In this document: in pieces, positions 1 through 64,000 of the stretch
How positions within the stretch are numbered: the first letter of the stretch is position 1
How the letters are laid out: the number at the start of each line of letters is the position of its first letter
Origin: Amoebophrya sp. A120
Lineage: Eukaryota > Protista > Dinoflagellata
DNA length: 64,000 nt
Reading direction: 5' to 3'
NCBI GenBank assembly: GCA_905178155.1
Contig: CAJINV010000003.1
Location: forward strand, 8,189,117-8,253,116
Made by a program: the position numbers and the translations under genes
The notes under the pieces: model-generated
Database searches by the model: none
Told to the model about the DNA's origin: nothing
Seen by the model: the letters and a program-made list of their open reading frames with translations, nothing else

Positions 1-315
1 CTCCTGCGATAAGCTTTGAATGCGAATCCGGAAGCCCCCGATGACCCGCGATAGATGGGGATGCTTACTTTCAACCTATGCGCACTAAAACTGTGCTCGC
101 GACTTTTTCTTCGGGCCGCAGTTGTGCTCGCGGCCCTTTAGGGCCGCGACCGCAAACTGCGGCCCGCGGCTCAAGAAGAAGAAGTGGGATTCTAATTAAA
201 AAAAATGGCGGTGGCAGCCGCGCGGCGAAAGCGCGGCTGGTTTGGCTTTCGCGCTGGTTAGATTTTCGCGCACGCATTTGGTTACCAATATCGCCCTCCG
301 GGCGCGATCTTCATA
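1..315. mobile_element. Right part of a Helitron2/Helentron-like non-autonomous element (left part lies outside the window)
   Basis: 1-46 and ~175-315 closely match 33213-33258 and 33305-33463, including the subterminal IR GCGCACGCATTTGGTTACCA and the hairpin CGCCC-TCC-GGGCG; similarity ends at ...TTCATA. Confidence 0.6.
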
Positions 316-1870
316 GTATTGTCCGCAGCTGTGCTTTGTTTTGTTTTTCATCAATCTGCTGCCGGTGACGAGCGTTGGCATTTTGCGTTGGCATTTTGGT
401 TTATGTTGAACCTCTAATTAACCGACGCAACAGCCGTCCACTGCGCCGAATGGTAAGCGGCCGCAAGGAATCCCGAGACCAAGCCAACCTCGGCCCTTCA
501 ATGCTCACGTCGGCCGAGCGACTTCCAGCCGGGGCATCGGTACGGTCATCGAAAATTATGTGCGAAAGACGCCAGGACCTTCTGCAACAGAGCACGAGTT
601 TCGAGACGCAAAAAATACAGGCGGTATCTGTTCAATTCTTTTTTTTTTGTGCACCTCCACCCGAAAACCTTTTTCTTCTTTCCGGGCGAGTCTCCATAGA
701 GAGAGGTCCGGACTACTGTCGCAGTTGCTTCGCAGCCTTGCAGATATTGGTACAAAGGAACGATTGTTACGGATGATCTTGCCATCATTAGTGTGCTCGA
801 TAATTGTTGTTGTCAGGCCCGCATCCGGATTTTCTACCGGTATCGCTCTTTTCCGGTGGTTGGGAGAAGACTCCCTTGGGGGGCATACCCTCCTCGCACA
901 AGCAGCAGGTAGAAAACGAGAAAAATTTTGGGATGCGAAATTTTCTCGACAACTTAAAGAACAAGTAGTGTAGAAGTTTCTGAATGTGGAATAGATGAAG
1001 GTGGCGCAGCTTCTACTACGTTGTTCGAGAGGCGCCTCTTTAGCATGTTGATGGCTTCACATCTGAGAATACAGGTACAGATAAAAAGCAATAGTGTCAC
1101 ACTGGTATAATCTATTATTTCATCGGTCTTGGTCAAAAGAGTCTAAAGTCAATAAACACCAGCTATTAAGCGGAAGGAGTTTCTGGATGCGTGAGTAGCT
1201 CCTTACTTTTGAGCTGCGTATCATTATGTCAGATGAACTACAGTAGCACCACGAGAAAAACTAGTGGTCAAAGTGAAAAATTAGAATGTTTCGCTGGTCG
1301 TTAACTGGAGTTGGTTGCGATTGAATAATGTACACTTTGTAATGATCAGGGTCAATGACAATGCAACAAGATAACCACCTCCACCTGCTGAGCTGCAACG
1401 AGTTTGGAATTGTACTAATCTACCAACATGGCCCCCAGAGGCTTACATTGAAATAAAGACCGAGTCTTGCGAACTCGGAGGAGGCACAGCCGATTTCCCG
1501 CCTATCTCGGGAAGTTTTTCCAGCTGGAGATGGTTAGTGTTCTATGTATGCAGAGCGTGCTGTACAGAGCGAAACCGAAACCGAGGAACCCGAAATCCCA
1601 CAATGTACGTGGCTGCCAGTAGCCTGTCGCTTTCTTGCAAGCATTTGCGAGTGCAAGAAAAAATTCCACCCTAGAGCGTGCGCGCTAACCAACGAAATCG
1701 AAATTCCAAGAGTTTAACTTCGTGCACTAATTTCTATGCACTAATAATGACGATCAGAAGTAAGTAACTGTAGTAGGGCTGTGTCCCTCAGGGTCAGGTT
1801 CAGGCTTCGCTTTGTTTTAATTTGCATTCTCTCTCTCTATTTTGCGACAGTCAAAGCGGACGAAAGCAAC

Positions 1871-4800
1871 ATGTATGCAGACGATGATGACGTCGGCCCG
1901 CATCCGGGCTGTACCTCAAAGACCGTAGAGATTCTGGTGAAAGCGCGGCCGTCTACATTATCCGAAATCGAGGAGGGCGTGCACATGTGCGTAGGGCGTA
2001 CGACACTTGAAGAAAGGACTGCTTCTTGCGACCACGGATCTTCCTCTTTATGCTCCTGTGGCATTTTCGATCCGGAGGGAAATCTACACTTTGAAGTCGG
2101 ACCCTTTGATGGGTTGTACCTGCAACCCGGCAACACCAATAAAGGGGCCGTCGATGTTGAAACAAGATCCGAAGCCGGGAAGCGGGATGAAGACGCGAGC
2201 CCGACAAAATGCAGTGGCGTGGCACTCGCGGAAAAGGTGCTCGCTCGAATTCTTCACTCTGACGCGGCTCCAGTACGATCCCGAGGACGTCGCACACCGT
2301 GCGTCGAACATTTTTTAGGTGGCACAAACGACCCTGCTTTTCGGGACGAGAATAGCGGGGTACCTCAGCGCGAGCATGTGCTGTTGGCTTACGGGCAAAC
2401 CGGTAGCGGGAAGAGCCATACGCTGTTCGGTGCACAGGCTGTAGGCCTATCTGGCCTCGTAGCAGCGCTCGCCGACCAATCGCCGGCGCGAGACAATTTC
2501 GTTTCAGCACGGCCGGTGTCCCCACGCTCTGCAACTTTTCGGAAAGACTCGCAAAAGGCCGCAGAAGCGCTTGCGGATAAATTGGATCACTTCATGAAGC
2601 GCGTGATTTCGCTAGCACGGACACGAAGCGCAGCTGAAAGAAATCACGACCTGCGGCGGTCTTCGTCTTTGGCGCATGGTCCGCCCAGCATCCCGTCTTT
2701 GGGCGATGTGCTCGGCGCACAGGAGGCCGCCCAGTTTTCCATTCCAAGTTCCGCATCGGCTGATGCCCAAGGCTTGCTGCAGCACATCGCGGCCAGTTTG
2801 CTCAACCCCGAAACGAGCAATAAAGTCCCCGATCGAGGAGGAGACCGTTCGGCAAGCGACCCTACTCGTGCAATCGGTGCGAGCAACGGGTGGTCGCCGA
2901 CTGGTGCATGTTTATCCTTTGAGTTTTTGGAACTGTACCTGGACAATCTGCACATTCTGATTCCCCCCTGCCGGGCTTTTGACCTGACCGAGGTGGAGTC
3001 TCTTGCCATTGCTGGATTTTGCCAGCGCGTACTGCGCCCGACCGCGGACAACGAGAACTCTTCTCGCTCTCACGCAATCGTTACGCTCAGGCGCGAGGAA
3101 GATCCAGCTGGAGGGCAGAAAGGAGCAACGAAAGTGACTTTGATTGATCTCGCCGGATCGGAACGGGTGGTAAGTACAAATCGGAGTCGCAAGCAGATGA
3201 TTGAAACGCAATTTATCAACCGCAGTCTGCAGAGTCTGCGTCGCGTCATCACCGCTCTGGGCGATCGGGATGTTGGAGCCGGTTCGAGAACAGGCGTCGG
3301 CTTGGGGGCGCATGTATCCATTTAATATTGTCGTCGTGGATATTAAATTCTTTTTGATTTTGAACCCTTTGGCTATGACAATGACATCTGCGGTAGAACC
3401 CTTTGGCTTTGAACCCTTTGGCTTTGACAATGGCAGTAGTAAGTTTCTCGCCAGTGATGTAGGTACCACGCATTCAGGTCCAGGTGTTTTTTTTTGCTGC
3501 GTGCCTTACTCGTGTAGGTTCGACACGATGGTTTTTTGTTATGCGGCAACGTATGTCAACAAGAAAATGAAAAACCATAACCAGCATTCGGCATGACCAA
3601 TCGAGCTCCGTTAAGGAAAAAAATCAGGTTCCCTGGCGCGATAGCAAATTGACGCAGCTGCTAAGGCCGAGGAGGGGTTCGTGTCCGCTCTTCACCATTT
3701 TAGTCACGTTGTCACCGCACTGTCCTCGGGAAAGTATCGAGAGCTTGCGGTTCGCCGAATCTTGCCGACAGATTCGCTTCTTGGACCAGCACAGTCGTAG
3801 CACAATGGGAGAAGTGCCTGGCACGCCACTCGCGAGCTCAAGCCGAGCGAGGTATTCTTCAAGCTTCAACAGGTTCGGCACTTTGCATCGCACACCTACA
3901 TGTGGCAGCAGCGCAACCGCTGGTACCGGGACGCATACGAGTTGTTCGGAGAGCGCGAGGACATCCTTTATTTCTCGTCCGTCTGGTCGTTTGGGATTCG
4001 GACAGTCCGAAATCGGGGCACATGGATCTCCCCAGCGGCCTAGATCACCCGCAGCAAGAAAGTGCACGCGTGATTTTTACCCCTCGACCTCGAGCGGTCG
4101 TGTCGAATCGGAAATTCGACTCTTGAGGCAGCGTCTGGCCTCTACCTCTCGCAAAGTGATGCAACTCGAATTGGCAAATGAGGCGCTACGGTCTCAGCTG
4201 GACGGAAAAAAGAACGACGAGCCTTCCCTTACTAGTACGATTGCTCGCGATGGGGCCGGAAAAGGAAGACAAGACCAACCTTCACCGTCACCACCAGTAG
4301 TTTCAGAGGCCATGCCTCCCGTGCGTTCGCAGAAAGAAGGACAGGCACTTACTATGCTAAGCGTCGATCTTCCGTTGATAATAATAAATACTCAAGTTTG
4401 AAGATGGTGTTCTTTCTGTGCCCTACTTGTTATCAGTTTCTGCACCTCTTGCCGTGCCCGTTTCATTAATTTTCAATGCTACGCACAGTAGTGATGTTGA
4501 AAGAAAATAAACCGATAATTGCACAGATCGCCGTTGCCGAGCCTTTACTAGAAGGCAACGTAGCGACCTCTTACAGCATCTGGAGCGGTGAGCAGGTTTT
4601 GCGCCCAGGGAGCAGCCCCGACAATCGCCCGCTGCTTTCGCCAGCGGCCCCCCCGATGCCTCCCCGACCCGGCAGCAGTGCGGGCACCTTCTTCGGGCGT
4701 GGCGGTTTCGGTCGTGCGCGCGGGGATGTTTTCAACAAAGTGGATCACTTTCCGCTGCCGAATGAACGGGGACAGCAGCAGTGCGAAAGCGTAGCCTCTA

Positions 4801-6503
4801 CTACCGCGTCATCCACGCGGTCCAGTTCGAAGGAAAGCAGTATCTCTTTTGCCGAACGCGTTCTCGCCACGGATCAAGCGCAGCCTCAGGCAGTGCCGGG
4901 CTTCGTTTCGGACACGGTTCCACACGATGCGGAGGCAACATCAGCTGCTGGAAAGCTGTGCGAGGAACGACAAGCGGTCGAGCGAGGGGGAGGACCCAAC
5001 CACTTTTGCAATGCGCGGCGACCACCAGCATCCGGAGCAGGAACCAAACTTGCTAGTTCCAAGACACCGCGGAAGATGCGCTTTCGCTTTGCTTCGGTCG
5101 GACGACCATTATTTGGCGCGGCGGCTGATCACGACGTCGACTTGTTTACTGATACTGGCGCAAGTGCGAAGCAGAGTCAAGGACTGTCTCCCACAACCGG
5201 CGCGCCTGCCAGGCACCTCCACCGGGCGTCCTCGTCCCCCCGCGTTCTTTCACACTCGCCGAGAGCTACAGCTACAGGCCGGTCGCCTCTCCAAGACCGA
5301 CAACAGCGCATGGCGCGCTCTCCCTCGCCCTGCAACCATCAGCGAGTGAAAAAGGGGATAGCTGCTTCGCCATTTGCCTGCACTTCTTCTCCCCGCAAAA
5401 CACCACCTACCTTTGCCAACAATAAAGGTATCAAGTCTTCTAGGAGCGGATCGAGTGCTGGTCGTAGCAGCAATGACAGAAAGAATCACGACTCCTGCTC
5501 CCCGCCGAGTCGTTCAAATAAACGAGTGGATTTCTGGAGCCGGACCAGACGCACTCCGAGCAAGTCGACGTTGCTGAGCCAGCAACTTGCGACAACCTCG
5601 GTTGCCGCCGTCCGCACTAACACAAGGTTGCTATGTGAGTTGAACGTCGCTGCGGAGCGTTTTCGCGACACTGGCGTCCTCTGCGGTCCAGGCGCTGTGG
5701 GCCAGAGTGTCACTCTGCAACGCGAGAAATCGTCGGACACGGAAATAAAGAAGACATGCATTTTTGCCGCCGCCCCTGCATCGAATTCGAAGAACCCTCT
5801 TCATCTTCGAACGACTGTGGAGAATACGCTTCTGGCGTTCAACGTTGATGTGGAAAGCTTTGCAGCAGGGGCAGCCACACCACTTGGAAGCTCCGTTGAC
5901 GCAGAAAAAAATGAACAGAGACAGGAGGCAGGGATCATCGAGAAGTCGGCCTTGGGAATCGTTGATGAAGAAGATGAGGAAAGAACACAAAATAGCGAAG
6001 ATACTAGCGGAGACCACGGACTAGTACAGCCAAGACCTGCAATCGGGAATAATTACACCGGAGTTGCTGTTGCAGAACCTCCTCCACTGGCTGCTGTAGA
6101 CCGAGAAGACGAGCTTCGCGACGCCATGGTCCAGGAGGAACTACACCCGGCCGCGCTGGAAATGGTTAGCAAGAACCATAGCGAGCATCGTGGGAATGCG
6201 GATCCAAGCGTTTCTTGCAGTGCAGAACAAAGCCGAGTGGAACCAGGTGATGTGAAGAAACCGGTTATTATATCGAATCTGGCAGGTGCGGGCGCCGGCG
6301 CCGGGGCGGGCGTAGTACTGAATGCACCAAGAAACTCGTCTCTGTTACAAGCTGGAACTGCCACGACGCGTCCTGGCTCAGCAGTCAAGGTGGTGCGTAC
6401 GCAATTCTGGAAAAAATTCCTACAACACGACGACAGTGAAGATGCTGTGGGTTCGCTGACGCACTTGCAGAACCTGCAATCACAAGTTGGAAATTCTAAA
6501 TGA
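1871..6503 (+). CDS. Kinesin motor protein (N-terminal motor, low-complexity tail), about 3 exons
   Basis: Motifs VEILVKARP, P-loop AYGQTGSGKS, switch I NENSSRSHA, switch II LIDLAGSER, INRSL. GT-AG intron 3314-3627 joins H to VPWRDSKLTQLL; ESIESLRFA follows. Second intron approx 4345-4526 (boundaries uncertain). Confidence 0.92.
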
Positions 6504-7763
6504 ACCAACATAATTGAACATGTAGTATTCATGCCTAGACTTGCACTTGAATTTTACAAGTAATATGTATTTGTATCAGTACAACATCGTGATCTCGCCA
6601 GTACTCCGATCTGGACCCGAGCAAGCCTGTCTGTGTATGATTATCTGATATTCGTCACGAAAATGCAAATGCAAAACCAGTTCGAATCATGGAAGTTTCA
6701 AGTGCTAAAGTGTACGAATCTCAACATATTGATATTGCGTGAAAGTCAATCTCAGTTTAGAAGTGATTTGGTTTTATCGTCCAGAAAATGGCACCCACGC
6801 CCAGGCCAGGCCGATCCATAACACGGTAGAATCTGAAAAAAGCGTCAAGTAGTGTGTTGCGAACACAATGAATGAGCTGGAATTCTTATTCTCCTGTAGA
6901 CACTTAGTGGTCAGTGTCAGAAGGCTAGCGCTGGCCGTACAACTACGGCTGTGTAAGAGTAGGTTCGCATATATACTCACTTGCCACGAGGCCCCTCCGT
7001 CGGCGCGAGGCGATTCGCTGCACGGCGTTCGCACCCGCCAATGCAGACGCAGATCCCCAGAAATTCGATACTTTTCGCAGTGGGTTGAAAATTGCACAGA
7101 ATCAGAAAGCTTAAAGCTTTTCTGAGCTGATCGCGATTATTCGGTTTTTAAATGCGAATGAATAGATCCTTCATGACAGATTTGCGAATTTGAATTTTAC
7201 CTGGCAAACTCATCGGGTTTCTCCTCCTCCCAGGACTCGGTAGTTCATTGGTTCTCGAAGCTACAGCCACGGATTTGTGACATCGGTCTTCAGTTGTTAA
7301 GCGGGCGCCAGCTATGGCCAAGCGCTTGTTGCCGCCCCTCGATTGATTTATATCTCTTTCTGTGCCTTCTACTGCTCGCTCCTCCTGTCGGTACGCAGTT
7401 CCGGTAATCGGCCTGATGTGTATTTGTATGAATCTGTGAAGCCGCTAGTCGAGCTCGAGCTCTTTCTGTTGTAGCGTCGGTTGCCCTCGCGATGAATGAC
7501 GACACCAAGGAACTGGCTGCAAGAATTCACGTACGCTGCATCTTGTTTCGTTATTTCGAATCACCTGTCTGTCTCTGTGCTTCATCCTCTCTCTCTTTTT
7601 TACCTGCAACACGGATCATCTATCAGGGCCTTTATTTCTGAGCCACTTCTATTTGTGCCCGTTGAAAGTGAACGCAAACGTGTACGAGCGCGAGCGTGGT
7701 ACTCTGCGCGACATGTTTTAGCGGTAGGAATAAGGCCAAAATGAAAATGTAGTCCGACCTTTT

Positions 7764-8219
7764 TTGCTCAGGCTAGCCGCAGCTGTATCTTCCGTCAATT
7801 TCTTTACGGTTGCTTTTCACGTTCGAGGCCGTGTGCTAACTCTCAGCATCATGTTCGCGAAGGCACAAACGCATGCGTTTTTGAATGATGAGCACGAGAA
7901 TGGATGGGCGCCCGCTGCAGCGGACACGCGTTCGGAGCAATTATTATCAGCCTCCGGGGTGGTAACAACGCAGCAACAGGCCGAACAAATTACGGCGCAA
8001 CAAGATGCAGAGGGGATATTATTGCAGTGCTGTGCCTGTTTCATCTGCTTGGTCTTTTTTCTGGCGCTGTGCGTGATGGGCCTCTTGTACCACAAATCCG
8101 ACCTGGGCATCCTGGACTCCACTGGCGAGCGACGATTCGTAGATCGGATCATGTGTTTGCGCAGAAAGGAAACACCGCGGCCCCGTGCCAGCTGGGAACA
8201 AGATGCCATCGAATTCTAA
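7764..8219 (+). CDS. Small putative membrane protein (start uncertain)
   Basis: 151-aa ORF with hydrophobic segment ILLQCCACFICLVFFLALCVMGLLY; no family recognised. Confidence 0.45.
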   Translation: MLRLAAAVSSVNFFTVAFHVRGRVLTLSIMFAKAQTHAFLNDEHENGWAPAAADTRSEQLLSASGVVTTQQQAEQITAQQDAEGILLQCCACFICLVFFLALCVMGLLYHKSDLGILDSTGERRFVDRIMCLRRKETPRPRASWEQDAIEF

Positions 8220-9670
8220 GTCAGCACCTCCTTGTAATTTTGGAGCTGGAATAATTCCATCACTTGCGAACTCATCTTGTTACTTATGTCAGATTCATTT
8301 TGGAATTCCATCCTTCAAACTCCTTGCATTCCAGTTCTTCAGCATCCTTGGACGAGCGTGTCAGTTTGCGCAGAATTGTTATGTGAGACAGGGTGGAAAA
8401 AGGATTCGCGCGCGTATTTGGACGCATGTCGCTAACAGCTGGGAACGAAGTTTTCTTTTCGTCATGTCTCATCAATCTCTCAAATGGTTGTCATCATGAG
8501 CATGCCCTGTTTTGCAAATCAATGCTACAGTGACAGGAGAAGACTCAATGAATAAGTATCATGGTTTTACGTTTCATGTCTTGTCTATTCACGCTAATGT
8601 ATGATGTGTACTTTTAAGGAGCAATGACTGACTCTGAATTAAGTACTTATTTGAGAGCTACTTCGTCCTCCGTTGTTTTCTCTGTAGGAACCCAAGCGAT
8701 GAAATCATATGTGAGCCGCGGCTCCTGTGCTGGTGTTTGTTGTGTGTCTGTGTTCCTCTTGATGTTCAGCGAAAGTTGCATGCCGAGAAGAAGATGAACA
8801 TAAAAAGCAAAAGGATGCAGCAAGAGTGGAAACGCCAATGTCAGGTCCTCTTAAGTCCATGCTGCTTCGGAAGATACAAAAGACTTTTTGGTTTTGGTCT
8901 TTACCGTAGTCAAGTTTTCCTGTCGTTTTGTCGTTCCGTGCTGCTGAATTTTTACCGTATGCGCAAAGTGCGTCTCGTACTTGTTCGATGTTTCTTCATG
9001 GAAGTGGCGTATTTTTGGCATTTAAAAAGACAAACACAAGCACCAGCAATTCTTCGCTGAGCCAAAGCTTGGCATACTATGCATGGTAGTCTGTTTAGCA
9101 GGCTTCTGTTACTTTTTGTGCCACAAGTTAGTTCTTGCTTTCATCGTGCCCACCAGACAGAAAACAGATTCGCTGGTCGCTTGCGGACTGTGGAATCGTG
9201 AAGGTTCGTATCGTACTGTTTATTCGTGCTGATGTCGTTCTCCAATCTTTCTTGCAAGTGTGGTCCGTGTTGCCTTCAGACTCGTCGCGGCTGGACCGGT
9301 TCGTTCATTCAGTGCATTGATTTCGAGTAAAGTATTAATCAACACCAAGTCGAAAGAAAATTTCATGATGGATTGCCTGAAAAAGTAAACGCAGTAATAT
9401 TCTGTACCCTTACCTCAGGAAATTCTCGCCTCTGCGTCCTGAACGCTAGTATTAGTTTTACATCGGCAATGTGTGCAATAGGTAGCAAGTACGTTTGGAT
9501 GCGCTGTGTGTCCGCGTCCATTTTCGTGTTGTAGTTTTAGCTTTTCGGCTGTCCTCGTTGTGTCGCGACATATTCCCCGCCTGTCGCAAACGCAATCATC
9601 AGTACTACTTAGTCTCTTACGCTTCAATATCAAACGACGAACGGTTTCTTGCGCGTAACTACGCTAAAAT

Positions 9671-12274
9671 ATGGTGCGTTCTATTGTGCTAAGGTTTTAT
9701 TCGCGGAGATTCATCTGTACGTGCTCTTGGATTTGGTCATTGTGCTCGCCTTGCACTTTTGATTCACTCCTTCGTGGTGATGTTGCTGTAGTGAGCGTCG
9801 AAGCAGGATCCAGAGGCAAATGTTTTGTCTCGGGTCTCGTGCTGCCGAACAGCCAAAGAACAAGCACCACGAGCAAGAAGAGCAACAGTGTTGTGTCCTT
9901 GTTGCAAGAAAGCCGGGAGCAGGTCCATCGGCGCGACCGTGAAAATTCGGGGAAAGAATCCCGAAAAAGCGAGCCCCCGAGGACACTCAGTGTCACGCAG
10001 CCACGTCAGCGCGGGCGTACCAAGTTGTACCCGAGCTACTACGAGAGGAGCGGCGGGCCAGATGTTTTCACCTCCTCTGTGTCGTCTCCGCGCAGCTTGG
10101 CGTTACCATCTCTACTTCATCGAAAGACGCTTGCGGACTCAGAACTGGTGACTGACACGAAAAGAAGTTCCTGGTCTAGCTTCGCCTTGACCAAGGATAC
10201 AGACACAGCTTCTGAGGAGCAGCAGTCGGATCCTGAAGAGTGCTTGAGGAAGCATGGCCAGTGGAAGCCCGCGGTGAGAGTAAATCTTCTAAACCCTAGT
10301 TCGTTTGATGAGCAGCGCGGCGTCGCACACGATGGCGGATATTTTCGTGCGCGAACGTGCACCGTTGGCGGATATCGTCGTTTTGGGGATGCCTACATCG
10401 GCGGCTTCTGCCACGACGACAGCGATGCTGACCACTGCCGCGAATTTTGCCAAGAAAGCGTGTTGGCAAGCGATCAGTGGCGATTTCTGTCACGGCAGAG
10501 GTGTTGCTATTGCGAGTCCAGCGAGTTGAGCGCACCAAGCAGTGGTCTACGCCCCGATGAAACGGGCGGTCTTTGTTCTTTTAACGGAGGCGAGGGACTG
10601 CGTGCCCCGTTGTCGGAAGACAATTTCCTCCCCGCCTGCTGCGACGGCTGGAGGCTTGAAAGGCTCCTGGATGACCCTTTCTTCGATGCTAGTACCGACG
10701 CGAGCAGCACAACTTCAGAGGGGCAAAACCAAGGAACCGGCGACGAGGTTCGCGAAGAGAGACATCAGTGCCAACTCATGTTTGATACTTGGAAAAGCGA
10801 GACTGTGCAGCAAAAAGCCCTCGTCCGTTGGAGGCCATGTCACGACCCTTCTGGTGCTGATGACCAAGCGCTTTGCCCCCGGGAAGCCCGCGTGAAGTCG
10901 GAAACTCTTTTGGCAAGGTTTCCGAACCCATCCGCGTGCTGTGCGGTGACCTTGCTCAAGCACAGACCCGACAGCGTCGCCCTAAACTCCGATATTGCCT
11001 TCGAAATTCCGGCTGCCTACCTACCGCTAGAGACTGTCACCGTGAGACTGAAGGGTAAGGAAAGCCTCGGCAACAGACTTCGAATCGACCCGAGCATAAA
11101 CGTCTGGGGTTCTCGCAACCTAACGGTCGCGGATATGCTAGGAAAAAGTCTCGCGGCGGGGACGGACGGCGCAGACTGCTGGTACGCGTGCCACATGTAC
11201 AACGGACGGCAGGCCGGGTGCGCCACCGACTTTTGTCGGAAGAAGTTCGGCGGCAATTCGGACTGCTGCCGCAATCTGCTGCCGCAATCTGGCAATCTGC
11301 AGCCCGACGGCCCGCGGTGCCCCTCTGTTACAAATGCGAGGGACCCCCGAGCCGTGGGGCAATTCGGGGAGGGTTTTCCTAGATGGGGCACGGGCCCCGA
11401 CGAGCCGTGGGGCAGCCACACCTGGGGCTCGCCTTTCCAGCACATGTGTATCGACTTACCCTTAACGAACTGGAGCGCCGTCGAGCAAACGTCGTTCCGA
11501 ACAACGCCGGCGAAGTGGGTTAGCACCTCAAGCACGACAGGAGGTGGGCGCAGCGATATACTCGCCGCGGATGAACATGCGACAGTAGAGGCCACCCAGG
11601 CGACGGAGCTGGAAAGAATTGGCGGAGCTCTTCACGAGAGCTGGCAAGTGGGTGAAGAAAAGCCGGCATCGAACGCGACGAACACGAACTACACGAACAT
11701 GCCCAATAACGAACCAGCGCAAGACGTATCTGCGAAGAATGTAGCCGAGCCGTCGGAGGACACGGACATCCTCGCAGCATCACTCCCAGGCGGGGAGAGC
11801 AACGAGGACGCGCAAGAAGTACACCTGCAGCGAGCCGGTAGGACGACCGAACAATGTGAAGATACCACCCCCGCTGCGCGGCACCAGAACAAGACCGCGC
11901 AGAGCCAGGAGAACGAGGGTCTTCATCAGCATGTAATGTGCCTGAGGACCACACTTCTCAGCGTGGTTATTGGTGTGACAGTCGTGGCTTGCTTCCTCTT
12001 GTTTACGTGCAGCCAGCAGATGGGCCTCGCCTGCTGCGAGCTGGAGGACCAGGACCGGACCGACTCAGAATATTTAGCAGACGAGATGAAACACGCACAG
12101 CCTGCACCGAAAAAGGCAAGCCCGGATCCACCCAAAAGTAAATTCCAGAATCAAATTCCGTACTCCGTGGGAAGCTCCGCGGTGCGGTCGAACATAGATT
12201 CCTCCTTCGTGCCATTAACGGGGGAAATAGAGAGCCCCTCTATCAAGAACACGCCAGAATTCGGCTCGATCTAA
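9671..12274 (+). CDS. Cys-rich putative single-pass surface/membrane protein
   Basis: 867-aa uninterrupted ORF; hydrophobic N-terminus, Cys-rich middle, TM segment TLLSVVIGVTVVACFLLFTC near the C-terminus. Confidence 0.75.
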   Translation: MVRSIVLRFYSRRFICTCSWIWSLCSPCTFDSLLRGDVAVVSVEAGSRGKCFVSGLVLPNSQRTSTTSKKSNSVVSLLQESREQVHRRDRENSGKESRKSEPPRTLSVTQPRQRGRTKLYPSYYERSGGPDVFTSSVSSPRSLALPSLLHRKTLADSELVTDTKRSSWSSFALTKDTDTASEEQQSDPEECLRKHGQWKPAVRVNLLNPSSFDEQRGVAHDGGYFRARTCTVGGYRRFGDAYIGGFCHDDSDADHCREFCQESVLASDQWRFLSRQRCCYCESSELSAPSSGLRPDETGGLCSFNGGEGLRAPLSEDNFLPACCDGWRLERLLDDPFFDASTDASSTTSEGQNQGTGDEVREERHQCQLMFDTWKSETVQQKALVRWRPCHDPSGADDQALCPREARVKSETLLARFPNPSACCAVTLLKHRPDSVALNSDIAFEIPAAYLPLETVTVRLKGKESLGNRLRIDPSINVWGSRNLTVADMLGKSLAAGTDGADCWYACHMYNGRQAGCATDFCRKKFGGNSDCCRNLLPQSGNLQPDGPRCPSVTNARDPRAVGQFGEGFPRWGTGPDEPWGSHTWGSPFQHMCIDLPLTNWSAVEQTSFRTTPAKWVSTSSTTGGGRSDILAADEHATVEATQATELERIGGALHESWQVGEEKPASNATNTNYTNMPNNEPAQDVSAKNVAEPSEDTDILAASLPGGESNEDAQEVHLQRAGRTTEQCEDTTPAARHQNKTAQSQENEGLHQHVMCLRTTLLSVVIGVTVVACFLLFTCSQQMGLACCELEDQDRTDSEYLADEMKHAQPAPKKASPDPPKSKFQNQIPYSVGSSAVRSNIDSSFVPLTGEIESPSIKNTPEFGSI

Positions 12275-13216
12275 GTAAATATTGCCGCCCAGCAAAAGTA
12301 TGCTTATGCGCGTGCGCCTCGCACATGTCGTACCCGTATCTATCAGTAGCTTCGCATTCATGCCCGCACTGTTGTATTAGTAAGTCGTGAATGGAAATGC
12401 ATTCCGAAAAGACCAAAAGAGAAAATCTACGACGAACTGCCCATCTTAATGGTAGTGTATGCTCTGAAACCGTGGACGAGAAGGAGATGAGAGCGCGCCG
12501 CTGGGAACAAAGAATGCCGAAATGGATCGCTTGTGGTGGGTGTTCACGAGAACAATTATTTCCGATGGACAAATAAAACTTAAACTTTCGTGCTGTCGTT
12601 CAAAAAAGAGTTCTGGAAATCGGTGCCTGTCGTTAACACATGCTTTTTTTTCGTCCTCTGTTGTTTGTCTTTTTTTTTCGTGCTTGGATTTTTGTTTTTA
12701 GTACGCTAGCTGCATTTTCGACGTGCAACTGGGATTGCAAAAGCAGTCATATCCCTCGTTCCATCAACCTCTCCATCGTGCAATATCGAACGTGACCTCG
12801 TAGCAGCGAGCGCTGTAGACATTCATGGTAAATTTGTTGTCGAGTGTGTCTCTGTCGACAATATTGACGTACCTCCTCTAAGTACTTCAAATCGTTGCTG
12901 CTGCAGGACGCATCTGTATTCACCCCATAGTGACAAAGGAAGAAAGTACTTACTTGCTGAAATAAACAGAAACAAGAATAGAAATAAATTTCCGTCCTGC
13001 TTCCTTGGTTTGGCTGTGGAGAATTTCCGCAGCCACGAGCGCACCCTTACCACCTAGAGTTCCGCATTTGTTGCCGTTTACTCGGTCACTGCATGTCGCC
13101 TTATTTGTGTATTTTACATACAAGTTGTCTAACTCTAAGTTGGCGGAAAGTTCCTCAATACAAATTCGAAATTCAAACTTGATTTAGCTCCGCATCAAAG
13201 CGGCTGGCATTGGATC

Positions 13217-16200
13217 ATGTCAGTGCAGGTGTCCGGCAATGCGCTGCTCGCCGCGAAGCGGATGGGAGTGTTGGGTGGCAGTACGCGAAGCAGCAAGGCG
13301 GCGACCGGAGCCGCGTCGGCACCGAGTGCTCAGCCAGAGCATGCCGAAGTAGTAGGAGAGGAACACCACGAGCCGGAGGTGCACGCCGAGATGTACGTGG
13401 ACGAAGCTTTTCGGTTCGCAGGCCCCAGTATCACACAGAAAAGAGGTAGCCAATTACGGTCGCATTGTTGATGCGCAATAAAACCTGAGAGTAAAGACAA
13501 ACAGATAAGGTTCGTTCTGTAAGAAAGTAGAACTAGAAGTACATCGAAGTAGAGTGCTGTGCAGCATTTCAAGTCGAAGATGTTTTTCAACGCATCGGCA
13601 TCCGAATCCGTGTCGTGCTACTGTTTATTTTCTGTGTGATACCCGGCACCAAGAAGCTTGCCAACGCGAAAAACATGTTTCGGCAACGGTGCTGGTTGCT
13701 GGCCTTCAAGTGCATGAAGCAAAAGTGGAAACTCGAGAAGGACGAGTTTCGCATCTCGGAGCAGTACGACACGATCAAGGAGCTGAAGCGGCAGAATTTT
13801 CTGACGAAGACGGAGGCGGATGCGCGGGTCGCGGACTACAAGAGCCAGATGCTGGTGGTTCGGGAGAACGAGAAGAAGGTGAACGAGGAGATGGCGCGGT
13901 TGCAGGAGCGCACGCTGCAGCTGGAGCAGATGCTGCAGGCGACCAACGACGCGCGGAACGCGCGCGAGACCGAGCTGGGCATGATGCAGTCGTCCATGGA
14001 CTCCCTGCTAAAGGACGCGAAGGAGGCGGTGCGGTTCGAGTTCCGGGAGCGGGAGAAGCAGATCGCGGAGGAGAACATGCACCAGCAGGAGATTCTGCGC
14101 AAGGAGGCGCTGGGCTACAAAAACAAGATCGTGGAGGTCGAGCGGGTCATGCGCAGCCGGCTGCAGGAAGAGCGGCTCAAGCTGGCGGAACAACTGCTGC
14201 AGGAACGCAAACTGAAGATCAAGGAGCGCATGCAGCGGATGACCATGGCTTTCCACATGGAGGGAAAGGATGCCGCGCACGATAAAGCTATGGCAGACGC
14301 GAAGGCGGAGAAGGATAAGGAGGTAGCTGCCGCGAAGGCGGCTGGCGGGGGCGGAAAGAAGGAGAAGAAAAAGCTGCAGAAGCAGGAACTCAAGGAGAGT
14401 CAAGTCAACCAAAATCCGGAGAAAAAAGAGGAAATTAAAGCTGCACCAGCGCCGAAGGGTACTAAGTCATTTTTTTTCGGATACCTTTTTGTTTGAGGAC
14501 CAAAGAAAGCAATGCCGGATATCGTTGATATGCTTTGTATAGTAAAGTCAGTGCGAATTTGATTCAGCATGACGACACGGCAGATCATCATGCTGGGGCA
14601 GATTCAAATCTACCTAGCTAAGTAGTGATGTACCCCAAGAAGTAGAAGAGAGGCACGTCGCGCCACCCAAAATTGCTATTTCTTTTTTTGGTTCTACTTG
14701 TTCTGTGTGCATAATTTGAAATACGAACAACAAGAAAAAACAAAAACAAATCCCACACCTACAGCTGCTCCCTCCGTGGACCAGGTGCCAGCGCCGGCTG
14801 CGACACTGGCCGAAGAGATTGCGCCACGGTTGACCGAGGAGGACATCCGCCACGCGATCGACGCGTGCGAGGAGCGTTTCGAGCTGGAACGGCAGAAGTG
14901 GCAGGACGAGCGCGCGGAGCTGCGGCTGATGTACGAGCAAAAGGCGCTGCTGCACGCGCAGCAGCAGTGCGACAAGGTGGCCCGCTACAACGAGCTGGCG
15001 GAGCGCAACCGGGAGCTGGAACGGTTGGTGGTGCGGTTCAAGGAAATCGAGCGGCTGCACATCATATGCATTGCAAAAATGTCTGGGTCTGGAAGAATGC
15101 ATGATTTGTCATGCATATTTCTCATGACCTTGACCCATGATGCCTGTAATGCTTGGTCTAGCATCGCAGACTTTTAGAGGGCTTCCTGATGCACCTTCCG
15201 CATGAGAAATGCCCTGTCCGTGTAGCAAAAACTGTGCCCGTCTTGCTGGTCACGCAATACAAATTTTTTTCGAGTCCAAAAACAGCATGACAAGTTGCAA
15301 TCTTCCAGACCCAGACATTTTTGCAATCCATACATCAAGCAGACCCAGAGCGAGAAAAACCAGCGGCTGCACACCCTGCACCGCGTCACGCGGATGGCGC
15401 AACTGGCGCGCGAGGAGAACCTCGGCCCACTGGAGGAAATCAAGGACGTGAAGGACCTCCGGGCGCGGGCGGAGGCGGTGGTGAAGCTAAAGGCCCTGGA
15501 GGACCCGACCCACCGCATCGCCCGGTTGATCGCCGGCGAGAAACGGATGCGGCATCCCACGCTGAACCCCACGCTCCTGGAGGCCCCGAAGACTATCAAA
15601 TGCAAAAATGTCTGGGTCTGGAACATTCTAAACTTGTGATGCTGTCTGTGGATTCTGAAAAAATTTGTATTGCATGAACAGCAAGAGGACTCCAGTTTGT
15701 GCTACGCGGAGAGGGCGTTTCTCATGCGGTAGAGGTATCAGAGAGCGCTCTAAAAATCTGTGATGCTACGGCATGCATCACAGACGTCATGGGTCATGGA
15801 AAATATGCATGACAAGTCTAGAAATCTTCCAGACCCAGACATTTTTACATTTGATAAAGACGGAGACGGAGCAACTGTGGGAGCTGTTCGGGTCGCTCCG
15901 CGAACTCGACCAATCGGCCGCGGACCTGCAGCACACGCCGCAGCGGGGCGCGTTTTTGGAGCCGGACCCGCCGGTGTACACCCCGGACTACGCCTTCGAA
16001 AAGCTCTACACCAAGTTCCCCCACAACCTGCCCGACATCGACGAATACAACACCGCGGTCAGCAAGCTCCGTCGCGCCAAAGACAAAATCGCCACCATGA
16101 ACCTGTTCGGCGGGGGCTCCTCGAGCCTGGCGGCAGGCGCCGGGGGCGAACAGGATAGTAGTACAACCGGGGCAGGCCCGAACGAAGTCGCCGCTCCTCC

Positions 16201-16306
16201 GACCGCAGGAACTTCCCTTCCTGCACTCCCGGAGCTTGTCAGTGAGGCCGCAGGAGAAGTTGTAGCGCCACCAGTAGACTCGGTTCCGCCCGCGGAGGCG
16301 GAGTAA
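13217..16306 (+). CDS. Coiled-coil hypothetical protein, 5 exons
   Basis: GT-AG introns 13446-13564 and 14459-14764 join ORFs in frame. Removing the introners at 15065 and 15594 gives ...ERLHIKQTQSEK... and ...EAPKTETEQLW.... E/K/Q/R-rich heptads. Confidence 0.8.
15065..15332. mobile_element. TIR introner, family A (268 bp), TSD CATCA
   Basis: Left TATGCATTGCAAAAATGTCTGGGTCTGGAAGA, right TCTTCCAGACCCAGACATTTTTGCAATCCATA; CATCA on both flanks; excision restores frame. Confidence 0.92.
15594..15856. mobile_element. TIR introner, family A, inverted orientation (263 bp), TSD AAGAC
   Basis: TATCAAATGCAAAAATGTCTGGGTCTGGAA...TTCCAGACCCAGACATTTTTACATTTGATA; interior resembles the reverse complement of the 15065 and 20099 copies. 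Confidence 0.92.
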
Positions 16307-17209
16307 GTAGCAGCTGTGGTCATGATCCTTCATCTGGATGGATTGAAAATCAAAAATTCGAACCGGAGGTGGAAATGAACGGGCACTAGGTCACATTTTT
16401 TACCATAATGTACAATAATGCTTTGCAGCAGCAGTGGGCTTCTTGAAGATAGCGTTCAAATGTATGGTGTCAAGGCGAGTAATTTGCCGTAAAGTTGTGT
16501 ACAAAATGGAAATTCTCTCGCTCGTTTCGATCGATTTACCAATAGTAATAGGCGCTTCATTTTTCCGATACAATCTCCGGCAAAGGCGAAAATAATCAAA
16601 GTGCTCTTTGTATCATGCGAAAAGTACTGGTGCTAATCCTAGTTTTTGTTCTCCTTGATGTTGATGTATTTTAGCGTTGTACACGACCACGCTAGTTGTT
16701 GGTGGCCATCGGGGGATTTACCGAATGGCATGCAACTTTTTGTAAAATCTATTATTGCCCTTTTTGAAGAAGTTGCACTAGCAGCGCGCGAAATGAATCA
16801 AACGTTTGCAGTGAGCCTTTTTTTTTTCGACAAATGACAGAAACTGTCCTGTGTTCGTGATGCCTGAAATGGAAGAAGGACGACAAATCGCAAGGATACA
16901 GGAAAATGATCAACATGCGCAAGCTCTTCCGAAAATAGATGATGGCCATGGTCTTGTCGTGCAGCCGTATGTAAAAGTCGAAGGGATCGGTTTTAGAGGT
17001 GCTTGATTTAGTTTTTTTGATCACCACAGCGCAAAAAAGCCGTTCTTCTTTCCGATATATCGACGAGTGACAAAAAGAGGGAAAGATTTTATTGTTTTGC
17101 CGTTCCTGTATAAATGGTTTTGTGAGGTAGCTGAGTCTCTCCGCACTACTGAAACGACCCATCCCGACTCCAAAAGATCCTGAAAAAACAAACACGGGGA
17201 ACCAGCACC

Positions 17210-18314
17210 ATGGCCGACGCTTCAGAAAAATTGAGCACCACGTTGCCCGCGTCCCGGTTCTACAGCAGCGTCGACCTCGCGGGGAAAACCGTTTTGGTCA
17301 CGGGCGCGACTGCAGGCATCGGGGAGGCGATTGCCTGCCGCTTTGCCGAGCTCGATGTGCGGCTCGTGCTCGTGGGCCGCCGCGCCGAGCGGCTGGAGAG
17401 TCTGAAGGCGCGACTGTTGCCTTTCTACAAGCAGACTGTGATTGCCGAGGAAGCGGACCGAGTAATCTGCTACCCCCTTGACGTGACCGACAAGTCGGGT
17501 GTGGAAAAGTTAGCGGAAACCATCGGGTTTGTGGACGTTTTGGTGAACAACGCTGGCCTCGCGCTCGGGACCGCGACCGCAGATGAAACGCCTTACGAAG
17601 ACACCGCGCAGATGTTCGCGACCAACGTGCTCGCGTGCGCACACTTGACCCAGGTTTTCGGCTCCAAAATGAGGAAGCAGCAGACGGGGCACCTGGTCTT
17701 CATCTCCTCCGTCGCGGCAAAGGACTACTACGAGGGAGGCGCAGTGTAAAAATTTGAATGACACAGGAAAAGGGATTGTGATTTTAGTATATTTAAGTAG
17801 GTCAATGCCTGCTCCTCCAGAAAGCACAAAAGACAGGCTAGCTCCTAGATACCAATCATAACGCTCCATCTCCAAGCTCCAAATCGTTTTGTTTCCTGAG
17901 AAACAGGGCTGGACGACACGAACACGATAGTGCCGGTAAAGAAAAATTTACAGCTGCTCTCCACTTTCTTATCGGTACTATCACAGGTATTGTGCCACCA
18001 AGGCTGCGATCCGGCAGTACGCCGATGCGTTGCGCTGCGACGTGGTGGGCACACCGCTGCGCGTGACCACTATCTCGCCTGGGTTGTGCGAGACGGAATT
18101 CTCTCAGGTGCGGTTCAAGGGGGACACTGGTAAGGCGGGGACGGTTTACGCGAACATTTTACCATTGCTCCCCGCGGACATCGCGGATAACGTGGTGTAT
18201 GCGTGCACACGACCCAGCCACGTCCAGATCTCGGATCTGACAGCTTACTGTACCAACCAGGGACACGCGAAATATGTCGTCTCCCGGTGTGGTGACAGCT
18301 TGGGGGCGAAGTAG
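17210..18314 (+). CDS. Short-chain dehydrogenase/reductase, YdfG/YMR226C-like NADP-dependent 3-hydroxy acid dehydrogenase
   Basis: TGATAGIG (TGxxxGIG), LVNNAGLALG, ISSVA. GT-AG intron 17746-17986 yields YEGGAVYCATK (YxxxK); then LRVTTISPGLCETEFSQVRFKGD and DIADNVVYACTRPSHV. Confidence 0.93.
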
Positions 18315-19358
18315 TGTTGAAACTATGAAAGAATCGACGCTGCTGAGAAGGGCCAGCCTCGGGGTCGGGTCGCCTTTGCTACGCGAAACGACCACCGCCG
18401 GTATCGGTGTTGACGGATTTTGAAGGCTGGAGTTGCCAATGCGCAATCTATTTTTCTCACTTTGTCTCCACTGCTTCGGCAGACATTTTCCACATTTTCC
18501 TTTCCAAGAAATCTGTGCGGGCCAGCACATAGAGATCGATGCGGAAAACCATTTTTAGTCTCGGCTGTCTTGTTTAGCTGCCGTATGTAAGTGCCAATAG
18601 ATTGTACTGTCCATAAATTGAACTACGGGCGCGAGGCTTGTGAGACCGACGACGCGTAGCGCGAGCATGACAAGTGGCCAATGCACGACGCAAGCTCGTA
18701 CACTCACAACTCTTTTGTCACGCGCACTCTAATTTGCGCACGTGTTCTTCATCTTCAGGAATACAAGGAGGCGAAACTCAGGTGACGAGAGGTAGACGAG
18801 ATAGTGCGGTTATTTGCTACAGAACCGGAAGCGCGCACGAGTGTAAGATCATCAAGCAGGAGGCCGAATTTGTCAAGAGGCTGTAGCAGTTTTCTTCCTC
18901 TCGTGCTTAGTGGTTTTGCTGAGTAAAAATTGAAGTTTATCTGCCGTCCTCGCACCCGCACGGAGCATGCGAGAAGCTGAGCCCCCCCCTCCCGTTCCGT
19001 TGGTTTTTGTCTTTGACTCACCTAATGGATGATGCTTTGTGTTTGTATGTTCTAGTTTCTCGGACTCCACTTGTACTGACGTTTTTGTTTTTCATTCTTT
19101 AGTTGTTTTTGGCTCTGTCTTTGGCAGTAGCTTCGACCTCGGAAATATAATAATGAATCGTAACCAGCAGGACCAGCCCATCCCCATCATATCTATTACC
19201 GGGACGCCTCTACTAGCTGCATCAGCGCTTCACGCTGCGCATTTCCGACACTGTGCGTGTTTTTCTGGGTGCTTCGCCTGTTAACTTGCTTTGTGCCCTA
19301 CACGGTATACCTGCGAAACCTCTACTGCAGATAAGTACCACCTTCACCCTGAGCTGCC

Positions 19359-20433
19359 ATGATGCAAGCCTTGTACGTAGGGGCGCTCGAGGTGCGCGCG
19401 CAGCTGAGGCATCGGCTCATGGCACCTATGTACGCAAGTTTTCAGGCTGCTTCGACTTTGAGCCCCTCGCCCGGCAAATCGCCGTCCTGGAGCAGCGGGA
19501 GTTCCGCTCCTCAGGCAGGCCAAGATCATCTTCACGCCAGTAGTCGAGGTACCGCCTCTTCTACGTCGCTGCAGAACAAAATTCCCAACTTGGACGAATT
19601 TCTTGCGGGGGCCCGGCAGGCGTTCATCCACGTCAACACGAACTTGGTGCAACTACAAGGGGGGGAAATCGCAACGCTTGAACCCTGCTTCACGCCCTCT
19701 TTCTGGGAACAAATCAAACACGTCGGTACTTCTCGTTTTACGGCCTTCGTCAGGTGATCTCGTCCAGCAACGAACGAGCTGGAGAATCAATATAAAGCAC
19801 TCGTCATTTTTAAGTTTACAGTAGGCCGGCGCCGGAAAGTGGTGATTTGCATTTTTGCTGGCCACCCACCGTACTATCGAATAAATAGGTGACCACCTCG
19901 ATCAAGACCGGGCCGAGCATGGGGAGTCTTACCGGCTTCAGTTCAAGCAGGTGACGCCGTACCTGAATGAAGTTATCTACAACGAGGAAGAGAAGAAGCT
20001 GTTCGTGGAAGTGGAGTACTTTTCGCGGTATTCGTTTCAATTTGAAGGTCCAGACAGTGCCGACGAGACGCGGTTTAACACCGTGCTGTTCGAGATGGTA
20101 TCAAATGCAAAAATGCCTGGGTCTGGAAAATTCTGAGACTTGTCATGCACGGTTTGCATGACCCATGATGTCTGTGATGCATGCCCTAGCATCACAGGTT
20201 TTTTGAGGGATTCTTGATGCGTATTCCGCATGACAAATGCCCTCTCCGCGTAGCAAAAATTAAAATCCTTTTGCTGCTCATGCAACACAAATTTTTTAGA
20301 CATCCAAATGCAGCATCACAAGTTGCATTCTTCCAGACCCAGACATTTTTGCATTTGATAGATGGAGCTCAGCGACAATCCGACTGACGGCAACGCGGAA
20401 GGCCCGGCATTCCGCATAGCAAGGAGCGAATAG
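19359..20433 (+). CDS. Tim44-like domain protein (MAIP1/Mba1-like); 5' end uncertain
   Basis: DEFLAGARQAFIHV...GEIATLEPCFTP resembles the Tim44-domain helix. GT-AG intron 19726-19888. Removing the introner at 20099 gives VLFEMELSDNP...FRIARSE-stop. Confidence 0.65.
20099..20360. mobile_element. TIR introner, family A (262 bp), TSD GATGG
   Basis: TATCAAATGCAAAAATGCCTGGGTCTGGAA...TTCCAGACCCAGACATTTTTGCATTTGATA; the flanks make it G|TAT...ATA|G (GT-AG). Confidence 0.93.
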
Positions 20434-22367
20434 AAGCTTCTGCGACTGCTACGCATGCAGTAATATTTTTAAAAGTCGAACAGGCTGTTCATCTTTTTCC
20501 TGTAAGATAAGTACGTACTTTGTACGTCGACGTCGTTGCAATTTGTGCGTATCTCACGTCGGTCAATGTTGCGCGCTAAGCGTCTCCGTTGCAGCAGTTT
20601 GTTTCGCCGCATCTGAACAATGGTACTTGAAGTAGGCTTTCGGGTGAGTACTATTCGTCTCCATGATGATCGAGGATCTTCATCTTTAGGTGTACAATAC
20701 CATTATGGCCCTGCTCATCATGATGATGAAGCGCTTTGTCGCTCCATCAAAACTCCTGCTGGGGGAGAAGAAATATCGCTGTACCACCAGTTACAGTTTC
20801 AACGACATCTGCGCACGCGGCGAGAAGAGCGCGTCTCCCGCAATTTACGGAGACGCCTGCTCTGGTCGTGGAGGTCTCGCTGATTCCAATTTTTTTCTTT
20901 GTAAGATTTGCATTTTCTGATGCATTCGCATTTGTTTTCTCGAGGTCGTCGTCATGCTCGACCAGACCCAGAGAGTGCCAGATCAAAGAGAACCAGGTAA
21001 ATGGTGGTATTCGTTGAAAGACCAAAATGCTATCAAGTTGTTTTGTACCTCTATCAAAAAATCATGTTGTGTCAATGAATGATGTTTCGACAACACAGTG
21101 AACAAACGCCTGATGAATGATAAGCATCCCAAAATTTTGATGTCTTCCTTTCTCCCGAAGCATTCTCTCCCGGTACAGATGCACGGGGGATCATGCTCGG
21201 GGTAAAGAACGCAAATATGACCTTACAATATGCTTGTACAACTTGTCATAGTGCGCACAGTTATATTTGAATGTGAATGATAATCTATCTCTGCGCACCA
21301 GAGTGCGCAGATTAGCATGCAAGTATGCACCGTCGTGCATGAAGAGATCTGTGTCAACCGTTCATCCGTGAACGTTTTTCAGTTGCGGTAGCTAGCTGGT
21401 CAACTTTAGCGATCACAGCAGTTGCCCCTCTTGTATGTGTACGCTGCGTTGTTCTACTGCGTAAGTACGCCATCGACGGCCACGGCTGTCGTTGTACGTC
21501 TTTTGCATTTTACTTTTCGTGGTCATTTGACTTTTTCTTTTTCACAGCCGCAGCACCAGCAGCTTCTTTCAGCTCCGCCTTTTTATATACTACGAGCAGT
21601 GATGGATCGTGTTTCCACAGCTTTGGTCGTGCGTTCCAGTAACAGCAGGAGATCATTTTGATTTTTCTTCTTGATGGTCATTTTATTTTTTTCGAACTTT
21701 TTGTCGCGCTCCTAGAGTTTTTTTGGTTCTTCCGAGCCAGGAGCCGTCTATTCGATCGATTGAGGAGCAAAATTTTTGTGCATGAAAACAATTATTGAAA
21801 TGTGAGGACGACGACGACGCCTTCCTCGGTGCATGTTATTCAGCACGTCTCAGGCAAGATTTTTTTAGTTTTCGAACATAAAAAGTAAAAGTAGTCGATT
21901 ATATTCCAAGGTCTACAAGGAGGTGATGTTGCCGTATTGACAAAGACTTCGTGTTTCTGTGTTTCCGAAAATAAACATGCAGCGCAACGGTGCAGTCATT
22001 GCGTCCTTGCAGACTTCCGCAGATCGGGGGCATTTGTCTACCGGTATGGTGCCGCAAGCGACAGCGAGAAGTCTACCAGTGTTTCGCTTTGCTTTTACCA
22101 CAGTGCTGCTTGGTCTGAGCTGCTCTTTTTTGCAACTCTGCGCAGGGGCACCTCTGATCCAGCACCCGCAAAGCCGGAAAAACACTGACGGTTTGGTTCG
22201 TTTGCTGCTTTAGTACTTGATTTAGGCTACACGTACAACTTACATAATATTGGCGCAGTGACTCTGTTATATATATGAAAATGAATGAGTCTGTGTGCAG
22301 TTTCTGAGTATGAGCATGAGATTACTCCTCGTCACCACGCTGGAGCGAGCCACAATGAAGATCGGTT

Positions 22368-25236
22368 ATGTCGAAAAACGTGCACACGACGCACACAGTG
22401 TGGAAAAGAGGCCGAAAAATGTATGAAACAATACTTGCAGGAGACACGGATTCGCTATTTGACGACCGGAGCGATAGCGATTCCGAGTATATCAAGCCAC
22501 CGTGCCGCGTGGCCCGAAATGGTGCGGCCTCTATGGAGCTGGATCCGCCGTTTGTATATTTTCTTATTTGAATGTTAGCATTTTTCTTCACGTTTGCAGG
22601 TAGGATTTCGTAGCGGGTAGACACCGACTTTGTTCGTGTTTTTCGTTTGAACGGTTTCCGCGTGCATCTCTCGCAGGCGTGGCGGTTTTACACGATGTCG
22701 CCGGGCTACAACGTTCTGGAGGATGCGAAAAGCCAGCACCTGTACTATATGGCCCGCTCAGGTGATGTTACAGGATCCGGAGCCTCTTTTTCTCCCCTTC
22801 AACGAACCCAGTCATTCGCAGGACGTGCATGACGATTTTTCTCACTTCGCTCACCTACAAGTAGTGCTCAGGTTCGACTCCCCTCTGGGATTTTACAGAG
22901 CAATATACAAGGCAAGCGGAGAAGATTTGTGACGCCAAACTGGCCACATCAGGATAGGCCAAGCTCTCCGTCTAGCATGACAGGTTTGGTAGACTGGAGT
23001 CTGGTCCTGTACAGTGTTGGCCCCAAACCTTGTCAAGCGTGTGAGTACGAGGATATCATTTTATGCCACACAAATCTCTGAAGTATTGCACCTGGAAGAT
23101 GAACAGTTGTGATTGTGACACCTGAGCAGGCCATATACTATCTGAGCGAGTTTCCCTCGGCCTACCGCGTCTTCACCAAGCTGCTGCACGGGGTCTCCAC
23201 CTATGCATTGCAAATATGGCAGCGTCTAGAGGAGTCAAAGTGCAGATGTTTGTCATGCAGGTGCTGTCACATGGACATGGTCCAAGGCAGAGCCTACAGC
23301 ACAGAGAGCTGTGCAATGCCTGTTACTCTGCATGAGAAATCCTCTCTCGCCGTGGCGAAAAATAGACCGCTCTTGCCACTCATGGATGACAGATTTTTGT
23401 GTGACGGACGGAGAGCAGCACAAATTTGCTCACTTCCAGAGGACCCGGACATATTTGCGTTTGATACCACCGGGGTGTTCGTGCTGGATAAAAATCGCCT
23501 CAACCAGCTGCACTTGGACGACGCCATGCAGAGCATGGCGGATCTGAGGATCGTGGATCGCGACCTTCCGGCAGCGCCATCTGGTACAACATCCGCACAA
23601 CTGATTGAAACGCACGAAGAGCAGCAGGGCGAACAACGCCAGGATGAAAAGGTTGACAGTACAACTAGCCAGCCAGCTCCAGAGCCGGAGGCGAACGACG
23701 GCCGACAAAAGTCTACTCTGTCGTCCTTGCTTTCCCGCAATATTAAAAGTACTGCCAGCACGACGACCACGCCAAATTCTACTACGCGGGCAGCTTCAGC
23801 ACACCACCGGCGCGATGATGAGGAAGATGTGCTCGGGTACTTGCGCGAGAATTTCATCGCCATTGAGCACTGGCTCCCCGGGTCCGCAAACATCGAGCAA
23901 AAAGTGGAAATGTGGCGCATGTTCCTGAATGCCGCGGTCGGAGCGGACAACAAGTTATCCGCAGCACTCGAACACAACGCGCTCGCGGAGATGCAACAGC
24001 CGAACCATCCGGCTATCCTCGGCTGCTCGGTGGAACAAGTCGAGGAGGCGTCGACCAAAGCCGCCGGCGTTTTTGCGGGCAGATCTACGGCTGTGGCGGC
24101 CGCCACACCACCCGAAGAACAAGAAGAAGCAGAACCAGAAGCGCAGCGCAAGACGGAGAAGGAAGCAGAAGGTAACGAACGGCAGCAAAATGTTGAAACA
24201 GGAGGCACGACCGACGAGGCCGCTGGTCACGTATTCAAGTACACACTTTGGATTGATCCGCGCCGCATGTCTATCCAAGAAAAAAACTGTGTTAGTGTAA
24301 GTCTTTTGGGAAAACAGCATCACAAGTTTGTCTGCCATGACAGGACAAACTTGTTATGCGCAGATACAAAGGGAAAACACGTAGGAAGCGAGCCGGTCAT
24401 GCATGTCGAGCATGACAAGTGTAACTGTTTGGCATTTTCTGCATCACAGATTTACACTTACACAGTTTTTTTTTGCATAATGTCCGACGACGGGTCCGGC
24501 TGCACGACCCGGACGCCCTCCATGCCCAGCCAGGAAAGTTGCGAAGACAATTACGTATGCATCGCAAATGTAAGTGTGATGTCTGCATGCATTGAAAAAA
24601 TACAAAGGTTTTGTGATGAAGCGGATTTCTGCATGATGAATGCAATTGCAAAGGGTTCAAACCCAGCCACGCTCATGCACGAGCATTGCTTCGGTGCGAC
24701 TGCTCCGCTTCGGGCCCTGAGGAAATCTGTTTTAGCCCCCGAAATCGAGTTTGGCACCGCAGTCTGGAAAATCCACATGATAGACGATGATGATGATGAC
24801 AAATTTGTGGTCGAAGGACCATCCCGAGGCTTTTTAAGGCGCAAGCGCAATGAAAATATTAATCGTATGCCCGTGCTTGGATAAGAACACTGGTGCACAC
24901 TCATGCAATTAGAGCCTCAAGGTCAACGTCAAGCCATGCTCACTTTTCAGATGCAGACCCAGAGATACACATTTAGGCATTGCATAGTGCGATGACGACA
25001 ATGACGGCGGATCTAGCAAGCTCTACCTCGGGATGACACCCGATATGTATTACGACGACGACAATTCCACGGCCTGTCAAGTGCCGTCTCGGCAGCAGTC
25101 GGCCACGGACGAGCGGAGCGAGGGTACTAGTACTACATTTGGAACGGCAGCGTGTGCCGCAGCACGACAAGATACGATCATGGACTCGGAAACTGTGGAG
25201 GACGCGGCTGCGAATAACAGTATAATAAATTCATAA
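22368..25236 (+). CDS. Hypothetical protein, multi-exon, interrupted by four introners (ends approximate)
   Basis: Removing the elements at 22748, 23202, 24272 and 24556 gives a continuous frame (SQHLYYLSEFP; GVSTGVFVL; PRRMSDDG; EDNY..DDDNDGG). Confidence 0.65.
22748..23135. mobile_element. TIR introner (388 bp), TSD TACTA
   Basis: TATGGCCCGCTCAGGTG...CACCTGAGCAGGCCATA; TACTA on both sides; frame restored. Confidence 0.88.
23202..23466. mobile_element. TIR introner, diverged family-A-like (265 bp), TSD CCACC
   Basis: TATGCATTGCAAATATG...CATATTTGCGTTTGATA; CCACC on both sides. Confidence 0.87.
24272..24479. mobile_element. TIR introner, family B (208 bp), TSD ATGTC
   Basis: TATCCAAGAAAAAAACTGTGT...ACACAGT-poly(T)-GCATA; near-identical to 59716-59924. 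Confidence 0.93.
24556..24986. mobile_element. Aged introner (431 bp), now bounded as GT-AG intron 24555-24987
   Basis: TATGCA...TGCATA termini, weak TIR, degenerate TSD TTACG/GTGCG; GT-AG removal is in frame. Confidence 0.7.
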
Positions 25237-25380
25237 ATTATCCCACTTTTCTTCCCTGACTTCTCGTAGCAAGGTCGTTTTACTTTATTACCTATCTTAC
25301 TTGATTTGATGAAGCTGCAGGAGTGCAGTGTTACTCCTTGGAGCTCCTGGCTGTCTTGGCTCTAAACGTGTAGCCGGAGC

Positions 25381-27199
25381 ATGGAAGAGCCTGCCGTGTA
25401 TCTTCGACCGAGACATCCAGCAATAGCAGTTCGCGCAGGAGGTTCTCTTTTTCCAATCTGTGTAGGTGACACTTCGACTTCGCTGAAGGAGGATCTCGAT
25501 GATGAATACGAGATTGTCGAACCTGAGAGCGTTCCTGTGGTGCCGCCGTTCCCCGCGCCGCCCGGATTCCGTCTGCCGCCCGGGTTAGAGAAGCCTGAGC
25601 ACCCCTCGAACCAGCAGATGAGACGTGGCATCGTGAGCCGTTTAGTGGGACGGCGCGAGCAGGACCACCGGACCGCCACGCAAACGGCGAGAACTACCAA
25701 GTCGGAATTTTACTCTGACACAGAATCTTCTGCTGCTGCGCACAACGTGATGAACCGTGATCGGGACAACTACTACAACAGCGACGAAGCTGCAAAGCAC
25801 GACGAACGCACCGCAGAGGACAAGTCCATCGACAGTGGCCGCGCGCTGGTTAGAACAAGCAATCGGGCTCCCCCGCAAAAGGATTCCGCCGCTTCTTGCT
25901 CCACCTGTCGGTCCGCTCCTTCGTCCCACGCGGACCTTCCTCCGGCTTTTCGAACCGTGTTTCTCTTCGTCGACGCCGCTGCCCGCGAGCTGTACGCCCC
26001 TTTCCCGGACCTCAGCCTAAATGAATTCGACGAGTGCGCGCAACCGCAGGTGACGCTGGGTTCCTCGGTGGTCGAGAACTTTCGCGCCGGGGTTACGCAC
26101 GGAGAACTGCTGACCATGGAGCAACGCGCCTTTGACTTCCGCGACGTGAAGGGCGTTGTGAACAGTTGGCGGGAGTTCCCCCATTTGGCTGCAATCACGC
26201 TCACCAGGGTCGGCGGCGTCGTGGGGACTACCGCCGCAGCCAATCTTGCGCAGGAGCAGGTGTGGAGCGTTCAGTTCTGGGCCTACCGCGGGCCGTTCAT
26301 CCAAAGTGTCAACTTGCAGTCCAAGATGTTTTATGCACTGCACGAAATATGTCTGGGTCTGGGAGTGTGCAAAGCTGTGACGCGTCCTACGGGTCGAACA
26401 AAAATCTGTCCCGCATGATTACCAAAAGTCGTCCATTGTCGACCGAGGTTAGAAGGAACAAAGAAAAGCATGATAAAGACGTAGACTGTACAGAATCTGT
26501 CGTGCTGGTTCCTGCATTTCAGACCAAACCTCACGGGGCATGGAAAACCTAAATGACAAACCTTGCCACCCTCCAGACCACGATATTATATTTGCACTTG
26601 ATATGTTTCTCACGGCCTATCACTGGCCACAGTTCGTGCACCGGGGGCTCACGGCCGGCCGGCGCACGCATCAGTTGCGTATGGACGACTTACTGCACGA
26701 CTTGTTACACAACGAGCGCCGAATCACGGTCGAGAAACGTCGCGTGCCGACGGAAAAAACGCAATTTCTGCAGACGGCAGTACATCCATATTTGCTTTTT
26801 TTATTGATACATAAAACATAAGAACGGCATGTGAATTGTGGGTAGTACTAGTAAATCTAGACTCGAGCAGCAACTTCTCTTGGGGCAAGAAAATATTAGT
26901 TGTGCTATTGCTATCAATCCTAGAAAAACCCTGCCTATCGTCGAGGCACATGATGTTATCATGGATCTACTTGCTCGTGCGGGCCCGCGTCCTTTTGCTC
27001 CGAGAGTCCACTTGCAATTTCGCTTCAGGTCACCGACCACACAGTTGTCCCTTGGGACCCACAGTCCATCGAGTTTCTCGGTTCGTTTCTGGAGTCTCAA
27101 GTTCATCGGCGAGAAGTGTGGAAGGTGAGCGCACAGATCGAGGGGCCTGGCTGGGTGCAGGTGCATGTGGTTTATCGGCTCCCCGACGAAAACTTTCTG
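25381..27199 (+). CDS. Hypothetical protein, about 3 exons
   Basis: ORF from MEEPAVY; removing the introner at 26332 gives SKMFLTAYHW; GT-AG intron ~26780-27028 leads to VTDHTVVPW...LPDETF-stop. Confidence 0.65.
26332..26603. mobile_element. TIR introner, family-A-like (272 bp), TSD TGTTT
   Basis: TATGCACTGCACGAAATATGTCTGGGTCTGG...CCAGACCACGATATTATATTTGCACTTGATA; TGTTT on both sides. Confidence 0.88.
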
Positions 27200-27502
27200 A
27201 AGCATCGCCCGGGCTACCGCAGCAGTAAGAACAAAGACAGGGTCTACTAGGATTTCGATTTTCACTTAGGTTGAAGACGAGAACGAGTACTTACTGTGGC
27301 TGTGACCAGCCGAACAACATCGGCGTCCGATGCAATGAGTGTCGCATAACTCCATCTCGAACTACAAGAGCAGACCAGTCCGTTTTGTTTGGTCGACCTT
27401 ATAATTTTCCCTTGGAAGAATAAGAAAGAAATCCACTTTACATGTTTGTATGTCTTCCATCAGTTATAATTGTTATACTCAGCTTTCTCTGTTACTGTTT
27501 GA

Positions 27503-28856
27503 CATGGACAGGATGTCAAACAGTCGTGCTGGTCCGTCCAGTCGGCAACTTTTGACTTCGCGACATTTTGCTTTTGCCCGATTCTACCCTCCTACTAGCG
27601 AATCGACGTCGTCGGCACTTTTTCTATTTTCCGGTCTTGATGGTTTTTTCTTTTTCAGATGTTCATGTTGAGAATAAAGTTGATGTTGATGGCCGCAGAG
27701 AGGACCCCCAACATGCTCAGGAAGCCTTCTTATCGCGCCAATTTTGTCAACACCCCCGATTTGTATTTAAGACGGCTTTAGATTTTTTACAAAATGATTC
27801 TCATGACGCTAGCGGTAGTACTTCTAACCACGTCTAGGCCCAGAGGCAGGCGCGGCCGAGGATGCTGTCTGCGGAAAATTCATACAACCGACAAATGTAC
27901 CCCTGCTGGCTTTTGACGATCTAAGCTGCGACGAAAAGACGAATTCTTCGTATCTGATGGATTTTTTACTCATCTTCAGCGGGAGTTTGAGCTGTCGTGG
28001 ACGAACTTCGTTTAAAAAATTCATAGAAACAGTTGGGATCTACCTGGACCCGAATTCTGTGCTCGAAGGCCTGCAGAATTTCAATGAGAAATCGAATGTC
28101 ATGCTTTTCTTCATCGTGCAACAGATGGAGCTCCTCAGAAATGTGCTCATGCAAAGAAAGTGCAAAAATGGCCTGCCTCCCGATAGACCGCCCATCAATC
28201 CAGAAAGAGAAGTAGTCTTTCGCGCAAAATGGACGCCAGGCCATGCTGATATGTATTTCAATGACACTGCAGATTATTTAGCTGGCGCAGCGCTGCGCCG
28301 CTACCAAACAGCGGTAGAACAAGGCCTGGATATGATAGTATATATGAAAGAAATAACGCCAACGATCAACCTAGGCTTGGAGAAGGAGGAGGACGCGAAG
28401 CAGGATCGACAAGTGCTGAAAGCGGATATTGCGAGTGGAGTGGACGATCTGGTGCACAGCCAAAATCAAGTCGAGACGACGCAACGGAGAAATACACGGG
28501 GAAAGGAGAAAACCAGGGAGAGTGCTGATGCTGGTACTGCTGCGCCAAAACTGGATCCGGTAACTGGACTGCCGCTGCTGTCAGAAAATGATGATCAAGC
28601 TCCAGGGACACGAACTACAACTAGGACGCGGAAGTCGAAAACTAAAATGAAAAAGAAACAGGAAGAGAGTCTTATTTGTAATGAAATACAAAACGAAGAT
28701 GAGAACTCAAACAAGCACTACAAGGTGCAAGCACTATTACACGAAGAAGGCCTCCTGGAAGATGTTGTATTGCAAAAGAAATTAGCTTTGATTGGACCAG
28801 GGAAATGGCATTTATGTGGTGGCTTTTTTACTCATCTTCAGGGAATGGCATTCTGA
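27503..28856 (+). CDS. Hypothetical protein with rearranged 3' end (possibly truncated or a pseudogene)
   Basis: 299-aa ORF 27957-28856 plus probable upstream exons; ends in a patchwork of short repeats. Confidence 0.45.
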
Positions 28857-28991
28857 TGGATCAGGGAATTACTCATCTTCAGGGAATTACTCATTTATGT
28901 GATTGGACCAGGGAATGGCATTCTGATGGATTTTTTTACTCATCTTCAGCGGGAGTTTGAGCTGTCGTGGACGAACTTCGTTTAAAAAATT
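28790..28991. repeat. Patchwork of local duplications
   Basis: 28922-28991 is a ~69-bp copy of 27953-28021; TACTCATCTTCAGGGAAT and GATTGGACCAGGGAA recur. Confidence 0.8.
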
Positions 28992-30042
28992 GTTATTGTT
29001 TCGCTTTCGAGCTCCTGACCATCACTAGTTTGAGAATTTCGCGATTGACAACAGTAGAATATTCGAATGCGGTGCGCCATTTGCAAAGTAGTTTGCGGTT
29101 GTTCCACCTCCTGATGACCTACAAACATGCATATGCATATCAATCGGCTTGTTTTCAGCGGTCATGTATTTCTGGCTTCAGTACACCGCAGCGCCAACCA
29201 TCCACGTGAGTTAAACTTAAATCAACGAAGATTGAAATGGCTCGTCGGTTCGTTCAACATTCGGACACTCTTTGAACAATTCAGCGCACGCTTTGTCGTC
29301 GGTTCTTCGGCCATTAAGTACAATATTTTAGCACAGCAATTCTTTCGGTTTTGAGATTTCACATCGGCGGCTCGTGCTGATGTGACTTGGCCAGTAATGT
29401 GCAAAGATGCGAAGTCGTGACTCAGGCATTATTCGTTCGACACGATTTTCGTTCACAATTCCAGCTCTGTCGTTCACAATTCCTTCTCTAGCTGACGTCC
29501 TGCAACCATGCTGCAATAGTGAGGCTGCGTACTAAAAGAAACACATTTGCCGAATATATTTATCATTATCATATCAAACGTGTTTTGTGTAAGATTAAGA
29601 ACTAAAGGATGTGAGCGGCGGGCCCTTGAACTAAGTTTTTTGCAGCAAGAGTTTTTCTGAACTCAGGCCCGTCTATAGTCCGGGAGCAGCCAACTCCCGT
29701 GCACTTTTGATGGCAATATAAGCACGCGTACAATATACTGACTTCTAAACTATAATACGCGCGTATGTACATGATCCGGAAGAAGAATTGAGAACAAGAG
29801 AATACTCAAAAACGAAACGGATACACATGTGTTGAATGAATGAAGTCGGGCCCGCACGCCGGCCGCGCTTAAGGCTGGCGCATCGTAGAATGAATGAATG
29901 AATGAACACTGTGACGTCTCGTCATGTCATTGTCAAGCAGCCCGTGTGTGTTTCGATTCGCATCCCCACCCTACGCATAAACTTTCCCGCCTACTTCTTT
30001 TGCGTTTATATATAGTTTCCGCCGCCCGCGACCACGTCGCGC

Positions 30043-33000
30043 ATGCGGCATCGAAGAATGCCGGCCACTTCGTTGGGACCAGTCGGCTGGCACCGACACC
30101 CCATCCGCTTCCTGAGATCATGCCGGGTGTTCCTAGGAGGTTGCCTTTGGTGTCGTAGCACGCTTCTCGAACGACTGCTCGTCGTCTCCCCCGGAGTTGT
30201 GCACGCCTCAACCTGTCCGACGCAAACCACACCGAGCTACGTGTCTGCCGCGTGTCCGTCGTCAAGCTACACTGGAACAAACGGCCGCTGCACCGTAGCG
30301 CCCACAGTCGCCTCCTCCGGCGCGGCGGTCTTCTTCCGCTGGTTTAACTCAGCCGCGTCACCCTTTGCCCTGTACTATCACATGGGCGATCACGCTTATT
30401 CCTACACTACCGGGTGCTGCTACGAGAACCAGCAGGCAGGCCGGGAAGATATGTGCGATAGCGAGGACGTCGGCTGGACTAGCCTGGTGAGCGGAGGGAC
30501 TTATATTGCGATCCGGCGCGTCGACTGGCTGGATACGGGGGTGACCCTCACTTGCGAGCGAAAGACCGAGCTTCTGAACCAGAAACAGCGCGCAGTGATG
30601 GTGGTCCCGCTTTCCGAGGTCCGGTACGCCTGCGGAAAGGACAACCCGTTGCGGAAAGGACAACCTCACCCTATGTGAGGCCCTACTTGCTGTCTGAAGA
30701 CGGAGCCTATCGCTTGCAGCCCATGATCTCGGAGTATCCCTACGGCAACCTAAACCCGTTCGGCGACCCGTATTCGGAGATACCCCTCGGGGTGTCCACC
30801 CCCTGTGACATGTCCAGCACCGCGGACGCGTCCGCCCAGGGCGTGCTCTACATTCCGCAGACCTGCCGGACGCTGCCCAACCCAGCCACGGCGGAAGGGA
30901 GCGCGCCCCGCGATACGTGGTTCGCGGCGGAGGCGTTCACGTGCCACGAGACGCTGGCGTGGGCGGATGGGCAAAAGTTTACCACGAGTTTTCAAAAGAC
31001 CACCGGAACGGGAAGCTTGCAGGTTACTGTGACGTACCGGCTTGTACTGCCCGATGGCGCCACCAGTGTGGCGCCCGCGGACGTCGACCTGGTTTGCGGG
31101 ACGGACGGTAAGTCGCGGTTTTACCTCCGCGGCTCGCGGGCTGGGGCGGGGGGCGTAGAGGTGACGCTCACGCCACCGGCGCCGGCCGCGAGCACGGCGG
31201 CCAACGAGTATTTGTCAAGCCGACCGGACTCCTGCTACCTCGGCGAGCACATTACAAACCGGGCCATGCGAACCGCGCCCGGAAACGTGGGATCTGCCTG
31301 TCCAGGTAAAACGACAATGGCCAAAGACGAGATTTGCAACGTGGCGCCGGCCGTTGTTGCGCCCACGCTAGACATACCACTGGATGAACAGACCGTCTTC
31401 TACGCACTGGTTGAGAGAAACATGGTGAGATACCAGAAACCGGTGCCCGTCTACCCGGTCGCCACGACTGCGGTAAGGTACCATTGCAAGGCTCCCGTGA
31501 TCGGGCACGGCCGGCTGCTGCGACCCTTTGCCCCGCACCCGCTAGCTGTATCGTCGGCGGCAGTCGAAATCCGGGCGGGGCGAATCTGCGACATGCGCAG
31601 CTTCCTGCACCAGTTCCACGCCCTACTGGACGTCGGGGATTGCCTGTTTGCACCGAAAACCGATCTTGGCGCAGAAGCCTTTCAATGCGTGTCGACAAAA
31701 ACCTGGAAGACCGCCGCCCGGGAGGCGACGTACAGCCTGAAGCTGGTACTTGCTTACTATTATACTTGATTCGCACGCTTGGCTTTTACCCTTTTTCGTA
31801 CGTGTTTTGTGTCACAGCCGCGCCCCTATGGTACAAATTGACTGCCCACCCACCCTAAACTGGGCGCGCAGTTTCTTTCGGGCTGGACGAGGGAGGGAGT
31901 AGCACGCAGCAGCCTGCCAGAGGGCGCGCTGCCCGCGTCATCATCAACAACATCATCAGCATTGTCATCACGACGTTGCACACGTAGACGGGCATTGAGG
32001 CTCCTGACATCATGTTGTAGTGGCTGCAGTGCTAAGACTTGCATATGATCTGGTAACCAAATGCGTGCGCGCGCGCGCGCAGAGCGCGCGCCGGCCCACG
32101 AAGCCGGCGCGCGCGCTCTGCGCGCTTGCGATATTGCTTAGCAAACGCAGCGCGAAGGCAGTTGCCGTTACCATATAGGGCAACCGCCGGGAGGCCTGAA
32201 GGTCAGGGAAATGGCCAGAAATGAAGCGGGAGAGGGGAAAAAAAGCGGACCAGATGGGAAAATGGCCAGGAGGTCAAAAATGTCGCAAAAATGGCAGAAA
32301 CCAAGCGGGAGAAGGTGAAAAAAGAGCATTTTTGCGGTTTGGCCCACTTGATATCTGAAAAATAGACGGACTATTTTTTGCTCCGCCCGGTGGCCAGCTG
32401 CGTTGGAGAAGCAGGCCCGCGACCTGTCCGGAAGCCTTGGGCCGCTTCGTAACTGGGAAAAGTTGGAAAAAAATGACAAAAAATTGCTTCATAACGTGGG
32501 TGGAAGCAATCGTCGGATTTTGTCCAGATCACCCGGGCCACTTGGAAAATGAAAAAAGATGAGAAATTGCGCAAAAGCGCAATCGTTCTGCAGGCTTCAA
32601 AACTGCCAGTCAGATGCGGGCGGTAAAAATGTGCAGGTCGCCCGGGCCACTTGAAAAATAGAAAAAGACGAAAAATTGCGCAAAAGCGCAATCCTTCCGC
32701 AGGCTTCAAAACTGCCAGCCAGCTGCGGTCGGTGAAAATGTCCGGAGCCCTTCGGCCACCTAAAAACTTGAAAAAAAAGCGAAAATCGCAAAAAATCGAA
32801 AACCCTCGGCAGGCTTACAAACTGGCCGCCAAGGGCGGTCCGGTGGGCGCGCGCTTGCGCCATACCATCGCGATTGGTTAAAAAAAGTCGGACTAGAAGC
32901 GGGCGGAGGCATGTCCCAAAATCCCGATTTGGCCGGGGTTGTGAGCACCAATTCGGGACCTCCGCCGCGTCTGAAGTGGCCGATTTTGGTTGCCCGGAAG

Positions 33001-36000
33001 GGTTCGCGGGTTTTCGGCTTTCCACATACCTTCCTGGCCAGGGGGCCAGTTTGTCATGCAGGGGGCTAGAGAGGATGCCCCGTTGCGAAATAGCAGACCG
33101 GGTTTCGCCTTCAATGCTTATCGCAGGAGCCTGCGGGCCGCCGCGGGCGACAGTAGTTGTCCGCGGCCCTTTAGGGCCGCGGGGAAGTGGTGGAGCCCGC
33201 GGCGGCCCGCAGGCTCCTGCGATAAGCTTTGAATGCGAATCCGGACGCCCCCGATGACCGAGATACCTTCCTGGCCAGGGGGCCAGTTTCTCATGCAGGG
33301 GGCTTGAAGAAGAAGGAGTGGGACTCTAATCAAAAATAAATAGCGCCAAAGCGCGGCCCGCAGGGCCGCGCTTTCGCCGCGCGGCTGGTTAGGCTTTCGC
33401 GCTGGTTAGAATTTCGCGCACGCATTTGGTTACCAATATCGCCCTCCGGGCGCGACCTTCATACTAAGTGTATAATGTGGCGGCAGGAACAACAACAATA
33501 CGGATAGTTCGAGGAACCTCGAGGATGGACAATAAATTTGAGAATTCCACCACCGCTCTTTCAGCATCACCTGTGGGGACATGTGCTTGCTTGTGACCTT
33601 TTGTAGCCCCTTGCTTGTTTGTTCTACCTGGTGCTATAATTGTCGAGTGATATTAGACTGACTGGTTGCCTTATCGGATTCTGCTTTATTGATATTTCAT
33701 AACTTTTTTCGTTAGATACCCGCCTTCACCGTCGAGACAACGGTGACTCTGTCCGACGCATTGGTAGCCGTGGCATGCGATGACCATACTGGGCAAGCCG
33801 AGCTTCGAAGAGGTTCGCGGCGGATTATTTCGGAGCCCCCTGTGCTCCGGACGTGTGACGTTTTGCTCGACGGGGCGGTCTACGGGCCGAAGGACATGTG
33901 CCCGGGTGAAAGTCTCGTTTATCCGTCCGCGACCACGGCCTCGGCGAGCAGCCCGACAGGGGAACGTTGCGGCTCGCCTCCGGACTTTGCCGGCAAGGAT
34001 GTGGAGGCCCTGTTCTATGAGAGAGAAGCCGCAACTGGTGTCAACGGCAATGGGGCTCAGTCCTGGCAGGTAGGGGTCGTAGCCGCGTCGCAGGTCCGCT
34101 ACGAGTGCACCGCGACCGGTCCAGCGCCCGGAAAAGCGTCGGATGCCAGCGCGTTTTATGAGATTGCCGCGCCCTGCACTCTAGATCCGACAATCCAGGT
34201 CAGCATCTCCGCTGCCCTCATTACGCCACACGCTAGCTGCCTGAACCCGGCGTTGCCGCGCCTGCCCGATGGTGCCGCAGCCGGCAGCCTGCACGTCTGC
34301 AAGCACGGCCCGGTCGAAGGAAATTTGATGGACGCCGCGACCGGGGCGGTGCACCGGGTCGAGTACGTGTCGCACAGTGCGGCCGGCCTCCAGCCGCCCT
34401 TCTCGATTGCGGCGCCGCGGCTGTTCCTGGCCTGTCAGACCAACAATGTGACGACGCTCGTTGACGCGGAAGGCCGGGAGCTGACCATTTTACCTCCCCT
34501 GTCCACCACCACAACTTCGACCACGACCTCGACGCAAACCTCAACGACCACACTGACCACCACAGCGCAGTTCGACGACCCCACAGTGATCACGTTGGAG
34601 AGTGGGTTTGCCATCGGCCTAGCGAACGGCATTCCCCCGGTTGCGTGCGGGAAAGACCTCAGCACGTGTGTGCAGTTTCAGAACTCCTTGCGACTAGCCC
34701 TAGCCTTCACGGTGGGGCTCGCGGAGTCAGCGGTTGCACTTAAGAGTCTGCAGCTCGACAGGCGACAGAGGAAATTGCAAGACACGTCGACTCGTTCCAG
34801 CTTCGCGGAGGTTCATCTTCCGGAGCACCAGATCAGCAGGTCTATGATTATGACCGCTTCCAAAGAAGAAGCTGCAGCAAGACCAGCATCTTCGCCACGT
34901 CAGTTGACGACAATTACAAGTGATTGGAAGGCGGTGTTCGATGTTACCACGGTCTTTTCCGCTGCAAGCGCTCTCCGATCCGCGGCAGAACAGCCTGGCG
35001 CGTTTCTCGCCCAACTGAGCAGCAATCTCGGGAGCGCCTACTCGGTGGCTGCGGCTACATGTTTGGTTGCAGGCCTCCAGATGACGAACCCGCAAGCCAC
35101 CAGCGTGGTGACAGTGACACCGTCAACCGCAACGCCCACGACGCCTTCTCCCGCCACGTCGGGAGGTGGTTCCTCGTCTGGCGTCGCGCCGAGTCCGGCA
35201 CCGACTGTTGGAGGTCCATCAACTACGGATACTTCCACTTCCACAGCGAGCACGGGAACAGGAGCAGGAGCGACGACTCAAGCCGCAACCGACGACGACG
35301 GAGTGAAGATCTCCCAACTTTTGTTCCTGCTGATTATCGTCGGGTTTTCTGTACTCGGGTTGATAATCATCGTCCTCATGTATCTGCTTTGTCGCTTCAA
35401 GCGGAACTTGAACTGGAAGGAAGCTCTTGTTGATCTTGATGTTGCCGCGCAGCGGAGGTCGAGCAGGGTCGTCACCGTAGCCTCGCGCGGTCCTCTGGGT
35501 TCGCGGACGAGTGTCGCATCGCAAAAAATGCACCCCGGCAACACCAGCTTGGAGAACATTGTGCGGAACTCGCGACTCAGCTTGCCTCGAGAGCATTTGG
35601 TTGACGAGGAGATTCTTTCCCCCGCCGTCGAGCTCGTCGAACAGACAAAATCAGAAAGAGAGAGCTTTCAGCACGCGCCCCCTGTCTCGCCTTTGGGGCA
35701 GGCTTTTACGGAAGAAACAGAGCAAAAACCGAAGCGTCCGAGCACGAGCAGCGGGATGGAGGAGAGTAGATTACGTGCACGACCGCCAAGAAAGAACAAG
35801 AAGGCAAAAAAGCGCGTGCCAGACCGCGATCTTTCGTACCAGTGGACTTTTCTGGGACGCGAGTCGGAAAACGCACGAGAGAAATCCGTAAACGAGGCAC
35901 TGATAAGAATGATTGGCGATGGCGACGGTAAGTTCGGTGCGCAAAAGCAAAACGCGAATCAGAAGGCAGAACTACAGGAAGCGCAGCACGGCGGAAACGA

Positions 36001-36712
36001 GGAACGCGGCTCGTCCCTGCAAGGGAGTAGCATCAAAACAGGTTCTCAGGGTCAGGAGGACGAGAAACTATTATCGCCCCGCTTATTACAGTATTTGCTT
36101 GCAAAGCGTCCTGAGATGAGTATTATCAAGACAGCACCTCCGAAAACAAAGAATGCACCTGCTGCGCCAGCAGCTGACAAGATTCAACCGAAATCCAATC
36201 TCCACAAGGCCGACGGGGCAAAAGAAACGAAAAAGCAAGTGGCAGAGAGCGCGGCAGGTGTTGTATCTGCTGCAAAAGAAGAACACATCAGAGGTGCAGC
36301 AGGGCAAGTGCAAGACGAGCCAGAGGTGGTTTCGGAAAGCAGCATGGATTTGAAAACGCCACGTGCGTCTACTTCTGGCCAGTCAACGCCACGATCTAAC
36401 AGGCCGCCAAAGCGTAGCGCGGGCATTGGGCGGAAAGCAGCCATAGCATCTTCAGCTCGCAGTGTTTCCGGTCGCACGAAAGATAAGGCTCGTGCTAGAG
36501 GAGCTCCGAAGCATATCACGAATTATAATAGTGAGCCAATTGAATTGGAAAAGGCGACGATAGTCGGCAAGGTTCGAGGAAATCTACCGATACAGAATCC
36601 ATCCTTAGACGGTGCCTTACCTGCTCCAGATGCAGAGACCGTGAGGCCTGGCGCGACGCCGGAAACGAAAGACACGGTGGAGTCCTCGTCCGAGCACCAC
36701 TTCGTCTTGTGA
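30043..36712 (+). CDS. Large type I surface protein (Cys-containing repeats, Thr-rich stalk, TM helix); apparent frameshift near 30640
   Basis: ORFs 30043, 30552 and 33743, the last two joined by phase-0 GT-AG intron 31746-33715; VRYxC motif occurs three times; TM LLFLLIIVGFSVLGLIIIVLMYLL. Confidence 0.72.
32044..33463. mobile_element. Helitron2/Helentron-like non-autonomous element inside an intron
   Basis: 5' TGGTAACCAAATGCGTGCGC (32051) pairs with a subterminal copy ending at 33435; GC hairpin 32075-32125; 3' hairpin CGCCC-TCC-GGGCG; internal ~109-bp tandem repeats 32532-32830; second copy at 1-315; no clean TSD. Confidence 0.6.
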
Positions 36713-37764
36713 TTTCGTAGCTCTTTTTTGTCGTTGACGTTGACACATCTTTAGATCCGTTTCCCTCCGCCCCATTCCTGAGAGGTCCACTACCGTTCCT
36801 CTTCATTGTCCACATGCACATTTTATGCGGACTTCGCTTACCAGTCTGATGAACGCGAAAAACACACGTCGATAAGAAATGCCGTTTGACCAGAATAAAT
36901 GCAAAAGGACTCAGTATTTGTGACCAAGAAATGCATGGTATTTCGCGACGTGCTTCCTGTTGTGAGCTTGCGGGAAAGATTGAAAAGATTTAAAAGTTTT
37001 GGAACCAACTGCAAGAATTGCAGAGCTTTGGGAAAAAGTATAGAAGACGAGTTCCTCTCGCCGAAAGTGTAACAAGTACCTATCAGAGATCGTTCAGGCA
37101 TGCAAGACCAAGAAATGAATCCTAATCTCTGCAAGTCGAACGCATGGACTCTTGACCCAAACGACGTGACTTGATACCGACTGTACTATTTGTACTTACG
37201 TCCTCTATGATCTGTCAGTCTCAGTGAGAATAATCGACCACCATCATCGCGTGCTGATGATCATCGTTTACCAGCAGCATGTGAATGATTTACGATCTGC
37301 CTGATGTTGTATTGTCGACTTGGTTTTTCTCGTTCTAGTGATGTGGAAAACTGAGCTTTCCGCGATCCGAGTCCGACTTTGATGTGATCAACAATTGATT
37401 TTCTGCAGCGACATAGTCTTCAAAAATGTAAATGTTAGATCTTGTCTCTGTAGTTGTATGACCTTCCCAAAAACGTGAACGGATTGATAGTGACTCGATG
37501 CATTTTCTATTGCTTGTTGTACAACTTTTTTTTTGTGTTTAATGGCACCGCGCCGAGCTTCTCAACACTAGCTGCTCAGACTTACTCGAAAGGCAGACTG
37601 TCATATTTTTCAAATAAACAAAGCAACTGAGTAGAAATTCCGCTAAAGTCTCTTCTTGATGAACGAATAGTGTGTGTCTTTAAGGATTTCGGAATACGAT
37701 TTTTTTTTGCTATGGGCGACAATCAAATTAATTGAAATATTCTAGATCAATTCCGAGTCTTGAA

Positions 37765-38492
37765 ATGGCGCGACCGAAGACAAAGCCTTTGCCAGGTCGG
37801 CAGCTTGCGGTAATGGCCGCCGGTGTTGGGATCCTGGTGCATGCCGGATATGTCATACTTGAACTCAGAAAAAATGCAGCACACACCGTGGAAAGCATAC
37901 CTCTCCTGGTAAGTAGAATCACAAACTCTATTGTCCACGCATCTTGTACATGCTGTAATATATGTATTTAAAAAAGGGAAAAAAATAGGGTATAGTCTCT
38001 GTGAGTTGATATGCGATTGTGTTGCAGACGCATTTGCTTTTGCTTACACTTTTTTTTAATCATATCTCGCACCTCATGTAGATATAAGTGTGCGGCGCAA
38101 TAACAAACAATAAGCATATAATTGGCACCAGTTTATGCAGTTGCTCCTTGTGGTTGCGCCAGCTCATTTTATTTCGCGCATTTTGATGGTCAACACATAC
38201 ACAGGTGGTCGCCTGGATTTTTCTCGGCGCATTGTTAAGCCTTTTCGGCAGTATTGGCAGATTTGAACCCATACGCGTGAGCGACGCACCGAAGCCGACC
38301 TGGGATGCGCAACACATCCGAAATGACTTCATCATGTACCAGTCCAGAGCCCCCGCATTGTGCGCATTTATAGAGGAGAAGACTGCCCTACCACCAAATG
38401 TGGCGCACGCATCTGCCACTGGCGGGGACGCAGGAGAAGAGGCAACAAGTGCGATGGACGTGGAACTCACTGAAACGAGTAAAACCAAATAA
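37765..38492 (+). CDS. EMC5: EMC5 / membrane magnesium transporter (MMgT) family protein, 2 exons
   Basis: GVGILVHAGY...ESIPLL|VVAWIFLGALLSLFGSIGRFEPI...RNDFIMYQSRA fits the MMgT pattern; intron 37909-38204 (GTAAGT...CAG). Confidence 0.75.
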
Positions 38493-39749
38493 AAATCGAT
38501 TGAGAATAGAATGTTGCAGCCCGTCTGAATCACATCTAGTTGTCTCTCTGTATAAAACGACCAGCGACCACAAGGAAGCGCAGCGCCCTCGGAGAACTTT
38601 TCTTCTCTGATGTTTTACAAAGAAACCTGACCACGCCTTCCGCACAAAGAACCACGGCGACACAAAAAATCTTTACGCGTCATCGAGGTCGATCCTTCGC
38701 TGAAATCTTACAGATGCCAGAAGTCAGAGAAGGAAGCCTGAAGCGAAGGCCTACCGATCAATTCAGATCTCGCTGTGTAGTTAGCGCTTTTGAGCTTCTG
38801 CGCACGGCCTGTAACACGAGCACGAGGACTAAGACTGTATTTGTACAGGATTGACATACGTACTCTTCATTATCATAGTGTTCCTGTTCGAGCCGAATCG
38901 CTAAATCTAGTAAATGCAATCGGTCGACCTGTATGTAGTGAGAAGAAATGACTACTCGTAAAGATCATCATTCGGCAGCAAAGAGGGATGCGCTGCTTTG
39001 GGTCGTGAGCGAAATGAGCGGGAGGTGTGACCATTCGGATTAGGTATGTGGATGTTTTAGCGTTCTCCATAACTATTACCGCGACTGGCAGCACGGTGCA
39101 GTCTGTACGAGTATGAGTGTCAAGGGGAGAAAACCTCGCAACAGGTAATTCTGAACCTGTAGTTACATACGCATTCAACTTCGATTATAATTTAACCACT
39201 GCTGGCATTGGTCGCGACATGTGCGTGAGGTTAGCTGTCACAGCTTTGGGGGATTGGGCGAAGCCAGACCAGCGAGCACGCGGCAGTTGCGGCCGCGGCA
39301 CCAGCTTGCAGCGACCTTGGGTCGCTACGAGCACGCAGGCCGGCATCTTCGGCCGACTGCGTTGTGCCGTGCGTCGCAGCTGCAGCGCGCTCCCTAATCC
39401 ATGCATCGACGCGGGTGGAGATTGCCTCCCAACGCCCGCTCTCCCAATGCTCCACCGGGCGAGATTCATGCTAGGCCATGGCCATGGCGCGCGGCATGTT
39501 CAGCCAGTGCATGCACTGCAGATCATGCCCGCAAACCAGGGCCATGCTGCCCGTTCTCTACAGCTCTCTATCTTTTCCCAGGGCTGGCTTTCAGATACGC
39601 GCCCATGCGAGTATCTAAGAGCCAGTCGCTGCAGGGAAATACACCCCGAGCTTCGGCTTCGCGCAGTGAGCACGTCCTCAGCGGAGGGGCGCTTGCGCGG
39701 AGCAGAGGCGCGAGGCAGCGACGCACTGGACTCTCCCGGAGCCGGCATC

Positions 39750-41060
39750 GCAAGGGACCACGCAGCACGCTTCCGCTGGGAAACATGCCGCGACGGGGAC
39801 CTACGGAAGCGACTTTGCGCTTTTTCTAAGGTGCTTAGCGTCGCCGGGGACCGCGCGACACGCTTCGGGCGAAGCGTGTTGCGGCGGGGACCACATAGCA
39901 CGCTTCTCTTGAAGCGTGCGTCAGCAGGGGCCACATAGCACGCTTCTCTTGAAGCGTGGCTCGAGGGGGGCCCACGAGGTAGCACCAAGCTCCTAGGGAG
40001 GTGGTGCCTGGGTCACGCAGCAGGCTTCGTGGAAGCGCGGCGCGATGGGGACTGCGGAGCGGACACCAAACCCCGGCAGGGCTGGTGTCGACAGGGACCA
40101 CGCAGCACGCTTCGTACGAAGCGCGCCCCGAGCAGGGGCACTTGCGGGGACGACACCAAGCCGCGGCGGAGCTGGTGTCGACGGGGACCACGTAACGCGC
40201 ATCGCAAAGCGCGTCGGGATGGGGACTCCGACTCACGGAGGGACACGACGCCAAACTTATTGCAAGTTTGCAAGCGTAGACGCGTCGGCGGGGACTACGC
40301 GGCACGCTTCGCTTGAAGCGAGCAGTGATGGGCCTACGGGGCAACAGCAAGGAGGCTCCTCTGTAGCAAGTGGCGTGAGGGCCACGCAGCGTGCCTCGTA
40401 AACGCCCGCCGCGATGGGGACTTACGGAGCCGACACCAACCAAGCCTTGTCAAGTTGGTGCCGGAGGGGACCACACAGCACGCTTCGCAAGAAGCGCGCC
40501 GCGATGGGCGCCTGCGGGGACGACACCAAGAGCTCCCGCGGAGCTGGTGTCGACGGGGACCACAAGCGTCGGCGGAGACCAGATGGCGCGCTTCGCTTGA
40601 AGCGTACCGTGATGGGGACCTACGCGGCAGCACCAAAGAGGCTCCTCGCCTGGAGCTGGCGTGAGGTCCACACAGCGTGCTTCGTAGAAGCACGCCGCGA
40701 TGGGGACCTGCGGAGCCGACACCAACCACGCCCTGCGGAGTTGGTGCCGGAGGGGACCACGCAGAACGCTTTGCAAGCGCGCCGCGATGGGGACCTGCGG
40801 AGGCGACACCAAAGAGCTCGCGCGGAGCTGGTGTCGACGGGGACCACGCAGCACGCTTCGCCTGAAGCGTGCCACGGTGGGGACCCAGCACGAAGCAGCG
40901 CTAAGTGCTTTTGGAGGTGGTGCCACAGGGCCACACAGCGTGCTTCGACGAAGCGCGCAGTGTGTGGACCTGTGGAGCCAGCCGACACCAATCCCCGGCG
41001 CAGTTGGTGGTGGGAGTCGGTGGTAACGGGGACCGGCGCAGCGCGCTTCTTTCGAAGCGT
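39750..41060. repeat. GC-rich degenerate tandem array, ~88-90-bp units
   Basis: Recurrent GGAGCTGGTGTCGACGGGGACCACGCAGCACGCTTCG...AAGCGCGCCGCGATGGGGAC...GACACCAA. Confidence 0.8.
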
Positions 41061-41310
41061 GCCGCCGCGGAGACGCGAGCACACGGCGCCAGGCCTCTGT
41101 CCGAGGCACTGGCGCTGTGCGGCAGGGCGCGCCCATACTGCCATTTCGTGCAGATCTGCGCACAGCAGCAGCACTACCTTGGCGCGCGTGTCCCGCGTCC
41201 CCACTTGCTGCTCGCGCAAGTGGGACTTGGGTTGTTGAGCGCGGCTTGCGGCCACGCCCCAATTGGGGCGGGGGGCCGCGTGGCGGAGTGCGGTAACGCG
41301 CGTCATCATT

Positions 41311-41855
41311 GGAGTGCACCTGCTTGCCAGCACATCCAACAAAGACGTCCCGGGCGTGCAGCTCGGCTTTCGCCGCAGCACAGCCCGGGAAAGCGTTTCC
41401 GCAACCTCTCTCGCGCGCCTTCACTGGAGTGCACCTGCGTGCCAGCACCTCCAGATCCGACCTTCCGGGCGTGCACCTCGGCTTTCGCCGCAGCACCACC
41501 CAGAAGTGCATGGCAGAGTATGGCCGGCGCGTCTTCACTGGAGTGCACCTGCGTGCCAGCACCTCCAGCGTAGACCCCCAAGGCGTGCACCTCAGCTCTC
41601 GCTGCAGCACCACCCTGGAGTGCGTCGCATACTGCCGCCTCGCGCGCCTTCACTGGAGTGCACCTGCTTGCCAGCACCTCCAGATCCGGCCTCCCGGGCG
41701 TGCACCTCGGCTTTCGCCGCAGCACCACCCGGGAGTGCGTGGCAGAGTGCGATCGGCGCGTCTTCGCTGGAGTGCACCTGCGTGCCAGCACCTCCAGCTT
41801 AGACCTCTAGGGCGTGCACCTCAGCTTTCGCCGCAGCACCACCCCGGAGTGCGTC
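41311..41855. repeat. Tandem array of five 114/115-bp units
   Basis: GGAGTGCACCTGC starts at 41311, 41426, 41540, 41655 and 41769 (spacing 115, 114, 115, 114). Confidence 0.9.
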
Positions 41856-42550
41856 CCGCACATCTGCCATGGCTACTCTCTCTTTTCTTTTTGGTGATAA
41901 ACGGCGCAGGGCCGCCGCGGGTGTGTACTTATTCCAAAGCCAGACCGTGCAACACCACACGCAGAGGGGAAACGACAACACGCGCCCGGCGCGCGCCGTT
42001 GCCCCTACAGCGGTGTCGCCCCCGTTAGCTGGCAGCGCTTAACCTCATTTCGCTATTGATAGATATGTTTGACGCGAAATACCAAATAAATATCATCTTG
42101 TTGCTGGTTTTTCTGTGAGTCCTTCTTTGGGTTCACTTTCAGCCCGAGCCGGACTTACGGCTCGTCGAGTTTTGTAGGAAAGAGAAGAACCTCCTTCCAG
42201 CGCAAGTTGAATTTTTCTGTCCGCTGGGTCTATGATCACTATGTATAACTATCGCATTAATATTGTGTCACATAGAATTAGAAAGTGCTCTGCTGGTGCT
42301 GCATTTGCATGTGTAAAACCGCTTTAGTACCCCGTGTAGTTTCAGTTTGATTCGAATTAAAATGCTGCGCCTACGCCACATCACCCACAGACAATAGGGT
42401 AGGAGCGATTATATGTCAAAGACGTTGAACGTTTATCGAGCAAACAAAGCTACAAGGAATAGAAAAATGACGCTACTAAAGAAGTTACCAACGACGCATG
42501 TTGGCAAGTCCAGTCAGCGATTATAGCGACGTGCTAGAGAAGCAGCGACA

Positions 42551-45533
42551 ATGATGCTCCCTCTTGTTTCCAGAGACCAGGATGCGAAGCGCGGTGCTAC
42601 TGAGGACGCAACCTTCGCGGTAGGAATGGCGACTTCAAATTACGCGAAGAACACGTCATCAATCCGGGAGTTTAATATTGCCGAGGATGCGCCGACCTCC
42701 CCGAAGGAGTCTCACAGTCGGTACGTGTCAAGAGCAACGAAGTTCGAGGGGCCTGCCCACGCAGTGTTGAGCACAAGTTCTGAAAATGCCTCTTCCTCCG
42801 AATCTTGTCGTACAAGATGCAGGAGTCGCAGAGCGAAGCTGCGCGGGTCGGCAAGATTTGTGCTCGCGTACCTCGCGCTCCAGACCTTCACAATCGGGGC
42901 TCCTCTCTACGGATTTTTGTCTGCGATCGGGAAGCTTGATCTGCCCCCGCGGGCCGAGAACGCCGACGTGCCCACGTACGCGGCGACCGTGTTTCTCACC
43001 ATGCTGCGGACGTCGCAGCTCGCCGCGTTTCCGGTCTCCTACCTGATTGACCTCGTGGGTGCGCGATTGGGAACCATGTTCGCATCCACCTTGTTTGTAT
43101 TAGGTGCGGTCTTCCTCGGGATTGCGGTTCGACTCGCGGTATCAACTGCAAAAATGTCTGGGTCTGGAAACTTGTGATGCTGGTTGGCGAATCAAGAGAA
43201 CGCCAGAAATGACGGCTCAGCATGACAGGTTTTTGAGTCGCTAGGTGTTGCCTATTCTGCATGAAAAACTGGGTTTTGGCATGACACAAAAGTGGTGCTT
43301 TTGGGCACCTTGCATGACAGACTTGATAGTCATGCTAGCAGAGCATGCCAAACCTGGCATTTTTCCAGACCCAGACATTTTTGCAATCCATACGCGGCCT
43401 CGGAGTGGCAAGCGGACCCGGACCCCGGCCAGCGACCCTTCTTCCTGCTGGGGTCCGCGTGCTTTGGGCTGTCCGCCTGCTTCCAGATTGTCAGCGTGAT
43501 GATGACGCTGCGGACCGTATTCAAGCACGTCATGTCCGAGTTTTCCATCACGCTGTTGAATGGGTGCTACGACAGTTCCGCAATAATGTTCACCATTGTT
43601 GGCGTCTGCAGCACCGCGGCGGGGCGGACCGGGTTTTTCGCCATTCTTGCCGACACCGGTGTTGACCACGCGGCCGACAGCACAAGTGGGAATAAAACTT
43701 CTGATGACCACGGGGGAGCTCCTGCAGGTGTCGCCGAGCAACACCATCAACCTCCGCTGGGAGCAGTCATCAGCGCTACAACGCGTGGTCCGGAGCGACA
43801 CCTTGTTTTGTCTGGTGATGAGCAGGGCTTTTACGCAGCGGAGTCTTTCGGTGTTGGACTCTGGGTCTATGCTTTGTTCGGCGTTGCGCACCTTCTCTTT
43901 ACAGCGTGGCTCTATCCGTCAGAAATGAGTAGCACGCAACAAGGCGGTAGTTTGAAAACACGACTACACGCGGCTGGTGATCATGCAATGGACCTGGCGA
44001 CGCCACTGCTTGTGGAGGACAGTACTATGTCAGGTTCATATGAACGACAATTGCCATTGCGACGCGCACCACGCGAGGAAGAGCGTGACGAGGTGAACGT
44101 GAAAATGGTGGGCCACGACGGAGAACCAGGACAAGAACAACGTCGGCCTGTCATGATTGCCGCCTCAGGTGGTTCCCTTATTTCCGCGGAATCGAGACGA
44201 AGCTCCAGCTCGAGCTCTGCAAGTACGCGGACGGGCCACGGTGAATTCGTGGACAACATGTCGGGGTCCCTCTCTGGATGCTCGGCTCGAACAAACAGTG
44301 ACGAGCCTGGTAGTTGCTGCAGCTCCACGTTCTCCACGCCCGGACCTGCGCGTGCGATCAGTAAGATTGCGCCGGACAAGGTGGCAGCAGCCTCCACGTT
44401 TGGACACGATTTCATGAACATGGCACAAGACGACGAGGACAACGACATGATAATTAGCAAGAACGAAGGCGTGTCTACTTCACTGTCCGCGCCGCAGCCA
44501 GACCCAGAGGACCCTTCTCTGTTGTTGACTACGAGAACAATAAATGCGGTCGTGCGGCAAAAGGAACAACTACCCGAGGAGGAGCAGGACTACCTACCGC
44601 TTGAGAGCGGGCACCCCATGCGCAGTTGGGTGTCGTTACCCGGTAAGAAGGACGTATCGCGGAGCTTCGTCGAAGTCATGGTAGACCGCGACTACGTGCT
44701 ATCGATTCTGTGGTTTGCCGTGCAGTTTCAAAACTTCACGAACTACCTGACCCAAATGCCGGACATCTTGAGCCCGCCAGTACTAAATCTGAGCGGTTGG
44801 TTCTACCCGTGTTCGGTGTTTACTGCGTTCTTGCTCGGCACGCTGTTCAACTACCTGCACAACCCGAGTTATGTGGTCTGCATCACCACCTGTCTTGGAG
44901 TACTTTTTCAACTGCTAGTTTACACCCTGTGCTGCAGCGCGACGACCTCGAGATCAACGCCGCCCGCCATCGCAGAAGCGGCAACAAGAACCTCTGCACC
45001 TACATCTGCTTCCGAAGCCTCGCTGCGCGAAACTCCTGACGATTCTCCAAATTATGGGGTTGCTCCTGGAACTGCTGATCTCCACGGTTTTTCCGTGCTG
45101 CTGCTACTGCCATTCTTCCGATCGGGGTTGTTTACCACCATGTGGATTTTTTGGCCCAGTTTGTGGAAGGACAGCACGCACATCGGCGCCATGTACGGCT
45201 TTGCCTCGCTGTTTGCGTTTGCGTTTTCCAGCTTCTTGATTGCTTTCGTGCTCATGTCGCGTCACACCATCGCGGAAGACGGTACCAAAACGTACTCACC
45301 AGAAAAGGCTGCCAGTATGAACTGGCAGTGGTTTATGAAAACGAAATCTCGCGTCACAGTCACATCCGCGACGTTTTGTAAGGCGTTTTGCCTTATAAAA
45401 CGTCTCCGATGTGACTGTGACGCAAGATTTCGCTTTCATATGGTTTCGCATCTACGCCTCTGTGTCCATCTTCTACTCGATCTACGCAGTGGTCACGCAT
45501 CGCTACCGCGAACAGGCACGCAAACGGTCGTAG
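42551..45533 (+). CDS. MFS transporter, SLC43 (LAT3/4)/FMP42/ApiAT-like
   Basis: Multiple TM helices; YLIDLVGAR loop; ITLLNGCYDSSAIMF resembles the SLC43 motif. Removing the introners at 43140 and 45334 restores frame and a final helix WFRIYASVSIFYSIYAVV. Confidence 0.82.
43140..43392. mobile_element. TIR introner with family-A TIRs (253 bp), TSD CGCGG
   Basis: TATCAACTGCAAAAATGTCTGGGTCTGGAAA...TTTCCAGACCCAGACATTTTTGCAATCCATA; CGCGG on both sides. Confidence 0.93.
45334..45440. mobile_element. Minimal hairpin introner (107 bp), TSD TGGTT
   Basis: TATGAAAACGAAATCTCGCGTCACAGTCACATC...GATGTGACTGTGACGCAAGATTTCGCTTTCATA; the interior is also self-complementary. Confidence 0.92.
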
Positions 45534-48377
45534 TGGCGAGACACGTAATGAACAACACAGAAGAAACGATCTGACTGTTGGCGCTGTATTGCCTTCCCCG
45601 AACCCCGATTACAGTGGGGGGAGGAGTTGGCAGGCAGTGTCATGGCGGGCGTCCGTTCCACCGCAGACGTGAATGTGAGGGACCGCGTAAAAGAGGAATT
45701 ACGCATTTGAATCAGGACCTGGGGGTTGTTTCTCCAACTGCACAGTGCAACCCAGCGAGTTCAAATCAGCGGGCGCATGCTAAACGAAAGCAAGAGGAAG
45801 AACGAAGTACTGAGGACGACAAGAACAGCAGCAGCCAGAGCCATCCTTCTATGTCGTTTTTGGAACTTTTATAGCCCTTTGGTCAGTAATTTGTATAAAA
45901 AAAAAAAAAAAGAAATTTATTAAACGCGTATATTGGAATTGTAAAGTTGTAAAAGTTTCTCTATCTAATTTATTACTGAGTCTGAGGGTGAGGCTACACC
46001 TACAACTATACTGTAAGGGCACACCAGGGTAAGTATGACTTCGAAAAACAACAGAGTTGGAAACTAACGAAACAGCCTCAGTCGATACTGTCATTGCATG
46101 ACGCCTCTGACGGGATCAGTCGTGCAGTTGCTGCTGTTGTTTCCATGCAACATATTTGTTTTTACTTTCAATGAAAAAATTCAAAGGAATATATAAAGAG
46201 AGAGTGTCAGAGAAGCCACAACCACAAATAAGTGCTCGTAAAAATTTTAATTCTCCGCAAACACGAATGCCTCGATCCTCGGGTTGACAAGAGGTATTTG
46301 CGTAGAAAGTACTGTTTGAGAGCTTTTTGCGTGCGTTGCAGTGCGCATAACTTCGACATCTTTGACGTTTTGGTTTTGCCAGACTAGTAATTTGCAATGC
46401 TGGCATGTTCGCATCACTAATGCTCGTTTTCCTACGCCCTTTATTCCCTCTACTTATGGCCACAATTTCAATCACAAAGCAACATCGACTTGAAGCTGAA
46501 TAACTGCCATTCCTGTTTATCTTTATCTACAGAACTCCGTCGCCCTATCATAGACAATTCCTGTATGTCAATGAAAAAATCGCATAAGTTGACAAAAACT
46601 TTACCCAATCCTCAACCGCGTACCCAAAACCTGCTGACCTCAAAAATGTTTGTGAAAGTCCCAATTTTATTGCCGTAGGCGTTTTCTCGACGTAACACTC
46701 TTCTTCCGACGTCTGTTTAGAACTTATTACGCCAGCGAACTTCTGTTTTCTTTCATTTTGAACTATCGTTTATTTCGCTCTCCTACTAGTAGTCCTCGGA
46801 CTAATAGATGACAATGAATTACCCGAACCGAACTTCAATTTTACCTATTAGCCCCCACCCACCTCAGATGAAACGCAACTGCCCATGCAATCCCATCTGC
46901 TCCTGATGAAAAATACAATTTGGTGTACTTTACTACTATTTCATCTATACTGCCTTGTTTAATTTCAAATGTGAGCTCGTACACTACCCAGCAACGCGAA
47001 GAACGCTTAATTTTGTACTGAATGTTCCACGCTGCAAGCAAGCAATATACAGCAAAAGCGGAAGCGCCGCTGCAATGTTTCAGGGCAGGTTTCCCGTCTT
47101 CTACTTTCTTATTTTCCGCTTTCGACTCGTTACTGATACAGGAGGTGCGAGTACAGGGCAAAACTTATCAAATTAAGTGATTTCATCTTCACGTGGTGAT
47201 TATGATACCGCCCGAGGATAATTCGGATCTTGAAATCGCTTGAGGATGTGTTCAACGAGTTCTAGCTAATGAGACTCTGCTGGAAAACGAGCTTGCTTCG
47301 ATCGAGAATTTACTTTGCACCACTCCGGCCCCGGCGTAGACCACAACGCGCATTAGCCAATATGAAGGCGAAAGAACTATCAGCGCAGCCGCAGGCAGAC
47401 AGTCGACAGTGCAGAAAAGTCGGTCGTGACTAGGTGGTTCGGAAAAGCTTGATCAGGAACTGTAACTAAGTAACTGTATGACTACTTGCCCAAAGCCAAA
47501 CGGCAATGCAGTCGAAGTTAAAGTTCCATGGATGGTATCTATTGGCCTCATCATTGGATCTGGCTACCATGCAGAAGAGACGGTGTAGAGTTTTATTGTC
47601 AAGCCGTGTGGACAGTCGCATTCCGATCTACCTATGGATCTTCCAGAGCTGCACCAGAAGGAAGTAACTTATAGATAGACCATGCAATGCGAATTCGAAT
47701 CTGATGAAACAACAGATGGATAATCCACCTTGACTGCAGGACCTGAAGACTTGCTCTCCGTTTTGAATTCTCTACTCACAATTTTATATTTATTGACAAA
47801 CCATTAGTTGTCACACATGATGAACATGTACTTTCTACTAGTAGACAATTCCAATGGTATTTTAGATGTAGGATCGATGTTAATGGTTTTTTGGGTTTTG
47901 ATACGACATTCACATTCATAGGAAAGTTCTCTACCTCGCTTACCCTGAGCATTCGTACTAATTTTATTTATTTGTATTCTCGCAAAACTCAATGGCGTTA
48001 CTACCAATGAGGTTGAGCACGAACACTCATCAGAGCGGTTACTTTTTCGTATTTATTCCGGAGCAAGGTGGCTGCAGGCTGGAAGATCTAGCAGCCGTCA
48101 TTGCAGAAAAACCCGCCCCCAGGCGCCGCTAGTCGTAACGCAAGAAAATTGTCCAGCTCTAACCTCCCAAATTGAGCTTGTTTTTGATTTCTCTTGGTTT
48201 TTCATGCAATCTCTCGAAAACGATCTGACCTCTATATTTTTTTCTACTCCCGCACACACTGGAAACTAAACAATCGCCGATTGAAAGACACCTACGGCCT
48301 CTACGTCGTGCCATAATCGGATTAATAATTTATTGTTTATTCATTATTTGTGGTCCGCCGCCGTCCGCAGCGTGACC

Positions 48378-51300
48378 ATGGATTCTCCATTGGGGCCGTT
48401 TCCTGGGGTGAGCGCTACCGGCACTGCTCCTCACGAGCAACAGCGACATGTTGACATCAATACCCTCGATATGCTGCACCCATCTCAATTATCTGCTGCG
48501 CGACCACCTGCAGACACGAGTAGTCTTAGTTTTGGTAGAAATTATATCACTACCTCCTACGCGGGCGGCCCCACGTCGAGCACGATTGCTACTGGCGTCA
48601 CGTCCCCGTATGCAAATGCAATCCCGCAGCAGCACACCGGCGGAGTCGCCCTAGCGGGAGATAGTACACTCACACCGTGTGCGGCACGAGACCCGGCGAC
48701 TTTTTCTACCCCGACGACAACCACGGTGGCGCAACAGAAAATCAACCTCCTGTCCTCCGCGTCAAACTTTAATCTTGCCCGGAGTCCCACCCCTTGCTCA
48801 GCCTCGTCTGCGGCCATGAAGTTCTGGGTCAATAACCCTTCTAGGGCGTCTACAGCCAACACCCGTTCGTGTAAAGGATCGAGTTCGACGGGCTGCACGA
48901 CGAGCGCGGCAACGAGCGTGATGACCTCTTCTACGACTTCTGTATCCACTGGCCTTCCCGCAGCAAGTTCCCAATCAGTACCGGAAGCCCCACCGGCTCG
49001 TAACTACCAACAGCACAACTCGCTCGTTGTGCCGGCGCCGCCGATTCCGACACCACCCGGCGTACAACAACTGGGGCGTCCATTAGCACAGGGATTGGCT
49101 ATAGCGGAGAAGTTTGCGACCTTGGAGGACTTCTATCCGAGTGCACAACTCCTCCTCCTTTGAATGGCATGAACAGCCTCATATATCATGCATATGACAT
49201 TGACTCATACTCTATCTTTCTTTTTCACGCGGCCGCCCGGACGTCCTGGTGCCGGTAGATTTCCGAAAAAAAGTATGCAAAAGGTACATCGCCGAATGAT
49301 AATGAAAAGGGGACGAGAGCAGCTGAGTTTGACTTTCTGATGCATGAGGAAATTTTAGGGGGAGGAGGACTTGTGCACTTGCACAACTTTTTGGCGCATA
49401 TGTGGAGCGACCTGGATGTACAAAAACGAGGAACCTGGATGAGCTTCGAGGACCCCCAGCTAGTCAACTCCTTTTTGCTCGCTGCCTACACGCGCGGCAT
49501 TGCAGATGAGCCTTTTCCTCACACACCAGTATTAAGCCCATTATTGGAGCAAGATATAATTACAGATAGTTGTTCTACTAAGACCGCTGGCGCTAATAAC
49601 GCGCAAGTAGAAAGCACGACAGACGGCAGAGCTGCATCTGCGTCGGGGCCAAGCCAGCAATCGACCCTTGGTACAATCTTCGACGGCACGGAAGCACATG
49701 ATGTGTCCGCCACCTCCGCGTCCGGAAATCTTCAACAGGGGCGCAGAGCTGGAGGCCGGGGTGGTTCAGGTGCACCGAAGTGCCCGCTGCTGGAGAATAT
49801 GGTCGTGCATCTGTACACCGTGCCAGATCCTCATGATGGGAGTGCAACGATTCAACGTGGTGATGCGGTTGCACTTGCACCCCCATCTTCTCTCGACGCA
49901 GCTGCTCCATTTACAACGCCTCTGACGGCGTTTGTGACGCAGTTGACCCGAGAGCGCGGGACGAGCACATCGCTGAGAACCGCGGCGGGCGGCGCAAATT
50001 TTAATTCCGCAGCGGGGCAGCAGGTTGACATCGAGGATACGGCGGAGTTCGTTTCGCGGATGAGCAGCAGGGTTGCGAAACTGTCATGGTCCTGCGAATT
50101 TTTGGGCTCGAACTTCGAGGAAGCAGTGTCGCACGGGCTCCCCGACGTACTGCAGTCGACGAATCGCCGGAAGCTGCAATGGAACCACTGGCACAGCGTC
50201 TTCTCCGCACAGAAGCCGCTGTATTCGTGGCACCGGCTCGAGCGGGCGGTGTGCAAATTGATCGAGCAGTCGTGGATGCATGGGTGCTTCGCCATCGACG
50301 GCCGCTTCAACTACGGGACGAGTTTCCGCCGCTCGTACCCGAAACGCCGTCCCGGGCGCCGGGCAAAAAAAGATCGAGTTCAACAGACGAGACAGTTGCA
50401 GCAAGATAGCAATATTCCGGAGTCGCATCGCTCGAGCGCTTTGCATTCAAACCTAAACAGCCATGAACAGCATGCTCCGTCGCCGGGGTTCTCGCCGTAC
50501 CAACAGAGCAGATCCGACCAATCGCAGCGCTACGACTCGCTGCCAGAGTCAAACGCAAGTACTATTAGACACTACCCCCAAACGCCCGAAGACAATAATA
50601 TTCCGGACCGCGCAAGCAGTTTTTATTTGTCAACCAGTACTTCTGCAACGACCGGTGCAGGAGGTGCTCAGGCTCACAATAATCTGGGCCGATTTGTTGA
50701 TCCTCTCTATTTCGAGGGCAATGCTAGTACAACAGCAACGTCGCTGCCTGCGACGTCAAATGTAAGTAGCAGTTTCTATTCCTCTCCACCGCCTGTCGTG
50801 CAACACGGTCCGCCCGTCCCGACACCGCCTTACTTTGCCGCTCGCAGTCGCCCGCTGGCGGGCGGGACATATAATCTGGAACAGCATGCTCAGCTGCAAC
50901 ACTTGCCACAAAGCGTCCCTTCGAGCAGACTGAGTCAACAGCACACCGGTTTTCCTTATCAGAATCAAGAGCTGCTGAACCTGCAAATGCAACTGCAACC
51001 GGGAACAAGATTTCCCTCTCAACAACCACATCCTCAGCACTTTAACACTGCGGCAGCGCCCCAGCACTCTGGAATTGTTCAGGCCCCCCTTGTGCATCAC
51101 AACTACTACCAGCAAACGAACCTCTCCAACATGGTTCAAAAAGACAATAACTCACAGCAGTGGGTGGTCGGTGCCGCGAGCAGTTTTGATACAACCGTTC
51201 CCAGCATGATGTGCAAAAACTACACTGACGTTAAGGAACAAGCGCGCCCTACGATTTGTGCACAAGGCGTAGACTTTCCACAAGCTTCCCCTTGTGTTAA

Positions 51301-54300
51301 ACCGGATACCCCTGATGTTAAAATTTGCGAAAACAGCACGCGGCGTGAGATGAAAGCTGCCGCAGCTCGAAATTCCGGCCACCGGCTTCTGGAGGTGTTT
51401 TTCAACAAGGATAAGACGAACGCCGACAAAAATGCAGAAATCCAGCGTCCGAAGTTGCAGTTCCGAACGGAAGGGGACAACGAGGACCTGGTCCAAATGT
51501 GGAAGCTGCACACGAAAGGGGTATCCTGAGGAAAAATCCCCCCTCCCCATATTCGAAAGGCCACGCTTGATGCGCGATCTGTGCACGACACAAATCGCGA
51601 GGGACTCATGAAAGCGCAATTGGCTGCGCTTGTTTGGGCTTCTAGTAGTTCTAGAAGTCTAGCGGTTCAGCATGATACAGATTCTTGCTCCTGTTGTAGG
51701 ATAAAACGCATTTAAAGAAGATGGCCGAGCCCGTGCTCGCTTTCGCTCTCACCTCCCAAGTATGCAGGGCAGTAGAGGGACTTTTTGCGTATACAAATCT
51801 AATCGGCAACACAACTGTTTCTGCCGCTTTATTTTCAATATGGGGAGGGAGGGTTTTTCGTCATGATAAGTGGCAAAATTTGACCACGAGAAGAGGCTCG
51901 CGGACATGCGGCTGGAAAACTTGACCTGGCGACTGTGGTACAAGGCCCGAAGGCATGAACAGCTAACGTTTTTGGCTGACCCGTTGCCCTCGTTGCTGCC
52001 AATCAGGGCCGGTAGGCCTTCCTCGCGAGGAGGGGGCACATATGAACAAGATCTCCGAGAGGAAACACGAATCTTCGAAGACCCCAGTTCTCTCAGCGGA
52101 ATTAGAACCGCCAAGCGGAACGGCCGTGGACGCGTTCGAGAGCGCGACGAGTTCTTTGCCAATCACCAGGCTGACATTGAGGTGGACTCTACCGGGTCAG
52201 TGTCCGTGTACAATTTTGGCCGGAGCCACAGTGCCGAGGGGCGCGTCTTCAATTTGTGGCGCCGGAAGCACAAGCGGCGGATCCTGCGGCGCTTGCTCCA
52301 AGAGGACGTCGAGGTAGAGAGAGTGGCCCAACAAGAAGAAGTTAATAACACGACTGCTGCAGCTGCTGGTTACTCTTCCGGTTCGGGTTGTTCCGCCACG
52401 TCTTCCTCTTGTGAGGAAATGCTATCCGATGTTGCAAAAAATACGGCAACCTGGAACGGTTCTGCCGTTGTTCCAGTGCTGTCATCTTGTTCAACAGCTG
52501 GAGGTCTTCATGCAGCCACTGTTCCTAAAGACGAACACGATCGAGGCAGTGGCAGTGCAGACCACCATTCCACCTCGCGTAGCGGCACTGCCACGGTGTC
52601 CTCTCCACGTTTGCTCCCTACGAAGCAGCAAGAACTATATCAACCGTTACAACACGATACTGGATCCTCTTCACTAGGTGCGCCGCCCGCGGGACGAGCG
52701 AACCCGAACATGGGCCGCGATCTTGCTACTGACGCTCTATTCCGCGTGGTTTTCCGCGATCTTGCTACTGACGCGGGGTTTTCCGCGTGATTTCTGTTAG
52801 GAAATCGCTCGCCCCTGGGCTTTCCGCGTTTCTTTATAGGAAATCTCTTCCTTAGGAGCCGGCCGCTGATCTCCGCGAAAAAAACACGTAGTGGAGGCAA
52901 GCTCCTTCTGATCTTCACTGCGAAACAGAGCGGAGACGAGCTCGGTGGCTAAGGTTTGGGTGGGATAGGGTCTGTGATAAGTATCGGGGTTTCTCCTTTG
53001 ATATGGATCAGACGGTCCGCGATGTCGGACTTTTCTCCTTTGATATGGATCAGACGACTTTTCTCCTTTGATCTGGTAACCAAAGGAGAAAAGTCCGGAC
53101 TTTTCTCCTTGCAAAGGAGAAAAGTCCGCTGGATTGATACCAGAGCGAGCAGCTCCTGGTCCAAGTCCTTCTGTTTTTGCTTCACATCCCTCTGCTTTAG
53201 CATCAAATCCTTCTGCTTTAGCATCAAATCCTTCTGCTTTAGCATCAAATCCTTCTGTTTTAGCATCGATTCCTTCTGCTTTAGCATCCGGTCCTTCTGT
53301 TTTAGCATCAATTCCTTCTGTCTTAGCATCGATTCCTTCTGTTTTTGCATCAATTCCTTCTGTTTTTGCATTTTTCTACATATCACGCGTGCTGTGATAT
53401 CAACAGCACAGTCGACTTTTCTCCTTTTCTTCTTTGATATCATGTGATATCACGTGATATCAAAGGAGAAAAGTCTTTTTTCAAAGTTTAAAGACCCAAG
53501 GCTGTTTATAAGCAAGCTCTGCGATTTACTGTGTTACACATTTCAAACAGTATCAAGATTCCGCCGATTTACTGTGTTACACATTTCAAACAGTATCAAG
53601 ATTCCGCTGCGGTTCGTCAGGTTTGCGACTTAGTGAAACAGCAGGCATTGTCCCTCACAAGGTCGAAAGCATCGCTGTGACCTTGGCCCGCTCTATTGTT
53701 TCGCTGACACATTCTGCCGCCGCCCGGTCTATCAGTCACTGGAGTTCTCAATCAGGTCCGCGACATGTAGCAGCTTGCCTTCTTAGCTATTCCAGTGAAC
53801 TGAAGCAGCCGCAGCTACGTGGAGGCCTTGTTCTTTTTGCCTGACACGAAAATGAAAACGCAATAGGCGTGACAGGTAGCCGCGGCTCGAAAAAAGTTCT
53901 AGCCTGCCCTTGAAAAAATACGCTATTTTCGATGTCGTGTGTAACTGTAACACTTTTTTCCTTCGATACCTGGTGCGCCGCCCGCCGGACGACCGAACCA
54001 AAACATGGGCCGCGATCTTGCTCCTGACGCTCTATTTACTGGATCCTCTTCACCTGGTGGTGTGCTGCCCGCGGGACTAGCGAACCAGAACTATGGCCGT
54101 ACTATCTGCATCTTTTCAAAGTGGATAAAAAAACTTCAGGGTGTCCGCGCATAGGCATTGCGCTGCTTGACCTTTGTCATGTGCCTTTGTCACGCATAAA
54201 ATGCATTGGGGCCATGCGTATCAAGTTATCTAGCTAAGAAGCCGGCCATGTCGCCGCGGCGAGGACTACGCCGCGCACGGACTCGGGTCATTCTTGAGTC

Positions 54301-57300
54301 TTTGGCGACGACCACTTGGCTTCAGAGATAATCATGCCCCCCAAGAGAAGCCGAGCGGCTTCCATCAGCTTCCTGCCCTCCCAATGTGCGGCGGAGTTGC
54401 AGGTGGCGCGTCCCGACTCTTCGATGAAGCAGAAGAAGTCTACGAGCTGGCTATGGGTCACATCCACGGTGGCTCTGCGCTTTTCGCTCGACACCCCCCG
54501 CCCAGCCCTTTCGACAGAGGAAACGCGGACGACCAAGTCGCCAGGCTGCTTGGCTCACTCCGCCACCCCCACGTCGCTGGGAACATCAGCGCCCTCGCCT
54601 TCTTCCTCAATTTCCGCCCTTCCCTGGCCTGCCAGATTTTCTGCTTCTGCGCAGCGCCCTCATGCGCTTGCGTGAGTTATGGGGGCCACTCCACGCGGGC
54701 CACGCTTCAATAGCGCAGCCACATGCGGCAAAGCCCCTCTCGGCGGAGCCTGCGCGCTGCAGCCCCATCGGTATGAATTGCCCTGGTTGGGCTTGGTTGG
54801 GAAAGCTTTCAAGGCCATGGCCGTTTTTGTTGTGATAGAGTTAGAACGAACTCGAGGGGGCGAGCGCGCTGGCAACGCCGTAAACCAGGGGCAGGCCCCG
54901 GCGGCCTACGCCTTCTCCTGCGTACCTCTAGCCCCGGTAGGCCCTGGGGCCTATGCGACCTTCGCCCGTACGCAGGCCGGGATGCCCGGGGCCCCGGCGG
55001 AAAGATGCGCCGAGGGCTTCCGAAGCTGGGAGATTTCTCCTCTGCGAGACCCTTGCAGAGACCCCTGCGAAGCCTGCCGCTTTTTTGATAGCGAACCAGC
55101 CAAGGCGTGCGCCCGCGGTAGGTTTTTTGCGAGGGCCTTCAAGATGTGGGGCGGGATGATTGCTTTCGGAGATTGCGCTTTGGCCGGGTCCTTGCCAGAG
55201 ACCAAGCTGCGGGGCGGCAAAGATTGCCCCACCTGCGAAGCCCTTGGCCCGTTGCGACATGTGTCGCATGAATTAGGCAACCCAGGCAGCCCCGGCAGAA
55301 GTGGCCTACAGCTGTTGGGGGGCCACTGCCCAGAAGTATGCAAGCGCGAGGTGGCCTGATCGCCCTGCGTGCCGTTTTGGATTGTCCGGCGGGCCGAATC
55401 AGGTAAGCGCCAAAGAAGGGGCGGTGGGCCGAGACCAGGCAACACCGCGCTGCCGATGTCGCTCTTTTCATGGCGCCCGCCTAGAGGAGTGGCATCGCGG
55501 TCGCGTAGCTGTTTTGCTCGAATTCCTGGCAGCGCACGCCAGGAGTGTGCTGCGGATCCCAAAAGAATGGCTCTGGTCCGGCTGATTACCTAGTCGCCCG
55601 CTTCGTTTCCCTCAAACTTATTCGCTGCGTGTAGCCTGTGCAGCTTTCTGCTGGTGCTCGGGGTTGTGGGTTAGCCTACCGCCCCTACCCGAATCCGTAG
55701 GCAAGGCCACCGGGAATGTTGGAATGGGGCCGCCCTCTTAGCTAGCTATGCGGAGAATGGGAAAAATAGCACAGGCGTTGGCTAGAGACCACCCATAAAG
55801 AGGCTCGCCTGCTTTGATATCGAAATGCGCGGACCCTGAAATTTTTTTATCTACTTTGAAAAGATGCAGATAGTATGGCCATAAGAACATGGGCCGCGAT
55901 CTTGCTACTGACGCTCTATTTTTGCGGAACGCAGTGGACGAGGGCAGGGCAGACGGGGACGAGGAGCAGGAATCTCAAGAACATAGCTGTGCTCGACCAG
56001 TGACTGCTGCTACTGCACGATCCACGACGAAGAGCAATATAATTACCCCCACTGCACAAGAGCCACATGGCGCCGAGTCCAACAGCTCTTGTACGAGGAC
56101 GACCAGCAGTTGTACTACTACCCCCGAACAGCAGCTGCAGGCACCGAGTTCGTACAGAATCCACTTCAAATCGGCATTGGCGTCCTCTCGTCGCCCGAGC
56201 GTGACTGAGACGGATGCAATAAGAACCACCGGGGTGATGACCAGTGACGAGAGCAGTCTATCGCTGGTTCGTCGACGGAGCACCCGCGGACTCTTGATGC
56301 AGCAGTTCATGTCCACCGTTCGGGGGCTCACATCAAGTGTCGGAAACGCCAACCACGAGTACCACAACTGCTTCCAGAAGGGGCTTGCGTTTGTCCGCGA
56401 CGTGGACGAGGACGAGCAAAGTGGTCGTCCAGACGAGGAAGAGGACCACGCCGTTGATTTTCGAAGGATCCCATACGAACAAGATCTGGCGAACGAGGAC
56501 ACTGTGGCGGACGAAGACCATGATCAGACGGAGTCGTCTCTGATGCAAATGAACTTGGGGCGTCGAACCAAGCACGTTCAAAATAAGAAAGCCCTGGCAG
56601 GTAGAACCAGCCACGCGGCAGGACCTTCCGGAGAAGTAGATGCTGACAGCGAGGACAGGAGGGTCGTCGGCGTCAGTCCTGCTCACCAGCATCACCTTAG
56701 AAAGAGCTGCCCGTTGAATGCCATTATAGCTGTGCAGGACTCTACAACGAGCTCAGCTTCGACTTCGCTCGAGGGAATCGAGATCATGGATCCAGCAGTC
56801 AGCGAGGACAATACGGCCGACGCTAGGTGCTGGTCGACGGATGGGACACCCTCCCCGGCTGCGATTGCCAGAAAGAGCACAAAAGAACGTTCGGTAGTTT
56901 CGGCGGAAACTATTGGCACTAAGACAGCGAATGATCTCGTTGACGGGAGGAGGGAAAGAACAGGAGATACTACCCCACGACAGCACCCCGAGAATACAAC
57001 AGACGACCAAAAAATCACCGTGCTGAGAAAGAACGTATTTTTAAGCAAGAATAGCAATAACGTCCAAGAAAGCAGCTGCAGCACCAGCGGCACTACCACG
57101 ACGAAAGCCTGTCTGGAGGAATGGCTCTGTGGATCGCCCTGTCTCGTGTGCGGAGGGAATTTGAAAAGCGGAGCGCGGGTGTGCGTTTGCGGGATTCCCG
57201 ACCACCGGTATGCTTGGTCGTCTCACCTATTTTCGAGGAACGCTGCGTAACCACGGGAAATTATAAAGCACACCTTTGCATTTTTGCAACTTGATTCGAA

Positions 57301-58294
57301 AGCAACGTATTTTAGAGATTACTGTCGCTGAGTCTAGCTCTAGCACATACACGTAGACAGTCACTGGATCTTTCAGAATTAGACCAAGCGCTTCGCCGTG
57401 GCGGACGCAAATAAGTTGTCGTTTCTTGTTTGGCACAATGAGGAAGACAAAGTACACGCTCGCCTCTGCATTGCTAGGCAGGTAGAACAAAATGACACCC
57501 GAATCACGAGGGACGAGATCATTTCTGTCAGTATACATAGGAACAAGCACGGATGTGCTACTTTTCCGTGTGATAGTACTATGGCAACCCTGCCACCGTC
57601 GAACTGCGCTGCTGGAGAAGAGGTTTTTGTTACAGACCGACAACAGCACCAACAAGTGGGAGATCATGCTGCAGGCCTCCAAGACGGGAATGCTCATCGG
57701 CTGCACGAGAACGCGCAATACGACAATCAAACTGATCTTGATCATGTTAATACGGGCCGTCAGAGAGATGCAGCGGGTCTTCCTGGATCTTGCACGTATC
57801 ATGAAAACAGCAACGAAGATGGAAGCGTCGTCGAAGATGACACACGAGCTAGAAGCAACATTAAGTTGAATCTTCTGGACGTCGCGTGCCCAGAGGAATG
57901 CAGCCTGTGGCAATGGCGCATTTCGTCCGCCACCGCTGCGGCCAACAACTCACCCGCGGCAACGCGACGCGAGAACCAGTACTGGCGGAAGTGGTTCAAG
58001 TTGCAGCAACAGCTCGGGGGCACACCAGCGGGCCAGACCCATTTTCCAGATACCCCATCGGTTCTCTACGATGCGACCCCGTCCCCGAGCAACTCTAACT
58101 CCGTCAATGCATCTTTTCGCCCTGATGAAAAACGAGCTCAGCTGAACTTGTCTCGGCTAGTCCAGCTACTGCAGGTCCAGCAACACCGCCAACAGGAGCA
58201 CAACCATGTAGTACCATCAAACAGCGCCGCGCACTCGCACACCTCTGGCATCATAGAAGTAGAGCCATCGAGATCGACCGGTTCATTCCGCTAA
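48378..58294 (+). CDS. Large low-complexity regulatory-type protein with DUF1752 (RLENxxWR) motif, multiply interrupted
   Basis: Exons ~48378-49133, 49391-51521, 51874-~52742, 53969-54091, 55889-57178, 57383-58294; LVQMWKLHTK...RLENLTWRLW. Splicing across 52743-53968 is unresolved. Confidence 0.62.
49134..49385. mobile_element. TIR introner, family C (252 bp), TSD ACTTC/ACTTT
   Basis: TATCCGAGTGCACAACTCCTCCTCC...GGAGGAGGACTTGTGCACTTGCACA; frame restored (LEDFLAHMW). Confidence 0.83.
51522..51868. mobile_element. TIR introner (347 bp), TSD AGGGG/AGTGG
   Basis: TATCCTGAGGAAAAATCCCCCCTCCCCATATT...AATATGGGGAGGGAGGGTTTTTCGTCATGATA; interrupts the DUF1752 motif and removal is in frame. Confidence 0.88.
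52985..53476. repeat. Palindromic GGAGAAAAGTC cluster enclosing a 21-bp minisatellite
   Basis: GACTTTTCTCC/GGAGAAAAGTC recurs in both orientations; about 10 copies of CCTTCTGCTTTAGCATCAAAT at 53166-53371. Confidence 0.85.
53522..53607. repeat. 43-bp exact tandem duplication
   Basis: CGATTTACTGTGTTACACATTTCAAACAGTATCAAGATTCCGC x2. Confidence 0.9.
54092..55883. mobile_element. 1.8-kb TIR DNA transposon (TATGG...CCATA, ~60-bp TIRs, TSD AGAAC); no intact transposase recognised
   Basis: Left TATGGCCGTACTATCTGCATCTTTTCAAAGTGGATAAAAAAAC..., right ...TTTTTTTATCTACTTTGAAAAGATGCAGATAGTATGGCCATA; AGAAC at 54087-54091 and 55884-55888. Confidence 0.9.
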
Positions 58295-59309
58295 CAGAAG
58301 GTGAAAATCAAAACCAAAAAAGCAGTTGCATGTACTAGCCAAAACGGCATCGAGAATGTAATCGAACTTTGTTGCGCTGGTCCTTGTAGTACTATGTTCG
58401 CTGCGAGAGCGACAGGAAAGATAGAAGCTGCAAGAATGTGATGAAACCAAGTTGAGGAAACAACCTCCTTACGATAAGATGTACGATTGCAATTTTTGGC
58501 GCGATTCCCAGATTTTCTTGAAAAGAAAAAATATACTACATTGTCACTAGATGTTGAAATCAAACTCTTTTGTAATCGCTACAAGGCGTGAAGCTTAAAA
58601 CTAGCGCGAGTCGATGCAGAACGAGCGGTTTTTCAGGAATACCACGTACATTTTTTGTTGCTCCGAATCGCCAAGGAAAAATGTCCATGGTCCAAACACG
58701 ATGATACGTGCACCAAGTAGTCCCAAGCATATTAGACATACTTCGCATTACCCTACCCTACGAAAAAAAAGCTGCCATATTTCCCAATATCATGAACCCC
58801 CTAATTGCTTTGATGCCCCTCGCTTTTCATATGGAGTATTCCATCAGAAAGATACTAAGAAGAAATAAGAAAGTTGCGGCTACAGTGGCTAGTCAAGGAA
58901 CTTCTGAGTTTTGACTTTCTGACACTTTTGGCGATAATACCAAGAAAACTCTTTACGTTACTATTCCTGCCATCACATGTTGATCTATCGTGACAACGAA
59001 GATGGTTGGAACCTCCAAATAACGGGACCCGAACATGTTCTGTGTGTCAAGGTTCCCTGTGATCATAAGTTGCGAAGTTTTGACCTTCAGAAGCTCCAAC
59101 CATAGAGAACTCTTGCCCAACACAAACACGCCTTTGCCCTGGAGTTCGTTGGCGAACTACAATGTTGTCAGGCATTTACACTTTATTCGGTCGTAGCAGG
59201 ACTTTATTTTTTGAAAGAAGTTTCATTCTTTGACTTTACTGTTACTAAACATTCTCAAAGCTAAATACAAGAAGTCTGACTCTGAAAGGGAACGGCAAGC
59301 TGATCTCCC

Positions 59310-60767
59310 ATGTCGCAAATGTTTGGCTCACCGCGCGGTCGTTTGCCCTTGGATGTGTTGCACCAAGGGCTTACGAACCAGTTAGAGGCACTCGGCTTCG
59401 AAGCGCCAATTAGTGACGCGGAGTTGCCTTTTTTTGCCGTGATTCTTTCTATCGGTTTTTTCCTCTCGTTCTTCGGGCACAAGTTGAAAAAAAGCGTTTT
59501 GTTTGTTACCGGCGCCTTGCTTCCGGTGTTTCTGTACACGGTCAATTTCCTGCCGGAAAACCCACCACTGAAAATTATCATCGTGGTCGTGCTCGGGTTA
59601 TGCGCGGGCATTTTCTTTGTGAAGTACCCGAAGTGTGGCCTGGCCGGTGTGGGCATCGTGTGGGGGGCTGCGATGGGGCGGTTTTTGTTCTTCTTGCTGC
59701 AGTCCATCCTGAAGGTATCCAAGAAAAAAACTGTGTTAGTGTAAGTCTTTTGGGAAAACAGCATCACAAGTTTGTCTGCCATGACAGGACAAACTTGTTA
59801 TGCACAGATACAAAGGGAAAACACAGAGGAAGCGAGCCGGTCACGCATGTCGAGCATGACAAGTGTAACCGTTTGGCATTTTCTGCATCACAGATTTACA
59901 CTTACACAGTTTTTTTCTTGCATAGAAGGACCAGGTATTCACGCCCAACAAGGAAGCGATCAACGTGGGATGCATCGCCGTCTCCGCGACCGCGGGCGGT
60001 CTTCTGGTCGCTGGCTGCTTATCGCAAGAAAAAACTGTTTCACTGTGAACTTGTGATGCAGAGACCGGAGCACCAAAGGGCTTGTCTTGCTACACCTGCA
60101 TAGAACGTTGGAGTTTCAACCGTGGTTTGCCTTATGGGAAATGCGCGCATGGCAAATTTTCCGTGTCATGTGTAACAAACTTGTAAATGCAGATCTTGCA
60201 AAAAAATCACCACAGTGAAACAGTTTTTTCGTGGGATACTGTTTTAGCAAGCTGTACTGCTTGGTGATCCCCTTCGTCGGGGCGGTTTTGGGGGCGGACG
60301 CGCTGGCACACGTCCTGATCATCGTGGCCCACAAGTACTGGAAGCGGATCCGCGGGTACTTTCCCTTGGAGACACCCCTGCTGATCAACCACGACCTGGA
60401 AGATTCGGAGTCGCTGCACAAGTACCTGGAAGAATTGAAACGCTCCGGAGAACAGGTGTTCGAAGACGTCTCCAGTCTATTCGGTGCGGGGGACGAAGCT
60501 GGTGCTGCAACCTCGTCGTCCTCCTCCTTCCGCGATTTTCTACACCAGGCGGAAAAAAGTTTGGTCAAGTACCGCTACCCCTGGGGGATTTGGGCGGCCT
60601 GTTTCGTGTTCTGTTTCATCGTTGGCGTGAAGTTGCAGTGCAGGGAGTACCGCAAAGAGAAACGGGAAAAGCAGCGGCTGCACCTAGCCGAGGAATCCAG
60701 TGACGAGGAGCCTCTATTGGCGCATCCGGCCTACCGTTCCCGCCCCATCGGGCAGCGCTTGGTATAG
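59310..60767 (+). CDS. DUF4203/TMEM198-like multi-pass membrane protein (start uncertain)
   Basis: IGFFLSFFGHKLKKSVLFVTGA pattern and several TM helices; removing the introners at 59716 and 60020 gives a continuous frame. Confidence 0.72.
59716..59924. mobile_element. TIR introner, family B (209 bp), TSD GAAGG
   Basis: Near-identical to 24272-24479; the flanks give GT-AG. Confidence 0.93.
60020..60238. mobile_element. TIR introner, family-B-related (219 bp), TSD CTGCT/CTGTT
   Basis: TATCGCAAGAAAAAACTGTTTCACTGTG...CACAGTGAAACAGTTTTTTCGTGGGATA. Confidence 0.9.
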
Positions 60768-61800
60768 GGGCAGGGTGGAGGAAGATGCAGCGGGCTGTCA
60801 CGCCGGAGGTGGCAGTTGTATGAGGACATTAATATTTTTTTGTGACCCGCGTCGGTCGGACGACTACGGCTTCAGCGAACGAACCGTACTTAAGTCAATA
60901 ACTGCCGCGCGTTGTAGTTTTCTGAAGTGGATAATGAACACATGTGCTAGCTTTTTATGTTTGAAGTCTTTCAATGAAAATACAGACTACAAACGGCACC
61001 GATTGCAAGTAGATTTTTAAGCTTGGTTCCAGTTTTGTTTGAAGAATTTCGAAGAGATTCGTAAAATTAAGTTGGTTATACTGAATCAATGTGGAGTACA
61101 ATCCCACTCCGTTTTAGATTGATGTCGTGTCTGCGAAATAAAGTTAGAGCGATGTGGATTTGGATACATGACTGAACCAATGAATGTACTTTTCCTGGCA
61201 AGCAAATGTACTTCAAAAACTAGAACTGCCGCGCGTTAGCGATATTATTGCTCCATTTTCCGTGCCATTCATGATCCCTGTTCGCGAATACGGAACGGTT
61301 GCCGTAGATGTTATCAAGATCACCATTTGCTCCTTTGGAGTGCACAGCCTCGTGGAGCCTCCGTCTCGTGATCACAATGCCTAGCAATCGACGGGATTCG
61401 AACCGTTTCGTCTCGGTCCATTGATTTTTTCTGGTAAGCGTGGCAGTATGGTACCTGCTCGCGTTGCTCCTTCGTCTATGAAATGTAAATGTGTATATAG
61501 AATAAAAAATTAGCGCAGACTCAGAAAAACAAAAGATTTCAGGCACTCGACTTTCTTCCAACTCCTGGGATTTTGTATGTTATTGATGTACAGCTCTTCA
61601 TCGAAAGAAAGATTAAGGTAGAGACACTTTTTGAAATTCGCCAATTCACCAGCTACCTACGGTAAGCAAATTACATGGAGCGTCAGACAGTTACTCGCCC
61701 GACAAGCACCCAATTGAAATTTGCCAAATTCATATATTCTTTTCTCTGACTCGTCAATTTTTTCACAAAAGTTTTGCTTCATCGAAAAAGCAGTTGGAGG

Positions 61801-63470
61801 ATGCCTTCGCACGTTGCAAATCCGTTGTCTCTCCAGGCAGCCTCGCCTCAGCCCGACAGCAAGGAGTCTATAAATTGCGCATTTACGGTCATGCAAAGGC
61901 GAAATGTCGAAGATGAAGACCGGATCCGGAACTGTCCTCGGCAACGGCAGACCAGCAGGGGCCGCAGGCTGTCTTTCTCGTCTGGCACGTCTGAGGAACG
62001 ACGCGCTCCTGCTGGGCCAAGGCATGAAGACAGCCGGAGTTGTACGAACATCCGATCAAAAGCAAATGCCAACATGCGCGGCGCTGGCACGACACGCATA
62101 GGCATCAAGCGTGAAGATACTAGCGATCACCGGATATTAGAGCGAGCAGCGGGTTCTTTGTCATCAGCAGCATCCGGAAAAGTGATGAAGGGCAATGTTG
62201 AAAGGAACGGAGCGGAACCCGAAGCGACGAAGCAGGTCATGAAGATAGACAGGCGCGTGGACAACAGCTGTGTTCGGGAGAAAAAAGTGCAGCGACATGA
62301 TGAAGCTGCTTCTTCACCTGATCGTCGAGAAAACCCAAGTACAACGACCATGGCGAAACAAGTAGGCACCAGAAATAAGGCAAAAGAAGGAGGGACTGTC
62401 GCAGAGGTGTCGTCTTTATCAAAATTTCAGCGTCCACCTTCAGCTTGTTCAAAAAAAATGTCACCAAGATCGCGGGAATTACATTTGCTCCGGGACTCCA
62501 GTACCAGCAGCAGCTCCAGTACCAGCAGCAGCGCACCACCCACAGAAGTTCATGTGGAGGACGAAAATGATTTCGCGGGAACCGACCGACCAGCGTCAAT
62601 GGCCCCGTCCGAAGTGAGCACTTTGTCGCATCGTGGTGCATCCTGCTCTTTAGCATCTGCTCAGCAAAAAAGCCTCCACACTTCCAAAACTACAGTGTCG
62701 TTCGGGGAGAAGGCTTGGCGGCTACTAACAACGAGTGGCAAGAAGAAGACTCCTGAAGCGACTCCTTGCATCACAAGCGACCTCGGTGATGAACGCTCCG
62801 CAATATTACGTGCGCCACCTGCAAGCCGTCGCCCAGCGCCTTCAGCCAAGTCGCCACGTCTTGGCATGGCGGGTGCAAAATGTAGTAGCAAAGACTTTTT
62901 TACAACGACGAACAAAATAAAGGTTTCCAGGAGACCCAGACATTTTTACAATCCATAGTGGAAAAGCTGTTGCAACTTCTCGCTGCGGCCACGCCGGAGG
63001 AGCAGGAAGAACACGATAACGACCCGAGTGACACCAGTTCTATGCACACGAAAAAATCATCCTCCGTCGGCAACAACTTCCAGCGGTGCAGGTTGCTCCT
63101 CACCGCCCTGGAGGCGTACCGCATGAATCCGAACATTACGGCGACCATTCTCAACGAAATTATCCCATTGTTGAACAAAAGCAAATCCCACGGCGGCATG
63201 CACCTCTGCGACCTCGCCTTGCCCTATTTTGCGGGGCTGAAAAAAGCCTGCGCGGGGCAGCTGCCAAGGTTAGCGGAGATTTTGGAAATCTGCCGGAAGT
63301 ACTGCAAGATCCCGTTCAAGGGCTACATCGCGTTTTACCAAAACGCCGGGCCTCTATTTCCTCTCCAACAGGAAAGGCAAACCGCGGAGCAATTGGAAGA
63401 ACTGTTTCTCCCGGACGACACTTTATTTGACGAATTTCTCGGCTACCGAGAAACCTTTGCGGACGCGGTC
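61801..63470 (+). CDS. Hypothetical protein, probably continuing beyond the window
   Basis: Low-complexity ORF 61774-62880 can be joined in frame, via a short GT-AG intron ending at 62958, to the helical ORF 62958-63470. Confidence 0.5.
62873..62957. mobile_element. Orphan family-A right TIR / introner remnant
   Basis: AGACCCAGACATTTTTACAATCCATA with no intact left TIR. Confidence 0.65.
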
Positions 63471-64000
63471 TATGAGAGTGCACAACCCCCCCTCCGACCC
63501 CCTCATTTGTAGTACGGCATGGACAGCAACACAAGCACCGGCAGAAATGTAGCTTCCGCATGACAAATTTACGTGCGGACTCTAGTAGGTACTGTTTATG
63601 AGCTTCGGAAATTCGTCATGCAGACAGAGCTCATAGGCACCGTGTGGATTTGGGTTTTCGCATTACAAATGAGGGGGAAGGGCGGGAGTTGTTGTGCAAT
63701 GTCATACGGTTCGAGAGATCGTAACCACCAGCGAAGAGACACTGGCGGTTGTTCGCGGCTCTTTGGAAAAAGTTTCCGCGCTTTTCCAAAAAGCGTCGCA
63801 GCTGCAGGTACAAGCAGAGACCGCGAAACTACCCTTAGTGAACCTTCCGCACCCGAGCGGGGCGGGGGCCGCGGTTGAGCAATTGGATGATTTACTGCTC
63901 GAACTCGAGGAGCATTTCTTCTTTTTGAGCTGTTTAGCCCGGAACATCCAGGGACTGCACATGCCGTACAATGTAGCAAAGACTTTTTTACAACGACGAA
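63471..64000. mobile_element. Probable introner, family-C-like left end; right end outside the window
   Basis: TATGAGAGTGCACAACCCC resembles the 49134 left TIR; the ORF stops shortly after; CATGACA motif inside. Confidence 0.55.

What the first reader, a model, noticed from the sequence alone, without database searches (positions are those of the whole stretch)
15065..60238. Exon-invading TAT...ATA / 5-bp-TSD elements acting as introns (multi-family introner system)
Seen: 14 complete elements starting at 15065, 15594, 20099, 22748, 23202, 24272, 24556, 26332, 43140, 45334, 49134, 51522, 59716 and 60020. They fall into several interior/TIR families but all share TAT...ATA termini (one ACA), TIRs and a 5-bp TSD. 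All sit in coding sequence of 7 genes and their removal always restores the frame; I found no intergenic copy. Known: introners are described in Micromonas and Aureococcus, and IR/DR intronic elements with non-canonical splice sites in Amoebophrya. Inference: one transposase superfamily mobilises all of them and the host splices them out.
Basis: partly seen in the sequence, partly recalled or inferred. Interest (0 to 1): 0.9.

Follow-up and report, generated by a model that had tools for sequence, protein, structure and literature searches.

The report
Known Amoebophrya introners with five-base duplications
These are small transposon-like inserts in the genes of the marine parasite Amoebophrya A120, already published as its introner elements; each carries inverted ends and a five-base target duplication, likely-RNA contigs lack them, and they are likely cut out at a fixed distance from their paired ends rather than at normal GT-AG splice sites.

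Summary
The 14 elements are real; I found two more (13429, 63471) and one solo end. Two window proteins are 100% identical to records named Amoebophrya sp. A120, and the ends fit the published A120 introner signature (TAT + 7 nt + AAA; Farhat 2021), so the system is already known. Likely-RNA contigs and two annotated proteins lack the element plus exactly 5 nt. In a related assembly, a duplication-blind test gave an exact 5-nt duplication in 96 of 110 family-1 copies and never 6 nt. Copies lie in both orientations, and GT-AG is possible in only 4 of 152. Corrections: 6 genes, not 7; 4 of 14 duplications are imperfect; three elements leave an open frame if retained; an intronic copy exists in the relative; A120 also has a published Mutator-type introner family. 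Refinements not found in my five literature searches: a uniform 5-nt duplication across families, a cut that keeps upstream duplication positions 1-4 (one site), and a simulation suggesting the published splice-site variability is mostly boundary ambiguity. No transposase was found, and the splicing machine is untested.

The parts
13429..13641 (.).
   Evidence: contig piece ends at 13427; P0001 fits only registers 4-5
15065..15332 (.). Family-1 element, 268 nt, duplication CATCA
   Evidence: absent from P0001
15594..15856 (.). Family-1 element, 263 nt, duplication AAGAC, opposite orientation to 15065 and 20099 in a + strand gene
   Evidence: contig piece starts at 15857; P0001
20099..20360 (.). 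Family-1 element, 262 nt, duplication GATGG
   Evidence: contig record 12: 205 unshown letters equal the exon length expected for element+5 removal
22748..23135 (.). Element with divergent ends (no A-run), 388 nt, duplication TACTA
   Evidence: absent from P0002
23202..23466 (.). Diverged family-1-like element, 265 nt, duplication CCACC, weak predicted hairpin
   Evidence: contig piece starts at 23467
24272..24479 (.). Family-2 element, 208 nt, duplication ATGTC, 97% identical to 59716
   Evidence: contig record 13 arithmetic
24556..24986 (.). 431-nt element, duplication TTACG/GTGCG (mismatches at positions 1 and 3)
   Evidence: P0002 fits only registers 3-5; record 13 arithmetic
26332..26603 (.). 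272-nt element, duplication TGTTT, weak predicted hairpin
   Evidence: contig piece ends at 26325
43140..43392 (.). Family-1-ended element, 253 nt, duplication CGCGG
   Evidence: no RNA evidence
45334..45440 (.). 107-nt palindromic element, duplication TGGTT; the gene frame stays open if it is retained
   Evidence: no RNA evidence
49134..49385 (.). 252-nt element with TAT..ACA ends, duplication ACTTC/ACTTT (position-5 mismatch, synonymous by inspection)
   Evidence: no RNA evidence
51522..51868 (.). 347-nt element, duplication AGGGG/AGTGG
   Evidence: no RNA evidence
59716..59924 (.). Family-2 element, 209 nt, duplication GAAGG; the only one of 16 that can read GT..AG (register 4)
   Evidence: no RNA evidence
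60020..60238 (.). 219-nt element, duplication CTGCT/CTGTT
   Evidence: no RNA evidence
63471..63706 (.).
   Evidence: no RNA evidence
62932..62957 (-). Solo right end of a family-1 element, no partner end found
13217..16306 (+). Host gene for P0001 (674 aa, no Pfam hit): three elements and, by inspection, one GT-AG intron
21977..27250 (+). Host gene for P0002 (938 aa, no Pfam hit): five elements plus GT-AG introns

Best explanation
These are the published introner elements of Amoebophrya sp. A120: short inserts with TAT...ATA inverted ends and a 5-nt target duplication, likely non-autonomous DNA transposons moved by an integrase-type (Ginger/IS3EU-like) transposase encoded elsewhere, which likely-RNA contigs and annotated proteins lack together with exactly 5 nt and which are likely removed by the host spliceosome at a register predicted to be set by the element's ends rather than by GT-AG. 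Steps: (1) insertion with a 5-nt staggered cut at near-random sequence [duplication shown, enzyme inferred]; (2) transcription in either orientation [both orientations shown]; (3) the symmetric ends present the same signals both ways: a terminal stem, a 5' start N-UAU(C/G) resembling GUAU, and a U-run 11-15 nt inside the 3' end [sequence shown, role inferred]; (4) a cut 1 or 0 nt before TAT and 4 or 5 nt after ATA, so one duplication's worth is lost and the original coding sequence is restored [net length shown; register shown at one site and bounded at a second]; (5) the executor is a relaxed spliceosome [inferred, about even odds].
For: Identity: P0001 and P0002 are 100% identical and named A120; 24 of 32 window ends and 442 of 518 ends in the relative read TAT+7+AAA (the first four bases were required by my finder), matching Farhat 2021. 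Removal: X5 contigs splice the GT-AG intron 17746-17986 and skip elements, with 205 of 205 and 304 of 304 unshown letters as predicted for +5; 8 of 8 junctions match annotated proteins; 5 of 5 exonic elements in the conserved part of the relative's RPB1 align gap-free at +5 and with a gap at +2 or +8. X1 contigs carry 13429, 22748, 23202, 24556 and 26332 intact. Duplication: 96 of 110 exact at 5 nt, 1 at 4, 0 at 6, flanks not used in the search; over all families 277 at 5, 4 at 4, 0 at 6 among 603 pairs that include internal sub-pairs. Orientation 18 same / 24 opposite and 18/12. GT..AG at any register: 4 of 152 and 1 of 16; duplication composition is flat. Shared inner motif TGT(C/G)ATG in 234 of 259 elements, 10.5 vs 1.6 per kb. 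For the spliceosome: 83 of 89 proteins found and U1 not detected; tunicate precedent (abstract).
Against: No transposase among 93 locus proteins or 23 further proteins scanned; Farhat 2021 found none in A120 and argued against transposase mobilisation. IS3EU/GingerRoot make 6-nt duplications. Sequence indifference at both cut sites has no spliceosomal precedent that I read of. No excess of G at duplication position 5 (81 of 249 vs 70-80 at other positions). 23202 and 26332 fold no better than shuffles (z -0.7, -0.2) and 4 of 16 lack terminal TAT:ATA pairing, yet 23202 and 26332 appear removed, so a strong hairpin is not required. X5 is only guessed to be RNA, the element joints themselves were not displayed, and X1 may be the window's own source. 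The register at 13429 needs the annotated protein as well, since the contig end alone also fits element+2.
Confidence: 0.5

Rival explanations
1. Same elements and same net excision, but done without the spliceosome: the paired ends guide an endonuclease and an RtcB-type ligase joins the exons, a precise counterpart of animal SOS splicing or of euglenid nonconventional intron removal.
For: Both orientations are used and no dinucleotide rule holds; 14 of 16 elements fold with z <= -2 and 12 of 16 pair TAT with ATA; SOS splicing is triggered by inverted-repeat pairing; euglenid introns leave as circles without lariats (review passage).
Against: SOS splicing leaves indels and is only partly in frame, whereas every junction checked here is exact; two weak-hairpin elements still appear removed; presence of AKAP17A, CAAP1 or RTCB in A120 was not tested.
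Confidence: 0.35
2. The shared ends reflect selection by the host excision machinery, not one transposase: unrelated transposon families were filtered to those with TAT...ATA ends and a compatible duplication length.
For: Interiors fall into many clusters (56, inflated by sub-pairs); Gozashti 2025 assigns A120 introners to several classes, including a Mutator family; coding enrichment (249 of 331 vs 1084 of 2940 random sites) could be survivorship.
Against: Duplication length is a property of the transposase and is 5 nt in every larger cluster; the terminus-blind scan found no second class of ends; families share an inner motif.
Confidence: 0.12
3. The elements are lost at DNA level in the expressing stage, or the skipped forms come from DNA rather than RNA.
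For: X5's type is a guess; joined forms in other runs were not available; no stage-matched DNA was examined.
Against: The same X5 contigs also lack GT-AG introns; X1 contigs hold five elements intact at even depth; a published RNA-seq-supported intron set exists; transposase excision would normally leave both duplication copies (established knowledge).
Confidence: 0.03

Closest known systems
Amoebophrya sp. A120 introner elements (Farhat et al. 2021, PMC7789003)
   Same: Same organism name on the window's proteins, same TAT+7+AAA ends, direct repeats at the boundaries, hairpin, non-canonical junctions, similar size.
   Different: The paper gives 3-5-nt repeats and variable splice sites, calls families strain-specific and rules out transposase mobilisation. 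Here the duplication is uniformly 5 nt, the variability looks like boundary ambiguity, and family 1 is shared (up to 95%) with a related assembly.
A120 introner family 38 (Gozashti et al. 2025, PMC12130899)
   Same: Supplement row notes 5-bp TSD and TA/TA termini and labels it Ginger; it has inverted ends and acts as an intron.
   Different: About 810 nt with integrase-like ORF homology and 5 copies. The window's elements are 107-431 nt. Most other A120 families there are left as superfamily unknown with automated TSD calls of 2-6 nt. I could not compare sequences with fam38.
IS3EU/GingerRoot and Ginger2/TDD DNA transposons (Kojima and Bao 2023, PMC10045372)
   Same: TA..TA ends, occasionally TG..CA (IS3EU/GingerRoot); 4-5-nt duplication (Ginger2).
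   Different: IS3EU/GingerRoot duplicate 6 nt; Ginger2 ends are TGT..ACA (recalled); no transposase was seen here.
SOS splicing (PMC12779559)
   Same: Removal of inverted-repeat DNA transposons from mRNA without GU-AG.
   Different: Imprecise and shown in animals; removal here appears exact. Its factors were not tested in A120.
Euglenid nonconventional introns; Fritillaria non-canonical introns; Micromonas/Aureococcus introners
   Same: MITE-like origin with inverted ends and target duplications.
   Different: Euglenids use CAG/CTG stems and purine/pyrimidine junctions; Fritillaria keeps AG-AC/AT; Micromonas and Aureococcus elements use canonical sites.

Membership tests
Amoebophrya A120 introner elements | Found in Amoebophrya sp. 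A120 | tested here: met
   P0001 and P0002, 100% identity, named A120 by their sources
Amoebophrya A120 introner elements | Inverted repeat starting TAT, 7 variable nt, then at least 3 A | tested here: met
   24 of 32 window ends; definition
Amoebophrya A120 introner elements | 3-5-nt direct repeat at the exon/intron boundary | tested here: met
   5 nt in 16 of 16, 10 perfect
Amoebophrya A120 introner elements | Removed from transcripts at non-canonical sites | tested here: met
   Likely-RNA contig pieces for 7 of 9 elements laid, exact arithmetic for 3; 15 of 16 cannot read GT..AG. The seven elements from 43140 on have no RNA evidence.
Amoebophrya A120 introner elements | Repeated in the genome | tested here: met
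   Families 1 and 2 repeat in the window and draw very high summed contig depth; eight elements are singletons in my sample
IS3EU/GingerRoot | TA..TA (occasionally TG..CA) termini | tested here: met
   31 of 32 ends TAT, 1 TGT; definition
IS3EU/GingerRoot | 6-bp target duplication | tested here: not met
   0 exact 6-nt repeats among 110 and among 603 pairs
IS3EU/GingerRoot | Integrase-related DDE transposase of that clade | not testable with these tools
   No autonomous copy found; whole genome not available
Ginger2/TDD | 4-5-bp target duplication | tested here: met
Ginger2/TDD | TGT..ACA termini (recalled, not read in a call) | tested here: not met
   1 of 32 window ends and 2 of 518 relative ends are TGT
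SOS splicing | Inverted ends able to pair | tested here: met
   Predicted folding: 12 of 16 pair terminal TAT:ATA, 14 of 16 have z <= -2
SOS splicing | Excision at multiple sites leaving indels | tested here: inconclusive
   All junctions checked are exact, but contigs drop rare forms; synonymous-mismatch test inconclusive
SOS splicing | Needs AKAP17A, CAAP1, RTCB; independent of the spliceosome | not testable with these tools
   No A120 genome or experiment available
Micromonas/Aureococcus introners | Canonical splice sites carried or co-opted from the duplication | tested here: not met
   GT..AG possible in 1 of 16 and 4 of 152

The most novel reading that the evidence does not exclude
The tens of thousands of TAT...ATA introners of A120 and its relatives are one integrase-type transposon lineage with a strict 5-nt duplication, and the host removes them with a dedicated, precise, spliceosome-independent cut-and-ligate system that measures from the paired ends in a single register. 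The reported unprecedented diversity of splice sites would then be one rule seen through alignment ambiguity.
Probability: 0.3. Interest if true: 0.8.

Novelty: already known. Interest (0 to 1): 0.33.

Why it matters
The phenomenon is striking but was described in 2021 for this organism. What remains open is how these introns are cut out and what moves them. This check narrows both questions. A uniform 5-nt duplication with TA..TA ends says which transposase class to look for. Elements whose two duplication copies differ are natural markers that read out the cut position from existing RNA-seq. If the cut is fixed and needs no GT-AG in either orientation, A120 is a natural test case for structure-guided mRNA splicing, now that SOS splicing is known in animals.

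Tried and rejected
No RNA holder was listed as such for the stretch. X9 and X10 raw reads gave 61 and 3 partial reads, all on family-1 elements, and say nothing about junctions. The 23-nt end motif found nothing in viral contigs. Search for an autonomous copy: 7 end-paired elements of 457-2459 nt in the loci; the longest, L063:476-2934, carries an ORF with no Pfam hit, so no transposase. Rfam found nothing in 12900-43900. I first read Farhat's Table S4 (top A120 sites all N-T at the 5' end) as showing a cut 1 nt before TAT. I rejected that: Gozashti's fam1 row has N-T at 67% of 5' ends and A-N at 65% of 3' ends, and a motif-seeking placement within a perfect 5-nt duplication gives 74% and 70%; this assumes fam1 has such ends, which I could not see. 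A test of whether both duplication copies are under coding constraint was inconclusive: 11 of 24 mismatches synonymous, against 0.29 neutral and 0.37-0.45 for a fixed cut (136 elements passed the frame filter). The longest-open-frame test of exon preference is weak (195 of 220 vs 1608 of 2141 random). Two look-ups of earlier scan findings returned nothing.
Full report
Observation. All 14 listed starts carry TAT, an inverted partner end and a flanking 5-nt repeat. Ten repeats are perfect and four carry one or two mismatches. A blind scan found 13 strong pairs against 0-2 in each of 10 shuffles and added two elements, 13429 and 63471; a solo end lies at 62932-62957. All 16 lie in + strand reading frames. 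Ten would shift the frame if retained and four more contain an in-frame stop; 23202 and 24272 do neither, and the gene frame also reads through 45334.

Identity. Two unbroken exons each returned one protein, 100% identical and named Amoebophrya sp. A120. Farhat et al. 2021 (PMC7789003; I saw the abstract, passages, sections 10, 12 and 16 and supplement passages, not the figures) define A120 introner ends as TAT, seven variable bases and at least three A, with 3-5-nt direct repeats, and count 29,850 of them. Twenty-four of 32 window ends fit exactly. The finding is therefore a local sample of a published system.

Removal from transcripts. I laid 4 of the 11 listed runs on 12900-27200. X5 is only guessed to be RNA, but its record 11 joins 17745 to 17987 across a GT-AG intron. 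Record 12 leaves 205 letters unshown and record 13 leaves 304, exactly the exon lengths expected if 20099, and 24272 with 24556, are removed with 5 nt each. Pieces also stop or start at the edges of 13429, 15594, 23202 and 26332. The joints themselves were among rows not displayed, and 15065 and 22748 were not seen. X1 contigs hold five elements intact, though X1 may be the window's source. The annotated proteins match element+5 removal at 8 of 8 junctions. The seven elements from 43140 onward have no RNA evidence here.

Register. With a perfect repeat the cut cannot be placed; mismatches can place it. At 13429 the contig keeps the upstream base at position 4 and P0001 fits only registers 4-5. 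At 24556 P0002 fits only registers 3-5. So the upstream copy is kept through position 4 at one site, and position 5 is open. Published tallies do not settle it. Gozashti et al. 2025 (PMC12130899; passages, section 6 and 56 of 58 A120 rows of supplement file 8; two supplement files not searched) list N-T at 67% of 5' ends and A-N at 65% of 3' ends for fam1. Choosing the most GT-AG-like boundary inside a perfect 5-nt repeat gives 74% and 70%, GT 31% vs 26%, AG 31% vs 25%, TA 3% vs 4%. I infer that much of the reported splice-site variety is placement ambiguity; this assumes fam1 has TAT ends.

A related assembly. The family-1 end motif hit 129 held loci (559 kb) of one assembly; the scan covered 24 of 64 parts and the loci were selected by that motif. 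One ORF is 95% identical to an A120 protein and 1 of 7 clusters found held an A120 member, so this is a close relative, not shown to be the same strain. Without looking at flanks, 96 of 110 family-1 pairs have an exact 5-nt repeat, 1 has 4 nt and none has 6. Over all families, 277 of 603 pairs are exact at 5, 4 at 4 and 0 at 6; the denominator includes internal sub-pairs. A terminus-blind scan gave TAT with 5 nt as the top class (256 of 455); the other listed classes looked like sub-pairs or extensions of the same elements. The finder gave 334 elements against 1 in shuffled loci; 249 of 331 sites look coding against 1084 of 2940 random sites. In RPB1, 5 of 5 exonic elements in the conserved part align without gaps only at +5, a sixth in the divergent tail could not be aligned, and one copy sits inside a GT-AG intron.

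Splicing signals. Family-1 copies lie in both orientations relative to the gene (15594 against 15065 and 20099; 18/24; 18/12). GT..AG is possible at any register in 4 of 152 and 1 of 16, and base composition of the repeat is flat. The ends are symmetric, so either orientation offers a stem, a start N-UAU(C/G) and a U-run near the 3' end (496 of 518 ends have at least 3 A at positions 11-15). Fourteen of 16 window elements fold with z <= -2, but 23202 and 26332 do not and still appear removed, so end sequence may matter as much as pairing.

Mechanism. Shown: anatomy, 5-nt duplication, net removal of element+5 nt, orientation independence and no GT-AG requirement. Inferred: transposition by an integrase-type transposase in trans, and excision measured from the ends. 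TA..TA ends fit IS3EU/GingerRoot but those duplicate 6 nt; Ginger2 duplicates 4-5 nt (PMC10045372, passages). Gozashti's fam38 is annotated 'Ginger, 5-bp TSD, TA/TA termini' and has integrase-like homology, though the main text says it lacks Ginger termini and TSDs. Their fam65 is Mutator-like, so one superfamily cannot cover all A120 introners. I found no transposase. For the executor I put a relaxed spliceosome at about 0.5: excision is exact, the spliceosome is nearly complete with U1 undetected, and tunicates give a precedent (PMC13326754, abstract only). A nuclease-plus-ligase route gets about 0.35, from SOS splicing (PMC12779559, passages; it does not mention Amoebophrya) and euglenid introns (PMC11282704, passages).

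Novelty. Already known. Searches showed no paper stating a uniform 5-nt duplication for all TAT families, a fixed register, or a link to SOS splicing. The library lacks most subscription journals, Roy et al. 2023 was not read, and Farhat's figures S19-S25 were seen only as legends (S19 shows a 5-bp example), so these refinements may be partly in print. PMC12005148 (passages) adds nothing on this. Interest 0.33: a known phenomenon with an open mechanism that the mismatched duplications make easier to test.

Noticed in passing
window 52658-55921: About 3.2 kb between two copies of a 36-nt direct repeat (52706-52741 and 55885-55920) appears to interrupt the long gene that starts near 48285; it contains a 21-nt tandem repeat ORF on the - strand and short palindromes.
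   Followed up: no
window 62885-64000: A 28-nt direct repeat (62885-62912 and 63973-64000) precedes the solo family-1 right end; possibly a tandem duplication of about 1.1 kb running past the window end.
   Followed up: no
window 27828-28991: 342-aa ORF with a WTPGH motif resembling retrotransposon RNase H (resemblance recalled; no Pfam hit), with a 70-nt direct repeat at 27953-28021 and 28922-28991.
   Followed up: partly
window 1-318 and 33026-33466: Dispersed GC-rich repeat with internal palindromes, two copies 80-98% alike in parts.
   Followed up: no
window 39730-42090; L028:928-2434: Complex GC-rich tandem repeat with a 75-90% identical relative in the second assembly; its ORFs have no Pfam hit.
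   Followed up: partly
window 45657-45906; L050:10306-10557: Intergenic stretch 81% identical between the two assemblies, probably another repeat family.
   Followed up: no
L063:476-2934: 2.46-kb element with family-1 ends and a perfect 5-nt duplication that carries a 415-codon open frame with no Pfam hit; looks like captured cargo or a nested insertion.
   Followed up: partly
L035:8533-8772: An element inside a GT-AG intron of RPB1, 19 nt or so from the donor site; shows that copies are not confined to exons.
   Followed up: yes
loci L001-L129: Insertion phase is uneven (60/45/31 for phases 1/0/2), and 9 of 13 position-5 mismatches have G in the upstream copy; both are post hoc and unexplained.
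   Followed up: no
window 1751-6503 and 17210-18314: A kinesin-domain gene and a short-chain dehydrogenase gene with GT-AG introns and no element; the long ORFs I took for genes all lie on the + strand.
   Followed up: partly

Follow-up and report, generated by a model that had tools for sequence, protein, structure and literature searches.

A 1.8-kb inverted-repeat element in an exon of Amoebophrya sp. A120 is likely a long non-autonomous transposon turned non-canonical intron

How does a gene of Amoebophrya sp. A120 keep its reading frame when a 1.8-kb element with transposon-like ends interrupts one of its exons, and could such an element be the parent of the short introners around it? The mobiliser and the splicing machinery of Amoebophrya introners are both open questions, and the 1.8-kb element answers neither. 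Introners of A120 start with TAT and have 3–5-nt direct repeats, inverted repeats and non-canonical splice sites; those analysed were 40–1000 bp long, with 8–20-nt inverted repeats and a TAT-7nt-AAA consensus, and no transposase was found in A120 (Farhat et al. 2021, PMC7789003). Two proteins encoded in the window (the whole 64,000-nt stretch of DNA analysed) match public A120 entries at 100% identity. Our analysis suggests that the element, low in copy number and with no recognisable transposase, is likely a long non-autonomous DNA transposon that has become a non-canonical intron, or introner.

The element proper spans 54092–55883 (1792 nt), the coordinates 54087–55888 taking in both copies of the target-site duplication (TSD; Table 1). 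Alignment of the terminal inverted repeats (TIRs) by blastn (E 1e-18 within the window) showed 3 mismatches and one 2-nt gap. The AGAAC TSD was perfect (5/5 bp), and the alternatives were poor, at 1/4 for 4 bp and 1/6 for 6 bp. These ends agree with those described in the earlier note, as does the GC-rich interior with broken reading frames: all six frames were interrupted, by 8–18 stops apiece. A scan of the window for TAT..ATA termini with a 5-bp TSD found 15 short elements, against 0–1 in 10 shuffles; the same termini gave none with a TSD of 3 or 6 bp, and one with 4 bp. GC content was 0.60 in the 1.8-kb element, compared with 0.40–0.50 in the 15 short ones. The empty site is visible in two adjacent copies of a host tandem repeat. 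A subterminal 21-mer is mirrored at equal offset from both ends, its 18 matches being reached by 0/300 shuffles, and a second, weaker motif is mirrored 186–199 nt from either end, its 11 matches being reached by 8/1000 shuffles. An Rfam search gave no match inside the element.

Table 1. Features of the 1.8-kb element and its host gene (positions in the window)
Feature	Position	Strand	Basis
Host tandem repeat copy A, empty-site paralogue, now within 1355-nt intron	52677..52741	+	
Host tandem repeat copy B, empty-site paralogue	53972..54036	+	
Host exon 5′ of element, gene of public protein P0006 (1940 aa)	53973..54090	+	
Left TSD copy, 5 bp	54087..54091	.	
Likely intron, 1797 nt, CT..AA	54091..55887	+	length shown; register inferred from three other joints
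Left TIR, 61 nt, begins TATGG	54092..54152	+	blastn alignment
Subterminal mirrored 21-mer, 136–156 nt from left end	54227..54247	+	18/21 against right copy
Weaker second mirrored motif	54277..54290, partner 55685–55698	+	11/14
Probable decayed coding remnant (single internal stop), with 88-codon open stretch 54291–54554	54291..54662	-	codon bias
353 codons with single stop, probably partly shadow of minus-strand frame	54298..55359	+	p 0.004–0.054 by null model
Subterminal mirrored 21-mer, 136–156 nt from right end	55728..55748	-	pairs with left copy
Right TIR, 59 nt	55825..55883	-	blastn alignment
Right TSD copy, 5 bp	55884..55888	.	
Host exon 3′ of element	55888..57246	+	

Evidence for removal came from contigs of two runs, X3 and X6, taken as RNA by guess only. 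In both the X3 contig (5750 nt) and the X6 contig (4433 nt), position 54086 was joined to 55884 with no extra letters, a skip of exactly 1797 nt, or the element plus one TSD. Neighbouring intervening sequences were skipped too, three in the X3 contig and at least two in the X6 contig. In the DNA-type run X1, positions 51200–52735 and 55885–59739 were present unspliced, and the skip joint was absent among the joints listed; no reads of the raw-read run X10 were placed. Joining the exons gave a frame of 1085 codons, contained in P0006 without a mismatch, and retention of the element led to a stop after 21 codons. The expectation in the earlier note, that the insertion lies in an exon and that its removal restores coding, was thus borne out, public P0006 having the spliced sequence. 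X3 and X6 belong to the same study, and related data may underlie the public gene model, so these lines of evidence are not independent. With the runs presumed to be RNA, the element would be removed as a non-canonical intron in the manner of A120-type introners, extending exact non-canonical removal to 1.8 kb.

For the element itself, the splice register could lie anywhere within 5 nt. Among other joints, that at 51522 is compatible with −2/+3, −1/+4 and 0/+5, that at 57248 with −2/+3 and −1/+4, and that ending at 53972 sits exactly at +4; this decisive +4 comes from a single intron, an atypical one that lacks a proper TIR on its left side. Taken together, the three joints favour a cut 1 nt outside the left TIR and another 4 nt beyond the right one, which makes CT..AA likely. 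The earlier suggestion of a CT-AA intron therefore held for the skip, in presumed RNA contigs, and its register is likely by comparison with the other joints; the 3′ junction, formerly placed at 55885, would shift to 55887/55888 if the intron is CT..AA. The −1/+4 register is concrete enough to be testable genome-wide on imperfect TSDs. Intron ends in the host gene would read GT..TG, CT..TG, CT..AA and GT..AC, the acceptor varying among them. In the published fam2 row for A120 (Gozashti et al. 2025, PMC12130899), donors are N-T in 6681/9716 and acceptors A-N in 6598/9716; the acceptors are not predicted by a pure −1/+4 rule, and might reflect an annotation that mixes placements or orientations. 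The idea that pairing with the 53968 end selects the donor at 52618 was rejected, as the duplex ranked 522/2027.

The predicted MFE fold of 54060–55920 closes the TIR stem, with a duplex of −93.9 kcal/mol. Such pairing in the pre-mRNA would draw the two ends to each other over a distance of 1.7 kb, and cuts at the likely −1/+4 positions, independent of the flanking letters, would restore the pre-insertion codons exactly. The catalyst would most likely be the host's modified spliceosome, slightly more probable than a separate enzyme, with the stem replacing normal splice-site recognition. For this removal step, a spliceosome-independent activity that recognises the stem, cuts and ligates, as proposed for euglenid nonconventional introns, is a plausible but lesser candidate. 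It would fit the variable acceptors of the host gene and the failure to detect U1 in A120, but A120 retains nearly all spliceosomal proteins together with U2, U4, U5 and U6 (PMC7789003). Euglenid introns with TIRs and TSDs exit as full-length circles, with no lariats (review PMC11282704), which also speaks for such an activity. The 1.8-kb element shares with them TIR-paired ends, TSD-like junction repeats, non-canonical borders and kilobase lengths, whereas the lineages are unrelated, the end motifs differ and circular products are known from euglenids.

The interior was searched for the origin of the element. Host-like codon bias was found in the minus-strand remnant (p = 0.005) under dinucleotide shuffles, which were used because a mononucleotide null was too lenient (a control intron gave p = 0); the signal survived only in 54291–54908. 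Pfam covered all six frames and found no DDE or integrase domain, the best match being DUF3678 at E 0.04, under the cut-off. The four frames other than the two listed in Table 1 (16, 18, 18 and 16 stops) were covered by Pfam only, plus PHROGs for one 158-aa piece, and none of four PHROGs queries matched. A word-seeded search with the plus frame against proteins of 237–756 aa only gave nothing at E ≤ 0.1. In the ESM atlas, an 87-aa piece gave nothing at ≥0.9, and the 227-aa part of the plus frame 54298..55359 (atlas recognition 968) had no usable match. Single-sequence structure models reached pLDDT 67 for the 88-aa minus piece and 49 for the 212-aa minus frame, the latter unusable. Foldseek with the 88-aa model found nothing at E ≤ 0.001 in the PDB and viral sets, and the best hit of a fold search, a bunyavirus cap-binding domain (VIA Z 5.9, rmsd 2.6, 69 aligned), was within the range of common arrangements. 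The 88-aa frame was confirmed in none of 571 metagenome and 9 viral contig pattern matches, and the TIR pattern was found in no metagenome contig. These searches agree with the earlier reading of no recognisable DDE motif. No transposase of the TA-ended lineage was seen among the 35 scanned of the window's 80 long ORFs.

The remnant may instead be cargo, 54291–54662 being a captured host gene fragment between non-autonomous ends, as in a Pack-type element. This is compatible with a non-autonomous transposon turned intron and differs in the origin of the interior. The remnant scored 0.065 under the host codon model, compared with 0.060–0.062 for host exons, and GingerRoot elements carry gene fragments (PMC6839031). 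However, one of nine non-coding controls also gave p = 0.03, and phmmer with the minus frame against 1.84 billion representatives, A120 host proteins among the related collection, found no protein at E ≤ 0.001. Capture therefore appears unlikely. As the interior holds a coding-like remnant, the element may also descend from an autonomous one.

The earlier note went further, proposing a decayed IS3EU-like element, autonomous or intermediate, from a 5-bp-TSD lineage that spawns the introners; read as an IS3EU/GingerRoot type, its family would supply the transposase of the short introners. In the accessible portions of the sources, IS3EU termini are TA..TA (PMC10045372), fungal IS3EU has TAYGG..CCRTA with TIRs >30 bp (PMC12730594), TSDs of IS3EU/GingerRoot are usually 6 bp (PMC10045372, PMC12730594, PMC6839031) and GingerRoot elements are 3.9–12.9 kb long (PMC6839031). 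The 1.8-kb element matches these termini, even to TAYGG..CCRTA, and its TIRs exceed 30 bp, so the resemblance to IS3EU stood for the ends and not for the TSD, which is 5 bp. Its TAT end and 5-bp TSD are common to the short elements, its ends are structured, and a 54-letter joint of opposite strands in X1 and X3 (54882 to 55831) is most simply an internally deleted relative, indicating that the family makes shorter derivatives. Against this, this copy is shorter than GingerRoot elements and has no detectable DDE transposase, and splicing-out is not reported for IS3EU/GingerRoot in those portions of the three sources. Membership of Ginger1/Ginger2 was rejected, as their termini are TG..CA in the part of PMC6839031 available.

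The claim of parenthood found no support. The first 7 nt are indeed identical to those at either end of the 22748 element, as had been noted, but the sequences part after nt 7, and 14 of the 15 short elements share just 3–5 of these positions. No short element was matched by blastn (E ≤ 0.01). AAA stands at positions 11–13 of both ends in 12/15 short elements, where the 1.8-kb element reads CTA at both ends; lacking the TAT + 7 nt + AAA consensus, it belongs to a family distinct from the abundant short introners. With nothing in common beyond the first 3–7 nt and no transposase remnant, the term parent is unsupported, and descent of the short introners' transposase from this family seems improbable. 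The element is likely a long sister of the short introners. These would likely be sister families within one TA-ended, 5-bp-TSD lineage and not have arisen by deletion from the 1.8-kb element.

The joined form might also be read as an empty allele or as carried-over DNA, with no splicing involved. This would suit runs not recorded as RNA, but is highly improbable: the same contigs skip four distinct intervening sequences, of which two have imperfect TSDs, to give one long frame, and these sequences are unspliced in X1.

Among published elements, the 1.8-kb element has the properties of A120-type introners: the host, TAT inverted repeats with direct repeats (here 5 bp), removal in presumed RNA, repetition in the genome and no internal transposase. 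It differs from those of PMC7789003 in its length of 1797 nt, 60-nt TIRs, mirrored subterminal motifs, low copy number and lack of AAA. TA-ended, 5-bp-TSD and 0.6–1.6-kb TIR introners of A120 have been published (PMC12130899, Dataset S2), including fam86 (1619 bp, TIR 84 bp, 4 copies) and fam38 (808 bp, TIR 49–53 bp, 5 copies). By tabulated description only, fam38 is alike in its TA/TA termini, 5-bp TSD and intron formation; it differs in length, and its ORFs resemble Copia/Gypsy-like integrase regions of LTR elements, a similarity not found here. None of the 58 A120 rows has a length near 1790 bp, neither 'IS3EU' nor the TIR strings occur in the 14 supplements of that paper, and we found no publication mentioning both Amoebophrya and IS3EU.

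If the element is a non-autonomous transposon turned intron, its TAT ends were likely recognised, possibly with the help of the mirrored subterminal motifs, by a DDE transposase of integrase type that is encoded at another locus and made a 5-nt staggered cut. More speculatively, and we think with little likelihood, the element could derive by internal deletion from an undescribed integrase-type transposon with TA ends and a 5-bp TSD, sister to IS3EU/GingerRoot, and the transposase of the latter transposon would be what mobilises the A120 introners in their tens of thousands; geometric RNA removal, 1 nt ahead of the TIR stem and 4 nt past it, would then restore any target without trace, over kilobases and in both orientations. 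In that case the few relatives of the element would be a trail to the transposase. With its low copy number, structured ends and coding remnant, the family offers a handle for longer relatives, and at least three relatives, ~86–87% identical (12.7–13.9% different), overlap 54723–55060.

The 1.8-kb insertion in the coding exon of the gene for P0006, a public protein of 1940 aa, carries a copy of AGAAC on either side. An alignment of its terminal inverted repeats (TIRs) spans 61/59 nt and contains three mismatches and one 2-nt gap, in agreement with the repeats of about 60 bp described in the earlier note. The insertion hit copy three of a short tandem repeat of the host. In the other two copies the site is uninterrupted and of equal length, and this sets the target site duplication (TSD) at 5 bp, as the AGAAC copies had indicated. 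A mirrored 21-mer lies 136-156 nt from both ends (18/21 matches; 0/300 shuffles), and a weaker mirrored motif lies at 186-199 nt (11/14 matches; 8/1000 shuffles). These subterminal motifs look like conserved, putative binding sites, the remains of a formerly longer inverted repeat.

Features of the window, with coordinates as window positions
Feature	Position	Size or identity	Remarks
Long element	54092-55883	1792 nt	
Element	22748-23135	388 nt	TATGGCC at both ends; TIR 17 nt; without AAA motif
Introner pair	24272-24479, 59716-59924	97% identical	family of very high copy number, about 20,000 depth in X1
Introner	45334-45440	107 nt	full palindrome, 51-nt arms, 5-nt loop; 5-bp TSD
Introner	49134-49385	252 nt	same host gene; left end TAT, right end TGT read inward; TSD mismatch at position 5
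Intron	52618-53972	1355 nt	non-canonical CT..TG; ends 4 nt past introner-type right end at 53968
21-nt tandem repeat	53124-53392		inside multi-copy repeat; several frames open
Sixteenth element	57248-57575		from RNA joints, added to scan set

Four of the 12 sequencing runs listed were aligned to 51200-60500; X3 and X6 were guessed to be RNA (two samples, one study) and X1 was of DNA type, while no reads of X10, a raw-read run, aligned there. In assembled contigs of both X3 and X6, position 54086 is followed directly by 55884, a 1797-nt skip whose joint can slide by 5. They also skip 51520-51871, 52618-53972, and 57246-57578, with no extra letters at the joints. X1 contigs were unbroken over 51200-52735 and 55885-59739, and the skips were not found among the joints listed for X1. 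The joined exons gave 1085 codons that match a stretch of P0006 exactly; with the element retained, the frame stops 21 codons in. The public gene model therefore already counts it as an intron.

Registers are given as nt before the left and after the right TIR. At 51522 the joint is compatible with -2/+3, -1/+4, and 0/+5, and at 57248 with -2/+3 and -1/+4; the joint at 53972, which is unambiguous, falls 4 nt past an introner-type end. Only -1/+4 is common to all three. With the register taken from these joints, the long element itself being ambiguous, the common solution is an intron at 54091-55887 with CT..AA ends, the same ends as in the CT-AA splicing previously raised as a possibility. N-T donors, reported for 6681/9716 of published fam2, agree with this register; A-N acceptors, of which 6598 are reported, are not predicted by it (PMC12130899). 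The TIR stem is predicted to be closed in a computed pre-mRNA fold.

Scanning the window for TAT..ATA ends with 5-bp duplications identified 15 elements, where 10 shuffles gave 0-1 apiece; with duplications of 3 or 6 bp there were none, and with 4 bp, one. Across the 16 elements (32 ends), TA was found at 32/32 and TAT at 31/32 starts, with C or G at position 4. Because the ends agree in this way, a single lineage with one kind of transposase is plausible. Read inward, the right end of 49134-49385 begins TG, as in the integrase-type signature TG..CA, yet this single substitution may be decay. We read the near-identical introner pair as recent activity of that family.

The long element had been put forward as a candidate parent of the introners, which was unsupported. 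All-against-all blastn within the window linked short elements to one another and none to the long one. AAA occurs at positions 11-13 of both ends in 12/15 short elements, a motif also reported in A120 introners (Farhat et al., PMC7789003), and is absent from the long element. The first 7 nt are indeed shared with the 22748 element; the match comprises four free positions, which uniform letters would give in one of 15 elements with a chance of about 6%, and the two elements diverge beyond it (9/27 and 11/27 matches over nt 4-30). The 22748 ends are of a minority type, common with the 1.8-kb element over these 7 nt only. Judged by sequence, the long element would be at most a sister of the short introners. 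We consider it unlikely that the element offers both a trail to the missing transposase and a case of geometric, traceless splicing.

IS3EU families are described as invariably ending in TA..TA and, as a rule, carrying 6-bp TSDs (PMC10045372), with TAYGG..CCRTA termini in fungi (PMC12730594). The proposed likeness to IS3EU thus held for the ends, whereas the TSD is 5 bp rather than the usual 6 bp. GingerRoot elements are given as 3.9-12.9 kb with 6-bp TSDs and 100-150-bp TIRs (PMC6839031). The long element probably moved like an element of the IS3EU/GingerRoot type; owing to the TSD misfit and the lack of any transposase found, it was not classed with either. Gozashti et al. (2025, PMC12130899) list 58 A120 introner families. 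Their table lists family 38 (808 bp, 5 copies) as Ginger, with the annotation '5-bp TSD, TA/TA Termini'; their main text, by contrast, reports that it has ORFs similar to Copia/Gypsy regions and that Ginger termini and TSDs are lacking. Further TIR families measure 627-1619 bp. Long TIR introners in A120 are therefore of a known kind, and an integrase-like parent has already been raised in print. The 58 family rows, which hold descriptions only, not sequences, contain no IS3EU assignment and no length near 1790 bp, and our literature search did not find IS3EU as a name for this lineage. We conclude that the long element is genuine, is spliced out, and belongs, as a long, low-copy and non-autonomous member, to the known A120 introner lineage.

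Summed X1 contig depth was 102-159 over the long element versus 25-27 in the flanking exons, although depth is not a copy number; short introners reached 4,600-26,000. Three distinct X1 contigs, 12.7-13.9% different and each at depth 20-26, overlap at 54723-55060. The relatives at ≥85% identity thus number three or more, and perhaps about five. A 54-letter joint of 54882 to 55831 on opposite strands is most simply an internally deleted relative, though other readings also fit.

The interior is interrupted in all six frames, as the broken ORFs noted earlier had implied. A plus frame with one stop in 353 codons (p = 0.004-0.054 depending on the null) looked unlike protein (atlas recognition 968). 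The minus-strand stretch 54291-54662 had host-like codon bias (p = 0.005 versus dinucleotide shuffles), to be read against one of nine non-coding controls at p = 0.03 and one of two host exons at only p = 0.07. That non-coding control (8800-9171, minus strand) may hold a small gene. Single-sequence prediction folded the 88-codon open part as a four-strand meander plus helix (pLDDT 67). No usable match for the stretch came from Pfam, PHROGs, PDB sequences, phmmer against 1.84 billion representatives, atlas, Foldseek, or VIA-align, and none from a word-seeded search of the plus frame. No transposase domain was found in the 35 ORFs scanned of the window's 80 of ≥150 aa. GC-rich clusters of degenerate 40-, 87-, and 115-nt repeats at 39700-42000 have long open frames on both strands, with no Pfam match.

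A short-chain dehydrogenase exon (P0001) and the exon after the element (P0006) were both 100% identical to public Amoebophrya sp. A120 proteins. Pfam found no domain in P0006 besides a GATA_AreA motif (PF08550, E 5e-4, just under cut-off) at 51909-51944 in exon 51872-52617, directly after an introner junction. The CT..TG intron begins within an apparent former exon and engulfs a multi-copy repeat (at about 52790-53500, with an X1 depth of 260-530) together with one copy of the host tandem repeat. The best left-TIR partner of its 53968 end is 53458, not its donor. A 52-nt hairpin at 53423-53474 gave sub-threshold matches to miRNA models.
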